A stretch of 64,000 nt of DNA from Terriglobia bacterium. GTDB taxonomy: Bacteria; Acidobacteriota; Terriglobia; Versatilivoradales; Versatilivoraceae. The stretch spans positions 4,844,760 to 4,908,759 of the forward strand of contig OZ244053.1 of NCBI GenBank assembly GCA_965215235.1, in the 5' to 3' direction. Under the pieces are notes generated by a model. The model was not told the DNA's origin and did not search any database. It worked only from the letters and a program-made list of their open reading frames with translations. Position numbers and translations under genes: made by a program. The number at the start of each line of letters is the position of its first letter. The first letter of the stretch is position 1. Shown piece after piece: positions 1 through 64,000 of this stretch.

Positions 1-1272
1 CGGCAACCAGATTGAAAGCCAGCGCATGCGAGCAGCTATTCCGAACGCCGCCGCGAGCAGGATGAGTCGGCAGATCATGCCCAGGGTCAGCCCCCAGGCG
101 GCGGCCGCTACGCCGGCGACGGGATAGAGCACGAGCATCGCAACAAGATTCGCCGCCAGTCCCAGGGAGAAAGCGCAGGAACAGACGCCCGGGCGGTCGA
201 TACCCTTGAAGTATGTTCCGAGTATGCCGGCGCAGGCACAGGCGAGCACTCCGGGGGCGATGATCCACAGCAGCGGGACTACCGGCAGGAAGGCTCCGGG
301 GAACAGGATTCGAACCAGCGGCGTGCTGATCGCGAGCAGGAGGAGAATCGCGGCCACGGTACTGCACGACACGACCCGCAGGCAGAGCGCCGTCAAATCC
401 GGGCGGCCGCTGCCTGCGATGCGGGGCAGCAGCGCGTTGCCGACCGCGTCGGAGATCATGCGAAGCCGGAACATGAGCGTGTGCGCGGTTGCGAACAGGC
501 CGATTTCCGCCGGGCTCGCGATCAGCCCGAGAAGGAGAACGCCCGCGCTCATTTCTAGCTCGCCGGCTATGCCCGCGGGGTGAAATCGCAGACCGTACGC
601 GATGACTCGCGTGGAGACGGTGCGGAGCGGATTCACCAGAACCAGCCCGTGATGGCGCCGCAGGTACCACGCGCACAAGGCCACGGTGCAACCGTGCGCG
701 GCGGCGACCGCGAGCACGGCGCCGTCCACGCCGAGTCCCGATAGCCGCACGAGGACAAGAAGAACGAGGGCGTTCACGGCGAGGTGAAGCAGGGTGAACA
801 CCGCGAGACGTCCGAAGTGGCGGAGGGCCGCGAGTTGACGCTCCATGGCGCCCGAGAACGCCATGAGCGGAACCAGGGCAAGCGCCAAAAAGAAGGTACG
901 CGTGTCCGCCTGCTGAAAGAAGGCCATCTCACCGTGGACCAACGGGATCGCCAGGGAGACGGCCAGAGCTCCGCCGACGAGGCAGATCGCGAGGGCGGCG
1001 CCGACGCCTTCCGAGACGGTCGCCTGTCTCGTGATGACGAAGTACTGCGCGCCTTCTCGCGCCCCCGGCGTGAAGAGCACGCTGAGAAAACTCGCGAACA
1101 CGACGCACAGGGCGAAGCTGCCGCGGCCTGCCGGCAACAGCATGTAGGCCAGAAGACTCTGGATCGCGAGGCCCACGACGACCTTGCCGACACGGGTCAC
1201 GAACGTGATGGCTGCGTCCCGCCCGCCGGTCGTGTGCGGACGTCGTGGTGTATGGGGCTTTTCCGGTGTCAC
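1..1272 (-). CDS. Wzx-like polysaccharide/O-antigen flippase (MOP/PST type); C-terminus runs off the left window edge
   Basis: Own minus-strand translation from GTG at 1272-1270: VTPEKPHTPRRPHTTGGRDAAITFVTRVGKVVVGLAIQSLLAYMLLPAGRGSFALCVVFASFLSVLF... There are 424 continuous codons with no stop and many hydrophobic helices (..LLPRIAGSGRPDL.., ..VLYPVAGVAAAAWGLTLGMI..). It is absent from the ORF track because no stop lies inside the window. The GTGA start/stop overlap with the upstream GT4 gene suggests an operon. Confidence 0.7.
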   Translation of the reverse strand, partial: MTPEKPHTPRRPHTTGGRDAAITFVTRVGKVVVGLAIQSLLAYMLLPAGRGSFALCVVFASFLSVLFTPGAREGAQYFVITRQATVSEGVGAALAICLVGGALAVSLAIPLVHGEMAFFQQADTRTFFLALALVPLMAFSGAMERQLAALRHFGRLAVFTLLHLAVNALVLLVLVRLSGLGVDGAVLAVAAAHGCTVALCAWYLRRHHGLVLVNPLRTVSTRVIAYGLRFHPAGIAGELEMSAGVLLLGLIASPAEIGLFATAHTLMFRLRMISDAVGNALLPRIAGSGRPDLTALCLRVVSCSTVAAILLLLAISTPLVRILFPGAFLPVVPLLWIIAPGVLACACAGILGTYFKGIDRPGVCSCAFSLGLAANLVAMLVLYPVAGVAAAAWGLTLGMICRLILLAAAFGIAARMRWLSIWLP

Positions 1273-2529
1273 GGCTGCGACGTTTTCTGGCGCCACGCCA
1301 GTTGCTCGAACAACGCGACGTACGCGTCGGCGGCTTTCTCGGGTGAGAAGTCGGCGGCTCGCGCCTGCAGCGCTTTCTCCGGCGGGTGCTCGCCGCGCAG
1401 GGTCTTGACCAACTCTTGCGCCAGCGCCGGCGCGTCGCCCACCGGCGGCAGATCGCCCCACTGCCCGAGGATCTCGCGCGGTCCATAGGGCGCGTCGGTG
1501 CTGACCACGGGCGTGCCGCAGGCCAGCGCCTCGAGGATCACCGTCGGCAGCCCCTCCCAGCGCGAGGAAAGCGCGAACAGCCCCGCGCGTCTCATGTACC
1601 GGTACGGGTTCTCGTCGAAGTCCACGAAACCGATATCCTCGTCGACGCCGTGGCCCCGCGCCAGGGACAGTAGCGTTGCCCGGTAGGAGGGCGACAGCTT
1701 GCCGAGGATGACCAGCCGCGCGTCCACGTCGCGGCGCGCCAGCCCGAACGCCTCCACGAGGGTGGGGTGGTCCTTCTGGGGCGCCTCGCGCCCGACGCTC
1801 AGGACCACCGGCGGCTCGTCGTCCGCAAACCAGGGATGAGTAACTTCCTCCTGCGCCAGGCGCCGTATGCTGTCGGCGGGGATGGGGTTGTAGATGGCGT
1901 GAATGCGCTTGGCGTCCAATCCCAGCGATCGTTGCACGGATTCGGCCACGCCCCTGGACACCGCCACCACCGCGTCCGCCAGCGGATAGAGCGTCCGTGC
2001 GGCGGCCAGCCATTCAGGCGCATAGGCAGCGGTGACGTTGTTGCGGACCGTGACCACAGTTGGAACCGCCCGGTCGCTCAACTGCGCGGCGCAGACCATG
2101 GCGGCGTCGGCGCCCGGCAGCGCCGACACCAGCAGGTGAGGACGCGCCTCGCGAACGTACCGCGCGATCATGTATGTATACGCATAGACGCGGTGACGCC
2201 TTCGAACGGGCAGGTCGAGCCCCTTCCGGTTGAGAGCCAGCCAAGCCCGCGCGGCCCCCGGCGGGGTTGACGGTCATCGCCTCCACCTCGACTCCGGACC
2301 GCTGCACCTCCTGCAGCAGCTTCCTGTCGGTCCCTGGGATCCGCGCCCGATGGACACGCATTCCGCCGGGGACCGCGGCCCGGTAGTCCCCCGCGAACCG
2401 TGGGATCACAAGGTCCGCGCGGTGCCCGCGGTCGATGAGCGACCGCGCCAGGCGGAGAATATTGCGCTCCGCCCCGCCGCCGTTCAGGCTGGTCAGCAGG
2501 AAGCCGACATGGAGCTTGTCGGACGTCAC
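1269..2529 (-). CDS. GT4-family glycosyltransferase, tandem unit a. It has an apparent +1 frameshift at a homopolymer near 2262-2268.
   Basis: N-terminus VTSDKLHVGFLLTSLNGGGAERNILRLARSLIDRGHRADLVIP... (GTG at 2529) lies in one frame. C-terminal 300 aa (track ORF 1269..2171: ..VVLSVGREAPQKDHPTLVEAF..LSSRWEGLPTVILEALACGTPVVSTD..) lies in another. Shifting frame at the run gives TVNP-GAARAWLALNRKGL..YMIARYVREARP, collinear with unit b. Length 1261 nt = 3n+1. Confidence 0.75.
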
Positions 2530-3785
2530 GGTGCACGCTCGCTCACCAGCTTCTCGAACAACGCGACGTACGCGTCGGCGGCTTTCTCGGGTGAGAAGTC
2601 GGCGGCTCGCGCCTGCAGCGCTTTCTCCGGCGGGTGCTCGCCGCGCAGGGTCTTGACCAACTCTTGCGCCAGCGCCGGCGCGTCGCCCACCGGCGGCAGA
2701 TCGCCCCACTGCCCGAGGATCTCGCGCGGTCCATAGGGCGCGTCGGTGCTGACCACGGGCGTGCCGCAGGCCAGCGCCTCGAGGATCACCGTCGGCAGCC
2801 CCTCCCAGCGCGAGGAAAGCGCGAGCAGCCCCGCGCGTCTCATGTACCGGTACGGGTTCTCGTCGAAGTCCACGAAACCGATATCCTCGTCGACGCCGTG
2901 GCCCCGCGCCAGGGACAGTAGCGTTGCCCGGTAGGAGGGCGACAGCTTGCCGAGGATGACCAGCCGCGCGTCCACGTCGCGGCGCGCCAGCCCGAACGCC
3001 TCCACGAGGGTGGGGTGGTCCTTCTGGGGCGCCTCGCGCCCGACGCTCAGGACCACCGGCGGCTCGTCGTCCGCAAACCAGGGATGAGTAACTTCCTCCT
3101 GCGCCAGGCGCCGTATGCTGTCGGCGGGGATGGGGTTGTAGATGGCGTGAATGCGCTTGGCGTCCAATCCCAGCGATCGTTGCACGGATTCGGCCACGCC
3201 CCTGGACACCGCCACCACCGCGTCCGCCAGCGGATAGAGCGTCCGTGCGGCGGCCAGCCATTCAGGCGCATAGGCAGCGGTGACGTTGTTGCGGACCGTG
3301 ACCACAGTTGGAACCGCCCGGTCGCTCAACTGCGCGGCGCAGACCGCGACGGCGTTTGGGCCCGGAAGCGCGGACACCAGAACATCAGGACGCGCATCAC
3401 GAACGTACCGCGCCAGAATATGAGCGTAGGGATAGATGGAGCGCATGCCGCTGCCGCGTATTGCGGGTATCCGGGGATACCTCCAAGCGAGAACCAACCA
3501 TGCCCGCGCGGCCCCGAAGGGGTTGACGGTTGTCGCTTCCACCTCTATTCCCGCCCTCCGGACTGCGCGCAGCAGCTTCCTGTCGGTCCCTGGGATCCGC
3601 GCCCGATGGACACGCATTCCGCCGGGGACCGCGGCCCGGTAGTCCCCCGCGAACCGTGGGATCACAAGGTCCGCGCGGTGCCCGCGGTCGATGAGCGACC
3701 GCGCCAGGCGGAGAATATTGCGCTCCGCCCCGCCGCCGTTCAGGCTGGTCAGCAGGAAGCCGACATGGAGCTTGTCGGACGTCAC
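2526..3785 (-). CDS. GT4-family glycosyltransferase, tandem unit b (intact, 419 aa)
   Basis: GTG at 3785 overlaps the TGA of unit c (GTGA). Sequence runs VTSDKLHVGFLLTSLNGGG...RWEGLPTVILEALACGTPVVSTDAPYGPREIL...FEKLVSERAP*. It shows the EX7E-type GT4 C-terminal Rossmann half. The track ORF 2526..4517 is a run-through of this frame. Confidence 0.85.
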   Translation of the reverse strand: MTSDKLHVGFLLTSLNGGGAERNILRLARSLIDRGHRADLVIPRFAGDYRAAVPGGMRVHRARIPGTDRKLLRAVRRAGIEVEATTVNPFGAARAWLVLAWRYPRIPAIRGSGMRSIYPYAHILARYVRDARPDVLVSALPGPNAVAVCAAQLSDRAVPTVVTVRNNVTAAYAPEWLAAARTLYPLADAVVAVSRGVAESVQRSLGLDAKRIHAIYNPIPADSIRRLAQEEVTHPWFADDEPPVVLSVGREAPQKDHPTLVEAFGLARRDVDARLVILGKLSPSYRATLLSLARGHGVDEDIGFVDFDENPYRYMRRAGLLALSSRWEGLPTVILEALACGTPVVSTDAPYGPREILGQWGDLPPVGDAPALAQELVKTLRGEHPPEKALQARAADFSPEKAADAYVALFEKLVSERAP

Positions 3786-6700
3786 GGTGCACGCTCGCTC
3801 ACCAGCTTCTCGAACAACGCGACGTACGCGTCGGCGGCTTTCTCGGGTGAGAAGTCGGCGGCTCGCGCCTGCAGCGCTTTCTCCGGCGGGTGCTCGCCGC
3901 GCAGGGTCTTGACCAACTCTTGCGCCAGCGCCGGCGCGTCGCCCACCGGCGGCAGATCGCCCCACTGCCCGAGGATCTCGCGCGGTCCATAGGGCGCGTC
4001 GGTGCTGACCACGGGCGTGCCGCAGGCCAGCGCCTCGAGGATCACCGTCGGCAGCCCCTCCCAGCGCGAGGAAAGCGCGAGCAGCCCCGCGCGTCTCATG
4101 TACCGGTACGGGTTCTCGTCGAAGTCCACGAAACCGATATCCTCGTCGACGCCGTGGCCCCACGCCAGGGACAGTAGCGTTGCCCGGTAGGAGGGCGACA
4201 GCTTGCCGAGGATGACCAGCCGCGCGTCCACGTCGCGGCGCGCCAGCCCGAACGCCTCCACGAGGGTGGGGTGGTCCTTCTGGGGCGCCTCGCGCCCGAC
4301 GCTCAGGACCACCGGCGGCTCGTCGTCCGCAAACCAGGGATGAGTAACTTCCTCCTGCGCCAGGCGCCGTATGCTGTCGGCGGGGATGGGGTTGTAGATG
4401 GCGTGAATGCGCTTGGCGTCCAATCCCAGCGATCGTTGCACGGATTCGGCCACGCCCCTGGACACCGCCACCACCGCGTCCGCCAGCGGATAGAGCGTCC
4501 GTGCGGCGGCCAGCCATTCAGGCGCATAGGCAGCGGTGACGTTGTTGTGGACCGTGACCACAGTTGGAACCGCCCGGTCGCTCAACTGCGCGGCGCAGAC
4601 CGCGGCCGTGTCGGCGCTCGGCAGCGCCGACACCAGGATCCGAGGACGCGCCTTGCGGATGTAGCGGATTAGAGTATGGACGGATGCATACAGAGAACGC
4701 TTGCGCCGGACTCGTATGCCCGGGTACTTCCGGGCAAGGACGAGCCCGATCCAGGCGACCGTGAACGGGTTCACGCCAAGCGCCGTGACCCGCATGCCGT
4801 TTGCGTCCTCTACTCCTCCTCCCGCCGACCGTTGGACTTCCCGAAGAAACGTCCTGTCGGTGTGCGGAAGCCGCCCTCGATAAAGCCGCAACCCACGGGG
4901 GATGGCGGCCTGGTAGTTTCCCGCGAAACAGGGAATCACCAGGTCGACCCGGTGCCCGCGCGCGATGAGCGACTGCGCCAGGCGGAGAATACTCCGCCCC
5001 GCCCCGCCGCCGTTCAGGCTGGGCAGCACGAAGCCGACGTGGAGCTTGTCGCCGGCCACCGGCTGCGCCTTCGCGCGGCGTCGGTCGCTGTCGTGCGCCG
5101 CGCCCATCGCGACGCTCAACCCGGCGAGAAACATGAACGCTTCAAGGCTGAGCAGATCCGAGAAGGTCATGCTGTACAGGGCGATGATGATGACCCAAGC
5201 TACGGTTGCATCCCGGGCAAGCGACTTCGGTGCGCCCCATTGCGCGCGCAGCAGCAAGAGAATGGCGGACAGGAACAGCAGCAGCGGGACGATGCCGGCC
5301 TCTCCCAGCAACGTAATATACAGATTGTGAGGATCCTGCAGCAGGCCGCTGTGTGAGATGGGGCTGCCTTCCAGGTACTTCAGCGCCCTCAGACCGTGAC
5401 CGAAGACCGGTGCTTCCATCGCCTTCCGGAAGCCCAGTCTCCAGAGCCGCAGTCTGTCCGTCGTCAGGAACGTACACAGGAGGCTGTCATCGCTATCGTG
5501 GCTGCGCAGACCGTGCAGCTCGGGCGGCAGGCAGGAGGCGTCCAGTTCGTTATCCGCCAGGGTCAGGGAAAGCTCCCTGATTTTGGCCAGTTCCAGCGGG
5601 ACCGCACCAGTAAGACGGTTGTCGGCCAGCCACAGTTGCCTGAGATTCGCAAGGTCGGCAATCTCGCGCGGGATGGGGCCGGTCAGGCGATTGCCGCCGA
5701 GCGACAGCATGGTCAGACCAGCGAGGTTTCCCAGTTCCGGCGGAATGGCGCCGGTGAGTCGGTTGCCGTCCAACAGCACCATCTCGACATGACTCAGTTC
5801 GCCCAATTCCGAGGGAATGTGGCCGGTCAGGTTCCTGTCACGCAAGTCCAGCGATGCGAGCGTGCCGTGCCTCGAGATGGCGACGCCGTCCCAGGACGCA
5901 ACTGGGCGGGCGTAGCTCCAGTTCAGCGCCGCGTCGCCGGCCAGAACGTCGCGCATGCGCATCAGACGCGCGCCGACTTCGAACTGGCCGGATTTTCTCC
6001 AGGGCGGCGGCTCGCAGGCCAGGCCGGCTTCCACCAAGTCGTGCCGCGTCGTTGCCGCGAGCCGCGAAGCCGGAACGCAACTGGTGAATGCATTACCGCT
6101 CAGGCGCAGTACGGCAAGACGAAGCAACCTGCCAAGTTCCGCCGGGATTCCTCCGCCCAGACGATTGTTATCGAGCCGCAGTTCCTCCAGATGCGACAGA
6201 TTGCCGAACTCCGGATGCATGGCGCCCGCCAATGCGTTGTTCTCCAGCGCAAGCACCCGCAGTTCGGTCAACGTGGTCAATTCCCGCGGAATGCCGCCAG
6301 TGAGTTCGTTGCCTCCGAGACGCAGTGAATCGAGTGCCCGCAACGCATCCAGTTCCGGCGGGATCTCGCCGGTCAGCGCATTGTTCTCCAGCGTCAGCGT
6401 CCGCAGTCCGGTCAGTGCGGCCAGTTCCGGCGGTATGGCGCCTGTGAGGCGGTTGTCGCCAAGATGCAGAACGGCCAAGCCGTCCAAGGCCGAGAGCGCC
6501 GCGGGAATTCGTCCGTTCAGTCCCGTATGCGACAGATCCAGGGCGATGACGCGCGGCTCGTCCGCAGCTTCGCCGTCGAACGCGGAATAGCCGAGGGTGA
6601 CGCCGCGCCAATAGTCGATGGGGACCGTGTCGCTCCAGTTCAGTTCGACATCGCCCGTCAGCACGTCGCGGGCGTCCAACAGCGCGACGCAGTCGTCATG

Positions 6701-9700
6701 CAGGCGCGGCAGTGCTTCGCGGAGGGATCGGCAAAGCGGGTTCCGGTCGAAAACCCGGCGGCGGCCGGCATCTGGCGCCGGCGGGTCGTCAGCCGCCTCG
6801 TCATCATCCAGCCGGAACGCAGCCAGCCCGGGCAGCGCGGTCACCGCAGACGGCGCGGGGCCGATCAGGCGGTTCCCGTGCAGCCACAGGACGGTCAGCC
6901 TCGACAGCTTGCCCAGTTCCGGCGGTACGGTACCGGTCAAGAGGTTGCCGTTCAATGCCAGCATGCGCAGATCGAGGAGGTTGCCGAGCTCGGGCGGGAT
7001 CGCGCCCGCAAGCCGGTTGCGGTCCAGGCGCAGCGCGGCGAGTCCGTCAAGCTGCCCCAACTCCGGGGGGATGTTTCCGTGCAACCCCATTTGCGTCAGC
7101 TCCAGCGCCTTCACACGGCCACGAGAGCGGTCCACGACGACGCCCAGCCAGTCATCCAGGGGCACATCGCGGCTCCAGTTGAGCGGCGCATTCCCGGCGA
7201 GGGCGTCCTTCGCTCCCAGCAAAAGGGCGCAGTCGGCAAGCAGGCCCGGATCGATTTTCCTCGGCCGGCAGAAAACGGGCGTGTCGAGGTCATGGTCGAC
7301 AATTTCGTCGAGCGCCGGCGGGAACGGCCGGTCCAGGTCGTTGCCGGCGAGGCGCAGCAGGGACAGATTGTCCAATCCTTCCAGCTCCGGCGGAATGGCC
7401 CCGGTGAGCCGGTTATGGCTCAGATCCAGAGCGACGAGGCCGCTCAATTCGCCGAGTTCCGCGAACAGGCGTCCGTTCAGCCCCGCGCGTCGCAGTTCCA
7501 GGGCGGTCACGCGCTGCGGCGCACCGCCGACGGAGACGCCCTGCCAGAATTCGATGGGGATTTCCTCGCTCCAGTTGAGCGGCGCCTCGCCGGCCAGGAA
7601 TTCCCGGTTCGCCAACAGCAGGGCGCAGTCGGCTTGCAGCTCGGAAGCAATGCCGGTGGAGGGTTGACAGAACAGACGTTCGACCGCATCCAGACCATCC
7701 CCTCCAGTGGGGCGGGCCGCTGTCTGCGCCGCCTCTGTATTGCCGAGTGATCGAGGCAGGCGCATATCGTCCAGGTCGAGGTCGTGACTGTCGATCCGGT
7801 AGAGACGCTGCGGAAACGGCCGGTCCAGATCGTTGCCGGCGAGGCGCAGCAGGGACAGATTGTCCAGGCCTTCCAGTTCGGGTGGTACCGGGCCGGTGAG
7901 TCGGTTGCCGACCAGATCCAGCGTAACGAGCTGGCGCAATCGTCCGAGCTCCGGCGGGATGTGGCCGTTCAGACCGGCGCGTGACAGCTCCAGGGCGGTC
8001 ACGCGCTGCGACGAGGCGTCGACGGTGATGCCCTGCCAGGACTCGATGGGGAGATGGGCGCTCCAGTTGAGCCACGCGTCGCCAGCCAGGAAGTCCCTCG
8101 CGGCCAGCAGGAGCGCGCAATCAGAGCGCAAACCGGGGCTGTCGGCGGGAGCGGCGGGGCAGTACGCGTCGTCGCTGACAAGCGCGCGCAGTTCGGGGGG
8201 CATGGAACCGGTCAGCCGGTTGCCGCTCAACCGGAGGTTCTCCAAGCTCGGCAGCTTCGCCAGTTCCAGCGGGATGGAGCCGGTCAGGGCGTTGGCGGCA
8301 AGCCCCAGTACTTTCAGGTTGGTCAGCTTCTCCAGTTCGGGCGGGACAGGGCCGGTCAATCTATTGCCGTCGAGCACCAGGCGCTGCAAGCTGGTGAGAC
8401 TCCCCAACGCAGCGGGAACACGCCCGTTCAGTCCCGTTCGCGGCAATTCCAGCGCGATGACACGACCTTGCGGACCGCCGAGGGTCACGCCTTGCCATTC
8501 GCCTATCGACAAGGCCGTGCTCCAGTTGAGCCACGCGTCGCCAGCCAGCGTGTCCTTCGCCGCCAGGAGCAGGGCGCAGTCGTCGTACAACGGAGGGTTC
8601 AGCCGGTTGAACCGCGGCGGCGGCCGGCAGAATACGAAGTGGCCGAGATCATTCTCGGAGATCTGGAACAGGGCTGGCGGAACAGGGTTTGTCAGGCGGT
8701 TCTCTCTCAACCACAGGGTCCGCAGCCGGGGGAGCTGTCCCAGCTCCGGCGGAACGGGACCGGTGAGCCGATTGCCGGCCAGGTTCAATGAGGCCAGGCC
8801 CTCCAGACCGACGACCTCCGGGGGAATGCGGCCGGTCAGCCCTTTCCCGGACAGGTCGAGCGCCGTCACACGTTCCGCTACGCCGCTCACGGTCACGCCC
8901 TGCCAAAAGCCGACAGGGACGTCCGTGCTCCAGTTGAGCCGCGCGTCGCCAGCCAGCGTGTCCTTCGCCGCGAGCAGCGCAGTGCAGTCCTCGAAGAACG
9001 CCTGGCTCACTGGCGTCGGCAGGCAGAACCGCCCCGTCAGGTCGTGATTGGGGACGATGCTGAGCTGGGGAGGAATGGAATCGAAGTCGTTGCCCGAGAG
9101 ACGCAGGAGGGACAGGTCGATTTCGCCGAGACCGACCGGAACCGGACCGCCCAGGCGATTGTTCCGCAGCCACAGTTCCTCGAGGTTCTCAAGCTTCCCC
9201 AGCTCCGGCGGAATGGCGCCGGTCAAGGCATTGAAGCTGAGTCTCAGATTTCTCAGGCTCGCCAGATTCCCCAACTCGGGCGGAATGCGGCCGGTGAGCC
9301 GATTTCGAGCAAGATCCAGCAAGACAAGGCGATCCAGGCGACCGAGCTCCGGGGGGATACGGCCGTTCAATCCCAATTCCCGCAGACGGAGCGCCGTGAC
9401 TCGTCCCTGCGGGCCATCCACTGTCACGCCCTCCCACCATTTGACAGGTACGGAGCGACTCCAGTTCAGCGTGATGTCTCCCGCCAGGAAGTCCCTCACG
9501 GCCAGCAGCACGGCGCAGTCGGTACCGGGACTGTCGGCCGGCGAAGGGCAGTAGAACGGGGTTTCCCCAAGCGCCTCGGCGGTCCGCAACCTCCGCCATT
9601 CGGCAAGAACCACGGATGAACTCGTGAGTCCGACCAATCCAGCCATTCCCGCCGTTACGGTGACCGCCAACAGGACGATGGCCTTCGGTTTGCTGCGGAC

Positions 9701-10492
9701 ATTCATCAACAGGAACACCGCCGCCATCGCGGCGAATACGAGGAGCGCTGTTCGGGACGCCGTCCCCAGGCCTGCGGCGACGCCGGCGGCCAGGCCCAGC
9801 CAGCCGAGCGCGCGCGGCCCGCCGTTGGTCAGAAATGCCGCGGCCAGCCCCGCCGTCATGCAGGCGGCCACACCGGCACTGTTGGGGTCGTCGAATGCGC
9901 CGGTCAGGCGGAACGGAATTCTGTAAGGCGCCAGGATGCCCAGATCGCGCAGAATCGGCGAAGCGAGAATGACGGCGCAGCTCATGGTCAGAACGACAAG
10001 CACGCCCTGCAACAACCGGTCGGCCCCGACTCGTTCCAGCACCGCGCGGCCACCCATCGCGGCGGCCACGAGCACGCCGAAACAGAGGACCGAATACTTC
10101 ACGCTCTCGGCCGTGCCCGGTTGCCAGTCCGCCTCGTCCATCACGGCGGCGCCGACCATCAGATAGGACGCCACTGCTGCGAACAGCAACACGCCGGGCG
10201 TTCCACCGAGTCTTCTCCAGATGGGGGTGAGTGAACCGGATGTGCTCGAGGCGGACAGGCAACGGATTCCGATCAGGACGAACAGGATGCCGCAGCAGGC
10301 CATGACCGCCCGTGCGATAACGCCCACGACCTCCGGCATCCCCCAAAGGTGCAGATAACGCAAGCAGGCCAGGGCCATGACCGCCAATGTCCAGAACGCG
10401 ACTGCGATCAGCGCGGTCTGGAGCGGCTCGCTCCGGCGCAGGAACGACTCGATAGGCGAGCTTGACATGAACGGCAAGTGGAGTCTCCCCAT
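3782..10492 (-). CDS. Giant fusion protein: O-antigen ligase/polymerase-like (Wzy_C-type) membrane domain, interrupted by eight capped plant-type LRR modules, with a C-terminal GT4 glycosyltransferase domain (tandem unit c)
   Basis: Single open frame (track 3782..10621, 2279 aa). The likely start is ATG 10492 (MGRLHLPFMSSSPIES), 1 nt after the stop of the upstream GMC remnant. Wzy_C-like motifs are RLTGAFDDPNSAGVA, GTASRTALLVF, DRLRLWRLGFRKAMEAPVFGHGL and HNLYITLLGEAGIVPLLLF. LRR consensus is LxxLxLxxNrLTGxIPPELGxL. The GT4 domain starts at VAGDKLHVGFVLPSLNGGG (GTG 5059), with no stop before it. Confidence 0.8.
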   Translation of the reverse strand: MGRLHLPFMSSSPIESFLRRSEPLQTALIAVAFWTLAVMALACLRYLHLWGMPEVVGVIARAVMACCGILFVLIGIRCLSASSTSGSLTPIWRRLGGTPGVLLFAAVASYLMVGAAVMDEADWQPGTAESVKYSVLCFGVLVAAAMGGRAVLERVGADRLLQGVLVVLTMSCAVILASPILRDLGILAPYRIPFRLTGAFDDPNSAGVAACMTAGLAAAFLTNGGPRALGWLGLAAGVAAGLGTASRTALLVFAAMAAVFLLMNVRSKPKAIVLLAVTVTAGMAGLVGLTSSSVVLAEWRRLRTAEALGETPFYCPSPADSPGTDCAVLLAVRDFLAGDITLNWSRSVPVKWWEGVTVDGPQGRVTALRLRELGLNGRIPPELGRLDRLVLLDLARNRLTGRIPPELGNLASLRNLRLSFNALTGAIPPELGKLENLEELWLRNNRLGGPVPVGLGEIDLSLLRLSGNDFDSIPPQLSIVPNHDLTGRFCLPTPVSQAFFEDCTALLAAKDTLAGDARLNWSTDVPVGFWQGVTVSGVAERVTALDLSGKGLTGRIPPEVVGLEGLASLNLAGNRLTGPVPPELGQLPRLRTLWLRENRLTNPVPPALFQISENDLGHFVFCRPPPRFNRLNPPLYDDCALLLAAKDTLAGDAWLNWSTALSIGEWQGVTLGGPQGRVIALELPRTGLNGRVPAALGSLTSLQRLVLDGNRLTGPVPPELEKLTNLKVLGLAANALTGSIPLELAKLPSLENLRLSGNRLTGSMPPELRALVSDDAYCPAAPADSPGLRSDCALLLAARDFLAGDAWLNWSAHLPIESWQGITVDASSQRVTALELSRAGLNGHIPPELGRLRQLVTLDLVGNRLTGPVPPELEGLDNLSLLRLAGNDLDRPFPQRLYRIDSHDLDLDDMRLPRSLGNTEAAQTAARPTGGDGLDAVERLFCQPSTGIASELQADCALLLANREFLAGEAPLNWSEEIPIEFWQGVSVGGAPQRVTALELRRAGLNGRLFAELGELSGLVALDLSHNRLTGAIPPELEGLDNLSLLRLAGNDLDRPFPPALDEIVDHDLDTPVFCRPRKIDPGLLADCALLLGAKDALAGNAPLNWSRDVPLDDWLGVVVDRSRGRVKALELTQMGLHGNIPPELGQLDGLAALRLDRNRLAGAIPPELGNLLDLRMLALNGNLLTGTVPPELGKLSRLTVLWLHGNRLIGPAPSAVTALPGLAAFRLDDDEAADDPPAPDAGRRRVFDRNPLCRSLREALPRLHDDCVALLDARDVLTGDVELNWSDTVPIDYWRGVTLGYSAFDGEAADEPRVIALDLSHTGLNGRIPAALSALDGLAVLHLGDNRLTGAIPPELAALTGLRTLTLENNALTGEIPPELDALRALDSLRLGGNELTGGIPRELTTLTELRVLALENNALAGAMHPEFGNLSHLEELRLDNNRLGGGIPAELGRLLRLAVLRLSGNAFTSCVPASRLAATTRHDLVEAGLACEPPPWRKSGQFEVGARLMRMRDVLAGDAALNWSYARPVASWDGVAISRHGTLASLDLRDRNLTGHIPSELGELSHVEMVLLDGNRLTGAIPPELGNLAGLTMLSLGGNRLTGPIPREIADLANLRQLWLADNRLTGAVPLELAKIRELSLTLADNELDASCLPPELHGLRSHDSDDSLLCTFLTTDRLRLWRLGFRKAMEAPVFGHGLRALKYLEGSPISHSGLLQDPHNLYITLLGEAGIVPLLLFLSAILLLLRAQWGAPKSLARDATVAWVIIIALYSMTFSDLLSLEAFMFLAGLSVAMGAAHDSDRRRAKAQPVAGDKLHVGFVLPSLNGGGAGRSILRLAQSLIARGHRVDLVIPCFAGNYQAAIPRGLRLYRGRLPHTDRTFLREVQRSAGGGVEDANGMRVTALGVNPFTVAWIGLVLARKYPGIRVRRKRSLYASVHTLIRYIRKARPRILVSALPSADTAAVCAAQLSDRAVPTVVTVHNNVTAAYAPEWLAAARTLYPLADAVVAVSRGVAESVQRSLGLDAKRIHAIYNPIPADSIRRLAQEEVTHPWFADDEPPVVLSVGREAPQKDHPTLVEAFGLARRDVDARLVILGKLSPSYRATLLSLAWGHGVDEDIGFVDFDENPYRYMRRAGLLALSSRWEGLPTVILEALACGTPVVSTDAPYGPREILGQWGDLPPVGDAPALAQELVKTLRGEHPPEKALQARAADFSPEKAADAYVALFEKLVSERAP
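5475..9553 (-). repeat. Coding repeat array: eight modules. Each is a Cys + LLxxKDxLAGDxxLNWS..W.GVT cap, then 3-8 24-residue LRRs, then a Cys C-cap. The array is inserted in the Wzy_C periplasmic loop.
   Basis: Eight occurrences of the ..DC[AT]xLLxx[KR]DxLAGDxxLNWSxxxPxxxWxGV[TS]V..RVTAL.L cap were counted in the translated ORF. Modules 4 and 5 share LTGxxPPELEGLDNLSLLRLAGNDLDRPFP verbatim. Confidence 0.85.
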
Positions 10493-10493
10493 G

Positions 10494-11060
10494 TCACGGC
10501 GACCTGGTCGGGATCGAAGGGCTCTCCTGGATGTCGTCGGTGGAGAGGTCCTCCTCTCGACGCCGGAGCCGATGCCGTCGTCGGTCCGCCGCGCCGCGGC
10601 CGGCCGCCCCCTCCGCCGCATCCTGGATCACGAACTCCGCCCCCTTCTCGGCGATCATCACCGTCGGGGCGTTCGTGTTGCCTGAGGTGATCCGCGGCAT
10701 TACCGAGGCGTCGATGACCCGCAGGCCGGCGACACCGTGCACGGCGAGTCGGTCGTCGACAACGGCGAGGGGATCGTGCCCCATCCTGCACGTGCCGACG
10801 GGGTGGAAGATCGTCGTGCCGAGGTCCCGCGCCGCGTGGGCCAGCGCGTCGTCGCCCTCGACGCCGGGACCGGCTTCCACTCCTGCGACTCGAAGCGGGC
10901 CAGGGCCCTCGCGGCCATGATGCGCCGGGTGAAGCGCAGGCCGGCCACCGCCACCCGGAGATCCGCTTCGGTGGACAGTACAGTATAGTTGAAGGTGATG
11001 GCCGGCGCCCGCAGGGGTCGGCGTCCTTTATCCGCACGTGTCCGCGGCTGGTCGGCTGTT
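10494..11060 (-). pseudogene. GMC-family (choline dehydrogenase-like) oxidoreductase, C-terminal remnant; 5'-truncated by IS debris and internally frameshifted
   Basis: The pieces ..SRGHVRIKDADP / APAITFNYTVLSTEADLRVAVAGLRFTRRIMAARALARFESQE / VEAGPGVEGDDALAHAARDLGTTIFHPVGTCRMGHDPLAVVDDRLAVHGVAGLRVIDASVMPRITSGNTNAPTVMIAEKGAEFV lie in three frames. These are classic GMC C-terminal motifs. The N-terminal FAD domain is absent. Confidence 0.7.
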
Positions 11061-11077
11061 TGCCCATGCGTCTGACC

Positions 11078-11310
11078 ATGGTACTACACCGGCTGCTGGG
11101 TGTCACGCAGATGCACGTCCGGGATGCGTATATCGGGAAGTCGGGGCTGTTGGCGGTGGGGGTGCGGCCGTCGTGGCTCCGGTCGCGTTGCGGGGCGTGC
11201 GGGGAGCGCGCGCCGCGGTATGACCGCCAGCCGTTGCGGCGGTGGCGCCACGTGCCGTGGGGCCGGACGCCGGTGGAGGTGGAGTACGCGCCGTGGCGGG
11301 TGTCGTGCAG
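11078..11310 (+). mobile_element. ISL3-family transposase, N-terminal zinc-finger fragment only
   Basis: MVLHRLLGVTQMHVRDAYIGKSGLLAVGVRPSWLRSRCGACGERAPRYDRQPLRRWRHVPWGRTPVEVEYAPWRVSC matches the ISL3 N-terminal pattern (LLGL..V..V.., CxxCG, RRWRHL.., RVxC). The reading frame degenerates after about 11310. Confidence 0.6.
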
Positions 11311-11544
11311 ATGGTGGCGGACTGGCCGCGCCGCTACCGCCTCGAGCCGTGGCTGGTGGAGACGCTGGTGGACCCGCGCCGCCACCACGGCGGTTGTTAT
11401 CGTGCCGCCAACTGGGTCGCATTGGGCGCGACCACCGGTCGCGGGCGCATGGACCGGCTCTGCCGCCGTGTCGGTGAAGCGCCCAAGACGGTTCTCGTTT
11501 ATCCTGTGGTCCGGGATGCGAGGCGGCGGCTGCGGGAGAGTTGA
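11300..11544 (+). pseudogene. DUF4338-like protein, C-terminal fragment (accessory gene usually found upstream of ISKra4-type transposases)
   Basis: Track ORF 11242..11544 reads ..ADWPRRYRLEPWLVETLVDPRRHHGGCYRAANWVALGATTGRGRMDR...PKTVLVYPVVRDARRRL. This matches the ETFVD..GTCYRAANW..G.T.GRGR pattern recalled for DUF4338. The N-terminal part is missing. Confidence 0.5.
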
Positions 11545-11547
11545 GCC

Positions 11548-13157
11548 ATGCAAGTCGCCACCTGCGCCGCTGCACCCACCCCGGTGTATGGGGAGGCGAA
11601 GACCACCTTCGCACAGACCATAGCCTACCTCTCGTCGCGCGAGGCCCTGCAGATGAGTGAAAGCGACCTGGAGCGGGAGCTGCACCGGCGTGGTCAGGAG
11701 CTGATACGCAAGCTCCTGCAAGGGCACCTCGACCAACGCGGCCCGGGAGAGGCGGCCGGCCCGGTCGCGGGGGCCGACGGTGTCGAGTGCCCGGAGCGGC
11801 GCGTGCACGACCGGCGCCTGGAAACGACCTTCGGCACGGTGGACGTCGAGCGGGTGGGCTACGGGCGCGCGGGTCACGAGAGTCTCCATCCGCTGGATGC
11901 GTCACTGAATCTGCCGCCGGAGCGTTACTCGCTCGAGGTGCGCCGTCGGGTGGCCGAAGCGGCCGCGTCGCGGTCCTTCGACGAAGCGCTGTTCGACCTG
12001 TCGCGCCATACCGGGGCGCAGGTTCCCAAGCGGCAGGCGGAACAGTTGGCGGCTCGCGCGGCCGAGGACTTCGACGCCTTCTACGAGGCGCGGCGTGCGG
12101 CGGCGGGCGAGCCGGCTTCTGAAGAGTCGGTGGTCGTGCTCACCTTCGACGGCAAGGGCGTGGTGCTGCACCGTGACGACCTGCGCGAGGCGACGCGGCG
12201 GGCGGCTGAGCGGCGGCGGCAGCAACGCGAGCAGCTCTCCCCGTTCCAGCGCCTGCAGCCGGGCGAGAAAATGCACGCGAAGCGCATGGCGACGGTGGCC
12301 GCCGTCTACGCGGTCGCGCCGTTCGTGCGCAGCGTGGAGGAATTCCTGCAAGGCTTGATGCCCCGACAGCCGGGGGACAATACCAAGAAGACCAGGAAGG
12401 CCAAGACCCCGGCGGTGCGGCCCCGCCCGGTGGCCAAACGGGTCTGGGCGAGCCTCGAACACGAGCCGGCGGAGGTGATCGCCGAGGCGTGCTGGAAGCC
12501 GAGCGCCACGACCCCGAGCGCGTCAAGCGCTGGGTGGTGCTCGTCGACGGGGCCGAGACGCAGCTCGACCTCGTCGAGGCGGGCGCCGCCGCCTACGGCG
12601 TCGACGTCACCGTGATCCTCGACATCATCCACGTGGTCGAGTACGTCTGGAAGGCGGCGCACGTGTTCCATCGCGAGGGGAGCCCCGACGCCGCGCATTG
12701 GGCCTGGACGCGCGTGCAGAGCATTCTCGAGGGCAAGGCCCGCCGGGTGGCGGCGTCGATGCGGCGCGCGGCGACCGTCGCCGGCCTCTCACGCGACACC
12801 CGCAAGCCGGTCGATAGGTGCGCGGACTACCTGCTGAAGTACGCGCCGTATCTGCACTACGACCGCTACCTCGCGGCGGGCTATCCCATCGCCACCGGCG
12901 TGATCGAAGGAGCGTGCCGGCATCTGGTCCGCGACCGGATGGACCTGACGGGCGCCCGCTGGCGCCTGGTCGGCGCCGAGGCGGTGTTGAAGCTGAGGGC
13001 GTTGCGCGCCAGCGGCGACTTCGATGCGTATTGGGACTTCCACGAAGCCCGCGAGTACGAGCGGAACCACGCCCAGCACTACGCTGACGGGATAGCGCCG
13101 CCAGTCACCGAACCGCCCCCATCACCCTCTTCGCCCCGCCTCCGACGGGTCAAGTAG
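11548..13157 (+). mobile_element. ISKra4-like family transposase; apparent 1-nt frameshift near 12480-12490
   Basis: Track ORFs 11548..12615 and 12489..13157 join as ..EPAEVIAEA|VLEAERHDPERVKRWVVLVDGAETQL..ILDIIHVVEYVWKAAH..IATGVIEGACRHLVRDRMDLTGARWRLVGAEAVLKLRALRASGDFDAYWDFH. These are DDE-type ISKra4 signatures. Total length is 3n+2. Confidence 0.7.
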
Positions 13158-13794
13158 CTCTTGCCATGCTGGTCGCAGAAGCCCCCATGGACCTCTCTGG
13201 CCCCCGACGAAAAAGAGCCGCACCCCTCGCCTCGTCCTTGGTCTACAGCAACGTGGCGAGCAGGCCCTGACGAGCCTGACGAGGGCGCGATTGTGGGCCT
13301 GTGCTCCCGCGGATTCGCAACAGGATCCCGATTATTTGGCGGTCCTGGTGCGACAACTCGCGCGGTATTGCGAGTCCGAAGCAAAGCGTCGCGCGAATGT
13401 CCAGGGGGCGCCGGCGGGAACCGACCGAGGCGTCCAGGCGTCCGGATCAGGACGGCCGGCTGCTCTGGCTGCCCGGAATCAGACGGGGGGCGAATGCTGT
13501 CCCCCCGCACGGCACACCCAAGAGGGAGCGCCCGCGAGCGCAAACGCCCATGAACAGGGAGGGAAATGCTCTACGAAGAAGAGCCGCACCCAATGAAGAC
13601 CCTTGTCCTACACCCCAGAATGAATCCCCTCACTTTCCTGACGTGCACCCCTGGCTCCACCCCTACTCGACATCTTCCTGTTACTAGAGTATCCTGACAT
13701 GGATGGGGGGGCAATCCGACGGTGATTCGATGCCAGGCGGGAGCGCCGGCGGAAATGGAGAACGGGTAGTATCGTTGACGTACGGGCGAATTCG

Positions 13795-15421
13795 TTGAGC
13801 ACGTACTGCGCCACCGCAACGAGCGAGTCGGCTGCTGGCCGCGACGAGCACGGCGGCAGGGCACGCGAGATTACGCGAGATGGGGGATCGAAGGCGCTTG
13901 CTGACAATGGGCATGGAACGATTCCTGGAATCGCCCATCATCGGGAATGGCAGTGGCCAGTTGCGTCATATGGCCGGGACATCGTCGGTTGCGCCTGGTG
14001 CGGAGGACGCCGGGTGAGCCCCAAGCCGACATCAGTCCGATACAACGACTGGCGGCAGGTGGCAGTAGAGCCGCTGGAGACGTTCACGCCTGTCATGCCG
14101 GTCAGCGTCATCATCCCCTGCTATCAGACGCCCGCCGAGACGCTGGCGAGGACGCTGGCGGCGCTGGAAGGCCAGACCTACCCGAGCGGCCTCTTCGAGG
14201 TGGTCCTTGCCGACGACGGGTCGCAGCCGCCGCTGTCTCGGCCCCGTTCAACACCATTGGACGTCAAGGTCGTGCGCCAGGAGCGCCTCGGGTTCGGGGC
14301 AGCCAGGGCGCGCAACACCGGCGCCCGGGCGGCCGCCGGCGACATCCTGCTCTTCCTCGACAGCGACATGCTCGCCGAGGCTGGCTGGCTGGCGGCGCAC
14401 GCCCGCTGGCACCACGCCGTCTCCGACGCCCTGACCATCGGGTCCTACGCCCATGTGGCGGTTGACGACGTCGACGCCGAGACGATCCGGAACCGGCCGG
14501 GGACGCTGAAGGAGCTGTTCGAGGGGCGGAAGGTGAATCCGTCGTGGGTCGAACCTTACTTGATCCGCACGAAGGATTTAACGTCGAAGGCGGACGATTT
14601 GTTTCGGGTGGTGGTGGGTGGGAACCTTGGGGTCCGCCGCGAGTTCTACGAGCTGGTGGGGGGGGGCGACGAGTCGTTCACGCAGTGGGGCATGGAGGAC
14701 ACCGAGTTCGGCTGGCGGGCCTATACGCGGGGCGGATTGCTGGTGCCGGCGCGGGACGCGTTCGCCTGGCATCAGGGTCCCTGGGAGGAGGGCCGGGCGG
14801 AAAAGCGTCAGAGCCTGAAGTTGCAGCGGGCGAAGTGCGCCCACCTGATTGCGCACCCCGGGTTCCGCACCGGTCTGAGGGGCCGGACCTTCACGGTGCC
14901 CCAGTATGTGGTGACACTTCAGGGAGACGGCGGGACGTCTGCGGGACGTCGTCGAGCATGTGCTGGCCGGCCCGATGCACGATCTGGTGGTGCGGGTCGA
15001 GCTGGGCGTGGACCACGCAGGGCGGGAGTGGCTGGAGCGCCAGTTGGGTCCGGACCCGCGGGTGCGGGTGGCGCCGGCGCGCTCCTCGCTGGACGAGTTC
15101 CCCACGTCCTCGTTCCACGTCACGCTGCCGGCCGGGAGGCGGCTGCATGGGGACGTGGTGCGCAGGCTGCGGGCCGAACTGGGAACTGCGGTGATCGGCA
15201 GGTCGGTGTTTCCCGACGGATCCTGCGCGTCGATCACGCGGGCGTGGGCCCTGCATCGGGCGCTGCGCACGCCGTGGGAGGCCTCCGACTTCGGCGCGGT
15301 GGTGACGATCCCGCCCCGGAAGCTGCAGCCGGGAGCCCTCGGCGCCTTGCGGGCCATCGGACGCGCACCGGTCCGGGCGTGGCGGGCGCAGTGGGAGCGT
15401 CTGCGGGCCGAGTGGGAGTAG
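13795..15421 (+). CDS. GT2-family glycosyltransferase with a ~165-aa C-terminal extension. It has an apparent frameshift at approx 14915-14960, and the start is uncertain.
   Basis: VSVIIPCYQTPAETLARTLAALEGQTYP..EVVLADDGS..ARNTGARAAAGDILLFLDSDML..GMEDTEFGWR are GT-A motifs (DxD, ED). ATG 14095 gives the canonical N-terminus, while the maximal ORF starts at 13795. After ..VPQYVVTLQGD the plausible sequence continues in the frame of track ORF 14960..15421 (..RLRDVVEHVLAGPMHDLVVRVELG...). The original frame becomes low-complexity Gly/Ala/Arg. Confidence 0.65.
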
Positions 15422-15841
15422 GGCGCCGGTGCGGCGGCCTGGCGGTTCGCCCTGTGGTTCGGGAGCGCGGTTCTGCGGCGCGTGTCCAGACGTCTCCGCG
15501 CCGCCCCGGCACCGCCGACACCCGCGATTCCTGCCAGGGCGAGGATGACCTGTGCTGCGATTCTCGGCGCGGCCTCCCCGTCTGGGACCGAGTATCCGCT
15601 GGGTGTAGAGATCATGCAAACCGGCTCCGAGACTTACCGAACGGTGGCGGCCCCTTGGTCTCGGAGGCGCAGTTGGCGAGCGACCGATGGCGTTGCGACT
15701 GGGGGTGGCCAGGCGGCTTCGGTCTGTGAATGCGGTCCGGAGGGTGTGCCGAGAGCCCTCTTGAGCAGTCGGAGACGGAAGGCGACCGTCCCGGGTGGCC
15801 CGGGAGTCGCGAGAAGCGCCTGGTGGTCATGAGAGCGCACA

Positions 15842-17044
15842 TCATGACGAATCCAGGATGTCTGGACACGGGCAGGCGTTGAGGCGGTCGACGGTGTGCA
15901 TGGTCCCGCCGTCACAGCGGGGACACCGGCGCAGGGAGCGGCCAGTCAACAGCTCGTAGTGGTCTCGATAATCGGTCGTCGCGGGCTCGGTGTCGGCCGG
16001 TGGTGGTGGCACGTGCAATAGGCGGCGGCACTCGGTCAGCTTCGCTTGTCGGTTCCGGTTGGCGAGGAAGCCGTAGTACCGAATCCGGTGGAAGCCGGGC
16101 GGCAGTACATGGAGGAGCATGCGCCGGATGAACTCGGTCGCCGGCAAGGTCATGACCTTCTGGCGGGACGCGCCGGTGCGCCGGTAGTCGGTGTAGCGAA
16201 AGCGCACGGAGCCGTCGCGGAGGCTGCACAGGCGCTGGTCGCCGATGGCGATTCGATGGGTGTAGCGGCCGAGGTAGTCGAGGACCTGTTCGGGGCCGGC
16301 GAAGGGGGCCTTGGCGTAGACCACCCACTCGGTCTCGCGGGCGGGTCGGAGATGCTCGGCGAAGCGCCGGGGGTCGGTGAGGACCTGCCGCCGGCCGGCG
16401 AAGCGCAGGCGGCCGGCGTCGAAGGCGTCCTGCAGCGCCGCGAGGAGGACGCGGCGGAAGTAGCGGGACAGGACCCGGACGGGCAAGAAGAACCCGGGGC
16501 GGCAGGCGACCCAGCGGGTGCCGTCGCGGGCGAGCCCGCCGCCGGGGATGACGCAGTGTACGTGCGGATGGTGGACGAGCGTCTGGCCCCAGGTGTGGAG
16601 GACGGCGAAGAAGCCGATCTCGGCGCCGAGGTGGCGGGGGTCGGCGGCGATGGTGCGGAGCGTCTCGGCGACGGCGCGGAACAGGAGGCCGTAGACGACG
16701 GCCTTGTTCTGGGCGGCGATCTCGGCGACCGCCGAGGGCACGGTGAAGACGACGTGGAAGTACTCGGTGGGCAGCAGGTCCGCGCGCCGCTGTTCGAGCC
16801 ACGCGGCGCGGGCCAGGGACTGGCAGGTCGGACAGTGGCGGTTGCGGCAGGAGTTGTACCAGACGCGGCGATGGCCGCAGTGGTCGCACTGCTCGACGTG
16901 GCCGCCGAGGGCGGCGGTTCGGCACTGCTCGATGGCCATCATCACGCGGCGCTGCGCCGTCGAGAGGGCAGCCCCGACCTGGGACCGGAACGTGTCGCCG
17001 TAGCGGCGGAAGACCTCCGCCACGGTGAGCGGAACGCGCGGCAC
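15842..17044 (-). mobile_element. IS91-family (Y2, rolling-circle) transposase
   Basis: The 400-aa ORF has the N-terminal zinc-binding CDHCGH...CRNRHCPTC motif, HTWGQTLVHHPHVHCVIPGGG, and YLGRYTHRIAIGDQRL (catalytic Tyr region). These are typical IS91/IS801 signatures. Confidence 0.85.
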
Positions 17045-17053
17045 GGCCGTCGC

Positions 17054-17923
17054 TCAGCGGACGGGCGGAGTGCGACGGGAGGTGGGCCGCGGGAGCAGGT
17101 CCAACGGACTCGTGGTCGAGCAGATCGTGCGGGTCGCCATCCGCAGGTATTGCGCCGTCGTCCGTAGACTTCGGTGGCCGAGCAGGAGCTGAATCGTACG
17201 CAGGTCGGTGCCGGCCTCGAGGAGATGGACGGCGAAGGCATGGCGGAGCGAATGCGGCGAGACCGGCTTGGCGAGGCGCGCGCGTCGGGCGGCGCGCTGG
17301 CAGGCAAGGAGGACCGCCTTCGGCGTGATCGGCGCCTCCGGGCGGGCGCCGGGAAAGAGCCAATGCCGGGGCCGATCCACCTGCCACCAGGTGCGGAGGA
17401 CAGCCAACAGCTTCGGCGAGAGCATCACGTAGCGGTCCTTCTGGCCCTTTCCGTGCGCCACGCGCAGCACCATGCGCTTGCTGTCGATGGCGGACACGGT
17501 GAGGCGGACGGACTCGGAGATGCGCAGCCCGGCGGCGTAGCAGGTGGTCAGGATGGCGCGATGCTTGGCGGCCTGCACGCCGTCGAGGAACCGGGCCACC
17601 TCGTCCGGGCTTAGTACGACGGGCAAGGCTTGGGGCCGTTTGGGCTGGGGGATCACCTTGTCGAAGGTCCAGTTCCTCTTGAGCGTGATCCGATAGAGAA
17701 ACCGGAGCGCGGACACGACGACGACCAGCGAACTCGGCGCCAGATGCCGTTCGTTGGTCAGGTAGAGCTGGTAGGCGCGGATCTCCTCGCGACCCAGGCG
17801 AGACGGCGAGCGGCCGAAGTGGCGCGCGAATCGCGCGACGGCTCCGACGTACGTCTGTTGGGTTCCCGGCGACAGCCGCCGCACCTGCATGTCTTCGAGC
17901 ATGCGTTGACGGAGAGAGGTCAT
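17054..17923 (-). CDS. Tyrosine recombinase / phage-integrase-family protein, co-oriented with and 10 nt upstream of the IS91 transposase
   Basis: The 289-aa ORF carries ..AGLRISESVRL.., HSLRHAFAVHLLEAGTDLRTIQLLLGHRSLRTTAQYL (R..HxxR..Y catalytic pattern). Confidence 0.85.
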   Translation of the reverse strand: MTSLRQRMLEDMQVRRLSPGTQQTYVGAVARFARHFGRSPSRLGREEIRAYQLYLTNERHLAPSSLVVVVSALRFLYRITLKRNWTFDKVIPQPKRPQALPVVLSPDEVARFLDGVQAAKHRAILTTCYAAGLRISESVRLTVSAIDSKRMVLRVAHGKGQKDRYVMLSPKLLAVLRTWWQVDRPRHWLFPGARPEAPITPKAVLLACQRAARRARLAKPVSPHSLRHAFAVHLLEAGTDLRTIQLLLGHRSLRTTAQYLRMATRTICSTTSPLDLLPRPTSRRTPPVR

Positions 17924-18439
17924 CAGGCGCTCCTCTGCGTAGGGCCTGGGAGATTCCAGGCGCTCGCAGAGCAGCGTATGGCGCAGCTCAGGACGGGCTG
18001 TGGCAGGCGGGCGACCCGGCTGGACGCCTCAGTGCGGGGAGGTCGACTCAGCGTCTACCGCGAAGCGGTTTAGTGCAATCGGCGTTCAACTTCCTCCGAA
18101 AAACCCATTCACACAACAGTTCGCCGGGCACGATGTGGATGGGGCATCCTGCGACGTGCTGCGCGATGTGCTCAGCGACTACGCGATCGACGGAAGGCCG
18201 TTTCTCGTGCCGCGCTCCCGAGTTCGATAGCGTCGCGTAGCTCCACTCGCACGACCGCGCCAGGGTGAGTTCCGGGCTCCCGAGTCGTCCTCGGCCGTAA
18301 GCGTTCGGCGAACCCGGTATGGACGTGGGAGCGGGCCAACCGGACGCTGCCGTTGTCGACGGCCAGCACGGGTCGATGTCCCCTGCGCAGGGAAGACGCC
18401 CGGACCGGATCGGCTCGCTGTTCGAAGGTACTTGCCCGA

Positions 18440-18560
18440 CTGCCGCAACGCCGGTTACCGGCAGGACCGAACGGTTACCGAACGGTTACCCTCGGCCAGC
18501 CGTTACGGCCCGCTGAAATCCGTTTCAAAACGAGGGATGCAACGAGGGGAACAAGCGCCC
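18440..18560. other. Abrupt compositional boundary (very high GC on the left, moderate GC on the right) with a clustered GGTTACC motif
   Basis: GGTTACC occurs at 18453, 18473 and 18484, and CGTTACGG at 18501. There is a perfect tandem GAACGGTTACC x2 at 18469-18490. Base composition and codon style change within about 100 bp. Confidence 0.7.
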
Positions 18561-18631
18561 ACTCTGGGCACAAGTCTCATCATATCAATGCTTTACCTGA
18601 CTCCCGCATCGGAAGCCCTGTCAGCCATTCC

Positions 18632-19030
18632 ATGGTCACAAAATTTCGCACTCTTTCCCCGCATGACTCCTTGGGCCAAGCGGTCGACGAGGTTCTGGCA
18701 GGCTCGCAGCAAGACTTTCCGGTGGTTGAGGGCGGCAAGGTCGTGGGTGTCTTGACGCGGGCCGACCTGCTGGTCGCCTTGGCCAAGCAGGGCCTGGCCA
18801 CCTCGGTCTCCTCGGTGGTGCGGCGAGATTTTCAGATGGTGGAGGCTACGGAAATGTTGGAGCTGGCTTTTGTCAAACTGCAGAACTGCAAGTGCCGCAC
18901 CATGCCCGTGACTCGAAACGGCCGGCTGCTGGGCCTGCTGACCATGGAAAACGTCGGCGAATTCCTCAGCATACAGTCAGCGCTGAACCAGGCCAAGCGG
19001 GGTTTCAAGAATAGCGTCTTCGAATCCTGA
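18632..19030 (+). CDS. CBS-domain pair protein (standalone 132 aa, or a 5'-truncated remnant)
   Basis: MVTKFRTLSPHDSLGQAVDEVLAGSQQDFPVVEGGKVVGVLTRADLLVAL...VVRRDFQMVEATEMLELAFVKLQNCKCRTMPVTRNGRLLGLLTMENV gives two CBS motifs. The in-frame upstream part of track ORF 18353..19030 lies in the GC-rich foreign-looking DNA. Confidence 0.7.
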   Translation: MVTKFRTLSPHDSLGQAVDEVLAGSQQDFPVVEGGKVVGVLTRADLLVALAKQGLATSVSSVVRRDFQMVEATEMLELAFVKLQNCKCRTMPVTRNGRLLGLLTMENVGEFLSIQSALNQAKRGFKNSVFES

Positions 19031-19034
19031 TCGC

Positions 19035-20402
19035 TTAACCAACGCTGGCTGGCCTCACCTGCATCTCCAGACGGGATCCCCTCAGGACAGACTCGAAGAA
19101 CTCCGATAGGTGAAAGCCCCCGCCCCGGACTGGAACGCCCAAGCGTCTCTCCAGGTCGGTGCGGACCCAATCGTCCAGAAACAGGCCGTCCGCCCCGGTT
19201 ATTGACTCCGAGGGAATCACAACGAAATCTCCATGGACCCTCCCGTTCAGAGTCGCATGAATATCCGAGCCGGTGAGCAGCCCGGCCACGGTGATCCCAC
19301 CGCCAAAATAGCGGTTTTCCACCAGGTCGCACCGCAGGTCGGTCCCCAGAACCGCATTCATGGTCTCCGTGCAATCCTGCAGAATCGGATGAAAAATCTT
19401 TCCCGTCACCACGGTTCCACGAATAGGAGTGGGTAAGGGCTTCCATTCTCTATGGATCTGCTTCCGGAACTCATCCTTGAACCTCCGCACCATGCCCACT
19501 CCATTCTCAACGAGCGGAAAATCCCCATAATGAGAACGGGGAGGAATGGGATGGGAGGCCAGAATGTAGAACTCGTCTCCCAGAAAACAAAACGGCGTTC
19601 CATGAGACTCTCGAATGCGCTTCTGGATTTCAGAAACATGAGCAATGGTTGCCCGGGCATGCTCGGCATCGACCGGCGTCAGTTTGGGTAAGCCGCGGCG
19701 GTGATCCGTCAGTCCGACCGGGACGATCGACAGCGTCATGACGTGGGGATGGAACTGCAAGAGGTCATGAATACTTCTCTCCAGGTGGGCTCCGTCGTTG
19801 ATTCCCGGCATCAACACGATCTGGGTGTGAAGTTGGATGCCTCCTTGATTGAGGCGACGGATGTTTCCGAGCAAGTCGTCGGGTTGACGATTTTGCAGCA
19901 GATACTGGCGCAGCTTGGGCGCGGTGGCGTGAACGGAAACATACAGGGGTGAAAGACGCTGCTCAAAAATTCGCTGAAAGTCTTTTTCCGATAAGTTGGT
20001 GAGGGTCAGGTAGTGGCCGAACAGGAATGAGAGCCGGAAGTCTTCGTCTTTGACCCTCAAGGTGCGGCGAACCTGCTTGCCCCGGGGCAGTTGGTGAACA
20101 AAACAGAAGATGCAGTTGTTCTTACAGATCCGGGTTTGGATGGGCTCAAGCTCGAGACCCAGATCTTCGTCCTCCTCCTTTTCGATTTCAATCTCCCAAA
20201 GTTCCCCGGAGTTCTTGGCCAGCTTGAGACTTAAATCCTGCGAGACCTGGGAACTCAGGTAACGGTAGTCCAGAGCGTCTTCCACTTCGCGCTCGTTGAT
20301 GGCCAGCAGGCGGTCACCGGGCTCGATGCCGACCTCTTGGGCAATAGAGCCGTCTTCCACCTTCTCGACGGCGACCCCCAGGCTCGAAGATTCTTTGGAC
20401 AT
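19035..20402 (-). CDS. DUF512-family radical-SAM-like protein with N-terminal PDZ domain
   Basis: Start is ATG 20402 (MSKESSSLGVAVEKVEDGSIAQEVGIEPGDRLLAINE = PDZ-like). A CKNNCIFC (Cx3Cx2C) cluster motif is present, and ..LSIVPVGLTDHRRGLP.. is typical of DUF512. Upstream codons of the track ORF overlap pgsA. Confidence 0.8.
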   Translation of the reverse strand: MSKESSSLGVAVEKVEDGSIAQEVGIEPGDRLLAINEREVEDALDYRYLSSQVSQDLSLKLAKNSGELWEIEIEKEEDEDLGLELEPIQTRICKNNCIFCFVHQLPRGKQVRRTLRVKDEDFRLSFLFGHYLTLTNLSEKDFQRIFEQRLSPLYVSVHATAPKLRQYLLQNRQPDDLLGNIRRLNQGGIQLHTQIVLMPGINDGAHLERSIHDLLQFHPHVMTLSIVPVGLTDHRRGLPKLTPVDAEHARATIAHVSEIQKRIRESHGTPFCFLGDEFYILASHPIPPRSHYGDFPLVENGVGMVRRFKDEFRKQIHREWKPLPTPIRGTVVTGKIFHPILQDCTETMNAVLGTDLRCDLVENRYFGGGITVAGLLTGSDIHATLNGRVHGDFVVIPSESITGADGLFLDDWVRTDLERRLGVPVRGGGFHLSEFFESVLRGSRLEMQVRPASVG

Positions 20403-20433
20403 GGCGGAGGCACTGGGCCTGTTGTTTGCGGGC

Positions 20434-21006
20434 TCAGGCCGGCGACGTTCCCTCGGAGACCATTTTCTTTCCCCGGTAGGTGTAGTGGAGTCCGGAGAAG
20501 ACGGTGATAGCCCCAGTGAGCACATAGAGGCCGAACAACCACTGGGGAGTGGTCCCCAGGTAGTTGAAAAAAAGCACCAGCGTCAAGGTGATGATCTGAA
20601 CCAGCGTGGTGGCTTTTCCGAAGATCGAGGGAGGAAAATTTCGATGTCCCGTGCTCAACAAGATGATGAGAGTGCTCACGATCAGGAAGACATCGCGACT
20701 AATGACCAGGATGGTGAGCCAGAGCGGCAGCAGATTGGGCAGACCGAGACCTTTGACCGACAGGACAACGAAAGAGGTGGCCAGCAGTAACTTGTCGGCA
20801 ATCGGGTCCAGCATGGTGCCCAGGGAAGTTTTCTGATGCAACCACCGGGCCATCAGGCCATCCAGGCCATCTGTGACTCCAGCCAGGAGGAAAATAAAGA
20901 ACGCCCAACCCAGGTGGTTGTAGACCAGAAGAATCACAAACACCGGAATGAACGCCATCCTCAGAATGGTGATCTGGTTGGCGGGAGTGAGTAGCTGGGA
21001 GGGCAT
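20434..21006 (-). CDS. pgsA: CDP-diacylglycerol--glycerol-3-phosphate 3-phosphatidyltransferase (CDP-alcohol phosphatidyltransferase family)
   Basis: NQITILRMAFIPVF...AGVTDGLDGLMARWLHQKTSLGTMLDPIADKLL matches the DGx2ARx8Gx3Dx3D motif. The protein is ~190 aa with 4-5 TM segments. ATG 21006 is preferred over TTG 21024. Confidence 0.85.
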   Translation of the reverse strand: MPSQLLTPANQITILRMAFIPVFVILLVYNHLGWAFFIFLLAGVTDGLDGLMARWLHQKTSLGTMLDPIADKLLLATSFVVLSVKGLGLPNLLPLWLTILVISRDVFLIVSTLIILLSTGHRNFPPSIFGKATTLVQIITLTLVLFFNYLGTTPQWLFGLYVLTGAITVFSGLHYTYRGKKMVSEGTSPA

Positions 21007-21216
21007 GGCCGAGAGTCCGGGCAACCTGTCAAAACTCGCAATCTTATCGGTCAGTTCGAGAAGCTGTCAATTCATTTCCCTGCACCGGAATCAGTCGGCA
21101 GCCCGGGGTTCCACAGCCTTTGGACCAGCTGGAGGGCAGGACGTTGGTTCGCCGAAGATCTTGAGGAAAACGGACAACGAGGTTGCTGTTCCAGAGGGCC
21201 TCTGGTAGGGACAACG

Positions 21217-21291
<75 letters not shown>

Positions 21292-21581
21292 AAAGCCAAG
21301 TTGAAACCCTTGAGCGTGAATTTTAGCATGTCCTCTCCGATCCTGACAAGCTCAAAAAGCATGAACTCTATGAGTCTATGAGCGGCGCAAGCCGCGGCAG
21401 CAGGTAGCCGTGGGCGTCAGCCCATGGCAGGTGTGTCGAACGAACCTCCCAGCCGCGAAGCGGCGGCAGGACTTCGATACCGTGTGACGGCGCCGGCTCC
21501 GCTCGGGGGACCCCGATCAATCCTTTTCGCGTATTGCCTATTGCCGGACCCGATGTGGCTTCATTCCGTGAGAAATACGGG

Positions 21582-21962
21582 CTACCTGCAGTCTCGAGCC
21601 GGCGGCGCCGAGGGACGACTGAGAACGAACAGGGCAACGGCAAGGCTGATTAGGGTGAGCAGGGCTTGGAGATAGAAGGAGCGGACGACAAACAGCACAG
21701 TGTAGCCCACCAGCACGAACATGAGGAGCACTGAGGCGACCTTGGCCCTGAGACGGATAATCTGGCCGTTTTCCCAGTCTTTCAAGAGGGGGCCAAAACG
21801 CCGATGGGATCGCAACCAGCCGTGAATTCTGGGCGAACTTCTCGAGAAAAAGTAAGCGGCGAGCAGAACCAGAGGAGTTGTGGGAACCAACGGCAGGAAA
21901 ATTCCCACGAATCCAATCGCCAGCGCAACCAGTCCCAGCCAAAGATAAAGCGTTTTCACCAT
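21582..21962 (-). CDS. DUF454/YbaN-family small inner-membrane protein
   Basis: MVKTLYLWLGLVALAIGFVGIFLPLVPTTPLVLLAAYFFSRSSPRIHGWLRSHRRFGPLLKDWENGQII.. matches the conserved YbaN pattern (G..LP.lPTTPF.LLAA..F.rsSpr...WL). Confidence 0.8.
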   Translation of the reverse strand: MVKTLYLWLGLVALAIGFVGIFLPLVPTTPLVLLAAYFFSRSSPRIHGWLRSHRRFGPLLKDWENGQIIRLRAKVASVLLMFVLVGYTVLFVVRSFYLQALLTLISLAVALFVLSRPSAPPARDCR

Positions 21963-21993
21963 GATTCCAACTCTGGAATGCGGCACATCTCCG

Positions 21994-23514
21994 CTAGTCT
22001 CGCAGTCGAGCCCACACATTCCCCACCCCGACTGTGACCAAACAGCCAATCAGGGTGTGCCAGGTATAGTCGACTCGCGTCAACAGGAGGATCAGGGCCA
22101 TTGACAAAATCCCTGCCAGGAAACCCGCAAGGGCGTCGCCGCGTCCCGGTCGCTGGAACAGAAGGCCCAGGAAAAAAATTCCCAGCAAGCCTCCGTAGGT
22201 CACCGAGGCGATCCTCAGGCCTAGTTCGACGACGGGGTTTCGGGTGTCGGTGAAAAGCAACGCTCCCCCAATGAGCACCAGCCCCCAAAACAGGGTGAAG
22301 ATTCTCGACCAGCGCATTTCCTCTTTCGAGTTGACAACCTGAGCTCGCTTGGAAAGGCGGTAGAGGTCGAGATAGCTTGAAGAGGCCAGCGAGCTGATGG
22401 CTGAGGAGAGAGTTCCCATGGCGGAAGCCAGCACCCCGGCAACAACCAGGCCGGCAAGCCCGGTGGGTAGCTGCTCGACGATGAACTTCGGGAACACCTC
22501 GTCTGAACTCTTCAAGCCAAGCTCCTGAAAGGAGGCGCCCCCATAGAAGGCAAAGAGGCACAGCCCCAGAATCAGGAAAAAGGCGAACTGGAGCACAATG
22601 ACCACAGCATCCAAAAGCAAGGCCCGCTGGCTCTCCCGGGCATTCCGACATGCTAGGAGGCGTTGAACCAGAAGCTGGTCGGTACCGTGAGAGGCCATGG
22701 TGAGGAAGGTTCCTCCCAGTAGGCTTCCGGTCAAAGTGTAGGGCGAAGTCAGCCACTCTGCCAGACGCGCTCCTCCATAGGGGTTCATCACCGAGAGTTT
22801 GTCGGCGCCGACTGAGGTGCTGAAATACATGACATCCTCCCAACCGCGGGGCAGGTGATTCACAATCAGGAGCATGGCCACGCCTGCTCCAGCCAGATAG
22901 ATGAACATCTGAACCACGTCCATGGCCACCACTGCCTTGAGTCCCCCCATGTAGGTGTAGATGAGCGTAAAGGCTCCGATCAGGAGGATGCTGGCAGGGT
23001 AGCTCAGGCCGGTGATGACGTGTAGTGGAATAGCCGAGGCGAACAGACGCACCCCCGAGGCCAGGACGCGGGTGATGATGAAGACAGAGGAGGTCATCCG
23101 ACGCAGGGGCAAGCCAAATCGCTTGCCGATGAAATCATAGGCTGTTTCGAGATCGCCTCGGTAATAGGCCGGGATGAAGAAGATGCTGACCAGGCAACGA
23201 CCGACAAAGTAACCCAAGGCCAGTTGGAGGAAATGCAGGTTACCCTGGTAGGCCAGGCCGGGAACACTGATGAAGGTCAGGGTGCTGGTCTCGCTCGCCA
23301 CCACCGAGAAACCCACTGCCCACCAGGGGAGGGTTCTGCCGCCCAGAAAATAGTCGAGGGAAGATCGCTGTTTGCCGGCGATTCGGGTTCCGACCCCGGT
23401 GACGCCGATCAGGTAGATTGCAACGATGGAGTAATCGATCCAGTGGAAGCCCATAAACGGGGGAGAACCCGCAATCGTCGACTTCGCGGGAAATGGATGG
23501 TCGTAAGCTTCCAC
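21994..23514 (-). CDS. Sodium:solute symporter family (SSF) transporter
   Basis: The 506-aa ORF has ~13 hydrophobic helices and LGGRTLPWWAVGFSVVASETSTLTFISVPG, typical of SSF. Confidence 0.8.
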   Translation of the reverse strand: MEAYDHPFPAKSTIAGSPPFMGFHWIDYSIVAIYLIGVTGVGTRIAGKQRSSLDYFLGGRTLPWWAVGFSVVASETSTLTFISVPGLAYQGNLHFLQLALGYFVGRCLVSIFFIPAYYRGDLETAYDFIGKRFGLPLRRMTSSVFIITRVLASGVRLFASAIPLHVITGLSYPASILLIGAFTLIYTYMGGLKAVVAMDVVQMFIYLAGAGVAMLLIVNHLPRGWEDVMYFSTSVGADKLSVMNPYGGARLAEWLTSPYTLTGSLLGGTFLTMASHGTDQLLVQRLLACRNARESQRALLLDAVVIVLQFAFFLILGLCLFAFYGGASFQELGLKSSDEVFPKFIVEQLPTGLAGLVVAGVLASAMGTLSSAISSLASSSYLDLYRLSKRAQVVNSKEEMRWSRIFTLFWGLVLIGGALLFTDTRNPVVELGLRIASVTYGGLLGIFFLGLLFQRPGRGDALAGFLAGILSMALILLLTRVDYTWHTLIGCLVTVGVGNVWARLRD

Positions 23515-23575
23515 CTCCAGTGGCTTGACAACTGCGTCCTCGCCAAAGCCCCTGGATTGGCTTGGTGTGGATATC

Positions 23576-24907
23576 TTACCGGGACCACTGAGCGAACACC
23601 GCAGAGGCGGCAGCCACCGTCTCTTCGATGTCGGCGCGGGTATGAGCGGTCGAAAGGAATCCGGCTTCGAACTGACTCGGGGCCAAGTAAACTCCCTGTT
23701 TCAGCATGTCCCGAAAGAATCGTGAAAAGCGGTCAAGTTCAGCCTGCTTGGCTGAATGCCAATCGCTGACGGGTGATCCGGCGCCCTGGTCGGTTTGAGC
23801 GAATTCGCCCTCCGGATCCCTTGGAGTGAAGAAGAGAGTGAACATGCTGCCGACGTGGTTGGCATAGACCGAGACGCCGGCCGCGTTGGCCGCCCGAATC
23901 AGGCCGCCATGGAGTTGGTTGGCCAGGCTGTCGAGCAGCTCGTAGGTCCCGGGCCGCTTGAGAACTTTCAAGGTTTCAACTCCGGCCGTCACGGCCAGCG
24001 GGTTCCCCGACAGGGTGCCAGCCTGATAGACGGGTCCGGTTGGAGCCAACCGGCTCATGATTTCATCTCGACCCCCATAGGCGCCGACCGGGAGCCCGCC
24101 CCCAATGATCTTGCCCAGAATGGTCAGATCTGCCTTGACCCCAAAACATGCCTGGGCTCCCCCGTAGGCGATGCGAAAACCGGTCATAACTTCGTCAAAA
24201 ATCAGCAGGGTACCGTTCTCTCGGGTGATTTTGCGCAAACCCTCCAGGAATCCGGACTGAGGCGGCACACAACCCATGTTCCCGACGACCGGTTCCACGA
24301 TCACCGCTGCAATCTTGCCGGCATGACGGGAAAAAGCTTCCTGAACCGCTGCAAGCTGGTTGAAGGGGCAAGTCAGAGTCAACCGGGCCAGTTCCGAGGG
24401 AACCCCGGGACTATCCGGCAGCCCCAAGGTTGCGACTCCGGATCCCGCCTTCACCAACAGGCTGTCCCCATGGCCGTGGTAGCATCCCTCGAACTTCAAG
24501 ATCATCGGTCGATTCGTAAAGGCGCGGGCAAGCCGCAAGGCCGCCATGCTGGCTTCCGTTCCGGAGTTGGTGAGCCGCACTTTCTCCACTGATGGAAACG
24601 CCTCATTGATGAGCTCAGCCAACTCCACTTCTTTCTCGGTGGGGGCGCCGTAACTGGTGCCGGTTTCCAGGACGCCTCGGAGGGCCGTCATCACTTCCGG
24701 GTGACAGTGGCCCAGAATGAGCGGGCCCCAAGACCCCACGTAGTCGATGTATCCATGGCCGTCCACATCATAGATTCGCGACCCCTTGGCATGATCGATA
24801 AACAGCGGGTTGCCTCCGACGGCCTTGAAAGCTCTAGCGGGTGAGTTGACTCCCCCGGGGATGAACTTCTGAGCTTTCTCATAGAGTTGTTTCGACTTCT
24901 GGTACAC
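23576..24907 (-). CDS. hemL: Glutamate-1-semialdehyde 2,1-aminomutase
   Basis: Contains ..[60 protein letters not shown].. (PLP lysine motif). GTG 24907 ([12 protein letters not shown]) is preferred; the maximal ORF extends to 25009 and would overlap hemB. Confidence 0.9.
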
Positions 24908-24954
24908 AATCCCTCCCTGGAATGAGTCGAGACTGGCTGGTCGATCCCGCCGAT

Positions 24955-25932
24955 CTAAGGTGGGCCTAGCCGCTGCGCCACCGCCTTGGCGAAGTAGGTA
25001 ATGATCCAATCGGCTCCCGCGCGTCGGATGCAGGTGAGCGATTCCATGATGGTCTGTTCTTCATCGAGCCAGCCGTTTCTGTGAGCGGCCACCAGGGAAG
25101 CATATTCGCCGCTAACCTGATAGGCAGCCACGGGCAGATTGAACTCGGTCTTGACTCGAAAGATGACGTCCAGATAAGGCATGGCAGGTTTGACCATCAC
25201 AATGTCCGCGCCTTCCTCAATATCCAGGGCGACTTCGCGCAGAGCCTCACGCTGATTGGCGGGGTCCATTTGATAGGAGCGACGGTCTCCAAATTGAGGC
25301 GCCGAGTTGGCCGCCTCGCGGAAGGGACCGTAGAACGCAGAAGCGTATTTGGCGGCGTAAGACAGGATCGGCGTCCTTTCAAATCCATGATCATCCAGCA
25401 GGTCTCGAATGGCCTCGACGCGGCCATCCATCATGTCTGAGGGAGCAATCAGGTCGGCGCCGGCCTGGGCATAGACCAGGGCTGTCCTGGCCAGGAGATC
25501 CAAGGTGGCGTCGTTGTCGACATCCCCTTGGCGGAGCCGGCCGCAGTGGCCGTGAGAGGTGTACTCGCAAAGACAGACATCCGTGATGACGAGCAGTTCC
25601 GGCTCGGCAGCCTTAACGGCCCGCACAGCCGTAGCAATGATGCCGTCCTCGGCGTAAGCTCCGCTCCCATCCTCATCCTTCGAAGCAGGAATCCCAAAGA
25701 GCAGGACGGCCGGGATTCCCAGGAAGTGAACGCGACGACATTCTTCCACCAGTTCATCGATGGAAAGGTTGTAGTTTCCCGGCATGGATGGAATCTCTCG
25801 CTTCACACCTTTGCCGGGACAAACGAAAAGAGGGTAGATGAGGCTAAGGGGGGACAGCCGGGTTTCGCACACCATGGCGCGCAGCCTCTCACTCGTCCGT
25901 AGGCGGCGCGGTCGATAGTAAGGCTTCGGCAC
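24955..25932 (-). CDS. hemB: Porphobilinogen synthase (delta-aminolevulinic acid dehydratase)
   Basis: The 325-aa ORF carries RPRRLR, the Zn-site [14 protein letters not shown], the Schiff-base Lys context [12 protein letters not shown], and YQVSGEYA. Confidence 0.95.
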
Positions 25933-26140
25933 GAATCCTCCTGGAACAAAGGACGCCCTGATTGTAGCACAGGCCGGGACCTCTCAATGACTGCGGGCAC
26001 GTGCCATAATCCTCCGGCTCGATGGTGTTTCAGTGTAAGATAGCAGGAGCTTGAGGCAGCCACACTCAGTGGATCGGTCTTGTTATGGGCAGAAGGTCCT
26101 GAGCAATGGCTGCCGGACTCTTCGCCGCAATGGGAGGAGC

Positions 26141-27847
26141 ATGCAGAAGAGATTCTGTCTCACCGTCCTGATCTCTTTGTTGGTGCTTCGGATAGGGATT
26201 CCCCTTTACCTCGGGGCAGGCAATCGTCCAGCCGATTCGACCTCCCTTGACATGACCTTTGTCGACGTCGCTGAGAAAGCCGGTCTCGATTTTCAGCACG
26301 TCAGCGGGAGTGCTGAGAAAACCTACATTTTGGAAGGAATGAGCGGGGGAGTGGCTTGGATCGACTACGACCGGGATGGTTGGCCGGACCTGTACCTAGT
26401 GAACGGCGGCCACTGGGAGGAGTTGCTGCAGGGCGAACGGAGTGTTTCCAACGCGCTTTACCGCAACAACCATGACGGCACCTTCACCAACGTTACCGGG
26501 AAAGCGGGGGTGGGCAACAGCCAGTGGGGAATGGGTGTCGCGGCGGCTGACTACAACAACGACGGCTGGATGGACCTCTACGTTTGCAACTACGGACCGA
26601 ACACGCTCTATCGCAACAACGGCAATGGCACCTTCACCGACGTCACCGCTCAAGCTCGGGTCGGGGATGGCCGCTGGGCGGTCAGTGCTGCTTTTGGGGA
26701 CTATGACGCCGATGGCCACTTGGACCTTTACGTGACCAACACCGTCACCTTTGACCACAAGAACCCGCCTCCCATGAACTGCCATTATCGCGGCATCATC
26801 GTCCAATGCGGCCCCCTCGGCCTGCCCTGTGACGCCGATGTCCTCTACCGCAATAACGGTGAGGGTGTCTTCGAGGATGTCACCCAAAAAGCCGGAGTGG
26901 CCGGGGTGAAGCCTTCCTATGGCCTCGGTGTGGTGTGGACCGACTACGACAACGATAAGGACCTGGACCTCTACGTGGCCAACGATCAGATGGCCAACTT
27001 CATGTTTCAGAATCAAGGCGACGGGACCTTCTTGGAGGTTGGTTTACTTTCCGGGGCCAGCTACTCCGATGACGGTATCGCCCAAGGCAGTATGGGAGTC
27101 GACTTCGGCGACTACGACCACGATGGATTCCTGGACATCTTCATCACTCACTTCGCCGACGACTACAACACACTCTATCGCAACCTGGGCAACGGGAATT
27201 TTCGTGATGTCAGCCACTTGGCTGAAGTGGCCTTCCCCAGTTGGTCGTTCCTGGCATGGGGCACCGGCTTTGTCGACGTCGACAACGACGGCTGGGAGGA
27301 TTTGTTCATCTCGAACGGGCACTTGTTTCCCCAAGTGGACCGCTACGATATGGGCCAAAGCTTTTACCAGCGCAGCCAGCTCTTTCGGAACTTGGGCAAC
27401 GGGAAATTCCGCGAGGCCAAGGCGGGGCTCGACCGGGTGAAACTCTGGTCCAGCCGAGGAGCCGCTTTTGCGGATTTTGACAACGATGGAGATATCGACG
27501 TCGCTGTCAACAATCTGGATGGAACACCCTGGCTGCTGCGGAATGATGGAGGCAGCCGGCGACGCTGGCTGAGCCTGCTGCTGGAAGGCGTGCAAAGCAA
27601 TCGCAGCGCCGTGGGAGCCCGAGTGACAGCCCAGGCGGAAACGGGTTTGCAGATTCGCGAAGTTCGGGCAGGGTCCAGCTATCAATCGACTCATGACCTG
27701 AGGGTGCATTTCGGCCTGGGCAAAGCCAGGCAGGTCAAGACACTGGAGGTCCGCTGGCCAGAGGGCACGGTACAGAGATTCACTAAAGTCTCCGGGAATC
27801 GGAGGTATCGGCTCAAGGAAGGAGGTCGTCTGGAGCGCAATGAATAG
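26141..27847 (+). CDS. CRTAC1-family protein (FG-GAP/VCBS beta-propeller repeats + C-terminal ASPIC/UnbV domain), paralog A (type I)
   Basis: ATG 26141 follows GGGAGGAG. Signal peptide is MQKRFCLTVLISLLVLRIG. Repeated D[YF]D[NRAH]DG[WHFD].D[LI][YF]V loops are present, plus the C-terminal ..NRSAVGARVTAQAETGLQIREVRAGSSYQSTHDLRVHFGLGKARQVKTLEVRWPEG. Confidence 0.85.
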   Translation: MQKRFCLTVLISLLVLRIGIPLYLGAGNRPADSTSLDMTFVDVAEKAGLDFQHVSGSAEKTYILEGMSGGVAWIDYDRDGWPDLYLVNGGHWEELLQGERSVSNALYRNNHDGTFTNVTGKAGVGNSQWGMGVAAADYNNDGWMDLYVCNYGPNTLYRNNGNGTFTDVTAQARVGDGRWAVSAAFGDYDADGHLDLYVTNTVTFDHKNPPPMNCHYRGIIVQCGPLGLPCDADVLYRNNGEGVFEDVTQKAGVAGVKPSYGLGVVWTDYDNDKDLDLYVANDQMANFMFQNQGDGTFLEVGLLSGASYSDDGIAQGSMGVDFGDYDHDGFLDIFITHFADDYNTLYRNLGNGNFRDVSHLAEVAFPSWSFLAWGTGFVDVDNDGWEDLFISNGHLFPQVDRYDMGQSFYQRSQLFRNLGNGKFREAKAGLDRVKLWSSRGAAFADFDNDGDIDVAVNNLDGTPWLLRNDGGSRRRWLSLLLEGVQSNRSAVGARVTAQAETGLQIREVRAGSSYQSTHDLRVHFGLGKARQVKTLEVRWPEGTVQRFTKVSGNRRYRLKEGGRLERNE

Positions 27848-28928
27848 CACGGACCTGAGAAGCATGAGCGGGACCTCGCAGGGACTCACAAAGACCCACG
27901 GACCGGCCGCCCGGCGGGGCATGGGTTCCGCTAAGGGATCGGCCCGAAAGCCGGACAACTCCCGGTGTTTGCGCCTGCGCTTTCTGCTGCAGGCGTCAGC
28001 GGTCCTTTGGATCAGCCTTTACAGTCCATCACTGGGGGCGGAGTCCCGCCATTACCGCGAAGCCAAAGACTTTTATGAGAAGCAACAGAATCTGATGGCG
28101 ATGCTGGCAGCCCAAAGGGCGGTGGAGGAAGATCCGGAGAATGCCGACCACGTCTTTCTCTACGGTCTGGTCTTGACCGATCTGAAGCAGTTCAGCGAGG
28201 CGGGTGTTCAGCTTCGCAAAGCTCTGACCCTCCAGCCGGACAATGCGGAGTTCCATTACCGCTTGGCCGCTCTCCTGTTGCAGGAGAAGATGGAGTGGAA
28301 GGCAACGCTGGGACTGGACCGGCGTGACAATAGCACCGTGGTCGTTTTGGGGACCGAACAGGAGGCTTTGAATTCCTTGGAGATGGCCGTCAAACTCGAC
28401 CCCAAGCACTTCAAGGCGCGCCTCCATCTGGGGCGCACTTATTACGACCGGAATCTGCACGACCGAGCGCGCCGGCAGTTCGAGGCGGTAGAGGAAAAGG
28501 ATCCGAACTATCCCTGGCTCCACTACCATTTGTCGATGCTCCACTCGACCGTCGGGGACGTGCAGGGGGCCATCCGCGAGTTGGAAAAGGAGCTGGAGCT
28601 CCATCCCGAACATTCCCAGGCGCGGCTGGAATTGGGGGAGTCGCTGGTCAAGACCGGTCGACTCAAAAGCGCCTTGACTCATCTCTCTCAGGTGGAGGCG
28701 CAAGAGGTGAATCCCGTAGACTTGAACTACGCCCTCGCCAAAGCCCACCGGGGCTTGGGCGATCCCGACCAGGCAATGGCCTCGGCGAAGAAGTGCCTCG
28801 AGATGGATCCCGAGTTCACCGACGCTCACTACCTGCTGGGCCAGCTCTACCGTGAAACGGGGCAGCCTGAACGGTCTCGCCAAGCCATGGAGACGTTTCA
28901 AAGAGTCAAGAAGAACCCGGTCCGCTGA
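27840..28928 (+). CDS. TPR-repeat protein, type I paralog A (8-nt overlap with the CRTAC1 gene)
   Basis: It has multiple 34-residue TPR-like repeats. The conserved block YEKQQNLMAMLAAQRAVEEDPENADHVFLYGLVLTDLKQFSEAGVQLRKALTLQPDNAEFHYRLAALLLQE is shared with the TPRs at 55990..57117 and 62296..63279. Confidence 0.8.
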   Translation: MNSTDLRSMSGTSQGLTKTHGPAARRGMGSAKGSARKPDNSRCLRLRFLLQASAVLWISLYSPSLGAESRHYREAKDFYEKQQNLMAMLAAQRAVEEDPENADHVFLYGLVLTDLKQFSEAGVQLRKALTLQPDNAEFHYRLAALLLQEKMEWKATLGLDRRDNSTVVVLGTEQEALNSLEMAVKLDPKHFKARLHLGRTYYDRNLHDRARRQFEAVEEKDPNYPWLHYHLSMLHSTVGDVQGAIRELEKELELHPEHSQARLELGESLVKTGRLKSALTHLSQVEAQEVNPVDLNYALAKAHRGLGDPDQAMASAKKCLEMDPEFTDAHYLLGQLYRETGQPERSRQAMETFQRVKKNPVR

Positions 28929-29291
28929 GCTCGGTCTGGTCTCTGTGGGTGAACCACGGCTGGCGGACCTGCCTCAAGGGCCAGATTCAAAAGGGCCGGG
29001 GGCCTGGGGAGGGCATCCGAGCCGACGAGGCAACCGCTCCTGTCCTCCCCCGGTATCGGTCGCGCAAAGATTGACTCCCAAGACTTTCCCCAAAAAACAA
29101 GTGAGACTTCTGCACAACTCAAAAATCTGACCATCGAACACTATATATAGTATGAAAGGCATCAGAAACCTACTACACAAAGCGTTTAGGTTTGGCCAAA
29201 CTGAGTTATGCGGAGGTCTCAAGTCTTACTCCACTCAAGTGATTGAAAGCAGGAGGGTCAGTAGATTCGACAAGTAGAACGGGTCGGATTT

Positions 29292-29477
29292 TCCAAAAAT
29301 GGGGAAACTCTCCTGAGGATTGCCACCGCCAGGGGCAGCGATGGGTGGGAGAAGTGCTGGATACGGCGTCGGATCATGCCAGCCATAGAAGCGGCCTAGC
29401 TACTGACGCGGCTCTGCCACTGATTACGGGGGGACAAGCCATTACCACCCTCTCACGCTCCAAAAATGGGGAAACTC
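29292..29477 (+). repeat. Perfect 19-nt direct repeat TCCAAAAATGGGGAAACTC (29292-29310 and 29459-29477) in the intergenic region upstream of the GWxTD gene
   Basis: Exact match read directly from the sequence, with 167-nt spacing. The second copy is followed by TTGACT-N18-AACAAT (a weak sigma70-like promoter). A 10-nt palindrome TTTGGCCAAA lies at 29191-29200. Confidence 0.8.
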
Positions 29478-29560
29478 CTATTGACTTCCCCACTTCCCCT
29501 GTCCAACAATAGCGTAAGGTGTAAGTTTGGCCTTCTAAATCGGGATCAGTCAGGTGCCTT

Positions 29561-31171
29561 ATGAAACGATTGACATTGAGATGGACTTGCTGGCTTCTTT
29601 GCGGCATTCTCCTATCACCTTTATTGGTGGTGGAAGCCCAGAAGAAAAAAGACAGGCAGCGGGAGAAGTCACTCCGCCGAGAAACTCAGGACCAGTTCTT
29701 GAAGAAGTGGCTCAAGCAGGATGTCTCCTACATCATCACGCCGCAAGAGAGGGACGCTTTTCAGAGGCTGACCAGCGACGATGAGCGCTATCAGTTCATC
29801 GAACAGTTCTGGTTGAGGAGAGATCCCAATCCGGACACCGTCGTCAATGAGTTCCGTGACGAACATTACCGGCGCATTGCCTACGCCAACGAACGGTTCA
29901 CTTCAGGCAAGATGGGCTGGAGGACGGACCGTGGCCGGATCTACATCATGTATGGTCCGCCGGATCAGATCGAGACGTTCCATGGGGGCGGCACTTACTA
30001 CCGGCCTCACTGGGAAGGGGGAGGAGTGAGCAGCACTCATCCCTTTATCAAATGGCGGTACCGCTACCTCGAGGGGATGGATTTGGGACAGGAAGTGATC
30101 ATCGAGTTCGTGGACCGCACCCTTACCGGCGAGTATCGGATGGCGCTCGATCCTTTTGAAAAGGACGCCCTAAAAAATACTCCGGTCGCTGACCTGACCG
30201 AGAATCAGAGAATGGGTCTGGGAGACGACAGCAGCCGTCTCACCCGTTTCCCATCCGGATTGACCTATCAGCAATTCCAGATCACCCAATTCAATACCCT
30301 GCGACAGTTGGCGGCTCTCAACCGAGCGCCCGAGATCCGATTCAAGGACCTCGAAACTGTGGTTGACACCAAGCTCACCTACAACCTCTTTCCCTTTGAC
30401 TATCGGACCGACTTTATCAAGATTACCGAGGACACGATCTTGACGCCGATTACTGTAGAAATGAAGAATCGTGACATGACCTTCAAGAAAGAGAATGGCG
30501 TCCACAAAGCAGCGGTCAACATCTTTGGCAGGATCACCACCATCACGGGGCGACGGGTTCAGGTTTTCGAAGAGGTTGTTCAGCAAGTAGCACCTGACTC
30601 CTTGTTCAAGGAAGCTCTGGAGAAGCGTTCCTTGTATCAGACTCGCATCCCCTTGCGCTCGGGGCTTTACAAGCTGGAGTTGGTGGTCAAGGAACTCAAC
30701 AGCGGCAACATGGGAACCGTCTATCAAAGCATCCGGGTGCCCAAGTTCCCCCAAGACCAACTCGCCACCAGTAGCATTATCCTGGCCGAACAACTTGAAC
30801 GACTTCCCAGAAAGCAGGTGGCTGCCGGACAATTCGTGATCGGGAGCTCGAAAGTCCTTCCCAGTGTCGATGAGGCTTTTGACCGAAGCCAGCCCATGGG
30901 AGTTTATTTTCAGATCTATAACCTGGCCACCGATGAGCAGACAAAGAAGCCGTCGGCCACCATCGAGTATGTGCTGAAGAAAGGCGGACAGGAAATCGGG
31001 CGAGCCTTGGAGTCTAAAGATAAGTTAGCCGGAGCGGCTCAGCAAATGACCTTGCAGAAGCTGGTCGCCCTGGAGGAGTTGGACCCCGGTCGATACAGCC
31101 TGGTGGTTAATGTCACGGACAATGTGGTGAATCAATCGGTAGCCCCCGAGGCTAAATTCGTGGTGCGCTAG
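29561..31171 (+). CDS. GWxTD domain-containing secreted protein
   Basis: Signal peptide is MKRLTLRWTCWLLCGILLSPLLVVEAQ. The diagnostic motif is GKMGWRTDRGRIYIMYGPPDQIE. Confidence 0.85.
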   Translation: MKRLTLRWTCWLLCGILLSPLLVVEAQKKKDRQREKSLRRETQDQFLKKWLKQDVSYIITPQERDAFQRLTSDDERYQFIEQFWLRRDPNPDTVVNEFRDEHYRRIAYANERFTSGKMGWRTDRGRIYIMYGPPDQIETFHGGGTYYRPHWEGGGVSSTHPFIKWRYRYLEGMDLGQEVIIEFVDRTLTGEYRMALDPFEKDALKNTPVADLTENQRMGLGDDSSRLTRFPSGLTYQQFQITQFNTLRQLAALNRAPEIRFKDLETVVDTKLTYNLFPFDYRTDFIKITEDTILTPITVEMKNRDMTFKKENGVHKAAVNIFGRITTITGRRVQVFEEVVQQVAPDSLFKEALEKRSLYQTRIPLRSGLYKLELVVKELNSGNMGTVYQSIRVPKFPQDQLATSSIILAEQLERLPRKQVAAGQFVIGSSKVLPSVDEAFDRSQPMGVYFQIYNLATDEQTKKPSATIEYVLKKGGQEIGRALESKDKLAGAAQQMTLQKLVALEELDPGRYSLVVNVTDNVVNQSVAPEAKFVVR

Positions 31172-31605
31172 CACAGCCTCGGGAAAGAAGCAACGCTGCC
31201 GGGCCGGGCTGGTGGCTCTACGATCCAATACTCGCCTGAATCCGATCGGAATGCACAGGTAGATTCCGACACAAGTTGTTTTCGTGAATCGGTTATTCTC
31301 GATCAGGGCGGTGTTTTGCCGTCGAAAACGTCGTCATTTAGCAAAGGTAGAGAATCGCATTCGTTGCTTTATGTTCTCTTTCTAATGTTGGTGCTTGTTT
31401 GGTTTTGTCCAAAACCTTGTTAACAAAAACACCACCAGGATTTTTTCGTTTTTCTCTCCTTATTAAGATTAAGCGATTCTTAGGGTCCAAAAGCTTACCT
31501 GGAGTTCGGGGGGGAAAAGATGTTAGCATGGGTGAAATCCTGAGGGCTACTTGTGATGAGATCTTCACCGTGAAGGCAATTTACTCTGACTGGTTGTCAC
31601 TATCT

Positions 31606-33435
31606 ATGGTTCCCATGCTTATGCTGGTCTTGACCGGTTCTCTTTTGGCGAGTTCCAGGCAGGAAGGTCGTTCTGTCCATAAGGTGATCAAGCCTGTTCC
31701 CTCTCTGGGCAGCATCGCCCCGAGCTCAGCCCCGCTAGGTAGCTCCCGCGTTACCATGACAGTAACGGGTGACGGATTCGTGGATGGAGCTTCGCTGGTG
31801 CGGTGGGATGGGAAAAGCCTGCCCACCACCTTCGAGAGCACAAGCCAACTCAAAGCCCATGTCTCTGCAGCACGGTTGACCTCCCCCGGTGATTTCGTTA
31901 TCACGGTCTTCAATCCCGAGCCTGGTGGTGGGACTTCCACCTCTGTGACATTCACGGTCTCGGATTCACAGAGCTCCCTGGACTTGTTCGTTCCGGTTGT
32001 GGTGTCTGTCGCAGGACTCAATGATTCCTTTTTCACCTCTGAGCTGACCTTGACCAATAAAAGCACTACTCCGGTTACCTTGGACCTCCAGTACACGGCT
32101 GCAGTAGGTTATGGAACAGGTCGCGTCTCCAACATTGAATTAACTCCGGGTCAACAAATCGAGCCAGACGCCATCGAGTATCTGAGAAGTCTGGGAATCC
32201 CTATTCCAGCCTCAGGTAGTCGAGTGGGAACGCTAATGGTTAGAGCCTTCGGAACCTCTTCACCTTCGGATGTCGCCGTGACGGTCAGAACAAGTTCACT
32301 GGTCCCCGAAGGACGAGCCGGGCTATCCTACACGGCTGTCCCCTTGGCCACCGGAGCTCTCACAGGCCCTTCCTACCTTTGTGGTTTGCAACAGACTGCG
32401 ACCGATCGGTCCAATGTGGCCGTCCAGCATGCGGGATTGTCGGGAAACATCACGTTACGTCTCACCGTCTTTTCGGGCAATGTTGCTGTGTCTTCTCCCC
32501 AATTAGTCGCGGAGGTGACGCTGCCTCCGGGAGGATTCAAGCAGTTCAACGGAATTCTGCAGTCGGAAGGCCTGATGCTGGACAATGGCTATGTGAAAAT
32601 CGAAAAGGTGTTCGGCGAGGCTCCTTACTATGCCTATGCAGTGATTAATGACCAGGCAAGTTCTGATAGTTCGTTTGTTGCTCCCGTTCGGGCGAACTGG
32701 ATGGCCGGAAGCTCTGGATTAACCCTGCCGGTTATCGTGGAGGCAGGAGAGTTTCGCAGTGAATTGATCGTTGCCAATTGGTCGTCTGATATTAAGACCA
32801 TCACCTTCCGATTCGTTGATAGTGACATCGCTAACGGGCAACTTTCCTTTTCGATGGACGTCGGGGCAGGATCGCAACGAATCCTCGGCGATTTCGTAGA
32901 ACACCTCCGAGAGCTCGGCTACTCCGCTGATCTACCTCGGGGCCGTACCTATGCCGGCCCTCTGATGGCCACTGTCAACGGCAACAGTGACGGATTGTTC
33001 CTGGGGTCTCGCACTTCTAAGCCAGGAGGAGGGGGGAAGTACGGAGTTTTTTGCCCAGCCGTGCCAATTGGGACCGCGTTCAGCACGGGGGCTTGGCTGT
33101 ATGGGCTTCAGCAAGATAGTGATGACCGAACCGACTTAGCCCTGCTGACAACTTCGAGTCGGGATAACAACGGCAATGTTTATGACATTGACTTGTACGA
33201 TGGAAACAGAGGCCTGAAGGTGAAGACACTTACCCAAGAAGTTCCCGCTAATCAATGGGTCCAAATTGGAATGATTCTGGGGCAGGCCGGGATCACCCAG
33301 GGCTATGCTCACGTCAAGCGAATGGTTGGAGACAATGATTTCATTACCTATGCGGTGATCAAAGACGGGGAAAAGCCAAATGAGCGTAGTGGCGATGGGG
33401 CCTTTATCCCTGGAGTTGCGGATAGCGTACCTTAA
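31606..33435 (+). CDS. Secreted protein: N-terminal IPT/TIG-like Ig domain plus two copies of a ~220-aa uncharacterised domain
   Basis: Signal peptide MVPMLMLVLTGSLLASS starts at ATG 31606 (alternatives 31528 and 31399). The IPT-like segment is SIAPSSAPLGSSRVTMTVTGDGFVDGASLVRWDG...VITVFNPEPGGGTSTSVTFTV. The internal duplication is LFVPVVVSVAGLNDSFFTSELTLTNKS...YAYAVINDQASSDSSFV versus LTLPVIVEAGEFRSELIVANWSS...ITYAVIKDGEKPNERSGDGAFI. Confidence 0.65.
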   Translation: MVPMLMLVLTGSLLASSRQEGRSVHKVIKPVPSLGSIAPSSAPLGSSRVTMTVTGDGFVDGASLVRWDGKSLPTTFESTSQLKAHVSAARLTSPGDFVITVFNPEPGGGTSTSVTFTVSDSQSSLDLFVPVVVSVAGLNDSFFTSELTLTNKSTTPVTLDLQYTAAVGYGTGRVSNIELTPGQQIEPDAIEYLRSLGIPIPASGSRVGTLMVRAFGTSSPSDVAVTVRTSSLVPEGRAGLSYTAVPLATGALTGPSYLCGLQQTATDRSNVAVQHAGLSGNITLRLTVFSGNVAVSSPQLVAEVTLPPGGFKQFNGILQSEGLMLDNGYVKIEKVFGEAPYYAYAVINDQASSDSSFVAPVRANWMAGSSGLTLPVIVEAGEFRSELIVANWSSDIKTITFRFVDSDIANGQLSFSMDVGAGSQRILGDFVEHLRELGYSADLPRGRTYAGPLMATVNGNSDGLFLGSRTSKPGGGGKYGVFCPAVPIGTAFSTGAWLYGLQQDSDDRTDLALLTTSSRDNNGNVYDIDLYDGNRGLKVKTLTQEVPANQWVQIGMILGQAGITQGYAHVKRMVGDNDFITYAVIKDGEKPNERSGDGAFIPGVADSVP

Positions 33436-33534
33436 GAACTATTGCTACTTCACCCCTCAGATTCAACTAACATCCTAACCAGTCAAACACGTTCTCCTGT
33501 CCATCCGGTTGCAGGGCAGAGCAAAAAAGCTGTC

Positions 33535-35771
33535 GTGAGGAAACGACACCGCCTGCTCCTCCCCACCCTAGGCCGATTAATCCTAGCGGTTTGCGGTCGA
33601 GTCGCTAGTCGATCCTATCACCTGTTGATTTTCTGGTTGCTCGGTAGTTTGCCAATACAGGCACAGAGGGGCCGGTTGGCAATCCAAACAGTCCCTCACT
33701 GAGACCCCAGCCTTACCAGCGCGCCGAAGCTTGCCTACCGTGTCACCAACGTCAGTACGACGAGCTGCGCAGTTCGGTCAAATCCGGCTACCGCAGTGTC
33801 AGTTCTGTATTCAATGCCTTGGAACTGGCTGGAAATTTCCTGAGCGGAGGCCGGCTACGGCCCGTCTATGGAGACAGCACGAAACTTACAGCCATCGACG
33901 TCACCGGAGTCGCGGGTCAAGGCAAGCCGCTCAACACCAACATGAACAGTGCGGCCTCCTTCACTCATATTAACCAAGTTCAGGCTGCCTTCTGTATTGG
34001 ATGTCATAACCCTCATATAGTGTTGATGGGGGAAGATCCTAACCAAAGGGAAATCCCCGAGCTGGAAGGGGTAGGCGGCAACTTTCGTCCGGATCAGATT
34101 CGCCCCTTGCGAGACTACCATTTTGTAGACAGCGCTAACCAACAAGTCCTGCCAGTTGAGATCGGTGGACCAGCACCGCCGGGTGCTGGACCGTCGCTGG
34201 GAGCCGATGGAATTACCTGTGATGTCTGTCATAACATCGCGGCTCCCGATCTGGACCGCAGCCCCAACCGTGATGGTCTTTCCAATGCCAGCTTTGAGTT
34301 ACTTCCCTCCATCAGCAAAGTAGGTCCCTTTTTGTTTCCGGCGCCCGTCAAGAACAACTTCCACGTTGCCAGTCGCGACCCCGTCCGGATTGCCTACTTG
34401 CGGAGCAGCGAATTCTGTGGTGGATGTCATGATGTCCGCGTACCTGGGGACGGTTCGGGTTCTCTGACCCACCAGGAAATCAGTCGGAACCCCGAAAGTC
34501 GGAGTGTCAGCCTTTTCCGGCTCGAAAATCTGAACACCGAGTGGATGACGGGTCCCTACAACAGTACCCAGAATCCATTTGGCAAGATCGTCCGTTGTCA
34601 GGACTGCCACATGTCTTTGTTTCCTTATAGCGGTGAAAGCACCTACCAAGTGGGAGAAATAGAGGTCACCAGTCCAACCCCAGGCCATTTTCCCTTGGAC
34701 TTCGCCGCCGTGCCGGGCATTTCGACAGACCTTGACTACCCACTGCAGAAGCGACCGGTGGTCACTCACTACATGACCGGAGTCGATGTGCCGCTCCTGA
34801 GGACAGAGGAATTGCGGACACGTCTCGGAGCGAACTACCCGGATGTCAATGAGCCCGGGTCGGATCAGTACGGAATTCCGCGGTCGCTGGCCAAGCGACG
34901 GGAGGATCTTTTAAGGGCTTCGGTTCGAATCAATCTGGACAAGTCAGATCGTAATGCACGGCTGGGCCAGCCTCTGATGGTCAGAGTGACGGCCGTGGCA
35001 CTGACCGGCCACCGTTTTCCGGCCGGATTCTCTCAAGAACGAACCGCCTACATCGAGCTCTCGATCCGGGACAACAAGGGATTTCTGGTCTACCAGTCCG
35101 GGTATGTCGTGGACAAGCCCCACCCGGAAGTCGGAGAGTTTGCCCCTGACGGGAATCTCGATGACGAAGATCCTGAGCACCTGCATGCCGTTGTCGACCC
35201 GGGAAGCCCGGTTACCCCCTATCGTGTGGGGCAATTCACCAACGGACATCGGAATCAGGTGTTCGAGCTGGGTCCGGACAACGGACCCGATGCGCGAATT
35301 TTTGTTGGAAAAGCGAGTGGCTTGGTGTTGTGGCGCAATGAGTTGACCCGGGTTTTCTTGCCGGGCGAAAGCCTAGGCCGCTTCAATGAGCAGGGTAATC
35401 CTCTCGTCTTGACCAGACCTCATTTTGAGGAAACCTTCAGCGCCGTGCTGGCAAACTCCGTCGACAACTACCGCTCGTTGCCACCATTGCAACCCAGGAC
35501 CTACAATTATGAAGTGATGCTTCCGACTAAAGAGGAACTGGAACTACTGGGGGTTGGAGAGCTGGAGTCGCCGCTCCGGGTTCACGCTCAAGTCAACTTC
35601 CTCCACTTCCCACCCTTGTTTCTGCGGTTTATGGCGAGAACCACCAGCGCCGAGGGGCCGGCAGGGCGCGACTTCCACCTGATTGACGAGAAACTCATTG
35701 ATGATCTCCTGGTTAACGTGCGCAGCATTGCCTCGGCAGATTTGACCATTGACTTGGTGGAACCACGATGA
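33535..35771 (+). CDS. Pentaheme c-type cytochrome (~740 aa) with a large C-terminal non-heme domain; apparent 1-nt frameshift near 33660-33670
   Basis: Five CXXCH motifs are present: CLPCH (upstream of the track ORF start, in the same frame from 33648), CIGCH, CDVCH, CGGCH and CQDCH. The signal-peptide-like N-terminus (VRKRHRLLLPTLGRLILAVCG..LLIFWLLGSLPIQAQ) lies in the frame of track ORF 33442..33702. A TGHRFPAGFSQER motif is also present. Confidence 0.7.
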
Positions 35772-36614
35772 GAAAGGAAAAACAGCTCTTGGCTTACTTG
35801 GCCGTGTTGCTCGTGGCCTTGTCCCTTTGGATTGGTTACAGAGAAGCATGGTCGCAAAATTCTCAACTTGGCTCCCGCGAAAACAATCCCAACTACTTGC
35901 GTCGCAACCCCTTTTACTTCGAAGGTAAAGTTGACTATGAGCTGTTAGGAATCGACCAGCCAGCGGATGCCTGGGAATTCATGCAGAGAGGAATTCACCG
36001 CCAAGATGATCTGCAGGATCGGGAGGGGGCCATTCAAGATTATCAAAGCGCGATCGAACGTAATAATCCGGAGAACGGCTCCTGTCAAATTGTCACAACT
36101 TTGCCTTCAACGACTCTGGAGTTCCAGCAGCTTACCCCAGCTCCCTGTCTCTTTACACCCCGGCTCAGGCTCGGGTATCTCCTGATCCACGAAGACCCGA
36201 TGCAAGCCATTGAGTTTTTTCGCCAAGTGATCGACATTGATCCCCAACGATTGGAGGTGAATGCACTCGTTGGCGAAGCGTACGAAATCTTGGGGGGGCC
36301 GGGCGTCGGACCCTGAGGAAAAGAGGGCGTTTTATTTGGAAGCAGTCAAAGCGCTGAAGGCAGAGTTGGTCCTTTCGCCGATCACCGAGTTGACCCGTCG
36401 CTTGACAGGTGATGAGGCTAACAATGCCCATACCCACTGGATGTTGGCAAGAATTCAGGAGAAGTTGGAAAACTATCCGGAGGCACTGGTTGCCCTCGAT
36501 CAATACCTTAAGGCTACCCAATGGCACAGCGACGTCTATCCGTGGCGGATTCCCCTGGCGCAACGACGTATTGAGGGATTGGAAGCGCGTCTCGGTCCAA
36601 TATCAGGCGACTAA
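35768..36614 (+). CDS. TPR-like repeat protein with N-terminal signal anchor; frameshift at the G7 run 36292-36298
   Basis: An ATGA overlap links it to the cytochrome stop. Track ORFs 35768..36316 and 36261..36614 join as ..VNALVGEAYEILGG|RASDPEEKRAFYLEAVKALKAEL... Length is 3n+1. Confidence 0.7.
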
Positions 36615-36823
36615 ATGGGAGCGACGGTTTCGAAGAGGACTCACCCATCGTTAAGAGAAGCTCCAGTTGTGATTATGGATTGGGCTGACTTGAGAAACTT
36701 CACCTCCAATAGCCAGCCTCGCGGGGCTTCTCGAGGATGAGGGCGTCGGCCAAAAAGCCGTCTTTCTAGGTGCTTGATTTCTCAATTGTCTTTGTTTCTT
36801 TGTGAGGGTCTGGCTCATCGAGC

Positions 36824-38404
36824 ATGGCATCTCGCTATGTCACATTGCCTGCCGCCATTGTTTGGGGGTGCCTTTCTGCTTACTCGCAGGCGTCGCAGCT
36901 TACCATTGAAGAGGCTTGGAATGAACTGCTGGGCGATTCTGCCCAACGGGCTTCCAAGGATCTCCTGGTTTCCACGAGCCCCCCGCCATCCAAGAGCGAC
37001 ACGCAGGAGTTCGTCGACCACTTTTTCTTTAATACCCGCTCCGAATATATCCGTCAAGAAATGACCTTCAGCGGTCTGCCCACCGTGACCGGTGTCGTCG
37101 ATGGTGAACCGGGCCAAGTGGCTAATCCTGGAGCCATTCCTTTCCCCGGAGCCTTTCAGCCTAATTCTGACCATTTTTACTCTTCAATGAATTGGGGAAC
37201 ACGGGGTTGGCTTTCACCACGAGTCAACACCAATTTCTCTTTGCGCTATCGACAAGATCTTTCTATGGTGGATATCGGTTCGCCCTCTCAAACTGTCGTC
37301 AATACATTTCTCTCGAATCGCCTCTTGGAGTTGACCACTGGTGTGGTGGAGTTGCAGGGATTAACCAAGCAGGGAACTCTTGCTAATTCGATCCTCCGAC
37401 TGGGGCGTCAACATATCTACGGGGCGGAGATGGCAACGGTGGACGGCTTCTCATTGACTTTGAATCAGGCCAAGTACTCGGTAAGCCTATTTGGAGGGCG
37501 GCGCTTTACCTACTATTCCAATCCTGAACAGCGGGCCATGGGGGGAGGTAGCTTTGGCTTTCGACTACCCGGAGGCACCAGTTTCGAGTACCAGGGATTG
37601 TTTTATCTCAAAGGAATCCACCGGTTCGTTATTCGCCAATCATTTGAATCCGAGTGGTTTGTCGGTGCTCACTTCAAGATGATTGCCTCCAAGGCGGTTG
37701 ACTTTGGCGCCCAAATTAGTTACCTGCCAGCCGATGGTCGTACAGAAGCAAGGTTCGCCTTTGCGCAGAAGCTATCCAATCACGATTTCATCTATGACTA
37801 TACCTCTCGCGTCAGAGATCGACATCCCTTCAACCGCGTGAGCCGACTAAATTTCGGTACTGTTTCACCCTACCGGAAGTTTTCGATCGAGGCCCATCGC
37901 CAGATTCTGCCGCTCATCAGGTTGGGGGGAGTTATGTGGGTCCGTCGCTTGGACAACGAACAGAACACCGGCCCTTTTGACACCTCATTCGGGGACTATC
38001 GGACCCACCTGCAGCTATTTCCGCTCCAACGGTTGACCTTGCTCCTTGAATTTCATCACCGCAACACGAACCGCCCTAGCCCATTCGGGATAGAGCAGTT
38101 TGATGACGTGCGAAACGCCGGTGAAACGCGTATACAGGACGTCAGCGCTGAAATCAGCCAATCCTTCGGGGAGGACCGACTGGGCATCACGCTCGGGATC
38201 TACCATCGGGACATTGACTTGCAGAATCGATTTTTTTTCATTGACAAAGCCCGTGCTCTCGGTGCGATTGGTGGCATATTTTGTCGGTTGAATCAGCGGA
38301 CCCGCCTATACTTCCGATATGGTTTGGATGATGACTTCTATATTTTCAGGCCCAGCCTGCAACGATTCCAAACCTATCGCATGGGATTGGACTGGCGACT
38401 GTAA
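36824..38404 (+). CDS. Putative outer-membrane beta-barrel protein (526 aa)
   Basis: The signal peptide MASRYVTLPAAIVWGCLSAYSQA is followed by SQ. The sequence has many short alternating hydrophobic/polar strands rich in Y/F/R/G (..NFSLRYRQDL.., ..YSVSLFGGRRFTYY.., ..LYFRYGLDDDFYIF.., C-terminus ..YRMGLDWRL). No recognisable enzymatic motif is present. Confidence 0.55.
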   Translation: MASRYVTLPAAIVWGCLSAYSQASQLTIEEAWNELLGDSAQRASKDLLVSTSPPPSKSDTQEFVDHFFFNTRSEYIRQEMTFSGLPTVTGVVDGEPGQVANPGAIPFPGAFQPNSDHFYSSMNWGTRGWLSPRVNTNFSLRYRQDLSMVDIGSPSQTVVNTFLSNRLLELTTGVVELQGLTKQGTLANSILRLGRQHIYGAEMATVDGFSLTLNQAKYSVSLFGGRRFTYYSNPEQRAMGGGSFGFRLPGGTSFEYQGLFYLKGIHRFVIRQSFESEWFVGAHFKMIASKAVDFGAQISYLPADGRTEARFAFAQKLSNHDFIYDYTSRVRDRHPFNRVSRLNFGTVSPYRKFSIEAHRQILPLIRLGGVMWVRRLDNEQNTGPFDTSFGDYRTHLQLFPLQRLTLLLEFHHRNTNRPSPFGIEQFDDVRNAGETRIQDVSAEISQSFGEDRLGITLGIYHRDIDLQNRFFFIDKARALGAIGGIFCRLNQRTRLYFRYGLDDDFYIFRPSLQRFQTYRMGLDWRL

Positions 38405-38486
38405 CGGCCAAGGGGGACAGAAAGACAGGTTGTAGCGGGGAACCCGCCATGAACGTCACTTCGAAAAAATAGAAATCGAGAGTTTT

Positions 38487-39808
38487 TTGGTAATCCGTGG
38501 ATTCATCAGTAAGGAAAAGCGTCAAGTCCGACTCATCTTGGGTTTCCTGCTGGCCATTGCTTCGCTCCTCTTGATCTTCTACCTTGCGGCAGGGCTAGGC
38601 CAGCCCCGCCCATCCGACTACCGCTTGCATGATTGGCATGTGGGTGAGCTGGTGATGGGCTGCGACGACTGTCACGTTCCAGAAGAACAGGGCTCAGTCG
38701 TCTTGCGCCGGCCGGGGCCACGCTCAATGTCTTTCATGCCACCAGGACGACTTTCAGATAAAACCGGACGCTGAGGTGTGCCAGGTGTGCCATGCTTCTT
38801 TTCCACCGACGGGGTCCGGGGATTTGCTTTCTTACCCTCGGTTCACCAAAAACCAAGCCATCCTTTTTCGCTTTTCACACGCGCAACACGTGGATAAAAA
38901 GGCGCGGCTGAATCCGAGCACGGGGTTCCGTGCCGACTGCACCTTTTGTCATAAGTTTGAAGGAGATGGAGTCTTCGCCGGATTCCCAGGTCACGTTGAA
39001 TGCGCTGCTTGTCATTCCAAGCCGAACATCTGGCCACGTCTGACCACGCAGTCCACGACGACCGATTGTCAGAACTGTCACAATGCGACTGAGCAAGACA
39101 ATCCGGGCTTCAGTAAAGACCGCCGACTAACGGGACCGCACCGCGCCTCAGGAGTGGCGGTGAATTTGAAATTCTCCCACCTGGCCCATTTGCGAAACAG
39201 GGGTGAAGAGCATTTTTCTTGTATCACTTGTCATTATGGGATCACTCACAGTCAGAGCTTGGCGGATCTCAATCATCCCCAGATGCTGGACTGTGTGGCT
39301 TGTCACGATGGAAAACAAGAGTTGGTGTCGCATTTCAAAATGGCCGACTGCCAAGCCTGCCACGTCGACCCCCAGAGCGGAGCGGTGCCTGTCAGCCACA
39401 CCCGGAACCTGAAGCCCCTCTCTCACACGGAAAGTTTCCGCAGAAATCACCAAGACCAAGCATCGGCAGGCAATGCCAAGTGCTTTGTTTGTCATACCAA
39501 TGTTTCTCCTCCCCTTCGTGGCGGCGGAAATTGCATTGCTTGCCATCAGGTGATGCGACCGCTATCGCACACCGCACGCTGGCGAGATACCATCCACGGA
39601 AAATATGCAGCGCTGGACCGTCAGGGCCTGCGCCGTTTGTCACACTGCTGACAGTTGTTCGAGATGCCATAACCAACTTCCAAGAAGCCACGTACCTCTC
39701 GCCTTGTTCAAAGCTGGGGCCCATGCCAACCTGGCCACGCTTGAGTTGCGGTCCTGTTTTACCTGCCATACCTTTGAAGACACCTGTGCGGTTTGCCATG
39801 TGCGTTAG
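38487..39808 (+). CDS. 15-heme c-type cytochrome (c7/c3-type repeats) with N-terminal membrane anchor; two apparent frameshifts (approx 38690-38715 and approx 39620-39630)
   Basis: Fifteen CXXCH motifs lie across three collinear frames: CDDCH | CLSCH CQVCH CTFCH CAACH CQNCH CITCH CVACH CQACH CFVCH CIACH | CAVCH CSRCH CFTCH CAVCH. It has F.H..H spacers (FSHAQHV, FSHLAHL) and the anchor LILGFLLAIASLLLIFYLAAG. Length is 3n+2. Confidence 0.75.
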
Positions 39809-39863
39809 CCTGGGTTACTCAAGGGGGTCTTTGAAATTGAGGAACCGGGGACCGGTTGGGCGT

Positions 39864-39972
39864 GGCGGAGTTCTGATCAAGCCTACGAAAAACCGTAGTA
39901 TTTACTCGACGATTTGTATCAGCCGTCGGGGCCGTTTCTTTTCAGTTAAGCTATTCAATTGATTCGGCTTGG
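39864..39972 (+). repeat. Conserved ~105-nt intergenic element, copy 1 (partner at 48096-48202)
   Basis: Hand alignment pairs AGCCTACGAAAAACCGTAGTATTTACTCGACGATTTGTATCAGCCGTCGG... with AGCCTACGAAAACCGTAGCATTCACCAGACGATTCGTACCGGCCATCGG... Identity is roughly three quarters, in the same orientation. It contains the CTACG-N5/6-CGTAG hairpin. Confidence 0.7.
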
Positions 39973-40329
39973 TTATGGTGAGTCTATTGATGGGTACAGG
40001 ACGGGCGGCAGTAATGAGAGTCATTGAATTCAGTTTTTCGTAGATTTGGATGCCGGGCTTCCAGTCCAGCCAAGTATAAATAGTGGTTAAACCACAGAAA
40101 AGATTAACCTTAAACGTAATGGTCGCCATTTGTTGGACTTTGGCAATACGATTGCACGACTTCACTAGGTTTGTGGACTAGTGGAGAATTAACCACAGTT
40201 AAGGGTTGCTCATGATTCAGGGGGGGAGAGGGAGACCGGGTCTAAGGGCCAAGCCAAAGGCAGGTCTTGTCTTACAACTCCCCGTGACTGCTTGACTTTT
40301 AACTGCTTAACCTGAGGGGGTAAACACCG

Positions 40330-43300
40330 ATGCAACATTTTCTGAAAGGGGCGAGCATTGCTTTTCTGTTCACCCTGATTCTTTCATTGTCATCTCTGCC
40401 CTTGGAGGCCCAGGAATATACGGGCATTCATGGGAATGTCGAAGACGAAACCGGTGCCAGGGTGACTCAAGTCGAGATCACGGCCACCGAAGAATCGACC
40501 GGGATCACACGCTCGACGATCAGCAACGAGGTGGGGATCTACGAACTGCGCGGCCTGCCGCCCGGGACCTACACCGTCTCGGCCGAGTTGGCAGGGTTCA
40601 AGGCCTATACCAATAACGGAGTGATCATCTACGCGGGACGCCCCCGGCGCGTCGACATCGTGCTGGAAGTGGGCGACGTCACCGACACCATCACGGTCTC
40701 GGAGGAAGGCGCTGTGATCGAAACCGATAAATCCAGCATCACCTACACCTTGCCGTACAAGGAGGTGGAGGCCTTCAGGATTGCCGCCAGTCTGATCTAC
40801 ACGGTGGGGAACAATCCCGGGGCCGAGAATCGCAGCCAGGTTCATGGAGCCTTCGCCAACAACACCACCTCTTTGCAGGACGGCGTGGCCACCAATGCCT
40901 ACGGCACCTTCCGGGCGCCTCAGGAACTGGTACAGGAGATCAATCAGGTCTCGCTGAACGCGCCGGCCGAATACAAGACCGCCACCACCATCAACGGGGT
41001 CGGCAGAGGCGGCACCAATCAGTTTCACGGTGAGATCTGGATGCAGTTGGACCATCCCCGGCTGCGGGCATTGACGCTCGGCCAGACGAGGCATCCTCCC
41101 GCCAAGCCGGGCGTCCGGTGGAACTACATGGGTTCGGGTCCCATCTACATTCCCAAGGTCTACGACGGACGGGACAGGACCTTCTTCCACTTCTACGTTC
41201 AGCCCAATTCCAGCGACCAGAAAGCTCCGATCAGTAACTACGTCTACCCCACGGCGGCCATTCGTGGCGGGGATCTGACCGAGGTCGTGCAGCAGCAGTT
41301 GAAGGGAAAGCCCGTCATCAATCCCTACACGGGTGAGCCTTTCGCCAACAACATCATTCCTTCCCACATGCTCAGCCCGGTGGCGCTGGCGGCTTTAAAC
41401 TACGCTCCTCTGCCCAATGCTTCGCACCCCGCGGGCACTCTGGTCGACAATACGCGTGGGTTTCAGTTCGGGACCAACGTGGAGAAGGACTGGCACCTGC
41501 GGCTCGATCACGCCATCACCGACTCGAACACCATCTCCTTCAACCACTACGGCTACAACCGGGTCCTGAATGAAGGCAACACGATTTCACTCGAGACCTG
41601 GATCGGTGACAACGCCACGCGCATGTGGAGCATCCAGGACTCGCACATGTTCTCCCCGACGGTGATCAACGAGTTCATGTTCGGGACCAACGATCAGGGA
41701 TACGTGACCCGGGGTGCGACCACCGATGGCAACGCCCTGCTCAGTGAGTTCGGCATCGACCTCGGGGGACGCACGTCTCCGGCCGGACCCGGATGTCCTC
41801 AAATCTACACGGGGCTCTGGGGATTCCAGCCGGGCGCCCTGTCAGGTTCCTTCTCAGCGACGGAACTCACCTTTCCCTTCCTGGGACGCTGCGGTGCGGG
41901 CGGTTCCAGCAGCAACCCCAAGGTTTGGGTCATGAAGGACAGCGTCTCAATGAACCGGGGCGCCCATCTCATCAAATTCGGGATCGAGGCCAACTGGGAG
42001 CGGCCGTTCGGGTCGGGCAACAGTTCAACGTCCTGGGGTGAGTATCACTTCACCGGCCATTACACCGGGAGCGATATCGGCGACTTTCTGCTCGGAATCC
42101 CACGCGAGACGGCGATCGCGACCTCCCGCCCCGACGTTCGTGCCCGGGGGTTCGACTTCGGTGTCTTCGCCCAGGACGACTGGAAGGTGACCTCGCGCCT
42201 GACCATGACCTACGGCGCTCGCATCCAGCACTATGGCGCTCCTACGGAGGCCAACGGCCTCTTCTACAACTTCGACTTCGACAACCTTCAAGTCGTGGTT
42301 CCCGACAACTCCATCGACCGGGTCGTTCCGGTATGGCCGAGAGCGCAGATTCCGGTGGTCAAGGCCAGCGATGCCGGCTATCCACAGAGCCTGGTCAACT
42401 TCAGTACGGCGCACATCTCTCCCCGGTTCGGACTGGCCTATCGCATCAACGATTGGACCGTGATCCGAGCCGGATACGGGGTTTATCACGTGCCCTTCGC
42501 CATTGCCGGCGCGGATGCGAGTGGCCTCGGGCGGGCTGGATGGCTGGGAGGCCGCGAGGGAGGACCGTTCGCCGGGTCGGAATCGTTCGGACCCAACGAG
42601 ATCGTCGACGGCAAGCCGGTGTTGACGTTCAAGAACCCCTTTCTGCCCGCCGGCAGCGGCGAAATACCCAGGCAGGGTGTGCGGGGGATACCTCTCAACA
42701 GTCGTAGTGACGCTTGGGCTTACGACCAACAGTGGAACCTGACCCTGGAAAACGATCTGGGCGACGGCTGGGCGACACGGGTTTCCTACGTGGCTTCCAA
42801 GGGGACCAGTTGGCCTTACCGGAGCAACTTACAGACTCCCGCGCCCAGCACGATTCCGTTCGATGATCGGACCGACAAGTTCCCCTGGGGCGAAAACTTT
42901 TCTTTCGTCGACCGGCACGACCTGGGAGGCACCGGCAGCTTCCACAGCCTGGAGTTGGAAGCGACCCGACAGTTCAGCCGGGGAATTTATCTGCGAAGCT
43001 GGTTCGAGTGGAAAAAGAACCTGGCCGATGTCATCCCGGGATTGTTCTCATCCAGCATCGGCTTTGAAGCCGAGGATCCACTCGACCGTAAGCGCGACAA
43101 GGGCATCCAGAACGGTATCCGCCGGCAGCGCTGGCATGTGGCCGGGGTCTGGAGCCTCCCGGTGGGTCAAGGGGAGCGCTTCGGTAGCGACATGGGTGGC
43201 GTCCTCAATGGCCTTGTGGGCGACTGGACGGCGGCCTTCAAATTCACCGGTGGCTCCGGAACGGCCTTCACGCCGAGCTACTCCGGTTCGGATCCCTCCA

Positions 43301-43677
43301 ACACCGGACGCTCCGGCGGACGGCCGGATCAGTTGTGCAATCCCAACGGCTTCGGCCCCACACCCGGCCGAGGGTGGAACCCCGCCTGCTTCGCCATTCC
43401 CGAGGCGGGTATTGGCCGCTACGGCAACGCCAGCCGCGGGATGCTGATTGCTCCGCGTGACTGGGGCACCGAACTCAATCTCTTCAAGCGGTTCAACTTG
43501 ACCAAGTACGAGAACGGCCCTTACTTCAATTTCGAGACCTACATCAACAATCTCTTCAATCACCGCAACGCTTCCGGTCCTTCCTCGACCAACATCTCCG
43601 CTGCCAACTTCGGTGTCTTCCAACCCAGCGGATGGGAAGCGCGCCGCATCGTGTTCCGTCTCAGGCTCGGCTTCTAG
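40330..43677 (+). CDS. TonB-dependent outer-membrane receptor with N-terminal carboxypeptidase-regulatory-like domain (Acidobacteria type)
   Basis: The ORF is 1115 aa with signal peptide ..LSLSSLPLEAQE. The CarboxypepD_reg-like segment is GIHGNVEDETGARVTQVEITATEESTGITRSTISNEVGIYELRGLPPGTYTVSAELAGFKAY. A long beta-barrel region ends in ..RIVFRLRLGF with a terminal Phe. Confidence 0.85.
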   Translation: MQHFLKGASIAFLFTLILSLSSLPLEAQEYTGIHGNVEDETGARVTQVEITATEESTGITRSTISNEVGIYELRGLPPGTYTVSAELAGFKAYTNNGVIIYAGRPRRVDIVLEVGDVTDTITVSEEGAVIETDKSSITYTLPYKEVEAFRIAASLIYTVGNNPGAENRSQVHGAFANNTTSLQDGVATNAYGTFRAPQELVQEINQVSLNAPAEYKTATTINGVGRGGTNQFHGEIWMQLDHPRLRALTLGQTRHPPAKPGVRWNYMGSGPIYIPKVYDGRDRTFFHFYVQPNSSDQKAPISNYVYPTAAIRGGDLTEVVQQQLKGKPVINPYTGEPFANNIIPSHMLSPVALAALNYAPLPNASHPAGTLVDNTRGFQFGTNVEKDWHLRLDHAITDSNTISFNHYGYNRVLNEGNTISLETWIGDNATRMWSIQDSHMFSPTVINEFMFGTNDQGYVTRGATTDGNALLSEFGIDLGGRTSPAGPGCPQIYTGLWGFQPGALSGSFSATELTFPFLGRCGAGGSSSNPKVWVMKDSVSMNRGAHLIKFGIEANWERPFGSGNSSTSWGEYHFTGHYTGSDIGDFLLGIPRETAIATSRPDVRARGFDFGVFAQDDWKVTSRLTMTYGARIQHYGAPTEANGLFYNFDFDNLQVVVPDNSIDRVVPVWPRAQIPVVKASDAGYPQSLVNFSTAHISPRFGLAYRINDWTVIRAGYGVYHVPFAIAGADASGLGRAGWLGGREGGPFAGSESFGPNEIVDGKPVLTFKNPFLPAGSGEIPRQGVRGIPLNSRSDAWAYDQQWNLTLENDLGDGWATRVSYVASKGTSWPYRSNLQTPAPSTIPFDDRTDKFPWGENFSFVDRHDLGGTGSFHSLELEATRQFSRGIYLRSWFEWKKNLADVIPGLFSSSIGFEAEDPLDRKRDKGIQNGIRRQRWHVAGVWSLPVGQGERFGSDMGGVLNGLVGDWTAAFKFTGGSGTAFTPSYSGSDPSNTGRSGGRPDQLCNPNGFGPTPGRGWNPACFAIPEAGIGRYGNASRGMLIAPRDWGTELNLFKRFNLTKYENGPYFNFETYINNLFNHRNASGPSSTNISAANFGVFQPSGWEARRIVFRLRLGF

Positions 43678-43704
43678 GAAGACCCATAGCCTGATCCATG
43701 ACAG

Positions 43705-43745
43705 AAAGCCCCGTGCAACCGCATCATGCACGGGGCTTTTTGTTT
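43705..43745 (+). terminator. Rho-independent terminator downstream of the TonB-dependent receptor gene
   Basis: AAAGCCCCGTGCA (43705-43717), loop ACCGCATCA, TGCACGGGGCTTT (43727-43739) form a 13-bp stem whose 3' arm runs into TTTTTGTTT. Confidence 0.85.
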
Positions 43746-44229
43746 CCGGGCCTCTTCCAGACGAAGCTCCCAGTCGTTCATCAGGTCAAAGATTTGTTCT
43801 ACCCGGACATCGAAGAAACCCCAGCTGCAGCAGGTATTTCCCTCTTGGGAGGGGTGGCGCGCGCACAGGGGGCGCCGAGGTGGATCATACAGGATGAAAT
43901 TTCTGGATGGTTATGGCCTGTAACAGTGGCGCAAGCCGTGGCAGCGGATAGCCATTGGCTGAAGCCCGGTATGAGCCCATGGAATTCGACAATCCCCATT
44001 TTCAGTGAGTCGTGAATGTAGCGCCGGCATTGGTAGAGAACCAGGGAGCGTCCGTGAAGTATAAGGAAAAGCATAGCTCAGTTTCCGCGACGCAGGAACG
44101 ACGCGTGCGAGGCCCTTCCCTTCCGACACCTCAGGACCTCCCCTGTTTTTCCCGCAGTAACCACTTTTGACCATTTTTGTTATTCTTGCTAGGATGAACG
44201 ACAGATCCATCTCTGTGGAGGTCTGATTC

Positions 44230-44502
44230 ATGAATGTGTCTCTCACCTCAGAACTTGAAGCGTTTGTGGCAGCCAAGGTGCAAAGTGGGCGCTACCATTC
44301 GGCTAGTGAGGTGATCCGTGAAGCATTGCGGCTACTCGAAGAGCGTGAGCAACTGCGAGCCATCCGCATTCAGGATCTCCGTAAGAAAATTGGCGAAGGG
44401 CTAGGGCAACTTGATCGTGGTGAAGGTGTTTCCGGCGGCCAGGTATTCTCCGAGCTGGAGGCTGAATTGGGTACCCTGGAACAAGCACACTGCACAGAAT
44501 GA
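44230..44502 (+). CDS. parD: ParD-family (CC2985/COG3609-type) type II antitoxin
   Basis: MNVSLTSELEAFVAAKVQSGRYHSASEVIREALRLLEEREQLRAIRIQDLRKKI.. is the canonical ribbon-helix-helix ParD signature. Confidence 0.85.
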   Translation: MNVSLTSELEAFVAAKVQSGRYHSASEVIREALRLLEEREQLRAIRIQDLRKKIGEGLGQLDRGEGVSGGQVFSELEAELGTLEQAHCTE

Positions 44503-44790
44503 GTCGATACGTTCTTTCCCCAGCCGCAAGGCAAGACCTGAAAGAGATTCAAGCCTACATTGCACGGGACAGCATCCGCGCCGCCCGACGCGTAATCACT
44601 GAACTTCGCATGGCTTGTGAACGTCTTGGACAGAGCCCCCCTGATGGGACATATTCGTGAGGATTTAACCGCTCAACAGGTGCTTTTCTGGCCAGTGGGA
44701 GTGTATACCATCATCTATCGCCCTAGGACCACACCTCTGGAAATCGTCCGGGTGTTGCACGGATCTCGGGACATCCCAAGTCTGGTGTGA
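44499..44790 (+). CDS. parE: ParE/RelE-family type II toxin; frameshift at the C6 run 44636-44641
   Basis: An ATGA overlap links it to parD. The sequence MSRYVLSPAARQDLKEIQAYIARDSIRAARRVITELRMACERLGQSP continues, after a 1-nt shift, as LMGHIREDLTAQQVLFWPVGVYTIIYRPRTTPLEIVRVLHGSRDIPSLV*. It is not in the ORF track because each piece is under 60 aa. Confidence 0.75.
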
Positions 44791-44806
44791 AGCATAGGGG
44801 CAACGC

Positions 44807-46040
44807 ATGCGTCGTCCTTACCTTGTTACCCAAGAACGTCCCCTGTTTTTTCCTCCACTGAAGCGGCGGATGCCGCGTCAGCCTATAGCCGCGGGCGTGA
44901 GCCCATGGATAACTTTCAACCAGCGTCACGTCTTGGCGGTCTTTCTCATCCTTGCGCTCTGTGTCCCGCTGTTCCCACAGGGGCGGGCGTATCAGAATGC
45001 TCTGGAGAGCTACCAATCGGAACGTTACCTGGAGGCGTTGGCGGCCATTCAGAAGGCTCTGGGCCAAGATAAACACAAAGCCTCCCACTACCTTCTTCAG
45101 GCCAAGATCCTCTCGGCGCTGCGCCAGTTCAGTGATGCCGAGGAGAGCTTGCGCCGAGCTATGGAACTGGAGCCCGGGTGGGTGGAGCCTTACTACGAGT
45201 TGGGGGTTCTCTTGTTCAGGCACAGCAAGTTCCAGAAGGCAGCGGCGATGCTCGCCCAAGGAGTCGAACGGGAACCCGATTCGATCAAGACTCGTTTTCT
45301 TCTGGGGATCAGCTATATGCAGATCAACCTGGACGGAGCAGCCATGGAGCAGTTCAAGGCCGTGGAGCGAGCCGATCCGAACTACCCCGCGGTTCATCAC
45401 AGCATCGGACGGGTTTACTTTCGTCAGGGCAGGGACAATGAGGCGATTGAACGCTTCAAATCCGAGTTGGTGAACAACCCCAATCATGCTGCGGCCAGGT
45501 TTCTGCTGGGCAAGGTTCTGCTGAGAACGGGACAGGAAGAAGAAGCGGTCGTCCATTTGCTGGCTCTTCAGGGAAAAGAAGTCGGTCAAGCCCAGTTGCA
45601 ATACTTTCTGGGTTCTGCTTATAGCCGCTTGGGGAAACCAGCGGAAGCCGTGGAAGCGCTTCTCAAAAGCATTGCCCTCAATCCAGCCTTCTATGAATCG
45701 CGTTACCTTCTGGCCCGGCTCTACCTCGAAACAGGGCCAGCCCGATCTGGCCCAAAAACAAATGGCCATGTTCGAGAAATTGCGGCAGAGAGAAGGGCGG
45801 GGAAAGGCGGTCGACGCCAAAAAGTTCGACAGGGAAAATCAGGAATTCGTTCAAGCCGACAGCGATGCCAATGGCAAGTTGACGCCACAAGAGTTCGAGG
45901 GCTTCGTCAATACTCGAGTGAAGAATTTTGAAAAGCATGACGAGTTCTTTCAGGGACTGGACCGCAATGTCAACGGCTTTCTGGATAGTCAGGAATTCAG
46001 CCGGCGATTCGAAGTGCTGGCAAGACTTCAAGGCAGATAG
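44807..46040 (+). CDS. TPR-repeat protein, type II paralog B, with a C-terminal EF-hand pair; frameshift near 45734-45743
   Basis: The TPR body is alignable with 50430..51353. After ..YLLARLYLETG the frame of track ORF 45672..46040 continues as ..PDLAQKQMAMFEKLRQREGRGKAVDAKKF..DSDANGKLTPQEFEGF..LDRNVNGFLDSQEFSRRF, giving two DxDxNGxhxxxEF loops. Length is 3n+1. Confidence 0.7.
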
Positions 46041-46243
46041 GGAACCCAGTGGGGTTGGCCAAGATAAAGAGACTTTCGACCCCGGTAGTCCGAAAAGGAC
46101 GTCCGGCGGTAAATTGCCCCGGGCGTTCCCTGCACAGACCATTGGCTCGGGTCCAGGGGGCCGCGGTTACAGCCGAGTTATCCGGGCGGGTTCTTTTGGG
46201 TGAGAATGGTGATCTCTTGGCCTGGGATTCGATCCGGGCCAGG

Positions 46244-47921
46244 GTGCTGTGGGGTGTTTTGCTATGGGTGTTCTTGGCCCGCGGCAACGCGATGTCCGAG
46301 TCTGTACCCCGCTTCACGAACATCACTCGTTCCAGTCACATCAATTTCCGCCATGTCAACGGTCGCGAGACGAATAAAGTCTATCTGTTTGAAGCCAAAG
46401 GGAGTGGCGCCGGTTTCTTCGATTTCGACAACGATGGTTGGATGGACCTCCTCATGGTTCAGGGGTCCACCCTGGAAAGATTCCGCAAGGGAGACGACCT
46501 GCACTGCTCCCTCTATCGAAACCAGGGGGACGGCACCTTCAAAGACATCACCGGAGAGTCGGGTCTGACCCGAACGGCCTGGGGAATGGGAGTTACCTTC
46601 GGGGACTACGACAACGACGGCTTCGTTGACATCTACCTGAACAATCTGGGAACCAATTTCCTCTACAGGAATCGGGGAGACGGGACTTTCGAGGACGTCA
46701 CGGCGCGGGCAGGCGTGGGAGATTCCGGATGGACTGCTTCCTCGGCGTTCGGCGACTACGATCAGGATGGGGATCTGGACCTCTATATCTGCAACTACAT
46801 TCACTACGATTTCGACAACCTGCGCCCTCCTGATCCCAAGCTGATCTGCCACTACCGCGGCGCCACCGTCCCCTGCGGCCCCCTGGGACTCCAGGGCCGG
46901 GGCCAATCGGCTCTACCGCAACAACGGCGACGGCACGTTTGAGGACGTCACCAAAGCGTCCGGGATGGACGTGAACAACCGCTATTATTCTCTGGGGGTG
47001 GTGTGGGCCGATCTGGACGACGACGGGGACCCGGATCTCTACCTGGCCAACGACAGCACGCCCAATCAGTTCTACGTCAACCAGGGTGACGGAACGTTCA
47101 AGGAAATGGGACTTCTGAGCGGTCTGGCCACCAGTGCAGCCGGAGACTTCCAGGGGGGCATGGGCGTGGATGCGGCCGACTACGACAACGACGGGCGATT
47201 GGATCTCTTCGTGACCAACTTCGCCCACGACTACAGCACGCTCTACCGGAATCGCGGCGACCTCATGTTCGAAGACGTAACTCAGCAAGCCAGGTTGATT
47301 CAGCCGGAGTGGCTGCTGGTCAGTTGGGGCGTCGGGTTCTTCGACCTGAACCACGACGGCTGGAAAGACATCTTCCATTCCAATGGCCATGTCTATTCCT
47401 TTATATTGACGGCCGGCTGGTCAGAGAGCTACTTCCAGCCCTGTTCTTTCTATTTGAACCAAAAGGATGGGACCTTCAGAGATGTGAGAAAGTTGGTGGG
47501 CCGAGACCTCCAGAAGGAGTTGGTGGGCCGCGGGATGGCTTTCGCCGATTTCGACAATGACGGGGACATCGACTTCATCATCGGCAACCTCAATGGGTCT
47601 CCCCAGTTTTTCAGACATGAAGGAGCCGGTCCCAATCATTGGGTGATGTTCAGGACCAGGGGGACCAAAACCAATAGAGACGGAATAGGGACCCGCATCA
47701 CGGTGTTCACCGGTCAGCTCCGGCAGGTCTGGGAGATCAAACGAACCGTCGGCATTTACTCGGCCAGCGACCCCAGAGCGCACTTCGGTTTGGGGGAGGC
47801 CGCAGAGATCAACCGGGTCCGGGTTGAGTGGCCGAGCGGCGTCGTACAGGAGTTCCACGACGTGGCAGTCGACAGGCACTACCTGATCGACGAAAAGAAA
47901 GGACTGGAGAGCGAGTTCTGA
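46244..47921 (+). CDS. CRTAC1-family protein (FG-GAP/VCBS + UnbV), paralog B (type II); frameshift at the G-run 46899-46902
   Basis: Track ORFs 46049..46942 and 46965..47921 join as ..CGPLGLQG|ANRLYRNNGDGTFEDVTKASGMDVNNRYYSLGVVWADLDDDGD. The gene is highly similar to 51602..53317. The GTG 46244 start (VLWGVLLWVFLARG) is a guess. Confidence 0.8.
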
Positions 47922-48095
47922 ATGCCAGCGCCGGCTACGTCGCCCCGTTCATCCAGGTTCCAGCAGCAGAGGAGCATTTCCAACCCGCATTTCCCCCTTT
48001 TAAATCGTCCACAAAAGGGAGGCAGGTCAAACTTGGCAGGGTTTCCAGCCATCCAGAAATGGGAACCCGAACAGATGCCCTTCAAATGACGAACT

Positions 48096-48202
48096 GGCCG
48101 GGTTGCTATCGAGCCTACGAAAACCGTAGCATTCACCAGACGATTCGTACCGGCCATCGGCAGGCTTCTGTGATTTTAAACTGTTTCATTGGTTGGACTT
48201 AG
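48096..48202 (+). repeat. Conserved ~105-nt intergenic element, copy 2 (partner at 39864-39972)
   Basis: See copy 1. It lies between CRTAC1-B (stop 47921) and the octaheme cytochrome gene (start 48494). Confidence 0.7.
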
Positions 48203-48493
48203 TTAGATTGAGCGAGTGAGGAGCACCTCTTCGCGGCTTGATTCCTCTGCACCCTGCCTGTTTCGACATATGCTGAATTGTTTTTCACCGCTTCTCAGGG
48301 TGAGTCAAGTCCACCGCCGCTCTCCGCTCAAGACGCCGGAACAGCCCGGCCACTGGTCTGTGTCCTGGTTTTGATGAGGTGTGGACTACAGGGGTTCTGT
48401 TAGGCTCAGCATTAACAGTATGCCATAATCAAAAGTCGGAATTGGTTTATCGTCTCGTGGCTCGGTGGGTGGTCGGAAACGCTGGCTGGCGGT

Positions 48494-50356
48494 ATGGCCC
48501 TGCCGGTTAATGGAACAATGAGGATAACTATGTCAGCGCTGGTCCTGCTGAGCATTCTGTGGCACTCGACCGCCTTGAGTCGGGGTGCTCCGGTTCAGGA
48601 GAGAGATCGGCCGATACAGGTCTTGGGTAACGGATATGTCTCGTCCGATCAATGTCGGACCTGCCATCAGCAAAACCATGCGAGTTGGCATGCCTCCTAC
48701 CATAGGACCATGACGCAGGTTGCGACCCCCGAAGCCCTCGCAGTTCCCATTGACCAGGTGGAGCTGGAGCTTCATGGTCAGAGCTACCACTTGAGACGGG
48801 AAGGGAACCGATTGTGGGCGGAAATGCCCCATCCTACCGAGGGGCGTGTCGAGAAGCGTATCGTCTTGACGACGGGGTCGCACCACTTCCAGATGTATTG
48901 GTTCTCCAGCGGTAAATCCCGAAAGCTGGAGCTGTTCCCCTTCGTCTATTCGATCGAGGAACGGCGCTGGATCCCCGAGAAGTCCACCTTCCTCATGCCC
49001 CCTTCTCAGCAGGTTTCTACTCAACCGGGGCGCTGGAACCAGGCCTGTCTGCAGTGCCACGTGACCCTGGGTCGACCGCGGGTTGTGACTCAGGACAGCA
49101 TGGATACTCAGGTGGCGGAGTTTGGCATTGCCTGCGAAGCCTGTCACGGTCCGGGAGAGCGGCACGTCGAGATCATGAGTCGCCCCGGCAGCCTTGAAGC
49201 CTATCGCAGCGGGAAACTGAAACTGGACATTGTCAATCCCGAAAAGCTGTCTCACCGTCGCTCCTCCCAGGTCTGTGGGCAATGCCACAGTGTCTTCACC
49301 TTTCAGGATCAGAAGGAACTGGTCCATTGGGTGAACCATGGCTTCTCCTACCGTCCGGGGGAGGATCTGACCGACAGCCGCTTTCTGATCCGATATCACC
49401 AAAGTCGGGAAGCCCCTCAGATGAAAACCTATTTGAAAGCCCAGCCGCGGTTCCTGGAGTCTGTTTTTTGGTCGGATGGCATGGTCAGGACTGCGGGGCG
49501 GGAGTACAGCGGACTTCTGGAGTCCGGTTGTTATCAGAAGGGACAGATGTCCTGCCTCTCCTGCCATCGCCTGCACAAGACGCGGGAGGATCCCCGTTCG
49601 CTGAGATCCTGGGCCAACGATCAGTTGCAGCCGGGAATGGACACCAATCAAGCCTGTCTGCAGTGCCACCCTTCTTTTCAGGCTGTGCTGGAGAATCACA
49701 CACACCACCGGCCAGGCTCCTCGGGAAGCGAATGTTACAACTGCCATATGCCTCCCACGGCTTATGCTCTCCTGAAAGCCATTCGCAGTCACCAGATCAG
49801 CAGCCCAACGGTGACTACCAGCCTAAAAACAGGCCGGCCCAATGCCTGTAACCAGTGTCACTTGGATAAGCCGCTCCTGTGGACAGCCGAATACCTCCAG
49901 AAATGGTATGGGATTCCCAAGCCCAAGCTGTCCAAAGAGGAAAAAACGTTTGCGGCGTCGGTGCTCTGGACTTTGAAAGGAGATGCCGGCCAACGGGCGC
50001 TCATGGCCTGGAGTCTGGGGTGGGAGCCGGCGAGAGCGGCCTCCGGTTCGGTTTGGATGGCTCCTTTTCTGGCTCAACTGCTGGAAGACCCCTACGACGC
50101 TGTCCGGTTTATCGCCTACCGCTCTCTGCGGAGTCTGCCGGAGTTCCAGGATTTCCAATACGACTTTGTCGACTCTCCGGGTCGTCGCGCCGTGGCCCAT
50201 CGAACAGCCCTGGAAACCTGGCGTCGAGCCGGCCATAAACACCGCTCCGCAAACGGGAGCGCCGTTCTTTTCGATACCCGTGGCAACCTGCGGCGGGACC
50301 TCTTCGATCGTCTACTCAGTCAGCGAAACGACTATCCGCTTGGCCTCGCCGAGTAG
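48494..50356 (+). CDS. Octaheme c-type cytochrome (620 aa) with a helical-repeat C-terminal domain
   Basis: Eight CXXCH motifs are present: CRTCH, CLQCH, CEACH, CGQCH, CLSCH, CLQCH, CYNCH, CNQCH. Signal peptide is ..MSALVLLSILWHSTALS. The C-terminal ~150 aa (..FLAQLLEDPYDAVRFIAYRSLRSLPEF..) looks HEAT-like. Confidence 0.85.
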   Translation: MALPVNGTMRITMSALVLLSILWHSTALSRGAPVQERDRPIQVLGNGYVSSDQCRTCHQQNHASWHASYHRTMTQVATPEALAVPIDQVELELHGQSYHLRREGNRLWAEMPHPTEGRVEKRIVLTTGSHHFQMYWFSSGKSRKLELFPFVYSIEERRWIPEKSTFLMPPSQQVSTQPGRWNQACLQCHVTLGRPRVVTQDSMDTQVAEFGIACEACHGPGERHVEIMSRPGSLEAYRSGKLKLDIVNPEKLSHRRSSQVCGQCHSVFTFQDQKELVHWVNHGFSYRPGEDLTDSRFLIRYHQSREAPQMKTYLKAQPRFLESVFWSDGMVRTAGREYSGLLESGCYQKGQMSCLSCHRLHKTREDPRSLRSWANDQLQPGMDTNQACLQCHPSFQAVLENHTHHRPGSSGSECYNCHMPPTAYALLKAIRSHQISSPTVTTSLKTGRPNACNQCHLDKPLLWTAEYLQKWYGIPKPKLSKEEKTFAASVLWTLKGDAGQRALMAWSLGWEPARAASGSVWMAPFLAQLLEDPYDAVRFIAYRSLRSLPEFQDFQYDFVDSPGRRAVAHRTALETWRRAGHKHRSANGSAVLFDTRGNLRRDLFDRLLSQRNDYPLGLAE

Positions 50357-50429
50357 CATGGGATGGGGTGTTCATCCCTGGGGCAACCCGCCGCGAGGGC
50401 GGATGGAAGCACCGGAATGGTGAGGCTTT

Positions 50430-51353
50430 ATGACCAAGCCAACACAGGTCTCAGGGCGATGTCGGGTCTTGGCGATTTACGTTCTGATGGTCGGCGCCCC
50501 GCTCTTTTCTCAATCGGAGGAATATCAGAAGGCGCTCAGAAGCTACCAGGAAGAACGTTACTTGGAGGCCCTAGTCGGGATTCAAAAGGCAGTGGCTCAT
50601 GAAAAGGACAGGGCCACATATTACCTGCTTCAAGCCGAGATCCTCAGCGCCCTGAATCAATTCAGTGACGCCGAGGCCTCGTTACGCCGTGCCGTCGAAT
50701 TACAACCCGACTTGGCCAAAGCCCACTTTCAACTCGGTGTTCTTCACCTGAAGGACAACAAATTCCGGCAAGCTGCAACGGCACTGGAGCGAGTGGTGGA
50801 ACTCGACCCCGCGGATCTGAAAGCTCGTCTTCTCCTGGGCAACATCTATTGTCTACAGCTGAATCTCGACAATCTGGCCTTGCAGCAATTCGAGGCTGTG
50901 GCGAAAGCCGACCCGCGCTATCCTGCGGTCCACTACGGCCTGGGAAGACTCTTTTTCAGGCAAGGTAGGGATAGTGAAGCCGTTGCGCATTTCAGGTCCG
51001 AGTTGCGGTTTCACCCCAAGCACGACGCGGCCCGATTTCACTTGGCCAAGGCCCTGCTGAGAATAGGGCAGGCCGAGGAAGCCCTCACCCATTTACAGGC
51101 GCTTCAAGCCAAAGAGGTGGATCAGGTAGAGATCCATTATTTTTTGGCCAAGACCTACCATCGCCTGAAGGAACCGGCGAAGGCCATTGGGTCGCTGCTG
51201 AAAGGGATTGATCTCGACCCTGATTTTCCTGACGCGCATTACCTGCTGGCCCGACTCTATTTGGAAACGGGCCGGCCTCAGCAGGCTCAGGAACGGATGG
51301 CCGTGTTTGCGAGGTTAAGAGAGCGGGAGGGTCGGGGTCGCCGTCGCCCCTAA
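50430..51353 (+). CDS. TPR-repeat protein, type II paralog C
   Basis: Signal peptide is ..CRVLAIYVLMVGAPLFSQ. YQEERYLEALVGIQKAVAHEKDRATYYLLQAEILSALNQFSDAEASLRRAVELQP parallels paralog B. Confidence 0.8.
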   Translation: MTKPTQVSGRCRVLAIYVLMVGAPLFSQSEEYQKALRSYQEERYLEALVGIQKAVAHEKDRATYYLLQAEILSALNQFSDAEASLRRAVELQPDLAKAHFQLGVLHLKDNKFRQAATALERVVELDPADLKARLLLGNIYCLQLNLDNLALQQFEAVAKADPRYPAVHYGLGRLFFRQGRDSEAVAHFRSELRFHPKHDAARFHLAKALLRIGQAEEALTHLQALQAKEVDQVEIHYFLAKTYHRLKEPAKAIGSLLKGIDLDPDFPDAHYLLARLYLETGRPQQAQERMAVFARLREREGRGRRRP

Positions 51354-51601
51354 AGGTTTGAGCGGGAAATTCCGAGGTTCGAAAGACTGCCTGACGACTT
51401 GATCTCAATGCCCATAGCCAGGAGTTCTGCAGATTGGAACGTCTCGGAACACTGCGAAAGGGGTCAAGGTAGCTTTGGCCGAGGCGTATCGAAATGGCTG
51501 AGTCTGCCGGCCCAGGGTGTTCACCAGCCGTTCTCTTCTCAAAAATGTCCGGCGCCATCGAATTTCTTTCAGGATCGAGAGCCGGCTATTTCCACTGCAT
51601 C

Positions 51602-53317
51602 ATGGGGGGCGTAGTTTCCCTGTTTTTTTACAAAGCCATGAAGGTTTGGGGTCCTTTGTTCCTTGGGCTCGCAATCGGAGGTCCCACCATGGCTGAACGG
51701 GTGCCTCTGTTCACCAACGTCACCCGTTCCAGCGGTATCGATTTTCTCCATGTGAACGGTCCAGAGAAGACGAAGCCCTACCTGTTTGAGGCCAAAGGAG
51801 GAGGCGCCGGTTTCTTTGATTTCGACAACGATGGTTGGTTGGATCTTTTCATGGTTCAGGGGTCCACTCTGGAAAGATTCCGGAGGGGGAACAACCCGCA
51901 CGGCTCGCTCTATCGGAACCAACGAGATGGAACTTTCGAAGATAAGACTCGGGAGGCGGGTTTGACGAGGCCCGCTTGGGGAATGGGAGTTACCTTTGGA
52001 GACTACGACAACGACGGCTTTGTGGACATCTACCTGAACAATCTGAGGGCCAATGTTCTTTACAAGAACAAGGGCGACGGTACTTTTGAAGATGTCACGA
52101 CCCGGGCCGGGGTGGGAGATCCGGGGTGGAGTTCCTCTTCGGCGTTTGGGGACTACGATCAAGATGGAGACCTGGACCTCTATGTCTGCAACTACGTTCT
52201 GTACGACTTCAACAGTTTGCCCCCGCCCGGTTCCAAGCCCATTTGCAACTACCGTGGCACTCCCGCTTTCTGCGGCCCGCTGGGGCTTGAGGGAGCCGCT
52301 AACCGACTCTACCGCAACAACGGAGACGGCACGTTCTCAGACGTCACCGAAGCTTCCGGGGTCGACGTGAATAACCGCTATTTTTCTCTGGGAGTGGTTT
52401 GGGCTGATCTGGACAACGATGGGGACCAGGATCTCTATGTGGCCAACGACAGCACGCCCAATCAGCTTTATGTCAACCAGGGAGACGGAAAGTTCAAAGA
52501 GATGGGTTTTCTGAGCGGCTTGGCAACCGATGCCGATGGACGCTTCCAGGGAGGCATGGGCGTGGATGCGGCAGATTATGACAACGACGGGCGTCTGGAC
52601 GTGTTTGTGACGAACTTCGCCGATGATTACAGCACGTTATACGAAAATCGCGGCCAGTTTCTGTTCGAAGACGTCACCCAGCAGGCTCGGTTGAGTCAAC
52701 CGGAGTGGATGCTGGTGAGCTGGGGGACCGGGTTCTTCGACCTGAACCACGATGGTTGGAAAGACATCTTCCATTCCAATGGCCACGTCTACGCCTTTGT
52801 GCTGACAGCCGGCTGGTCCGACCGCTACTTCCAGCCCTCCTCTTTCTATCTGAACCAAAAGGATGGCACCTTCAGGGATGTGAGAGCGTTGGCTGGACGT
52901 GACCTGCAAAAGGAGTTGGTGGGCCGCGGGATGGCTTTCGGCGATTTCGACAATGACGGAGACGTCGATTTCGTCATCGGCAACCTCAATGGGTCTCCCC
53001 AGCTCTTCAGGCATGGAGGCGCTGCTCCCAATCATTGGGTCATGTTCAGGACCAGGGGGACCCGGAGCAATCGAGATGGCATTGGGACCCGAATCACGGT
53101 GATCACCGATCAACTCCGCCAGATCTGGGAGATCAAAAGGACCGTCGGTATCTACTCGGCCAGCGATCCCAGAGCGCACTTTGGTTTGGGGGAGGCCGCA
53201 AAGATCGACCGGGTCCGGGTGGAATGGCCGAGCGGCGCCGTCCAGGAGTTCCGCGACGTAGCGGTCGACAGGCACTACCTGATCGACGAAGAAAGCGGCC
53301 TGGGTAGCGAGTTCTGA
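51602..53317 (+). CDS. CRTAC1-family protein (FG-GAP/VCBS + UnbV), paralog C (type II)
   Basis: It carries ..FDFDNDGWLDLFMVQG.., DYDNDGFVDIYLNN, DYDQDGDLDLYVCNY, DLDNDGDQDLYVAND, DYDNDGRLDVFVTNF and DFDNDGDVDFVIGN. The UnbV-like C-terminus is ..NRDGIGTRITVITDQLRQIWEIKRTVGIYSASDPRAHFGLGEAAKIDRVRVEWPSG. The start is uncertain (51494/51602/51638). Confidence 0.85.
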   Translation: MGGVVSLFFYKAMKVWGPLFLGLAIGGPTMAERVPLFTNVTRSSGIDFLHVNGPEKTKPYLFEAKGGGAGFFDFDNDGWLDLFMVQGSTLERFRRGNNPHGSLYRNQRDGTFEDKTREAGLTRPAWGMGVTFGDYDNDGFVDIYLNNLRANVLYKNKGDGTFEDVTTRAGVGDPGWSSSSAFGDYDQDGDLDLYVCNYVLYDFNSLPPPGSKPICNYRGTPAFCGPLGLEGAANRLYRNNGDGTFSDVTEASGVDVNNRYFSLGVVWADLDNDGDQDLYVANDSTPNQLYVNQGDGKFKEMGFLSGLATDADGRFQGGMGVDAADYDNDGRLDVFVTNFADDYSTLYENRGQFLFEDVTQQARLSQPEWMLVSWGTGFFDLNHDGWKDIFHSNGHVYAFVLTAGWSDRYFQPSSFYLNQKDGTFRDVRALAGRDLQKELVGRGMAFGDFDNDGDVDFVIGNLNGSPQLFRHGGAAPNHWVMFRTRGTRSNRDGIGTRITVITDQLRQIWEIKRTVGIYSASDPRAHFGLGEAAKIDRVRVEWPSGAVQEFRDVAVDRHYLIDEESGLGSEF

Positions 53318-53385
53318 ATGCTGCCAGCCGCACAGCGGCGGCAGGCAATCTCTCAGGTGGCTGTGAGTGCGTCGTCCCGAGGGTT

Positions 53386-54183
53386 TCAGAGGGCTCCGGA
53401 TTTCCGGTAGACGCTCGCCCTGTAGGCTTCATGGAGCCGGAGGGCTTCTTGGTTAACTTGGGTGCTGCGCCCGCGATAGTCGAGCACGAACCCGCGACGA
53501 TGGGAATCGGTTTTGTTGGGACCGCTGCGGTGGACGGTGAGGAAATGATGAATGGAGGCGTCGCCTCGCTGGAGCAGAGCGGGCGCTCCCGGGCAGCGAA
53601 CGGAATCAGGGGGTTGGGAAAGGGCCTTGGTGAATAAGGGGAGGCCTGTTTGGACGTGTGGAATTTCGCCAAGTCGGTGGCTGCCTCGAGCGAAATGAGC
53701 GGCGCCATTTTCGAGAGTTGTCTCGTCCAAGGCAATCCAGAGGACCAAGCCGTAGGGGGGTAAGTAATTGAAGTAGGCGTTTTCCTGGTGGTAGAGTGCC
53801 GGAGACCCCACGCGGGCGGGTTTGTAAAAGACTTCAGTGGTAATGGGCTCTACCGGCTCGCCCAGACAAGCGCTCAGCAGATGGACTGTAGCCGGCCGCG
53901 CCAGCATTCGCTGGAAGTACCGATCGTAGAGCTCCAGTCTGGAGAACTGCTTCAGGGGCCCGCTCCAGCCGGACTCATAGACCACGTGAATGCGGGGGAC
54001 GGTGGGCAGGACCCCTGCAATATAGCGGTCGACCTCCTGCTCTAGTTGGTCCACTTCGCCTGGACTCAGGAATCCCTTCACCACCACGAACCCATCCTCC
54101 CGAAATTTGGCAGCCAGTTGAGGGGTGTTGAGGTTTACGGTCATTTCGCGCTGCTCCTTAACTTCATTCGGACAAATAGGCAA
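53386..54183 (-). CDS. Phytanoyl-CoA dioxygenase (PhyH) family Fe(II)/2-oxoglutarate oxygenase
   Basis: The ~250-265 aa ORF carries ..FREDGFVVVKGFLSPGEV.., ..ALYHQENAYF.. (HxE/D) and ..NGAAHFARGSH.. (distal His). These fit the PhyH pattern. Confidence 0.7.
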   Translation of the reverse strand: MPICPNEVKEQREMTVNLNTPQLAAKFREDGFVVVKGFLSPGEVDQLEQEVDRYIAGVLPTVPRIHVVYESGWSGPLKQFSRLELYDRYFQRMLARPATVHLLSACLGEPVEPITTEVFYKPARVGSPALYHQENAYFNYLPPYGLVLWIALDETTLENGAAHFARGSHRLGEIPHVQTGLPLFTKALSQPPDSVRCPGAPALLQRGDASIHHFLTVHRSGPNKTDSHRRGFVLDYRGRSTQVNQEALRLHEAYRASVYRKSGAL

Positions 54184-55993
54184 CCTTCAATCGCACTCCA
54201 TAGAACTGCACCCGGGAAGCCAATCCAGGCAGCTGTTCGGGTCGGACGCCTCCGGGCGTACCCGGCACGCTCTTGAGCGCCAGGACCACGTGGTTCAATC
54301 CTTGTCTCAAAGGCGGGACGTCTACGGGGTAGCTCAGCCGATACTCACGCTTTCTGGCGTCAGTCATGGTCCACTCTCCATCGTCCAGGGTCTTTCCATT
54401 CAACCGGCAGACCATGGCCTCGGGCCGGGCGGGCCCTCTCACATCGAGGGTCAGCCGCATTCCTCTCAGGGTCTGATTCTTCTTGGCCGCCCCCAGGTCA
54501 TCTCCGATAACCAGGGGGACTCTTCCCACCACGCCGTACTCGATGGCTCCCTCTCTGCTTACGGGCAGAGGCGGCTGACTGGAGATGTGAGCATAATAGT
54601 CGTAGACCCCTCCGGCATGGTTGTCCACGCAAAACAACTTGTCCTTGGCCTCGAGAGTTCGGCGCTCACCGATATCGGTTAAGCAGGCGTAAGAGCGCCG
54701 ACGGGTCTCGACCAGATCTTTCCCCCTCTTGTACTCGAAAGGAGACCCGAAGTTCCATACATAGATGCCATCAGCGCCGGACTGGAACCAGTTGCTGGCC
54801 AAACCCCGTACTCCCTCCAGGAAGTTTCCGCGCGACACAGTGGCTGCGGCTCCCTGGTTGATGCAGGGATAGACAAGAACTCCGTGTTGATGAGCTTGGG
54901 CAGTGAATTCTGCCAAGGGGAGACTGAAAGGAGCATAGCCGCCGCCGGCAATCAAAATATCGACAAGATCCTCTTCCAACCAACCCTTCAGATCCAGACC
55001 GACGTTCAAGGCCAGTGGGAAGCTGTCCGGGACTCGAGCTGCCAAAAGAAGCGGCCGCTCCCGCCGGTTGGCCTCGCTGTCGGTAAGCTGACGGATGCGG
55101 CGCATGAAAGCCGTCATGACCTCGACATCGGACGCGCTCACCGGCCGCCCCTGCAGGGTCGGACTAAAGAACACCGGATGGCGAATGAAATCCAACTCGA
55201 AGCCGTCGACGTCATACCGCTGGGCGACTTCTTCGATAATCTCGAACTTGCGCTGCCTGACCTCCTGGTGCGAGAAATCTTGCGCAGTGATATACAGATC
55301 GAGAGCGGTCTGCATACCGAGCGGATCGACCAGGAATTCCGGATGCTCCTTCTTCCATACCGTCAAGCCCCCCTCGATGAAGCTGTCGTGAACATCATTC
55401 ATGCGAACCGAGGCCAGAATTTCCATTCCGTGAGAGCGGGCGAAATCGATGACGATTTGCAATGGCCCGCGCCCGCCTTGGATGAGCTGTTTCACGTTGG
55501 AGGTCACCTTTGACCAATAAGCCGGCGGGCCTCCATGGGCATCGCCGTAGATGGGTTGGATCTTGCTGTTGTAAACCGGGGCGTCGGCCCAGCCTCCGAG
55601 GATTGACCAGGAAATCGTATCGACCTGGGTTCCGGCCAGAGGTTTGAGCCTGCGCTTCAGGAAACCTTCGGGGGTGTTGGCGTCCTCTCGGGACAGCTCG
55701 TAGCTATCGTCATTGAAGATGATGCGGCGCTGCCTTCCGGCAGCCGCCACTCGACTCTTCTTAGCCGCAGACCAACTTGCTTGTTGGTCCTGCATCGCTG
55801 GGGTGCAAGAATTCAGGCCGGGTAGGACCAGCAAGCAGGCCGTCAGTAAAATGCCGCTTTTCGTCCATTGGGTCCTGCCGCTTTGGCTCATCGTGTTCAC
55901 CTCATCGTTCCGGCCGGATTTTTGCCCCGGTCCCGAATGGCCATCAAGCAGCCTTGACGGCCATTGCCAGTGGTCTCGGCCGGCGAAAATCAT
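54164..55993 (-). CDS. Uncharacterised lipoprotein-like protein with a TIM-barrel glycoside-hydrolase-like (GHL10-like) core
   Basis: A lipobox-like LLTACLLVLPGLNSC is present. The strand-end motifs IIFNDDSYEL, VDTISWSI, ASVRMNDVHD and DVDGFELDFIRHP resemble (beta/alpha)8 GH-like families. An ATGA overlap links it to the upstream TPR stop. The family assignment is tentative. Confidence 0.5.
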   Translation of the reverse strand: MIFAGRDHWQWPSRLLDGHSGPGQKSGRNDEVNTMSQSGRTQWTKSGILLTACLLVLPGLNSCTPAMQDQQASWSAAKKSRVAAAGRQRRIIFNDDSYELSREDANTPEGFLKRRLKPLAGTQVDTISWSILGGWADAPVYNSKIQPIYGDAHGGPPAYWSKVTSNVKQLIQGGRGPLQIVIDFARSHGMEILASVRMNDVHDSFIEGGLTVWKKEHPEFLVDPLGMQTALDLYITAQDFSHQEVRQRKFEIIEEVAQRYDVDGFELDFIRHPVFFSPTLQGRPVSASDVEVMTAFMRRIRQLTDSEANRRERPLLLAARVPDSFPLALNVGLDLKGWLEEDLVDILIAGGGYAPFSLPLAEFTAQAHQHGVLVYPCINQGAAATVSRGNFLEGVRGLASNWFQSGADGIYVWNFGSPFEYKRGKDLVETRRRSYACLTDIGERRTLEAKDKLFCVDNHAGGVYDYYAHISSQPPLPVSREGAIEYGVVGRVPLVIGDDLGAAKKNQTLRGMRLTLDVRGPARPEAMVCRLNGKTLDDGEWTMTDARKREYRLSYPVDVPPLRQGLNHVVLALKSVPGTPGGVRPEQLPGLASRVQFYGVRLKVAYLSE

Positions 55994-57117
55994 CGGGAGA
56001 AATTGGCCATCTGTCCCTTCAGTTTCTCATAGGTTTCCAGTGCTTGGCGTGCCGACTGGGACTGGCCGGTATCCTCGTACAGTTTGGCCAGAAGGCGGTG
56101 GGCGGCCGGAATGTCCGGGGCGAGTTCAATACACTGCCGGACGGCTGTGATCGCTTTGTCGAGTTGTCCCAGCTTTCGATAGACCTTGGCTAAACCGAAA
56201 TAAAGATCGGGAAGAGAGACCGTTTCACTGTCTTTGGCGACGGCGGTCAACTGGGCCAGGGCCAACTTGGGCTTCCCGATCTGGAGTAGTAGGTCGCCCA
56301 GTTCCAGACGCGCTTGACCATGATCCGGATGGTAGGCCACCTCTCGCTGCAGGGCTTGAAGGGCCTCCTGAAACCTTCCGGCATCCAGATGAATGGCGCT
56401 CAAGTGGTAGTGGATCCAGGCGTAGCGGGGATCCTTGGAAGCCACCGTCTCAAACTGATGGAGGGCCTTGCTCCTCATGTTCTGCTCATGATAGGTGCGC
56501 CCCAGATGCATCCTGGCCTTGAGGTGATGGGGGTTCAGTTCCAAGGCTTTTTCAAGCAACTGAATGCTCTCTTCCACCGCCGTACTGGTGGAAATTCTGG
56601 AGCCCATCCCCATGGGGTCGGTCCTGTCCTTAGTCTCATTGCGTTCCTGCAGGATGAGAGCAGCCAAGCCATAGTGGAACTCGGCACTGGTGGGTTTTAG
56701 GGTCAGGGCTTTCCGCAGGTGCGGCTCAGCGTCGGTGAACTGTTTGAGTTGTAACAGAGTCATGCCGTACAAGTGCCGGTAGTCCGCGTTCTCACCATCC
56801 TGCTCCACAGCTTTCTGAGCCGCCAGCATTGCCAGCAGATATTCCTGGCGCTGGTACCTCTCTTGCGCTTCCCGATAGTCCTCCAATTGCCCGTGGAGGT
56901 GGGTCACAGAAAAAAAGAGAGTGGCCAGAGCCAAGGAGGCAGTTAGCCGGACTGATCGAGGGCACAGCGATTGGCTGACCGAAGACGTAGGCCTTTTGTC
57001 CTCCCTCCAACTTTCATTCTTGGTAATGAGCAACGTTTCCATAAGCAGGCGTGACTCTCCGGTCTGCCTGGATTCACTGGCGTCTAGGGCTCGGTCTTTG
57101 CGACGATTCGGATCCAA
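55990..57117 (-). CDS. TPR-repeat protein, type I paralog D
   Basis: YQRQEYLLAMLAAQKAVEQDGENADYRHLYGMTLLQLKQFTDAEPHLRKALTLKPTSAEFHYGLAALILQE is alignable with paralogs A and E. The start is uncertain (57117 or ATG approx 57042). Confidence 0.8.
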   Translation of the reverse strand: MDPNRRKDRALDASESRQTGESRLLMETLLITKNESWREDKRPTSSVSQSLCPRSVRLTASLALATLFFSVTHLHGQLEDYREAQERYQRQEYLLAMLAAQKAVEQDGENADYRHLYGMTLLQLKQFTDAEPHLRKALTLKPTSAEFHYGLAALILQERNETKDRTDPMGMGSRISTSTAVEESIQLLEKALELNPHHLKARMHLGRTYHEQNMRSKALHQFETVASKDPRYAWIHYHLSAIHLDAGRFQEALQALQREVAYHPDHGQARLELGDLLLQIGKPKLALAQLTAVAKDSETVSLPDLYFGLAKVYRKLGQLDKAITAVRQCIELAPDIPAAHRLLAKLYEDTGQSQSARQALETYEKLKGQMANFSR

Positions 57118-58244
57118 TGGTCGGCGAATTCGGAATGGGTCATAAAGCCTTCTTCAAAGGGCATATGACAAGAGCTGCACTCTCTGTTGGCTACAGAGCA
57201 GCTCGACCCCATGGAATTCTCGCCACCATGACAGGCCAGGCATTTCGGATCGTAGGACTCGGCCGATTGCGCCAATTTCTCATGCGGGTTATGGCAGGTC
57301 GTGCACTTCAGTTGCTCCGGACTCTCGCTGTAGCATTGGCTCAAAACCAATCGCTGAGCCGGGAAACGGGACACCCGTTTGTCGACCATGTACCTGGAAA
57401 GGGCTTGCAAGTCGCTACCCCCCGGCGGCGCCCCGTGGCAGGCGCCGCAGAAATAAAGCTGCTCAACTGCTGGCATTCTGCCGGGATTTCGTATGGTCGA
57501 GGCAGGATCGCTCTCTCCGTGGACCATGGCCTCGATATGGTTTTTGCCAGGCCCGTGACAGCGCTCACAGTGGACCCCGGCGTTGGCGGGGTCCATCTGC
57601 TCAGGCGGCAGGTCGGCATCTCGGGTGGTGTGGCAGGCAAAGCAATGCTCCCGTTGAGGGGGGGCCATCCAGTCCGCCAGTGCATCGTGGGCGTTGTCGA
57701 CTTTATCCTCCAACCCGGTGGTGATGTCCAGCCCTCCCGTTGTCTGGTACCAGCTCACCCGGCTCTGCCCGTAGGAGCCGGTGTCGGTCATGCCCACGAA
57801 GGTGATTCCTTTCCTCCCAGCCCCCATGCCCCAAAGTAAATGCAGTCTGTCAGTCTCTCCTGCCTTCGTGGCGACCAAGTCGAGGGTGAAATACTGGTTT
57901 TGGGATCGTTCAATGCGATATGCCACCTGATTCTGTGGATCGGGGAACTCCAAGGGAACGGTTTCCAGAAGCTGGGGAATTGAGCGTACTCTTCTCAGGG
58001 TTTGCGGGTGGCCACTCTCCAGTTGGACTTGGGTAATTTCCTTGTGGCACTGAACGCATTGACTCGAACCCACAAAGCCCGATCCATCCGAGGCCAGCGT
58101 CGGGGGCAGTCCCCTCGAGAGACAAATCACCACGGCCATCACCGAGAAAAGGTGGGAACCAAGACTCCTGCTCGGGGTGGCTGATCTTTTGAGTTGACTT
58201 CGGTGCGCCGGTTTGCCGATGGTGATAGGCATCAGTTGTTCCAC
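57084..58244 (-). CDS. Heptaheme c-type cytochrome (cytochrome c554-like family), paralog D
   Basis: Seven CXXCH motifs are present: CVQCH, CFACH, CERCH, CGACH, CTTCH, CLACH, CSSCH. The C-terminus is ..GFMTHSEFADHWIRIVAKTEP. It is a paralog of 63342..64000. Confidence 0.85.
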   Translation of the reverse strand: MEQLMPITIGKPAHRSQLKRSATPSRSLGSHLFSVMAVVICLSRGLPPTLASDGSGFVGSSQCVQCHKEITQVQLESGHPQTLRRVRSIPQLLETVPLEFPDPQNQVAYRIERSQNQYFTLDLVATKAGETDRLHLLWGMGAGRKGITFVGMTDTGSYGQSRVSWYQTTGGLDITTGLEDKVDNAHDALADWMAPPQREHCFACHTTRDADLPPEQMDPANAGVHCERCHGPGKNHIEAMVHGESDPASTIRNPGRMPAVEQLYFCGACHGAPPGGSDLQALSRYMVDKRVSRFPAQRLVLSQCYSESPEQLKCTTCHNPHEKLAQSAESYDPKCLACHGGENSMGSSCSVANRECSSCHMPFEEGFMTHSEFADHWIRIVAKTEP

Positions 58245-59716
58245 CTCCCGATCCCCATTTCCACACGAAACTCGGGGTTTTCCTGCAGCTGGCGATCGTG
58301 CTCATCTCGTTCCACCGGCCGCTGCCTTCGACCATTACGTTTCGCTCCAAGGTCCTTGGACTTGATCCACAAAGCGTTGCGGTAGCGAAATCCGTAAGGG
58401 GATTTGGGCTTGGAATCAAAGGGCACAAAGGTGAACCATTGGGACTTGTCACTAAGTACCCATCCTCCTCGGTTTTGGTAGCCGAAGCTGGGGTAAGCGG
58501 ACCGGCGAAGCCTGACTGAGAGGAATGAATTGGAGTGGGCCAACTGTTGGGCTCGCTGTTGGCTCCAGTGGTTGAGCTCATCCGGCTTTTTTAGCTTGGC
58601 TGAGTGTAGCTTGGACGTTGTCGTCTCGAGCCGGTAGCTTCTGCCTGCTTTGAGCCGCCGCCTCTTCTGATGCTTCCCCATCCAATCCAGAGCGCCTTTA
58701 TGGATCGAGACGCTCAACCGCGGCTCGACGCTGATGCGATACAGTCCCTTGGCGAGGACTTGGATGTCGCCACCCGGAGTTGAGATGGACAAAGAATGGA
58801 TGGCAGGGTTGAAGACGGCAGATTCCACAATGACTTCCCCCTGCAAAACCTCGAACTGCATCTTTGGATAGCCCGTCCGGATGAATCGGACCCGACTCTT
58901 CTCGGCCAACCGTAAATAGCTGCCCGGATTCAAGAGCAACTCGGCCCGACCATTTTCCAAGGTCCTTAATTGTCCCCCAGCGTTCATCTCGTGGCCGGCC
59001 GTCAACAACCAGCGGTTTCTACCGGAGACAAAGTATTGCGGCGGTCTCCCCCAGAAGCTGTTCAATAAGAAAGCAGAACGCACTTGGCCCCACGGGTCCA
59101 GAGGGTCGCGACTGTGCTTGCCCAGTTCGACGACCACCGGACTGTCTTCGGCAGCAGCACTGAGGACGAACCGCTTGCCATCGTTCAAGCTGAGTGGTTG
59201 GCCGTCTCCCTTCAGCCAATTCAACTTGCCGGCGTGAACCGTAACCTCCGCCGAAGACGGGTCCTTCACTTGAATTCGATAGAATCCACCTTTGAGAAAC
59301 TCCAGATCGCCAGCCGGTGTCGATAGACTGAAGGCATGGCGCTTGCTCTTGAAGCCTGCTGATTCGACGACAACGGTTCCCTCCAGGACTCGGAAGTGCA
59401 TCTTTCGGTAGGCCGTGTTGAGAACCTCCAGTCGGGCTTGGTCGACGAGACGAAGATAACCGCCGGGCTGCAACATGATTTCGAGACGGTCCCCACGGCG
59501 TGTATGGATATGATCCTGAGGCTTCAGTCTGTGGCCGATTGGGAGTTCACCCGGCGCGCCATTTCCGCCGGGCAGAAGCAGGTGCTTTCCCTTGACATAT
59601 CTGACAATGCCGGCGTGAGGGTGAGAAATGTGGGCGGCAGGATCCTGCGCCGAAGCCCGGGCAACTCCACTAAGAAGCAGGAAGCCACCAGCCACAGCCA
59701 AGGCCACCGTTCTCAT
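58232..59716 (-). CDS. Secreted protein with two FecR-like domains
   Basis: Signal peptide is MRTVALAVAGGFLLLSGVARASAQ. The internal duplication is ..RGDRLEIMLQPGGYLRLVDQARLEVLNTAYRKMHFRVLEGTVVVESAG..FSLSTPAGDLEFLKGGFYRIQV versus ..NGRAELLLNPGSYLRLAEKSRVRFIRTGYPKMQFEVLQGEVIVESAV..LSISTPGGDIQVLAKGLYRISV. Confidence 0.65.
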   Translation of the reverse strand: MRTVALAVAGGFLLLSGVARASAQDPAAHISHPHAGIVRYVKGKHLLLPGGNGAPGELPIGHRLKPQDHIHTRRGDRLEIMLQPGGYLRLVDQARLEVLNTAYRKMHFRVLEGTVVVESAGFKSKRHAFSLSTPAGDLEFLKGGFYRIQVKDPSSAEVTVHAGKLNWLKGDGQPLSLNDGKRFVLSAAAEDSPVVVELGKHSRDPLDPWGQVRSAFLLNSFWGRPPQYFVSGRNRWLLTAGHEMNAGGQLRTLENGRAELLLNPGSYLRLAEKSRVRFIRTGYPKMQFEVLQGEVIVESAVFNPAIHSLSISTPGGDIQVLAKGLYRISVEPRLSVSIHKGALDWMGKHQKRRRLKAGRSYRLETTTSKLHSAKLKKPDELNHWSQQRAQQLAHSNSFLSVRLRRSAYPSFGYQNRGGWVLSDKSQWFTFVPFDSKPKSPYGFRYRNALWIKSKDLGAKRNGRRQRPVERDEHDRQLQENPEFRVEMGIGRWNN

Positions 59717-60469
59717 CGCATTCCCTCTCGCTTATCAGAAACCTGAACCCGTCATCAGCGCGGTGGGTGCAAGCTGGCACAGCTAATCGGCCGCTGACCC
59801 CTTGAAAATCCGCTGCCTTGGGCGTATACGGTCCCGATTCAGAAGTAGCATCGACTGTCGAACATCCTCCGGCACATCCAATCCGGCAACACCCTGCCCC
59901 CCTGATACGGTTCCCTGTGAACGCACCTATCGCGGTGCGCGTCTCAGGCCAAGTACCCCTATTCTAAAGATCCTTCTTCGTCGATTCCAGTCTGTTCAGA
60001 AGTTTCCTCGCCAAGGCAAGGATACTGGGAGCCATGGCGTCCCGCCCGCTCTGGGGGACCGCAGGTCCCTGCTTGTGGCCGCCTTTCAGATACACCCAGC
60101 AGTCCATGTCGTTTCCGACTACTCAGCGAACGGCTTTAAGAGATTTTTGTCACATCGATGGGCTGGATGTACCGGATGTTTCAATCCAGCAGCCCCGATC
60201 CTGTATATCCTGTTCATCGATGTTCAATAATGAATGACACTGCCTCACGGAGACTGACACCTCTGTTGATCTCCCCAGGTGGATTGCCTCCGACGCAGAT
60301 GCAGATAAAGTGACCGATGGATGCACCGAGTTGGGGAGGCGTCCCGTAGGCTTGCCAGCCCAGGGGCAGTCACGACCCATGCTAAAATCAACAGAGATGG
60401 CAAGGGTGGGTGCTGTTTTCGACGAAACGTGGCCTTCCAGCCACTCATGCAAGAAGTCTGAACCCAGAG

Positions 60470-62168
60470 ATGAACAAGGTTCTAATACTGAGCTTGGTTG
60501 CCTGTCTGACCGGATTGGCGAGGACAGCGGCCAATGATTCGCCCCTTTCCGGAAAGTCGTTGTCTGCCTCCCCCCCCTTGGTCTTTCAGGACGTGGCCGC
60601 CGAAGCGGGATTGGATTTTCAGCACTTCAGCGGAAGTCCCGAGAAACAGTACATCCTGGAGAGTATGAGTGGGGGAGTGGCCTGGATCGACTTCGACCGG
60701 GACGGGTGGGTGGATCTCTATCTGGTCAATGGAGGTCATTGGGAGGAGTTGGTTCAGGGAAAGCGCACGGTCTCCAATGCTCTCTATCGGAACAACGGCG
60801 ATGGAACCTTCACCAACGTAACCCGGAAGGCAGGAGTAGGCAATCAACACTGGGGCATGGGAGTGGCGGCCGGAGACTACAACAACGACGGCTGGGTCGA
60901 CTTGTTCGTCTGCAACTACGGTCCCAATACTCTCTACCGCAACAATGGGGATGGCACCTTTACGGACGTGACCGCCGAGTCCCATGTGGGTGATGGTCGC
61001 TGGGCGGTGAGCGCCGCTTTTGGCGACTACGATGAGGATGGTTGGTTGGATCTTTATGTCACCAACACGGTCCAGTTTGACTACAAGAATCCCGATCCCA
61101 TGGATTGCCACTATCGGGGAATTACCGTTCAGTGCGGCCCCCTGGGCATGATTGGTGATTCCGACATCCTCTACCGCAACAATCGTGACGGCACCTTTGG
61201 TGACGTGAGTGAGCCGGCTGGCGTAGCAGGTGTGACCCCTTCCTATGGTTTGGGCGCCATTTGGAGCGACTACGACAACGATGGAGACCTCGACCTCTAT
61301 GTGGCCAACGATCAGATGGCCAACTTTCTCTTTCGGAATAAGGGAAATGGCGCCTTCGAAGAGGTCGGACTCTTTGCCGGGGGCCGCCTTCAGCGATGAC
61401 GGCGTGGCTCAAGGCAGCATGGGAGTGGATTTCGGTGACTACGACCGCGACGGCCTGCTGGATATTTTCATCACCCATTTTTCCGATGACTACAACACGC
61501 TTTTTCGAAACCTGGGCCAGGGACGATTTCGTGACATGACCCGGGCGGCCGGCTTGACCTTCAACAGTTGGCCGATGGTGGGTTGGGGAACCGGTTTCGT
61601 AGACCTGGACCATGATGGCTGGGAAGACATCTTTGCCGCCAACGGCCACGTTTTTCCCCAAGTGGATGGATACAAAATCGGCACCAGTTTCCATCAACGC
61701 AGCCAGGTTTTTCGAAACCTGGGCGATGGAAAGTTCGAAGAAGTCTCGGCTGGACTCGACAAACTCAAGTCTTGGTCCAGTCGGGGTGTGGCCTTTGCGG
61801 ACTTCGATAACGACGGGGACATCGATGTCGCCGTCAACAACCTGGATGGCGTTCCCTGGCTGTTGAAGAATCAGAAGGGGAGTCAGGCTGGCAACTGGCT
61901 TGTCCTTTCTCTGGAAGGGTCCCGGACCAATCGCAGCGGCATCGGGGCCAGAGTCACCATCAAGACCGGGACAGGACAACAGATCCGGGAGGTGCGCGGG
62001 GGATCCAGCTACGAATCGACCCACGACTTTCGGGTCCACTTCGGCCTTGGCCCGGCGGAGACCGTAAAGAAGTTGAGCATCCGTTGGACCGACGGAACGA
62101 CCCAGACCTTTGAAAAGGTGGTGGCCAACCGGAGCTACCGACTGAAGGAAGGTGGCGAGCTAGAGTAG
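60470..62168 (+). CDS. CRTAC1-family protein (FG-GAP/VCBS + UnbV), paralog E (type I); frameshift at the G5 run 61379-61383
   Basis: Signal peptide is MNKVLILSLVACLTGLARTAA. Track ORFs 60410..61399 and 61245..62168 join as ..FEEVGLFAG|AAFSDDGVAQGSMGVDFGDYDRDGLLDIFITHF, collinear with paralog A. Length is 3n+1. Confidence 0.8.
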
Positions 62169-62295
62169 CGCCTGGTGGGAACGGGCGCAGTGCCGCCGAA
62201 CTTTAAAGAGTGGGTGCAGATCGTAGAGCGCAGGCGCGCCTCTTCAGCGATCGATTGGATTTGTAACGGGCTGCCGTTCGATTTTCTCAACCAGA

Positions 62296-63279
62296 TTGTC
62301 GGTCATGATCCAGCTTTTCCTGTTTTTCTTCACGGCATCTCTCTTCAACTTTGGGGTGGCGCGGGCCTCCGAATCGCCCCGTTACCTGGAGGCCCAGGAG
62401 AGGTATCAGAAGAAGGAATACCTCTTGGCCATGTTGGCCGCTGAGAAGGCTGTGCAGGAAGATGGAGAGAATGCCAACCATCGCTACCTCTACGGGGCCG
62501 TCCTGGCAGCGTTGAAGCAGTTTTCCGATGCCGAAAGCCATCTCCGTAAGGCCGTCGCCTTGGAGCCCCAAAACGCGGAGTCCCTTTACCAGCTGGGGCT
62601 GGTTCTTCTCGAACAGTCGAAGGAAGCGGTCATCAGACGTGGGATGAGTTCTGGCCTGAGATTGTCGCGCAGCGAGGCCATCGATCCCGAGGGTGTGGGA
62701 GTCTTGGAGCGAGCTGTCGAGTTGGATGCCGATCACTTGGAGGCCCGCGTGCGTCTGGCTCGTGCCTATACGGATCAAAATCGCTATGATGAGGCTCTCG
62801 AGCAGTTCAAGGCCGTTGCCGACAGGGATCCTCAATATCCCGACATCCACTCCCACTTGGCTGTGCTCTACCTGAAGATGGGACAGGTTACCCAGGCGAT
62901 CCAGGAGCTGAAAACTGAAGTGGGCTTTTATCCTGACAACGCCATGGCCCGTCTGGACCTTGGTGATCTGCTGTTGCAGTTGGCTCAGCCCAAGCTGGCC
63001 CTGAAGCATCTCCTTGTGGTTGAGCGGAAGAGCCCGGAAACCCCCGACCTCCACTACGCTTTGGCCAGAACCTACCATGCGCTGGGTCGGTTCAAGAATG
63101 CCACGGCCTCAGCGCGCAAGTGCGTCGAGCTGGCCCCGAATTCACCTGCCCCTCGCTACCTGTTGGCGCAGCTCTATCGCCAAAGTGGTCGATCCGATTG
63201 GGCTCGCCAGGAGTTGTCAACTGCAGAAAGACTGAGAAACCAACTGGCTGAAACCTACCGTCCCCCCAAGGCGAACTGA
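62296..63279 (+). CDS. TPR-repeat protein, type I paralog E
   Basis: YQKKEYLLAMLAAEKAVQEDGENANHRYLYGAVLAALKQFSDAESHLRKAVALEPQNAESLYQLGLVLLEQ is alignable with paralogs A and D. Confidence 0.8.
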   Translation: MSVMIQLFLFFFTASLFNFGVARASESPRYLEAQERYQKKEYLLAMLAAEKAVQEDGENANHRYLYGAVLAALKQFSDAESHLRKAVALEPQNAESLYQLGLVLLEQSKEAVIRRGMSSGLRLSRSEAIDPEGVGVLERAVELDADHLEARVRLARAYTDQNRYDEALEQFKAVADRDPQYPDIHSHLAVLYLKMGQVTQAIQELKTEVGFYPDNAMARLDLGDLLLQLAQPKLALKHLLVVERKSPETPDLHYALARTYHALGRFKNATASARKCVELAPNSPAPRYLLAQLYRQSGRSDWARQELSTAERLRNQLAETYRPPKAN

Positions 63280-63341
63280 GCCGGCCGCCTGGCCGGGAAC
63301 CGGAGTGTTCAAAATTCCGGGAGGCCAACTGCGGTCTTCAA

Positions 63342-64000
63342 TCAGTTGGAGGTCGAAACGACCCGAATCCAGTGGTCGGCGAATTCGGAATGGGTCATGA
63401 AACCGGCCTCTTCAGGCATGTGGCATCGAACGCAGTCGTTGTCAGCTTGGGGACAGTGGCTGGCGAATTTTGCTTCCGCGCCGTGGCAGCTCAGGCAGTT
63501 CTGATCGAACGAACTGGCTAGATTCTCGTGAGGATTGTGGCAGGTCGTGCACTTGAGCCGTCCCCCGCTCTCGTTGTAGCAGCGACTGAGGACCAGCCGC
63601 TTGGCGGGGAATCGGACGCTATGATTCATGGCCATGGCGTGACCCAATGCTCTCAGGTCGGCTCCCCCCGGGGGAATGCCGTGGCAGGCGCCGCAAAAGT
63701 AGATCTGCTCGAGGGCGCCCAGGCGGCCTGGGTTGTCGATGCCGTGGGATGGGTTCTTTGAATTTTGAGCCATTGCCAGGATGTGTTGCTCACCCGACCC
63801 GTGGCAGCGCTCGCAGTGAACGCCGGCATCCGCCTCCCGTATGGAATCGGGAGGGACCTCCGCGTTACGGGTCATATGGCAGCTCAGGCAATGCTCGCTC
63901 TCATGGGGATTCATCCAACCCGCCAAGGCGTCGTAGGCGTTGACAGGGCGTTTCTCCAGCCCGGTAGTGACAGATAGTTGGCCGGTCTTCTGATACCAGC
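63342..64000 (-). CDS. Multiheme c-type cytochrome, paralog of 57084..58244; N-terminus beyond the right window edge
   Basis: Six CXXCH motifs are visible (CLSCH, CERCH, CGACH, CTTCH, CLSCH, CVRCH). The C-terminus is ..GFMTHSEFADHWIRVVSTSN. The frame stays open upstream of the track start (63926) to the window end (..TGLEKRPVNAYDALAGWMNPH..). Confidence 0.85.
   Translation of the reverse strand, partial: WYQKTGQLSVTTGLEKRPVNAYDALAGWMNPHESEHCLSCHMTRNAEVPPDSIREADAGVHCERCHGSGEQHILAMAQNSKNPSHGIDNPGRLGALEQIYFCGACHGIPPGGADLRALGHAMAMNHSVRFPAKRLVLSRCYNESGGRLKCTTCHNPHENLASSFDQNCLSCHGAEAKFASHCPQADNDCVRCHMPEEAGFMTHSEFADHWIRVVSTSN

What the first reader, a model, noticed from the sequence alone, without database searches (positions are those of the whole stretch)
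3782..10492. O-antigen-ligase/polymerase-like membrane protein with eight capped plant-type LRR ectodomain modules filling its periplasmic loop, fused in frame to a GT4 glycosyltransferase
Seen in the sequence: there is one uninterrupted minus-strand frame of ~2,240 codons.
- The first ~310 aa are multi-TM with O-antigen-ligase-family hallmarks (RLTGAFDDPNSAGVA, GTASRTALLVF).
- From ..TPFYCPSP (approx 9553) to ..DSLLCTFL (approx 5475) come eight consecutive modules. Each has a Cys + LLxx[KR]DxLAGDxxLNWSxxxPxxxWxGVT cap resembling plant LRRNT_2. Each then has 3-8 repeats of the 24-residue LxxLxLxxNxLTGxIPPELGxL consensus and a Cys-containing C-cap.
- The rest of the Wzy_C core then resumes (DRLRLWRLGFRKAMEAPVFGHGL, HNLYITLLGEAGIVPLLLF, more TM helices).
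- With no stop codon, a full GT4 domain follows (VAGDKLHVGF.., GTG 5059).

Established knowledge: in WaaL/Wzy_C proteins the loop between these motifs is periplasmic, catalytic and normally ~60-150 aa. The 24-residue plant-specific LRR class with an LRRNT cap is the ectodomain architecture of plant receptor kinases.

Inference: this would be a polymerase/ligase displaying ~1,360 aa of eukaryote-like LRR surface on the outer face. The array could be a host- or glycan-binding scaffold coupled to polysaccharide assembly. I am not aware of this domain order having been described.
Basis: partly seen in the sequence, partly recalled or inferred. Interest (0 to 1): 0.85.

Follow-up and report, generated by a model that had tools for sequence, protein, structure and literature searches.

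The report
Membrane glycan enzyme carrying plant-type LRR array
A bacterial inner-membrane sugar-chain ligase/polymerase carries eight plant-receptor-like leucine-rich-repeat domains in its periplasmic loop. It belongs to an undescribed gene family shared across many bacterial phyla, and here a lost stop codon has fused it to the next sugar-transferase gene.

Summary
One ORF (3782-10492, minus strand, 2236 aa) encodes nine TM helices, eight capped LRR modules, the rest of a Wzy_C core with three more TM helices, and a full GT4 domain.

With the array removed in silico, the protein gives one contiguous Wzy_C match (62 bits). Each module folds like a whole plant SERK/BAK1 ectodomain (Foldseek TM 0.70-0.77, rmsd about 2 A).

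The architecture is not unique. More than 100 unnamed proteins in public assemblies, mostly MAGs, combine Wzy_C and LRR, with 1-15 modules. The same subfamily also has insert-free members. A second, distant Wzy_C clade carries the same modules at a different point of the same loop.

Close relatives (55-73% identical) sit in Acidobacteriota, Proteobacteria, Nitrospirota, Gemmatimonadota, Entotheonella and Binatia MAGs. This implies horizontal transfer. The habitat is probably sponges, but I did not verify that.

The GT4 fusion occurs only in this lineage. Relatives have TGA-CCG-GTG at the junction; the window and a sister strain have CAG-CCG-GTG.

Predicted topology puts the array in the periplasm, not on the cell surface.

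The gene heads a cassette of Wzy_C-LRR, three GT4 genes and a Wzx-like flippase. The enzyme role is therefore plausible. What the LRR array does is unknown. I rate it a new variant of a known kind.

The parts
3782..10492 (-). Whole fused gene (2236 aa from ATG 10492; alternative start ATG 10468; the frame is open up to 10621)
9587..10492 (-). N-terminal membrane domain: nine predicted TM helices. Carries the subfamily-invariant periplasmic motif FRLTGAF..DPN (9872-9913) and GTASRT (9749-9766), where the Wzy_C match begins
   Evidence: hydropathy; AF2 model with pLDDT 85; invariant columns; coordinates
9026..9553 (-). LRR module 1 (Cys pair, helical N-cap, 5 LRRs)
8630..9025 (-). LRR module 2 (3 LRRs)
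8162..8629 (-). LRR module 3 (4 LRRs)
7670..8161 (-). LRR module 4 (3 LRRs plus an acidic or disordered tail)
7271..7669 (-). LRR module 5 (3 LRRs)
6734..7270 (-). LRR module 6 (4-5 LRRs plus an acidic linker)
6080..6733 (-). LRR module 7 (7 LRRs)
5534..6079 (-). LRR module 8 (degenerate cap, 4-5 LRRs). Modelled with pLDDT about 90; matches SERK/BAK1 ectodomains
5063..5533 (-). C-terminal part of the Wzy_C core: periplasmic helix DRLRLWRLG..FGHGL (5390-5458), HNLY..GEAGIV (5288-5332), TM10-12, basic cytoplasmic tail
5057..5065 (-). Fusion junction CAG-CCG-GTG. Relatives have TGA-CCG-GTG here (stop of the Wzy_C gene, 3-nt spacer, start of GT4)
3782..5059 (-). GT4 (GT-B) glycosyltransferase domain, copy A of three tandem paralogues. 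The E-x7-E motif is kept (4034-4060)
2526..3785 (-). GT4 paralogue B (419 aa). Its GTG start overlaps the stop of the fused gene (GTGA)
1269..2529 (-). GT4 paralogue C, interrupted by a +1 G in a G-run near 2259. It is intact in the sister strain
1..1272 (-). Wzx-like (Polysacc_synt_3-type) flippase gene, running off the window end. It completes the conserved cassette

Best explanation
**What it is.** The gene encodes an inner-membrane, undecaprenyl-pyrophosphate-glycan-using enzyme of the Wzy_C (O-antigen ligase/polymerase-like) superfamily. It has 12 TM helices with both ends in the cytoplasm. It belongs to a small, uncharacterised subfamily.

**The insertion.** Arrays of self-contained, SERK/BAK1-like plant-type LRR domains have been inserted into the large periplasmic loop of this subfamily. 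The insertion point lies between TM9 and the conserved amphipathic helix that precedes the GxG and HN motifs. The window protein carries eight such domains, about 1,340 aa.

**The cassette.** The gene heads a compact cassette: Wzy_C-LRR, three GT4 genes, and a Wzx-like flippase. The cassette has moved horizontally between many bacterial phyla. In this Vicinamibacterales genome it lies in a GC-rich island next to transposase and recombinase genes.

**Inferred mechanism.**
1. The GT4 enzymes build a lipid-linked oligosaccharide in the cytoplasm.
2. The flippase moves it across the membrane.
3. The Wzy_C core polymerises it, or ligates it to an acceptor, at the periplasmic face.
4. The LRR array, tethered next to the active-site loop, acts as a periplasmic binding scaffold for a conserved partner: an acceptor, export machinery or the nascent chain.

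**The fusion.** In this lineage the stop codon was replaced by CAG. The first GT4 is therefore made as a cytoplasmic C-terminal domain of the same polypeptide. That gives a two-sided bifunctional enzyme analogous to WadA.

**Shown:** architecture, insertion, fusion mechanism, family distribution, cassette.
**Inferred:** topology, catalytic activity, polymerase-versus-ligase role, and any function of the LRR array.
For: - **Clean insertion.** Wzy_C scores 43 bits on the whole protein. It gives one contiguous 62-bit match once the array is removed.
- **Membrane domain model.** AF2 of the window core plus module 8 gives pLDDT 85 and pTM 0.78. It shows nine long helices before the module and three after it. 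Hydropathy and charge distribution agree.
- **Topology.** GT4, which must be cytoplasmic, is separated from the array by an odd number of helices (three). The basic N-terminus is separated from it by nine. Paired cysteines at every module junction fit an oxidising compartment.
- **Conserved core residues.** The R of FRLTG, the R of DRLRLW, GxG, and HN..GEAG are invariant or nearly so across insert-free and LRR-bearing members.
- **Module fold.** Best PDB matches are SERK1/BAK1/SERK2/BIR ectodomains (TM 0.70-0.77, rmsd 1.9-2.5 A, 30-33% identity). All top-50 matches are plant LRR proteins, nearly all receptor or co-receptor ectodomains. The 24-residue consensus is the plant-specific class.
- **Family series.** Members carry 0, 1, 2 and 5-11 modules. 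A distant second Wzy_C clade has the same modules on the other side of the same helix. This argues for functional coupling between the array and the active-site loop.
- **Constraint on the array.** Modules show positional orthology across phyla. The array is as conserved as the enzyme core (0.67 against 0.63-0.67 pairwise identity).
- **Cassette.** It is conserved in L001, L002, L003 and L039, with the Wzy_C-LRR stop 3 nt before the GT4 start.
- **Stop-codon loss.**. It is present in two independent assemblies.
- **Horizontal transfer.** The membrane domain is 55-73% identical across Acidobacteriota, Alpha- and Gammaproteobacteria, Nitrospirales, Gemmatimonadota, Entotheonella and Binatia MAGs. 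The island has GC 0.69 against 0.57 for the rest of the window. An IS91-type transposase and a recombinase lie at its edge.
- **Precedent for the fusion.** WadA (PMC9938171, PMC10920833).
Against: - No member of the subfamily has been studied, and no biochemical evidence exists.
- PDB sequence searches found no WaaL or other relative. The structural comparison of the membrane domain with WaaL could not be read, because LRR hits filled the Foldseek list.
- The nearest NCBIfam models are far below their cut-offs: PEP_O_lig_1 47 against 188 bits, TfpM 20 against 600. Polymerase, lipid A-core ligase and protein O-glycosyltransferase therefore cannot be told apart.
- No initiating phosphoglycosyl transferase, chain-length regulator or outer-membrane export gene was seen in the stretches examined.
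- Between the window and its sister strain, the Wzy_C-LRR part shows 14 nonsynonymous against 0 synonymous changes in the membrane domain. dN/dS is about 1.2 in the array. This could mean relaxed constraint in this lineage, although such ratios are inflated at low divergence.
- The retained GTG 5059 means GT4 might also be translated on its own.
- The third GT4 copy is frameshifted in the window.
Confidence: 0.6

Rival explanations
1. It is a protein O-oligosaccharyltransferase (PglL/TfpO/TfpM-like) rather than a polysaccharide polymerase or lipid A-core ligase. The LRR array either recruits periplasmic acceptor proteins to the active site or is itself the glycosylated acceptor.
For: - The Wzy_C superfamily includes O-oligosaccharyltransferases (PMC3643930).
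- The only NCBIfam hits to the core are a putative O-glycosylation ligase (TIGR03097, 47 bits) and TfpM (20 bits).
- LRR domains are typically protein-binding.
- The array is tethered directly beside the catalytic loop in two independent clades.
- Every cap carries a conserved N-W-S.
Against: - Both NCBIfam scores are far below the family cut-offs of 188 and 600 bits.
- Each Wzy_C-LRR gene travels with its own three GT4 genes, and the cassette includes a Wzx-like flippase. That is the classic layout of a Wzx/Wzy repeat-unit pathway.
- No candidate acceptor gene is conserved next to it; the upstream ORFs are not conserved.
Confidence: 0.2
2. The array is a eukaryote-like host-interaction device. 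It binds host (probably sponge) molecules or host glycans, after release in vesicles or after uptake by host phagocytes. The Wzy_C part serves mainly as a membrane anchor.
For: - The family is concentrated in MAGs whose taxa are typical of sponge microbiomes, including Entotheonella.
- LRR proteins are listed among the eukaryote-like proteins of sponge symbionts (PMC4996862).
- The family is shared across phyla.
- dN/dS is about 1 or higher between the two close strains.
Against: - Predicted topology puts the array in the periplasm of a diderm cell, not on the surface.
- The catalytic-core residues stay invariant in LRR-bearing members.
- The array is as conserved as the enzyme core, and the concave face is no more variable than the convex face (0.55 against 0.57, p = 0.6).
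- The sponge origin of the samples was not verified.
Confidence: 0.15
3. The fused reading frame is an artefact or a decaying gene: a sequencing error at the stop codon, or a lineage in which the cassette is no longer under selection.
For: - The third GT4 copy has a +1 frameshift in a G-run in the window.
- The nonsynonymous-to-synonymous ratio is about 1 or higher against the sister strain.
- The cassette sits in a mobile, rearranging island.
Against: - The CAG codon is a substitution, not a homopolymer indel. It differs from the relatives' TGA at all three positions, and it is identical in two independent assemblies that differ by 3% elsewhere.
- The 6.7-kb frame is intact in both, and their only length difference is in frame.
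- The C-terminal Wzy_C core is 100% conserved between the strains.
- An analogous GT4-GT4 fusion occurs in another genome.
Confidence: 0.05

Closest known systems
WaaL / Wzy_C (PF04932; CAZy GT121 O-antigen ligases and related Wzy polymerases and PglL-type O-oligosaccharyltransferases)
   Same: - Significant Wzy_C match.
- 12 predicted TM helices with both termini in the cytoplasm.
- A large periplasmic loop between TM9 and TM10 with conserved Arg and His-Asn motifs.
- Genomic context with glycosyltransferases and a flippase.
   Different: - The loop is about 90-100 aa in insert-free relatives (read from the sequences). Here it holds about 1,340 aa of LRR domains.
- No detectable sequence similarity to any solved structure.
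- It forms a small separate subfamily: 122 representatives out of 1.84 billion share the N-terminal membrane domain.
- The acceptor is unknown.
WadA of Brucella (bifunctional GT25 + O-antigen ligase; PMC9938171, PMC10920833)
   Same: [quoted passage not shown]
   Different: - WadA has an N-terminal GT25. Here a C-terminal GT4 arose by recent stop-codon loss.
- The GT4's own start codon is retained.
- WadA has no LRR insertion.
Plant LRR receptor-kinase and co-receptor ectodomains (SERK1/BAK1, BIR, ERL, FLS2, PGIP)
   Same: - The 24-residue plant-specific LRR consensus.
- A helical N-cap of the LL..K..L...W..W.GV type.
- One module superposes on a complete SERK/BAK1 ectodomain (TM 0.70-0.77, about 2 A, about 32% identity).
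   Different: - No kinase and no single-pass anchor.
- Eight ectodomain-like units in tandem inside a polytopic enzyme.
- The cap's Cys pair precedes the helix; the plant C.W.GV.C pattern is absent.
- The Pfam LRRNT_2 score is below threshold.
Bacterial proteins with plant-type LRRs (e.g. Xanthomonas XopAC/AvrAC, XopAE, XopL) and LRR 'eukaryote-like proteins' of sponge symbionts
   Same: The LRR class. The NCBIfam XopAC and XopAE models match the repeats (174 and 153 bits).
   Different: - The scores are below the family cut-offs (450 and 600 bits).
- Those proteins are secreted effectors with Fic or ligase domains, whereas this array is a loop of an inner-membrane enzyme.
- No description of LRRs embedded in a Wzy_C protein was found.

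Membership tests
Wzy_C / O-antigen ligase-like superfamily (PF04932) | Profile match above Pfam's gathering score | tested here: met
   43.1 bits on the whole protein in two stretches. 62.1 bits as one stretch covering profile positions 3-149 of 149 after removing the array. Cut-off 31.7.
Wzy_C / O-antigen ligase-like superfamily (PF04932) | Polytopic membrane protein (about 12 TM helices), termini cytoplasmic, large periplasmic loop after TM9 | tested here: met
   Prediction only. AF2 model with pLDDT 85 shows 9 + 3 long helices. Hydropathy and charge bias agree. The cytoplasmic GT4 lies three helices after the array.
Wzy_C / O-antigen ligase-like superfamily (PF04932) | Conserved periplasmic Arg and His residues needed for catalysis | tested here: inconclusive
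   The R of FRLTG, the R of DRLRLW, and HN are invariant or nearly so in 59 subfamily members. Equivalence to the WaaL catalytic residues could not be established, because there is no alignment to a solved structure.
WaaL (lipid A-core : O-antigen ligase) specifically | Orthology or structural match to characterised WaaL; waa/core-locus context | tested here: not met
   No NCBIfam WaaL model matched. No PDB sequence hit was found. The context is a GT4/flippase cassette, not a core-oligosaccharide locus.
Wzy polymerase of a Wzx/Wzy-dependent pathway | Encoded with repeat-unit glycosyltransferases and a Wzx flippase | tested here: met
   Wzy_C-LRR, 3-4 GT4 genes and a Polysacc_synt_3-type flippase occur together in the window, L001, L002 and L003. 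Tandem Wzy_C-LRR + GT4 units, without a flippase in the stretch fetched, occur in L039.
Wzy polymerase of a Wzx/Wzy-dependent pathway | Accompanied by a chain-length regulator, an export component and an initiating transferase | tested here: inconclusive
   None was seen within the loci fetched. They could lie elsewhere in the genome.
Protein O-oligosaccharyltransferases (TfpM, PglL) / TIGR03097 exosortase-associated ligase | Score above the NCBIfam cut-off | tested here: not met
   TfpM 20 bits against 600; TIGR03097 47 bits against 188.
Plant-specific LRR class | 24-residue unit LxxLxLxxNxL(t/s)GxIPxxLGxLxx | tested here: met
   20 of 21 complete units are 24 aa, with consensus LxxLxLxxNRLTGxIPPELGxLxx. 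All top-50 PDB fold matches are plant LRR proteins.
LRRNT_2 (PF08263) | Score above the gathering threshold, and the C.W.GV.C cysteine pair | tested here: not met
   Best window cap scores 12.8 bits, E 0.15, against a cut-off of 20.7. 15 of 75 family caps match at E <= 1, best 0.0099, and it is the only recurrent family. The Cys pair lies before the helix instead. This is a resemblance, not a membership.
GT4 glycosyltransferases (GT-B) | Glyco_transf_4 plus Glycos_transf_1 domains and the E-x7-E motif | tested here: met
   75.6 and 90.1 bits. EGLPTVILE at aa 2188-2196. The nearest named model is PglJ at 110 bits against 500, so specificity is unknown.
WadA-type bifunctional O-antigen ligase | N-terminal GT25 domain fused to a GT121 ligase domain | tested here: not met
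   Here the fused domain is a C-terminal GT4. It is an analogue, not a homologue.
XopAC/AvrAC type III effector | NCBIfam score of at least 450, and a Fic domain | tested here: not met
   174 bits, LRR region only. No Fic domain.

The most novel reading that the evidence does not exclude
The Wzy_C-LRR proteins are receptor-enzymes. Tandem SERK-like ectodomains in the periplasm would bind a specific ligand, either a host- or community-derived peptide or glycan that crosses the outer membrane, or an envelope partner. Binding would gate or template glycan polymerisation or ligation at the adjacent active site. The array length (1-15 modules) would set reach or chain length across the periplasm. 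The mobile cassette would then give unrelated (probably sponge-associated) bacteria a common, regulated surface glycan.
Probability: 0.12. Interest if true: 0.9.

Novelty: new variant of a known kind. Interest (0 to 1): 0.62.

Why it matters
**New engineering of a known enzyme class.** Wzy_C enzymes make or attach the surface glycans that decide how bacteria are recognised. A subfamily whose catalytic loop carries up to 15 plant-receptor-like LRR domains was not described in any paper I could search.

**Evidence that the combination is functional.** The same modules were recruited at two different points of the loop in two distant Wzy_C clades. The array is as conserved as the enzyme core. Both observations suggest the combination works as a unit.

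**Possible ecological role.** The cassette is 55-73% identical across at least six phyla of what look like sponge-associated bacteria. It is therefore a candidate shared 'symbiont glycan' module.

**Testable.** The family offers natural variants with 0, 1, 2 and 8-15 modules.

**The fusion.** It is a clean, datable example of how a two-sided bifunctional membrane enzyme (WadA-like) can arise, here by stop-codon replacement.

Tried and rejected
- **PDB sequence searches.** I searched with the spliced core, the six-sequence profile and the 59-sequence profile. Only chance hits, or none, came back.
- **First AF2 run.** P0124 with a shallow 35-sequence alignment gave an unusable membrane domain (pLDDT below 50), although the LRR modules were good. 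A deeper alignment fixed this.
- **Foldseek on the good model.** It returned only LRR matches in the 50 rows shown, so similarity of the membrane domain to WaaL could not be read.
- **Exact look-ups of the window's own protein.** Starts at 10468 and 10492 both found no record.
- **Literature searches.** Queries for accession numbers and for Wzy_C + LRR found nothing relevant. The sponge origin of the MAGs therefore remains an inference from the taxon names.
- **Upstream ORFs.** The ORFs called upstream of the gene in other loci are not conserved and were dropped as partners. ORF 10408-11889(-), which overlaps the start, has no family match. The GC3-based gene screen did not pick it either, so I treat it as probably spurious.
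- **Repeat-driven misassembly.** Rejected on the sister assembly and on module-by-module orthology.
- **Hypervariable binding face (arms-race model).** Rejected: concave and convex variable positions are equally conserved.

Full report
**1.

ORF 3782..10621 on the minus strand is open for 2279 codons. The probable start is ATG 10492. That gives 2236 aa, the length of an unnamed member (P0401) of the 90% cluster of the sister-strain protein. The sister strain's gene is called from the ATG equivalent to 10468.

Pfam finds the following on the whole protein:
- Wzy_C: 43 bits, split in two stretches.
- LRR families: very strong matches.
- GT4: Glyco_transf_4 and Glycos_transf_1.

Eight modules are present. 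Each has these parts:
- A cysteine pair. The pairs sit at nine junctions, from 358/369 to 1697/1716.
- A helical cap, ..C.LLL..[KR]D.LAGD..LNWS......W.GV.
- 3-7 repeats.

Twenty of 21 complete repeat units are exactly 24 residues long. Their consensus is LxxLxLxxNRLTGxIPPELGxLxx, the plant-specific LRR class. Module 8 has a degenerate cap.

**2. The array is a clean insertion into a Wzy_C core**

With residues 357-1716 removed in silico, Wzy_C matches as a single stretch. It covers profile positions 3-149 of 149 at 62 bits.

An AlphaFold2 model was built from the window's membrane core plus module 8, using a 59-sequence alignment. It reached pLDDT 85 and pTM 0.78. The order of elements in the model is:
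1. Nine long helices.
2. The LRR module.
3. An amphipathic helix (DRLRLWRLGFRKAMEAP).
4. The GHG loop.
5. The HN..GEAG helix running into TM10.
6. TM11 and TM12.

Hydropathy and charge distribution agree with this.

The topology follows from three points:
- The N-terminus is basic and is separated from the array by nine helices.
- The GT4 domain uses nucleotide sugars, so it must be cytoplasmic. It is separated from the array by three helices.
- Paired cysteines at each module junction fit an oxidising compartment.

Together these place the array in the periplasm. This is a prediction, not a measurement. The window also encodes a TonB-type outer-membrane barrel, so the cell is diderm. The array is therefore not surface-exposed.

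**3. What the modules are**

Foldseek of the models against the PDB returns only plant LRR proteins in the top 50, nearly all of them receptor or co-receptor ectodomains. A single module aligns over about 152 columns with complete SERK1, BAK1, SERK2 and BIR ectodomains. Target-normalised TM-scores are 0.70-0.77, rmsd is 1.9-2.5 A, and identity is 30-33%.

The cap only resembles Pfam LRRNT_2:
- The best window cap scores 12.8 bits against a cut-off of 20.7.
- 15 of 75 caps from the family match at E <= 1, best 0.0099.
- The plant C.W.GV.C cysteine pair is replaced by a pair ahead of the helix.

**4. It is a family, not a singleton**

The full-length search found more than 100 clusters of 1300-3250 aa carrying both LRR and Wzy_C. 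Searches with the spliced core and with an insert-free relative fill in a series within the same subfamily:

| Form | Length | Example |
|---|---|---|
| No insert | 436-490 aa | P0176, 44% identical over 94% of the core |
| About 130-aa non-LRR insert | 540-600 aa | P0159 |
| One module | about 600-640 aa | P0155 |
| Two modules | about 780 aa | P0121-P0158 |
| Five to eleven modules | 1300-2400 aa | P0002-P0091 |

A second group (P0075, P0113, P0119 and others) has 6-15 modules and reaches 3250 aa. Its spliced core is also a contiguous Wzy_C domain (48-52 bits). It is only distantly related to the first group (hhalign 85% probability, 19% identity). In that alignment DRLRLW..GHG corresponds to GRETFW..GRG, and HNLY to HNLF. 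In the first group the array lies N-terminal of this helix. In the second it lies C-terminal of it. The same type of capped module has therefore been installed at two points of the same loop in two Wzy_C lineages.

The N-terminal membrane domain itself is rare. Only 122 representatives out of 1.84 billion match it at E <= 1e-3. None of the ten proteins looked up carries a name or accession. I found no paper that describes LRRs within a Wzy_C protein.

**5. Not a misassembly, and under long-term constraint**

A sister-strain assembly is a 4.06-Mb contig labelled as a Vicinamibacterales MAG. It is collinear with window 1-11058 at 97% identity. Its gene stays in frame: 2230 aa, 95% identical.

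In eight-module orthologues from a Bryobacterales MAG and a Longimicrobiales MAG, module i of the window is the best match of module i, at 52-80% identity. Paralogous modules inside the window protein are only 23-52% identical.

Across nine eight-module orthologues, mean pairwise identity is 0.67 for the array and 0.63-0.67 for the membrane parts. The variable positions of the concave face are no less conserved than those of the convex face (0.55 against 0.57, p = 0.6). This argues against a hypervariable, arms-race surface and for a conserved partner.

One observation points the other way. Between the window and its sister strain the membrane N-domain has 14 nonsynonymous and 0 synonymous differences. 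The array has dN/dS of about 1.2, while the C-terminal core is identical. At 2% divergence such ratios are known to be inflated. I record this as unexplained rather than as evidence of positive selection.

**6. Horizontal spread**

The genome scan found the membrane domain at 55-73% identity in MAGs labelled Vicinamibacterales, Bryobacterales, Alphaproteobacteria, Gammaproteobacteria/Pseudomonadales, Nitrospirales, Longimicrobiales/Gemmatimonadota, Candidatus Entotheonella and Candidatus Binatia. Several copies often occur per chromosome. Such identities across phyla imply horizontal transfer.

In the window the cassette lies in a GC-rich stretch (0.66-0.70 against 0.53-0.61). That stretch ends at an IS91-type transposase and a tyrosine recombinase (15842-17923). 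The segment 11058-18108 is absent from the sister strain.

The taxon set, including Entotheonella, is typical of sponge microbiomes. LRR proteins are listed among the eukaryote-like proteins of sponge symbionts (PMC4996862). However, I could not link the accessions to a host. The sponge origin is an inference.

**7. The cassette and the fusion**

In L001, L002 and L003 the gene is followed by three or four GT4 genes and then a Polysacc_synt_3-type flippase. The window has the same order, with the flippase at 1-1272.

In L039 the unit Wzy_C-LRR plus three GT4 genes is repeated in tandem, with arrays of nine and two modules. Two of the GT4 genes there are themselves fused into one 834-aa product.

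In L002 and L003 the junction reads ...AAG GC(G/A) TGA CCG GTG..., and a separate 416-aa GT4 gene begins at that GTG. The gene coordinates in L039 show the same 3-nt gap. In the window and in L001 the homologous codon is CAG, and everything else is collinear. The fusion is thus a stop-codon replacement, probably through a TAG intermediate. It is confined to this species-level lineage. Only P0001 and its cluster mate carry GT4 among all hits.

The fused GT4 is the first of three tandem paralogues. Their C-terminal halves are almost identical, which indicates gene conversion. The fused copy keeps the E-x7-E motif. The third copy is frameshifted in the window by one extra G in a G-run.

A glycosyltransferase fused to an O-antigen ligase has a characterised precedent in Brucella WadA, which has an N-terminal GT25 (PMC9938171, PMC10920833).

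**8. Most likely mechanism**

Shown:
- A Wzy_C-family polytopic protein whose conserved core motifs are retained.
- It is encoded with its own GT4 set and a flippase.
- It carries tandem SERK-like LRR domains beside the catalytic loop.
- It is fused to GT4 by stop-codon loss.

Inferred:
1. The GT4 enzymes assemble a lipid-linked oligosaccharide.
2. The flippase exports it.
3. The Wzy_C core polymerises or ligates it at the periplasmic face.
4. The array is a periplasmic binding scaffold for a conserved partner.
5. The fusion gives a two-sided enzyme.

Sequence alone cannot decide between polymerase, lipid A-core ligase and protein O-glycosyltransferase. The nearest NCBIfam models score 47 against 188 bits and 20 against 600 bits.

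**9. Verdict**

The interpretation needs four corrections:
- The location is periplasmic, not the cell surface.
- The protein is not unique in the databases.
- The fusion is a recent accident with a known analogue.
- LRRNT_2 is a resemblance only.

What remains is an undescribed, horizontally mobile family of Wzy_C enzymes with plant-type LRR arrays in the catalytic loop. I rate it a new variant of a known kind, of moderate to high interest.

Noticed in passing
window 1-18100; 15842-17923: A GC-rich island (0.66-0.70 against 0.53-0.61 in the rest of the window) ends at an IS91-type Y2 transposase (15842-17044, -) and a tyrosine recombinase (17054-17923, -). The segment 11058-18108, which includes a GT2 gene at 13795-15729, is missing from the sister strain. 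The flanks at 18108-18620 are 99% identical to that strain.
   Followed up: partly
window 1269-5059: There are three tandem GT4 paralogues. Their N-terminal halves have diverged, but their C-terminal halves are almost identical, which points to gene conversion. Copy C has one extra G in a G-run near 2259 (GGGGG against GGGG in L001). This breaks the frame and could be a long-read error or a pseudogene.
   Followed up: yes
window 5063-10468 compared with L001 10001-15400: Between the two strains the membrane N-domain shows 14 nonsynonymous and 0 synonymous differences. The LRR array has dN/dS of about 1.2, while the C-terminal Wzy_C core is identical. It is unexplained; it could be low-divergence inflation, relaxed constraint or selection.
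   Followed up: partly
proteins P0075, P0079, P0080, P0113, P0119 (not in the window): A second, distantly related Wzy_C clade carries 6-15 of the same capped LRR modules (up to 3250 aa). They are inserted after the ..PWxGxG motif rather than before the preceding helix.
   Followed up: partly
L039 1-21273: Tandem cassettes occur in one genome: Wzy_C-LRR (2032 aa) plus GT4 genes, then Wzy_C-LRR (786 aa) plus three GT4 genes, then two more Wzy_C-LRR genes (783 and 805 aa). Two adjacent GT4 genes there are fused into an 834-aa product, so stop-loss fusions recur in these tightly packed cassettes.
   Followed up: no
protein P0159 and about 30 relatives of 540-600 aa: In these subfamily members the same loop position holds a non-LRR insert of about 130 aa with no Pfam match.
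   Followed up: no
window 26051-27847 and 51494-53317: Two paralogous FG-GAP/ASPIC-UnbV proteins. Elsewhere in the window: a CarboxypepD_reg-TonB-type outer-membrane barrel (40330-43677), a multihaem cytochrome (48494-50356) and tRNA-Val (21217-21291, -). This is ordinary chromosomal content consistent with an Acidobacteriota host.
   Followed up: no

Follow-up and report, generated by a model that had tools for sequence, protein, structure and literature searches.

The window (the entire stretch of 64,000 nucleotides analyzed here) encodes tetratricopeptide repeat (TPR) proteins, CRTAC1-type propellers and multiheme c-type cytochromes arranged in modules, along with a barrel resembling TonB-dependent receptors and several other genes (Table 1). 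The initial annotation listed five TPR genes, all of which are matched by Pfam, and three multiheme cytochromes, in agreement with the CXXCH counts; the TPR sequence strings quoted there are present in the translations. Five CRTAC1 genes were claimed as well, whereas Pfam (FG-GAP_3 together with UnbV_ASPIC) identifies four; in the fifth module, the position taken by CRTAC1 elsewhere is occupied by a TIM-barrel protein. Judging by its match to an exosialidase structure, this protein is a homolog of GH156 sialidases, so that the TIM barrel in its original description as a "TIM-barrel lipoprotein" holds, whereas the lipoprotein status is only possible (a lipobox-like LNSC motif recognized by eye). 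In the minus-strand operon, the gene for the FecR-domain protein overlaps CYT_D by 13 nt, CYT_D overlaps TPR_D by 34 nt, TPR_D overlaps the GH156-like gene by 4 nt, and the latter overlaps the PhyH gene by 20 nt; CYT_E is convergent with TPR_E. The PhyH gene is syntenic in the relative L001 and the FecR-domain gene in both L001 and L081, where a member of the GWxTD family also adjoins a TPR gene beyond the window end. N-terminal export signals are discernible by eye on all module parts, in line with the earlier suggestion that these are secreted.

Table 1. Genes of the modules and their surroundings in the window
Feature	Coordinates	Strand	Evidence and remarks
CRTAC1_A	26141..27847	+	Pfam FG-GAP_3 9e-60, UnbV_ASPIC 1e-22; signal peptide
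TPR_A, secreted	27840..28928	+	TPR Pfam families; 8-nt overlap with CRTAC1_A
GWxTD-domain protein	29561..31171	+	Pfam GWxTD_dom; recurrent neighbor of TPR genes
CarboxypepD_reg + OMP_b-brl_4 barrel, TonB-dependent-receptor-like	40330..43677	+	Pfam; upstream of module B
TPR_B with C-terminal EF-hand pair	44807..46040 (Pfam TPR 44807-45931)	+	frameshift near 45734-45740
CRTAC1_B	46244..47921 (Pfam-matched ORF from 46049)	+	Pfam; frameshift at G-runs 46894-46902
CYT_C, octaheme c-type cytochrome	48494..50356	+	eight CXXCH; Pfam Cytochrom_C552, C554
TPR_C	50430..51353	+	Pfam; starts 74 nt 3' of CYT_C
CRTAC1_C	51602..53317 (Pfam-matched ORF from 51494)	+	Pfam
PhyH-family dioxygenase	53386..54183	-	Pfam PhyH 1e-29; last gene of operon
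GH156-like TIM-barrel protein	54164..55993	-	PDB 6rzd exosialidase E=3.5e-21; weak Pfam GHL10
TPR_D	55990..57117	-	Pfam; ORF coordinates
CYT_D, heptaheme c-type cytochrome	57084..58244	-	seven CXXCH; C-terminus HSEFADHWIRIV
Secreted protein with two FecR domains	58232..59716	-	Pfam FecR 4e-19; first gene of operon
CRTAC1_E	60470..62168 (Pfam-matched ORF from 60410)	+	Pfam; frameshift at GGGGG 61379-61383
TPR_E	62296..63279	+	Pfam
CYT_E, heptaheme cytochrome, 3' two-thirds	63342..64000	-	six CXXCH in window; cut by window end

Three of these genes (TPR_B, CRTAC1_B and CRTAC1_E) are not intact ORFs as described earlier; each becomes readable throughout only if one base is corrected within a G/C run. 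In TPR_B, the frameshift has to be corrected to reach the EF-hand tail; on the repaired tail, Pfam matches the EF-hand pair that had been predicted. In CRTAC1_B, tblastn with CRTAC1_C as the query places the frame switch exactly at the G-runs. The orthologs of the frameshifted genes in L001 are intact. Given that the gene for a ~15-heme cytochrome nearby is likewise split, across three frames, sequencing error is as likely an explanation as pseudogenization.

The division into two module types is borne out by protein identities: CRTAC1 proteins are 71% identical between A and E and 81% between B and C (after repair of CRTAC1_B), versus ~45% between the types. TPR proteins show 42-46% identity among A, D and E (46% for TPR_A and TPR_D) and 57% between B and C, and CYT_E is 59% identical to CYT_D; the cytochrome, TPR and CRTAC1 genes are indeed paralogous within each type. 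At the nucleotide level, self-comparison of the window aligns the CRTAC1 genes of B and C (82.6% over 1613 nt) and of A and E (72% over 1464 nt) and yields no match among the TPR genes; in this comparison, the nucleotide likeness reported for types B and C is seen in CRTAC1. The orthologs in L001 are 81% (CRTAC1_C) and 85% (CRTAC1_E) identical. Segmental duplication was proposed as the origin of the copies. These are paralogs, but the duplications are old rather than recent: the split of CRTAC1 A from E and all TPR splits happened before the lineage parted from the Ca. Versatilivorator relative. In this region, an envelope gene set that Acidobacteriota conserve is clustered in several copies, which are old paralogs.

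CRTAC1_A contains seven Dx[DN]xDG motifs, which correspond to seven calcium blades, and matches the structure of human CRTAC1 (9etn, E=7e-19); a profile of the bacterial proteins retrieves 9etn at E=4e-33, followed by integrin alpha chains. The FG-GAP calcium blades and the UnbV_ASPIC domain are shared with vertebrate CRTAC1 and integrin alpha propellers. Unlike vertebrate CRTAC1, the bacterial proteins show nothing in Pfam searches beyond FG-GAP repeats and UnbV_ASPIC and share operons with genes for TPR, barrel and cytochrome proteins. The signal peptide of CRTAC1_E includes a lipobox-like LVAC motif; inspection of the translations by eye reveals no lipobox in the TPR proteins, most CRTAC1 proteins or the window cytochromes. 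To our knowledge, bacterial CRTAC1-type proteins are functionally uncharacterized.

By sequence comparison, the cytochromes are assigned to the NrfA/c554/OcwA superfamily, with seven or eight hemes. Both window types match OcwA of Thermincola potens (6i5b) best, in sequence as well as in fold, with only ~19 to 22% identity along the part of the chain that aligns. CYT_C, whose family comprises at least 7209 proteins, also matches NrfA in PDB and carries a C-terminal extension of ~150 residues devoid of CXXCH. CYT_D has 982 homologs and seven heme motifs that are invariant in the alignment, and its profile matches OcwA at E=3e-12 as well as MtrA and MccA. The full-length product of CYT_E (P0017) consists of 376 aa with seven CXXCH, and the C-terminus of both heptahemes reads HSEFADHWIR[IV]V, as previously noticed. 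Like OcwA, NrfA, cytochrome c554 and MccA, these are CXXCH-rich secreted cytochromes that match Pfam C552 and C554; they differ in the conserved HSxFADHWIR C-terminus, the obligate TPR partner or fusion, the number of hemes and an inserted beta-sheet domain that structural models suggest between hemes 1 and 2. The predicted structure of the window cytochrome is poor (pLDDT 61).

The neighborhoods of homologous cytochromes from other species were compared among GTDB species genomes, using 45 loci that span the full 21 kb. CRTAC1 and TPR genes are each present in 29 of the 45 and both in 27; the barrel accompanies both in 21. In 15/29 loci for CRTAC1 and 18/29 for TPR, less than 2 kb separates the cytochrome from the nearest copy (binomial P 1e-4 and 9e-7). 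Cytochrome, TPR and CRTAC1 genes recur together across Acidobacteriota, and a few Planctomycetota share this co-localization. In L082, a barrel, two TPR genes, the cytochrome, another TPR gene and four CRTAC1 genes follow one another on one strand, and the cultured Granulicella sp. L46 encodes a barrel, a TPR protein, GH31 and a cytochrome in a single run. In the reciprocal, CRTAC1-centered survey, the cytochrome is found in 5/80 loci; its absence from the other 75 indicates that it is an optional add-on that is not essential to the core. The three-part module of the initial annotation thus stands as a recurrent association, in which the barrel has to be added as a fourth partner and the cytochrome is dispensable. 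No description of the cytochrome-TPR-CRTAC1 gene set was found in the literature searched or in the curated family models of NCBI (NCBIfam), consistent with the view that it is undescribed.

The cytochrome and TPR proteins are physically tied: here, they are encoded by separate, translationally coupled genes, and in other phyla they form a single fused polypeptide. Cytochrome-TPR fusions account for at least 23 ORFs in Bacteroidota, Rhodothermales, Gemmatimonadota, Marinimicrobia, Ignavibacteria and Acidobacteriota, with the reverse order (TPR/cytochrome) in Isosphaeraceae; the only name given to the at least 3807 proteins that a query with the fusion retrieves is "tetratricopeptide repeat protein". 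AlphaFold2 models one such fusion as a confident single unit (pLDDT 91.8, pTM 0.90). Together with the TPR-CRTAC1 fusions in L094, L161 and L141, these proteins back the suggested role of TPR as a linking scaffold.

The window barrel matches OMP_b-brl_4 (8e-149), CarboxypepD_reg and, weakly, TonB_dep_Rec_b-barrel; with no Plug domain detectable by Pfam, TonB-dependent uptake through it is only putative. The barrel family is present in 39/62 Acidobacteriota cytochrome loci. Unbiased clustering of neighbors recovers as recurrent families CRTAC1 (40 loci), the barrel (39), GWxTD (13, out of 82 cytochrome loci), GH3 (9) and LacI (7), followed by GH13, GFO/IDH/MocA, ROK, GH31, GH2, GH10 and GH37. 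In L014, L037, L044 and L060, LacI is encoded immediately upstream of the cytochrome. The partner enzymes vary by locus (GH2, 3, 10, 13, 31, 37, 39 and 106, and the GH156-like protein in the window), and 94 sampled neighbors match 141 Pfam families, the top ones with only 3 to 5 members each. Of the 62 Acidobacteriota loci, 26 contain one or more out of nine families related to carbohydrates; the carbohydrate context is frequent, not universal.

With their frequent LacI or ROK regulators, these loci resemble transporter-centered carbohydrate-utilization loci. As in the SusC/SusD polysaccharide utilization loci (PULs) of Bacteroidota and the CUT loci of Proteobacteria, the gene for a large CarboxypepD_reg barrel adjoins that for an all-helical repeat protein, the glycoside hydrolases around this constant core differ between loci, and LacI, ROK and FecR-domain regulators are present; one Bacteroidota cytochrome-TPR fusion (L058) is encoded directly 3' of a SusC/SusD pair. 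The differences are that the present loci lack SusD_RagB, their TPR proteins are not lipoproteins, the barrel has no detectable Plug, and a constant CRTAC1 propeller and an embedded multiheme cytochrome are included, neither of which is known to us from the PUL or CUT loci described so far. These systems may well be glycan-acquisition loci centered on a transporter and equipped with a TPR-tethered electron-transfer arm. In favor of this reading, clusters of hydrazine synthase homologs outside anammox bacteria connect CRTAC1 with heme proteins independently: a CRTAC1-family gene lies there between two heme-c/propeller subunit genes; the heme proteins are homologs of HZS alpha and beta-gamma, and no TPR protein or outer-membrane barrel is reported (PMC12758564). 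Against it, CRTAC1 shows no redox cofactor motif, and an inner-membrane electron partner does not recur in the surveyed loci.

Less probably, the cytochromes belong to an extracellular electron-transfer conduit that delivers electrons from respiration to Fe(III), Mn(IV) or humics as acceptors, with the barrel, propeller and TPR protein as an outer-membrane scaffold; regulation by sugars would then provide an electron sink once substrate becomes available. Such a conduit fits with OcwA, a cell-surface cytochrome, being the solved structure closest to both cytochrome types, and with the additional matches to MtrA and MccA. Also in its favor are hemL/hemB and the ~15-heme cytochrome next to a putative barrel, all in the window, and a lipoprotein signal on 86/119 fused cytochrome-TPR proteins. 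Multiheme cytochromes, a barrel and a secreted beta-propeller also co-occur in porin-cytochrome systems (MtrCAB, Pcc) and in the islands of Desulfovibrio ferrophilus and its relatives, and the cytochrome clusters of organisms that transfer electrons include conserved beta-propeller proteins (PMC8322314). However, the propeller of the D. ferrophilus islands is six-bladed, whereas the one here is a seven-blade FG-GAP/UnbV protein. Furthermore, the barrel is of the CarboxypepD_reg/TonB-receptor-like rather than the MtrB porin type, the cytochromes are short, the window protein with seven hemes appears soluble and the window cytochromes lack a lipobox, the recurrent neighbors are glycosidases, LacI, ROK and MFS genes rather than respiratory genes, and CRTAC1-TPR-barrel sets mostly come without a cytochrome. 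Moreover, Granulicella and other Terriglobales, which account for many of the hosts, are aerobes.

It is quite improbable that the loci serve polysaccharide export or outer-membrane assembly, with TPR and barrel acting like AlgK/AlgE, PgaA or BcsC, or TPR and propeller like BamD/BamB, and trimming of the exported product by a periplasmic glycosidase. TPR, barrel and periplasmic glycosidase are the standard layout of synthase-dependent exopolysaccharide systems, and the TPR proteins weakly match PgaA, BcsC and PEP-CTERM PrsT models, all far below the cut-offs; against this, no synthase or glycosyltransferase recurs in the surveyed loci, the neighbors are of catabolic type (GH3, GH13, GH31, GH37, LacI, ROK, MFS), lipoboxes are missing from the TPR and most CRTAC1 proteins, and there are many copies per genome. 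Even harder to sustain is a dedicated CcmI/CycH-like chaperone that holds the apocytochrome for heme attachment, with CRTAC1 as an unrelated neighbor: all five TPR proteins match TPR_CcmH_CycH (43.6 to 52 bits, cut-off 42), but ~25 other TPR models match them more strongly, TPR and CRTAC1 occur without a cytochrome in 34/63 loci or fused to each other, and a permanent fusion modeled as a single rigid unit is ill-suited to a transient chaperone. Chance adjacency of genes that are merely very numerous in Acidobacteriota (ASPIC/UnbV and TonB-receptor-like proteins are among the paralog families analyzed in Ca. Solibacter usitatus; PMC3174227) is scarcely credible, as already maintained in the initial annotation, given the two independent kinds of fusion, the overlapping same-strand gene order kept across orders, and the proximity within 300 bp of the cytochrome of CRTAC1 in 15/80 and TPR in 27/80 loci versus ~1% under a rough expectation that assumes 50 copies in a 6-Mb genome.

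Altogether, the core of the system consists of a secreted superhelical TPR protein and a CRTAC1-type seven-blade calcium propeller, usually with the barrel alongside, to which a subset of loci adds the cytochrome. If these are glycan-acquisition loci, the barrel would take up or present a glycan-derived substrate, which the propeller, or the glycosidase that replaces it, would bind or process in a calcium-dependent manner. The TPR superhelix would serve as an adaptor that docks the propeller and the cytochrome, and the latter may act as an electron relay between the respiratory chain and a redox step in substrate handling, for example the oxidation of sugars in the periplasm.

The modules of the window, A to E, are each centred on a TPR gene and together comprise five TPR genes, four CRTAC1-like genes (not five, as the initial annotation had it) and three multihaem cytochrome genes; the domain calls made at first reading are all borne out by Pfam. 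Module D belongs to a minus-strand operon of five genes with overlapping ends, which encode a FecR-domain protein, the cytochrome CYT_D, the TPR protein TPR_D, a GH156-like protein and a PhyH protein; the overlap between the CYT_D and TPR_D genes is 34 nt. The place of CRTAC1 in this module is taken by the protein that matches the GH156 exosialidase 6rzd (E=3.5e-21). The PhyH-family protein, an Fe(II)/2-oxoglutarate-type dioxygenase (53386-54183), is encoded by a gene that shares 20 nt with the end of the GH156-like gene and has a homologous gene at the same position in L001, a locus from a close relative. A promoter and terminator scan of the 44-64 kb region yielded no more sites than shuffled sequence and thus no operon boundaries.

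Module genes of the window, with strand and Pfam domains
Feature	Coordinates	Strand	Domains
CRTAC1_A	26141-27847		FG-GAP_3, UnbV_ASPIC
CRTAC1_B	46049-47921		FG-GAP_3, UnbV_ASPIC
CRTAC1_C	51494-53317		FG-GAP_3, UnbV_ASPIC
CRTAC1_E	60410-62168		FG-GAP_3, UnbV_ASPIC
TPR_A	27840-28928		TPR
TPR_B	44807-45931		TPR
TPR_C	50430-51353		TPR
TPR_D	55990-57117	minus	TPR
TPR_E	62296-63279		TPR
CYT_C, octahaem cytochrome	48494-50356
CYT_D, heptahaem cytochrome	57084-58244	minus
CYT_E, second heptahaem cytochrome, 3' part	63342-64000	minus

Several of these genes are interrupted. TPR_B changes frame at a GGG run near 45734-45740, CRTAC1_B at a G-run (46894-46902) and CRTAC1_E at GGGGG (61379-61383), the latter two each needing a one-base correction, and the coding sequence of a cytochrome with about 15 haems (38436-39805) is spread across three frames. 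The EF-hand pair originally described at the C-terminus of TPR_B comes into frame only after the frame change, and Pfam indeed detects EF-hands on the repaired tail. Altogether, there are five frameshifts in 38 kb of otherwise conserved genes; the three inspected are all located at G/C homopolymer runs, and the orthologues in L001, the closest relative, are intact. The source contig measures 5.2 Mb. This pattern suggests uncorrected long-read homopolymer errors in the assembly, with pseudogenes as the alternative.

The G+C content of the window is 66-70% over the first 17.9 kb and about 57% in the rest, where all the module genes reside. The high-G+C block (1-17923) looks like an acquired island, with a tyrosine integrase gene at its end (minus strand, 17054-17923); the sole tRNA gene (Val, 21217-21291) lies away from its edge. 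The block encodes glycosyltransferases, among them a GT4 enzyme in every copy of a tandem triplicate with a unit of about 1.25 kb (1298-2521, 2546-3777 and 3802-5051; 88-91% nucleotide identity), as well as an ORF of 2279 aa (minus strand, 3782-10621) in which leucine-rich repeats occur along with one O-antigen-ligase and one GT4 domain. Farther downstream, a class-III aminotransferase gene, possibly hemL, and a gene for ALAD, the haem-biosynthesis enzyme encoded by hemB, occupy 23576-25932, directly upstream of a stretch with at least five multihaem cytochromes. A second cytochrome set (33819-39805) encodes a 650-aa protein with four CXXCH motifs, a small TPR protein, a 526-aa protein and the cytochrome with about 15 haems, a layout similar to that of a porin-cytochrome pair. 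The 526-aa protein, which has no Pfam or PDB match, is possibly a barrel; PDB sequence searches with the proteins of 33819-35771 and 36824-38404 gave no match.

The modules are old. The CRTAC1 proteins are 71% (A/E) and 81% (B/C) identical within types and about 45% identical between types; the respective values are 42-46% for TPR A/D/E, 56-57% for TPR B/C, 59% for CYT_D/CYT_E and 22% for CYT_C/CYT_D. Nucleotide-level alignment persists only in the CRTAC1 genes (B/C, 82.6% over 1613 nt; A/E, 72%). The closest genome found, a MAG of Ca. Versatilivorator (Terriglobia; a literature search for the genus name returned no paper), carries modules C, D and E in the same gene order, with orthologues 70-85% identical to the window genes, that is, more similar than the A/E pair and every TPR pair within the window. 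The A/E and TPR duplications therefore predate the split from Ca. Versatilivorator; judging from the sequences, B/C alone is of an age similar to that split or has been homogenised. The segmental amplification proposed initially, if meant as recent, thus gives way to an old, lineage-specific expansion.

Conservation of the gene neighbourhood was assessed from both sides. The cytochrome-centred survey, limited to one genome per GTDB species, covered 80 loci, for which HMMs derived from the paralogues of the window served as the screen. Among the 45 loci with complete 10-kb flanks, CRTAC1 is present in 29, TPR in 29, both in 27, and both together with the OMP_b-brl_4 barrel, an outer-membrane protein encoded upstream of module B in the window, in 21. 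The nearest copy is less than 2 kb from the cytochrome in 15 of 29 loci for CRTAC1 and 18 of 29 for TPR (P=1e-4 and 9e-7, respectively, relative to an even distribution among five 2-kb bins). Across all 80 loci, a TPR gene lies no more than 300 bp from the cytochrome in 27, of which 21 have both genes on one strand, and a CRTAC1 gene does so in 15. An example is the Acidobacteriota locus L082, where the barrel, TPR, TPR, cytochrome, TPR and four CRTAC1 genes follow each other on one strand with minimal gaps; the four tandem CRTAC1 genes span 13140-20351. The reverse survey of 80 metagenome loci picked by CRTAC1 revealed TPR in 48, the barrel in 28 and a cytochrome in only five; among 63 informative cases, TPR directly adjoins CRTAC1 in 34. 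The core therefore consists of TPR and CRTAC1, usually with the barrel, whereas the cytochrome is an accessory component. CRTAC1 and TPR recur near cytochromes, as anticipated, but the reverse counts temper this link; the three-part module that was proposed in place of chance adjacency holds with respect to co-localisation and to the fusions described below, and is weakened with respect to its cytochrome.

Other genes accompany this set. GWxTD-domain proteins (window 29561-31171; L001 1149-2858; L081, from a relative of the window organism, 6932-8545) often adjoin its TPR gene; a further GWxTD gene lies just past the position of the window end in relatives, which implies a sixth TPR paralogue there. 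The modules of L081 have toxin-antitoxin-type gene pairs inserted between them (Gp49/HTH_3 and HicB-like; 11216-11788 and 17146-17676).

The strongest evidence that adjacency exceeds chance comes from gene fusions. Twenty-three ORFs join a cytochrome to a TPR region at its C-terminal end, in the same order as the CYT_D/TPR_D and CYT_C/TPR_C gene pairs of the window; their hosts are Bacteroidota, Rhodothermales, Gemmatimonadota, Marinimicrobia, Ignavibacteria, Vicinamibacteria and Acidobacteriaceae; a fusion from Isosphaeraceae has the reverse order, with an N-terminal TPR. A fusion query matched 3807 proteins or more (E<=1e-10), and the best 120 listed are all full-length cytochrome-TPR fusions, mostly without a name in the source database, the few named ones being 'tetratricopeptide repeat protein'. 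A lipoprotein signal is present in 86 of 119 such fusions. TPR-CRTAC1 fusions, with the TPR at either end, occur in L094, L161 and L141. The TPR protein is therefore physically linked to both partners, which is what would be expected of an adaptor. An AlphaFold2 model of a 697-residue cytochrome-TPR fusion (119-sequence alignment) has pLDDT 91.8 and pTM 0.90, so that the two halves are predicted to form one rigid unit. A fold search with this model was swamped by generic TPR matches and carried no information on the cytochrome half. The five TPR paralogues of the window all score 100-120 bits against the fusion TPR domain, so that this comparison does not separate cytochrome-side from CRTAC1-side TPRs, and their matches to TPR_CcmH_CycH, the domain of the CcmI/CycH apocytochrome chaperones (43.6 to 52 bits; cut-off 42), rank below many generic TPR models.

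Clustering of all ORFs from 82 cytochrome loci, with no prior labels, shows what these components travel with. Besides CRTAC1 (40 loci), the barrel (39) and GWxTD proteins (13), the neighbours include GH3 (9), LacI regulators (7), GH13, GFO/IDH/MocA oxidoreductases, ROK and GH37 (4 each), GH31 and GH2 (3 each) and GH10 (2), and likewise GH106 and GH39. At least one of nine carbohydrate-related families is present in 26 of 62 Acidobacteriota loci. Among 94 other neighbours sampled at random, the leading families are LacI-type regulators, MFS transporters, GH3 and GFO/IDH/MocA; the remainder of the sample is diverse, and two of its proteins are PQQ dehydrogenases. Four Terriglobales loci place LacI immediately upstream of the cytochrome, in divergent orientation to an operon of barrel, TPR, TPR and CRTAC1; the cultured Granulicella sp. 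L46, represented by loci L004 and L060, has a run of barrel, TPR, GH31 and cytochrome. By analogy, this layout resembles transporter-centred carbohydrate-utilisation loci, in that the envelope core stays constant and the enzymes vary. The co-localisation of carbohydrate-active enzymes with sugar-responsive-type regulators (LacI, ROK) is shared with the polysaccharide utilisation loci of Bacteroidota. Unlike in those, there is no SusD_RagB match, the TPR proteins have no lipobox cysteine, a CRTAC1 propeller is a fixed member and a multihaem cytochrome is embedded. The barrel, a candidate TonB-dependent transporter of a kind abundant in Acidobacteriota, matches CarboxypepD_reg, OMP_b-brl_4 and, weakly, TonB_dep_Rec, with no Plug even at E<=10; the Plug-less segment between CarboxypepD_reg and the barrel domain corresponds to 40627-41109 in the window and 4876-5400 in L082. 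Because the core differs in these respects, the system is treated as functioning like transporter-centred carbohydrate-utilisation loci, outside the Bacteroidota type.

The assignment of the propellers to the CRTAC1 family, which ranges from bacteria to human cartilage, is firm by sequence criteria. Each of the four proteins contains seven Dx[DN]xDG calcium motifs (B and E after frameshift repair) and a C-terminal UnbV_ASPIC domain (PF07593) above the cut-off (E=1e-22 to 4e-20), and the human CRTAC1 structure 9etn is matched with E=7e-19 by a single sequence and E=4e-33 by a profile. We know of no established bacterial function for the family. In the literature searched, ASPIC/UnbV is mentioned for bacteria only as one of the paralogue families of Ca. 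Solibacter (PMC3174227); in another published case, a CRTAC1-family gene sits between haem-protein genes (PMC12758564). In a Terrimonas MAG (Bacteroidota; L076, 6009-9311), a CRTAC1-type protein of 1101 aa, encoded next to a cytochrome gene, has extra FG-GAP repeats after the UnbV_ASPIC domain.

The cytochromes contain eight (CYT_C) and seven (CYT_D and full-length CYT_E) CXXCH motifs and have hydrophobic N-termini, judged by eye to be consistent with export. The heptahaem form has 982 homologues at E<1e-5 and a conserved C-terminal HSxFADHWIR; all seven haem motifs are invariant in alignments of 17 and of 119 homologues. Profile matches to OcwA (6i5b, E=3e-12), MccA, MtrA, c554 and NrfA place the window cytochromes in the NrfA/c554/OcwA superfamily, with OcwA as the best match. 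OcwA is also the top Foldseek match of the AlphaFold2 model of the window cytochrome (17-sequence alignment), which is only indicative because the pLDDT is 61; this model and that of the fusion both place an inserted beta-sheet domain between haems 1 and 2. The gene neighbourhood of one octahaem-type homologue likewise includes a barrel, FG-GAP proteins and a BNR sialidase-like gene.

Under the most economical mechanism, the TPR superhelix would dock the cytochrome together with the propeller or glycosidase, and we infer that the cytochrome would act as an electron relay in a redox reaction connected with the handling of the substrate. The main rival is a role in extracellular electron transfer, for which the kinship with OcwA, the lipoprotein form of the fusions, the additional large cytochromes of the window and the documented occurrence of beta-propellers in cytochrome islands (PMC8322314) all speak. 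A barrel, of a family other than that of the porin-cytochrome conduits, accompanies the cytochrome in 39 of 62 Acidobacteriota loci. A polysaccharide lyase activity of the CRTAC1 proteins, which may resemble PL11-type propeller lyases, is rejected, the profile having matched only integrin alpha chains beyond CRTAC1 in PDB and no lyase. Returning to glycan acquisition with a TPR-tethered electron-transfer arm, its furthest extension strikes us as unlikely: glycan foraging in Acidobacteriota (and, via the fused lipoprotein, in Bacteroidota and Rhodothermota) would have a built-in redox arm, and bacterial CRTAC1-type propellers would form an unrecognised Ca-dependent carbohydrate-acting class whose reaction a heptahaem cytochrome, docked by the TPR protein, would couple electronically either to the respiratory chain or to an external acceptor.

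The view that the system is undescribed stands: no NCBIfam model covers any component, and the gene set is not described in the literature searched, which covered CRTAC1, UnbV, multihaem cytochromes, TPR, TonB and Acidobacteria. The cytochrome-TPR family is uncharacterised, has thousands of members and models confidently, and a multihaem cytochrome inside glycan loci under apparent sugar control is unexpected. The fixed operon context, the first consistent one, provides a starting point for the function of bacterial CRTAC1, and the link between glycan acquisition and multihaem cytochromes is testable, given that the cultured Granulicella sp. L46 carries such a locus. Acidobacteriota are among the most abundant soil bacteria and their capture of polymers is poorly understood, whereas the utilisation loci of Bacteroidota can be found by the SusC/SusD marker; a conserved core of barrel, TPR and CRTAC1 would give Acidobacteriota a recognisable counterpart.

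Follow-up and report, generated by a model that had tools for sequence, protein, structure and literature searches.

In Shewanella MtrCAB (PDB 6R2Q), the 26-strand barrel MtrB encloses the decaheme cytochrome MtrA, which is threaded through it, and the lipoprotein decaheme cytochrome MtrC forms a cap. In Geobacter, the Pcc complex OmbB-OmaB-OmcB has 8-heme and 12-heme partners, and OmcB is a lipoprotein (PMC4245776). ExtHIJKL brings together the 21-strand ExtI, the pentaheme ExtKL and the rhodanese-family lipoprotein ExtH (PMC6148476, PMC5877670). Among Geobacter conduits the inner partner is conserved and the outer partner is replaceable (PMC6148476). Acidobacteria do not figure in the published survey of pcc clusters. 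Two systems have been described from peat Acidobacteriota (bioRxiv 10.64898/2026.05.27.727921): EET1, with a porin, an NHL propeller and a 13-heme OmcE-like cytochrome, and EET2, with MtrC-like and DmsE-like proteins, a TonB-type porin and a cytochrome c. We found no description in the literature of the four-gene cluster analyzed here.

The cluster lies in a window of 64,000 nucleotides from a Terriglobia bacterium (GCA_965215235.1 OZ244053.1:4844760-4908759), whose first letter is the origin of all positions given below. A preliminary description had read positions 33535-39808 as four co-oriented genes with short or overlapping junctions. All four are present there on the + strand, and we refer to them as A, B, C and D:

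33535..35771, + strand: gene A, exported pentaheme cytochrome of about 745 aa, 5 CxxCH
35768..36614, + strand: gene B, exported TPR protein of about 281 aa
36824..38404, + strand: gene C, intact 526-aa predicted outer-membrane beta-barrel with signal peptide
38487..39808, + strand: gene D, exported 15-heme c3/c7-type cytochrome of about 440 aa
39883..39898, + strand: terminator-like hairpin (pattern scan), about 75 bp past the stop of D

The ATG of B overlaps the TGA of A (ATGA at 35768-35771), as had been noted. The hairpin may be where the operon ends, but it is only suggestive in this respect; in the same scan, terminator-like sites are no more numerous in the region than in shuffled sequence. 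We consider it reasonably probable that the cluster specifies a trans-outer-membrane conduit of the porin-cytochrome type in which D is threaded through C.

Frameshifts interrupt A, B and D, four in all within 6.3 kb, and only C is intact:

33668-33671, + strand: one frameshift in A, in a G4 run
36292-36298, + strand: frameshift in B, in a G7 run, with the junction placed by tblastn against the homologous locus L016
38714-38717 and 39624-39626, + strand: two frameshifts in D, in G runs

If these frameshifts were real, the window copy would be dead and the cluster a pseudogenised remnant, a reading that the number of damaged genes favors and that we nevertheless regard as very improbable. All four frameshifts fall in G(3-7)CC runs, which account for only 1.6% of the cluster positions, and neighboring unrelated genes carry two further frameshifts in the same context, at about 45.73 and 46.89 kb. 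This shared context points to systematic long-read base-calling or assembly error rather than decay. Apart from the four frameshifts, the cluster genes are free of lesions, in-frame stops included. Outside the frame junction, A shares 88% identity with the L016 homologue (tblastn). dN/dS is 0.065 for A, measured against L016, and 0.163 for C. Judged by these ratios, both genes are under purifying selection.

The four genes occur together in 66 of the 69 species-level loci with enough flanking sequence (96%), and 61 of these 66 loci preserve the order A-B-C-D. Such an arrangement is far beyond chance. B lies next to the barrel gene in 80 of 84 loci and D in 81 of 84, and the four-gene synteny persists at barrel identities down to 35%. 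The fetched relatives are Acidobacteriota throughout, with the exception of two contigs labelled Chloroflexi/Binatia. All carriers found are metagenome-assembled genomes (MAGs), and the window lineage resembles sponge-associated ones. Next to the distant relatives of the barrel, an adjoining D-like cytochrome is kept and the other partner is swapped. In one of them (L086), a 9-heme LVIVD-repeat protein of 1546 aa, a 614-aa barrel and a 15-heme homologue of D (phmmer, 8e-102) follow in series. A second (L090) carries in series a TPR protein, a 9-heme D-like cytochrome and a 596-aa barrel, and in a third (L089) the barrel stands between a D-like cytochrome and another cytochrome. The pairing of C and D with a swapped third partner is the same pattern as in the Geobacter conduits (PMC6148476).

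The 526-aa signal-peptide protein had been described as having barrel-like alternating strands, and structure prediction agrees. The AlphaFold2 (AF2) model of C (mean pLDDT 76) has 22 beta-strands spanning residues 67 to 525 and no folded plug domain. Foldseek matched it to outer-membrane barrels only, the top ones being FimD/PapC usher barrels, porins and AlgE (E about 1e-10). As the 50 best structural matches do not include MtrB, this evidence for a barrel is generic. At the sequence level, relatives of C are few, with 243 representatives at E<=1e-3 in a set of 1.8 billion proteins. C has no Pfam match at E<=0.01, 58 family members have none at E<=10, and 10 distant relatives have none either; the MtrB/PioB profile (PF11854), for which a search had been proposed, is therefore unmatched in all of them. 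NCBIfam returned no match for any of the 58 members, and neither C nor its family profile matched a PDB sequence. We rejected C as a member of the MtrB/PioB family on the missing profile match and on its 22 strands versus about 26. As modeled, C is a previously unclassified outer-membrane barrel with 22 strands and no plug.

The family of C has ordinary Sec signal peptides that end in AxA|Q, and its N-termini show no conserved lipobox cysteine. The signal peptide is followed by a conserved N-terminal periplasmic segment (..AWxxLL..) in which W32 is invariant, and the family ends in a C-terminal signal of the form ..G(L/M)xW(R/K)(Y/L). The lack of a terminal aromatic residue that had been observed is true of the window protein (..DWRL) but not of its family, in which 79 of 88 full-length members end in an aromatic residue (Y in 76, F in 3). 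The terminal L is common to the eight closest relatives and, on this comparison, is a lineage trait and not a defect.

In standard geometry, a 22-strand barrel has a C-alpha diameter of about 40 A, and TonB-dependent receptors of this size accommodate a plug of about 150 residues. Diffusion porins have 14 to 18 strands. From this geometry, an empty lumen would need an occupant. The same consideration bears on an alternative that we judge unlikely, in which the barrel would be a channel for a soluble or colloidal substrate and A and D would form a periplasmic reductase chain, with no heme chain crossing the membrane. Candidate substrates would be selenite or tellurite, polysulfide or sulfur, and chelated metals, and for ExtI, the porin of the ExtKL cluster, a link to the reduction of selenite and of tellurite has indeed been reported (PMC5877670). 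However, the plug-less C barrel is predicted to be far wider than the diffusion porins and would be leaky if empty. Moreover, the strict association of the barrel with a D-like cytochrome, combined with a variable third partner, better fits a structural pair.

The properties of D also bear on this choice. D carries 15 CxxCH motifs, and its earlier assignment as a 15-heme c7-type cytochrome is confirmed by the Pfam model Cytochrome_C7 (1.6e-15). It also matches the MtrC/MtrF domain II/IV model (PF22113, 1e-13) and c3_2. Across 30 aligned homologues, all 15 CxxCH motifs are invariant and exactly 15 more histidines are invariant as well. Because of these two sets of residues, the hemes of D all appear to be bis-histidine ligated, as in a pure electron wire and not an enzyme. 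The 15 invariant distal histidines would leave no open coordination site for catalysis, which argues against a reductase chain. The sole NCBIfam match of D is QrcA, below threshold (46.9 bits versus a cut-off of 180), and the MtrA/DmsE models of this collection gave no match. The PDB sequence profile returned weak matches to ACIII ActA, a GSU1996 fragment and HmcA; MtrA (6R2Q chain A) is absent from them. D was rejected as a member of the MtrA/DmsE decaheme family for its 15 CxxCH motifs and the unmatched DmsE model. The D family has cleavable Sec signal peptides ending in AxA|Q and no conserved lipobox cysteine, and the N-terminal anchor previously attributed to D does not hold at the family level. 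The window protein, which most likely starts at the TTG at 38487, is ambiguous in this regard, with an unusually long hydrophobic N-terminal stretch.

The other cytochrome, A, agrees in size and heme count with the pentaheme protein of about 740 aa that had been described. Five CxxCH motifs were counted in 40 of the 40 full-length homologues inspected, and the motifs are invariant across 52 aligned homologues. The five-heme domain is N-terminal and the C-terminal region is beta-rich (Ig/CARDB-like), with an invariant GHRFPAGFSQER motif. In the AF2 model (pLDDT 75.6, pTM 0.81), this C-terminal half is likewise beta-rich, with weak CARDB/Ig-type Foldseek matches. The sole significant Foldseek match of A is to the pentaheme cytochrome c552 of Thermochromatium tepidum (5ZE8; E 6.8e-10, probability 1.00, TM 0.60 on target) and lies in the heme domain; OmcA reaches E 0.2 at best. 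The two proteins share 13% identity, and a sequence-profile search did not match them. A is almost twice as long as c552 and differs from it by the beta-rich C-terminal half of about 300 residues. With five hemes and a c552-like predicted fold, A fits the pentaheme cytochrome (PHC) fold family (T. tepidum c552, ExtKL, Gsu2801). This family, often with an Ig-like domain, groups c552 with Geobacter ExtKL (PMC11976967), and A is thereby linked to the ExtKL porin-cytochrome cluster, via a shared neighbor and not via ExtK itself.

These relationships can also be read in favor of a substrate channel. T. tepidum c552 is soluble and of low potential, with a suggested role in sulfur metabolism (as cited in PMC11976967), and ExtKL is predicted to be periplasmic (PMC6148476). 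A and D, moreover, both lack a lipid anchor. The N-termini of the A family are Sec signal peptides of the ..AxA|Q(T/R)PVGNP type, and a conserved lipobox cysteine was not found in them; of the signal or lipoprotein-like N-terminus proposed for A, only the signal peptide is retained. Both cytochromes belong to families with cleavable Sec signal peptides and are exported rather than cytoplasmic, as anticipated. Neither was accepted as an MtrC/OmcA decaheme lipoprotein, a group with a lipobox cysteine and a four-domain architecture, given the lack of a conserved lipobox and the 5 hemes of A; D does match the isolated domain II/IV model.

B is a TPR protein, as first described, with Pfam TPR_1, TPR_19 and TPR_6 all above their cut-offs. 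Its family has an N-terminal signal peptide ending in AxA|Q, no lipobox was found in the family N-termini, and the motif NPNYxxRNPFYFEGK(V/I)D is conserved directly after the signal peptide. In Pfam, B does not match TPR_Slam, whereas other TPR proteins in the window match it weakly. In Slam, a TPR domain precedes a 14-strand DUF560 barrel within one protein, and the substrates are lipoproteins. By analogy with Slam, or with usher barrels, B and C could be a translocon dedicated to bringing A or D, or both, to the surface, where the cytochromes would be independent of the barrel and possibly form a polymer. The TPR gene beside the barrel gene and the FimD and PapC translocation pores as best structural matches of C speak for this reading, and the absence of a lipid anchor on either cytochrome means that another export route is needed. 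In addition, the fold family of A is reportedly related to archaeal extracellular cytochrome nanowires (PMC11976967). We nonetheless hold a translocon to be quite unlikely. Besides the missing TPR_Slam match of B, C matches neither the Slam barrel (DUF560) nor the usher Pfam models and lacks the plug and periplasmic domains of ushers, and L086 keeps the barrel and D without a TPR gene. B and C were rejected as a Slam system because the TPR is a separate protein, TPR_Slam and DUF560 are unmatched, the barrel has 22 strands and the neighboring cytochromes are not lipoproteins.

Under the conduit reading, which we prefer, D would be exported to the periplasm as an electron wire and would lie lengthwise inside the plug-less 22-strand C, giving a continuous heme chain through the outer membrane like that of MtrA in MtrB. 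A, with its heme domain and Ig-like domains, would dock on the C-D core, most likely at the outer face and in contact with the acceptor. Periplasmic B would bind or chaperone the partners, perhaps through the conserved segment at the N-terminus of C. Within 8 kb of the barrel gene (80 loci, Pfam), NapC/NirT occurs in 40 loci, monoheme cytochrome c in 50 and NDH-2 in 32, which links the cluster to the quinone pool. In most soil relatives, electrons would pass from the quinol pool, fed by the neighboring NDH-2, through the adjacent NapC/NirT-type tetraheme quinol dehydrogenase and the monoheme cytochrome c to the conduit. Flow would be outward, with Fe(III)/Mn(IV) minerals, organic matter (humic or particulate) or a partner cell as candidate acceptors. 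The gene content, the barrel fold, the export signals, the heme and histidine counts, the synteny and the long-range pairing of barrel and cytochrome are results of the analysis, and they support the divergent porin-cytochrome complex of an Acidobacteria-like organism originally suggested; the complex itself, the placing of D inside the barrel and of A outside, the function of B, the direction of flow and the acceptor are inferred. The preliminary description had named three refuting outcomes, a soluble or non-barrel fold for C, an inner-membrane or cytoplasmic location of both cytochromes, and four genes that never co-occur in relatives, and none of them was borne out.

The cluster has the features of the porin-cytochrome class, namely a plug-less barrel beside exported multiheme cytochromes, conserved synteny and a pairing that extends to distant relatives. 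It resembles MtrCAB in the large plug-less barrel encoded beside an apparently all-bis-His multiheme wire and a second cytochrome, in the match of D to the MtrC/MtrF domain II/IV pentaheme model, which exceeds the Pfam cut-off, and in the NapC/NirT quinol dehydrogenase adjacent in soil relatives, comparable to CymA in its service to Mtr. It differs in the 22 strands of C versus 26 and the lack of an MtrB_PioB match, in the 15 hemes and c3/c7 type of D, which does not match MtrA/DmsE, in having no lipoprotein cytochrome, in the extra TPR protein, and in a second cytochrome with 5 hemes and Ig-like domains. Compared with ExtHIJKL by published composition, its barrel is similar in size, at about 21-22 strands (22 predicted here, 21 published), A may be related to ExtKL through the published grouping of the latter with c552, and both clusters lack a lipoprotein outer-membrane cytochrome. 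However, no rhodanese gene was found in the cluster loci (Pfam), and the 15-heme partner and the TPR protein are absent from Ext. Pcc, too, is a three-part conduit whose porin-like barrel, periplasmic multiheme cytochrome and second cytochrome are encoded in one cluster; the 15 and 5 hemes here, the absence of lipoproteins and the extra TPR gene led us to reject the cluster as Pcc, by description. EET1 and EET2 come from the same phylum (Terriglobales, Bryobacterales) and are likewise predicted syntenic porin and multiheme clusters with low identity to model systems. Compared by description, our cluster was rejected as either, as its domain content is unlike that in the preprint text and supplement: an NHL propeller is missing from it, as are members of the MtrC/OmcA and DmsE families, its cytochromes have 5 and 15 hemes versus 8-13, and it includes a TPR protein.

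Several observations count against a conduit. No component showed sequence homology to a proven conduit protein (Pfam, NCBIfam and PDB profiles; Pcc and Ext by description only). Whereas MtrC, OmcB and ExtC/D are lipoproteins, A and D are not, and an outer component would need another means of export and attachment. In the window lineage, the NapC/NirT, monoheme cytochrome c and NDH-2 genes are not adjacent to the cluster. By sequence, the cluster falls outside the Mtr families, and in composition it differs from Pcc and ExtHIJKL as published. If the conduit reading is true, the four genes would provide a respiratory electron route over the outer membrane of Acidobacteriota, made from parts outside the Mtr sequence families.

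The cluster lies between 33535 and 39808 and consists of four genes, A, B, C and D, all on the forward strand. The preliminary description, made by a model from the sequence alone, had read them as a pentaheme cytochrome overlapping a TPR protein, a beta-barrel and a 15-heme c7-type cytochrome. We recovered the genes at these positions, with the same overlap, heme counts and c7-type assignment:

33535-35771, forward strand: gene A, pentaheme cytochrome with five CxxCH motifs
35768-36614, forward strand: gene B, TPR protein with several TPR models above Pfam cut-offs; its ATG overlaps the TGA of A
36824-38404, forward strand: gene C, barrel; intact 526-aa ORF with no Pfam or NCBIfam match
38487-39808, forward strand: gene D, cytochrome with 15 CxxCH motifs, matching Cytochrome_C7 (1.6e-15), MtrC/MtrF domain II/IV (1e-13) and Cytochrom_c3_2
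33668-33671, 36292-36298, 38714-38717 and 39624-39626: G runs at the cluster's frameshifts, each junction lying in G(3-7) followed by CC

C is intact, and A, B and D are broken by a total of four frameshifts, which we placed at 33669/33672, 36292/36294, ~38716 and 39623-39627 by tblastn with the proteins of close relatives. The cluster contains only ten G(3-7)CC motifs, corresponding to 1.6% of its positions. Two more frameshifts, in unrelated neighbouring genes (~45733 and ~46893), have the same kind of context, CAGGGCC, and all six frameshifts detected between 31 and 55 kb of the window thus fall in G(3-7)CC. In-frame stops are absent from the frameshifted cluster genes, A and its closest homologue share 88% identity, and comparison with that relative gives a dN/dS of 0.065 (A) and 0.163 (C). 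For these reasons we read the frameshifts as systematic long-read assembly errors rather than as gene decay. A pseudogene reading of the cluster is unlikely, given the motif in which the frameshifts fall and their occurrence in unrelated genes nearby. The data suggest a motif-specific base-calling or assembly error behind all six frameshifts, possibly linked to GGCC methylation, and further genes of this genome, whose contig spans 5.2 Mb, are probably affected. We also considered a conserved element in the 212-bp gap between B and C, but the gap is poorly conserved and is missing from two close relatives. A scan for promoter and terminator patterns returned counts no higher than in shuffled sequence.

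The AlphaFold2 model of C, built from 58 homologues (mean pLDDT 76), has 22 strands, the first beginning at residue 67 and the last reaching the C-terminus; it shows residues 1-58 as disordered and contains no folded plug. Foldseek comparison with the PDB returned only outer-membrane barrels (best E 1.4e-10, TM ~0.5), with FimD and PapC usher pores, chitoporin, MOMP, AlgE and Occ porins at the top, which bears out the barrel proposed from alternating strands. MtrB is absent from the top 50 matches, so the resemblance indicates a fold class and no particular family. None of the 58 family members matched Pfam even at E<=10, ten distant relatives gave nothing usable against Pfam and NCBIfam, and neither C nor A matched PDB sequences, as single proteins or as family profiles. 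An exhaustive search of 1.8 billion representative proteins with the C-family profile retrieved only 243 at E<=1e-3. C is thus, on its predicted structure, an outer-membrane barrel of an unclassified family. Its members carry Sec signal peptides and a conserved N-terminal segment with an invariant W32. At the C-terminus, 76 of the 88 full-length members end in ..W(R/K)Y and 79 have Y or F as last residue. The lack of a terminal aromatic in C, first taken as a weakness of the barrel assignment, is true of the sequence (..DWRL, 38393-38404) and is no defect: the eight closest relatives share this ending, and the final L is a trait of this lineage that alters its C-terminal signal for outer-membrane insertion.

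The families of A, B and D have classical signal peptides ending in AxA|Q, and no lipobox cysteine is conserved in any of the three. The N-termini therefore predict that all three proteins are exported and that none is a lipoprotein. The inner-membrane or cytoplasmic location that had been raised as a counter-case does not fit the A and D families, and the lipoprotein-like start ascribed to A finds no support in its family. The membrane anchor ascribed to D is likewise rejected at the family level, where signal peptides are cleavable; the copy in the window is ambiguous, since its hydrophobic stretch is longer than usual and an uncleaved anchor is possible. When 30 homologues of D were aligned, all 15 CxxCH motifs and exactly 15 further histidines were invariant, the pattern expected if its fifteen hemes are bis-histidine and serve electron transfer only. 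The D profile matched PDB entries weakly, each of them of the c3/c7 kind (ACIII ActA, a fragment of GSU1996, HmcA). In the model of A (pLDDT 75.6, pTM 0.81) the heme domain is helical and the half after it is rich in beta structure. Its profile matched no PDB sequence, and its sole significant structural match is the pentaheme c552 of T. tepidum (5ZE8, E 6.8e-10, TM 0.60 on the target). Work on cable bacteria places c552, Geobacter ExtKL and Gsu2801 in one pentaheme cytochrome family, in which an Ig-like domain is frequent, and notes a proposed kinship to archaeal cytochrome nanowires (PMC11976967).

Scanning one genome per species returned 86 barrel relatives. The best 80, all from metagenome-assembled genomes, were fetched and represent 79 distinct loci. 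The closest among them (71-77% identity) belong to 'Candidatus Versatilivorator' and to sponge-derived Acidobacteria bins, and the remainder (35-55%) to Bryobacterales, Terriglobia and Acidiferrales; the exceptions by label are one short contig assigned to Chloroflexi and one A homologue assigned to Binatia. Every locus was searched in six frames with reference proteins, and 69 of them had enough flank. The order A-B-C-D is found in 61 of these 69, B-C-D-A in three and an inversion of A and B in two; D is missing from two loci, and A and B from one. The four genes thus occur together in 66 of 69 species-level loci.

More distant relatives keep part of this arrangement. L086, a locus from another genome, encodes a 1546-aa nine-heme LVIVD-repeat protein, a 614-aa barrel and a 15-heme D homologue (3348-11233; phmmer 8e-102 for the last), and represents a second architecture around the barrel-cytochrome core. 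Close by are a cNMP-binding ferredoxin-type protein and an FHA/pyridine-nucleotide-oxidoreductase protein. In L090 a TPR protein and a D-like cytochrome of nine hemes accompany a 596-aa barrel, and in L089 the barrel has a D-like cytochrome and one other cytochrome beside it; two further distant relatives are on contigs too short to show neighbours. The conserved core is the barrel with a D-like cytochrome, and the rest of the cluster differs in distant relatives. These loci bear on a secretion role, suggested by the usher matches of C and the ever-present TPR gene, in which B and C would form a Slam- or usher-like exporter of A. However, L086 has no TPR gene, neither B nor C matches Slam or usher families, and C lacks the usher accessory domains. 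The strict pairing of barrel and D also counts against a substrate channel, in which the barrel would act as a pore and the cytochromes would form a periplasmic reductase. Such a role has a precedent in ExtI, for selenite and tellurite (PMC5877670), and would agree with the missing lipid anchors and with the solubility of the c552 relative of A, but an unplugged 22-strand barrel and an all-bis-histidine D are hard to reconcile with it.

With the barrel fold, the export of the cytochromes and the co-occurrence of the genes all upheld, we favour the original proposal and predict that A-B-C-D is a porin-cytochrome conduit across the outer membrane. In Geobacter conduits the periplasmic partner is conserved and the outer one replaceable (PMC6148476). 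Since distant relatives keep the D-like partner in the same way, we infer that D is inside the barrel and A outside. Exported D would insert lengthwise into C. From the usual relation between strand number and barrel size, 22 strands correspond to a C-alpha diameter of ~40 A, and TonB-dependent receptors of about this size hold a plug of ~150 residues. The 12-heme c7-type GSU1996 is ~12 nm long, so a chain of 15 hemes could cross the membrane and extend into the periplasm. A would then dock to the C-D core, and B may scaffold or chaperone assembly, perhaps by way of the conserved segment at the N-terminus of C.

Within 8 kb of the barrel, 40 of the 80 loci carry a NapC/NirT-type tetraheme protein, 50 a monoheme cytochrome c, 49 a small membrane protein that has a cyclic-nucleotide-binding domain and 32 a type II NADH dehydrogenase (NDH-2) with such a domain, as identified by Pfam. 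A complete path from the quinone pool accompanies the cluster in many genomes; in the window and its closest relatives the NapC/NirT-cytochrome c-NDH-2 module is not adjacent. In soil relatives (L004, 10945-15191; L017, L025-L045 and others) the genes downstream of D encode NapC/NirT, the small cNMP-binding membrane protein, monoheme cytochrome c and an NDH-2-cNMP fusion. FHA/guanylate-cyclase-type and metallo-beta-lactamase-fold proteins are often found near the cluster in these relatives. There are hints that the pathway in soil relatives is switched by a cyclic nucleotide signal. Electrons from NADH would pass there through NDH-2, the quinol pool, NapC/NirT and cytochrome c to the cluster. 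Outward flow to Fe(III)/Mn(IV) minerals, humic substances or particulate organic matter would be the most economical direction, although inward flow is possible.

Several other features surround the cluster. GC content drops from ~0.70 to ~0.59 at ~18 kb. The high-GC block (1-18000) carries a 2279-aa ORF with leucine-rich repeats, an O-antigen-ligase-like stretch and GT4 glycosyltransferase domains (3782-10621, reverse strand) and additional glycosyltransferases, and ends at a phage-integrase-family gene (17054-17923, reverse strand); this block resembles an acquired island, and its repeat protein is eukaryote-like. The only tRNA gene of the window, tRNA-Val (CAC) at 21217-21291 on the reverse strand, lies ~3 kb past the island boundary. 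Directly upstream of A, as in close relatives, is a 678-aa 'choice-of-anchor Z' PGGG repeat protein (31399-33435, forward strand), preceded by a GWxTD-domain protein (29561-31171, forward strand). A module of multiheme cytochrome, TPR and FG-GAP/ASPIC (CRTAC1-like) proteins recurs around the cluster:

26051-28928, forward strand: multiheme/TPR/FG-GAP module
44807-47921, forward strand: multiheme/TPR/FG-GAP module
48494-53317, forward strand: multiheme/TPR/FG-GAP module, with an 8-heme protein at 48494-50356
55990-58244, reverse strand: multiheme/TPR/FG-GAP module, with a 7-heme protein at 57084-58244 adjoining a FecR-domain gene (58232-59716)
60410-61399, forward strand: multiheme/TPR/FG-GAP module
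63342-63998, reverse strand: multiheme/TPR/FG-GAP module

The module genes also include a cytochrome with at least six hemes that runs past the window end. In close relatives a module of this kind comes straight after D. The gene order in L005, L008, L012 and L016 is TonB-like barrel, TPR, FG-GAP, CoaZ-repeat protein, A-B-C-D and 8-heme cytochrome. The window differs in that the genes from the TonB-like one to the FG-GAP one (40330-47921) are downstream of D, and comparison of 29561-47921 with these four loci identifies this as a local rearrangement.

As a conduit, A-B-C-D would share its working principle with the Mtr system of Shewanella and with Pcc (OmbB-OmaB-OmcB) and ExtHIJKL (Geobacter). 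Sequence tests did not place it in the Mtr families, and it is set apart from Pcc and ExtHIJKL by published composition rather than by sequence comparison of their porins. ExtHIJKL is the nearest analogue in composition, through an indirect link: it combines a 21-strand barrel with a pentaheme protein from the fold family of A and has no lipoprotein cytochrome, but its rhodanese protein is missing from A-B-C-D. A 2026 preprint on peat Acidobacteriota describes porin-NHL-13-heme and MtrC-DmsE-porin-cytochrome c clusters (EET1 and EET2; bioRxiv 10.64898/2026.05.27.727921), and the gene content of A-B-C-D differs from both. A 2020 study found MtrB-type and ExtB/E-type clusters in Holophaga only, and Acidobacteria are unmentioned in a 2014 pcc survey (PMC4245776). 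In the searchable, incomplete literature we found no description of the A-B-C-D cluster and no paper on 'Versatilivorator'. Porin-cytochrome conduits in new phyla are already familiar and no longer surprising; what distinguishes this one is its composition, its orphan barrel family and its near-confinement to a very abundant phylum. A bolder reading, which we hold to be improbable, is that the conduit evolved independently and is nearly confined to Acidobacteriota, with the orphan 22-strand C, a threaded all-bis-histidine c7-type D and an outward A of the c552/ExtKL fold. In its strongest form, part of the same long shot, A would polymerise or stack on the cell surface.

Acidobacteriota are among the most abundant soil bacteria. 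To our knowledge, little is understood of how they respire in anoxic microsites, in peat and in sediments. Genomes of Terriglobales, Acidiferrales and Bryobacterales type keep the cluster, as does a marine or sponge-type lineage, and with its neighbours the cluster offers a candidate complete route from NADH to the surface, through NDH-2, quinol, NapC/NirT, cytochrome c and the 15-heme D in its barrel to the pentaheme A. Because the barrel has no Pfam match, current HMM screens (with MtrB, OmbB, ExtB/E and ExtI models, or with Pfam) would probably miss the cluster. If confirmed, it would be a further independent solution for heme passage across the outer membrane, would provide profile models to find extracellular electron transfer capacity in soil metagenomes, and would be a compact four-gene module for heterologous tests. 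Should A indeed form a surface filament, an abundant soil phylum and a sponge-associated lineage would gain a cytochrome-filament route to minerals and particulate organic matter.
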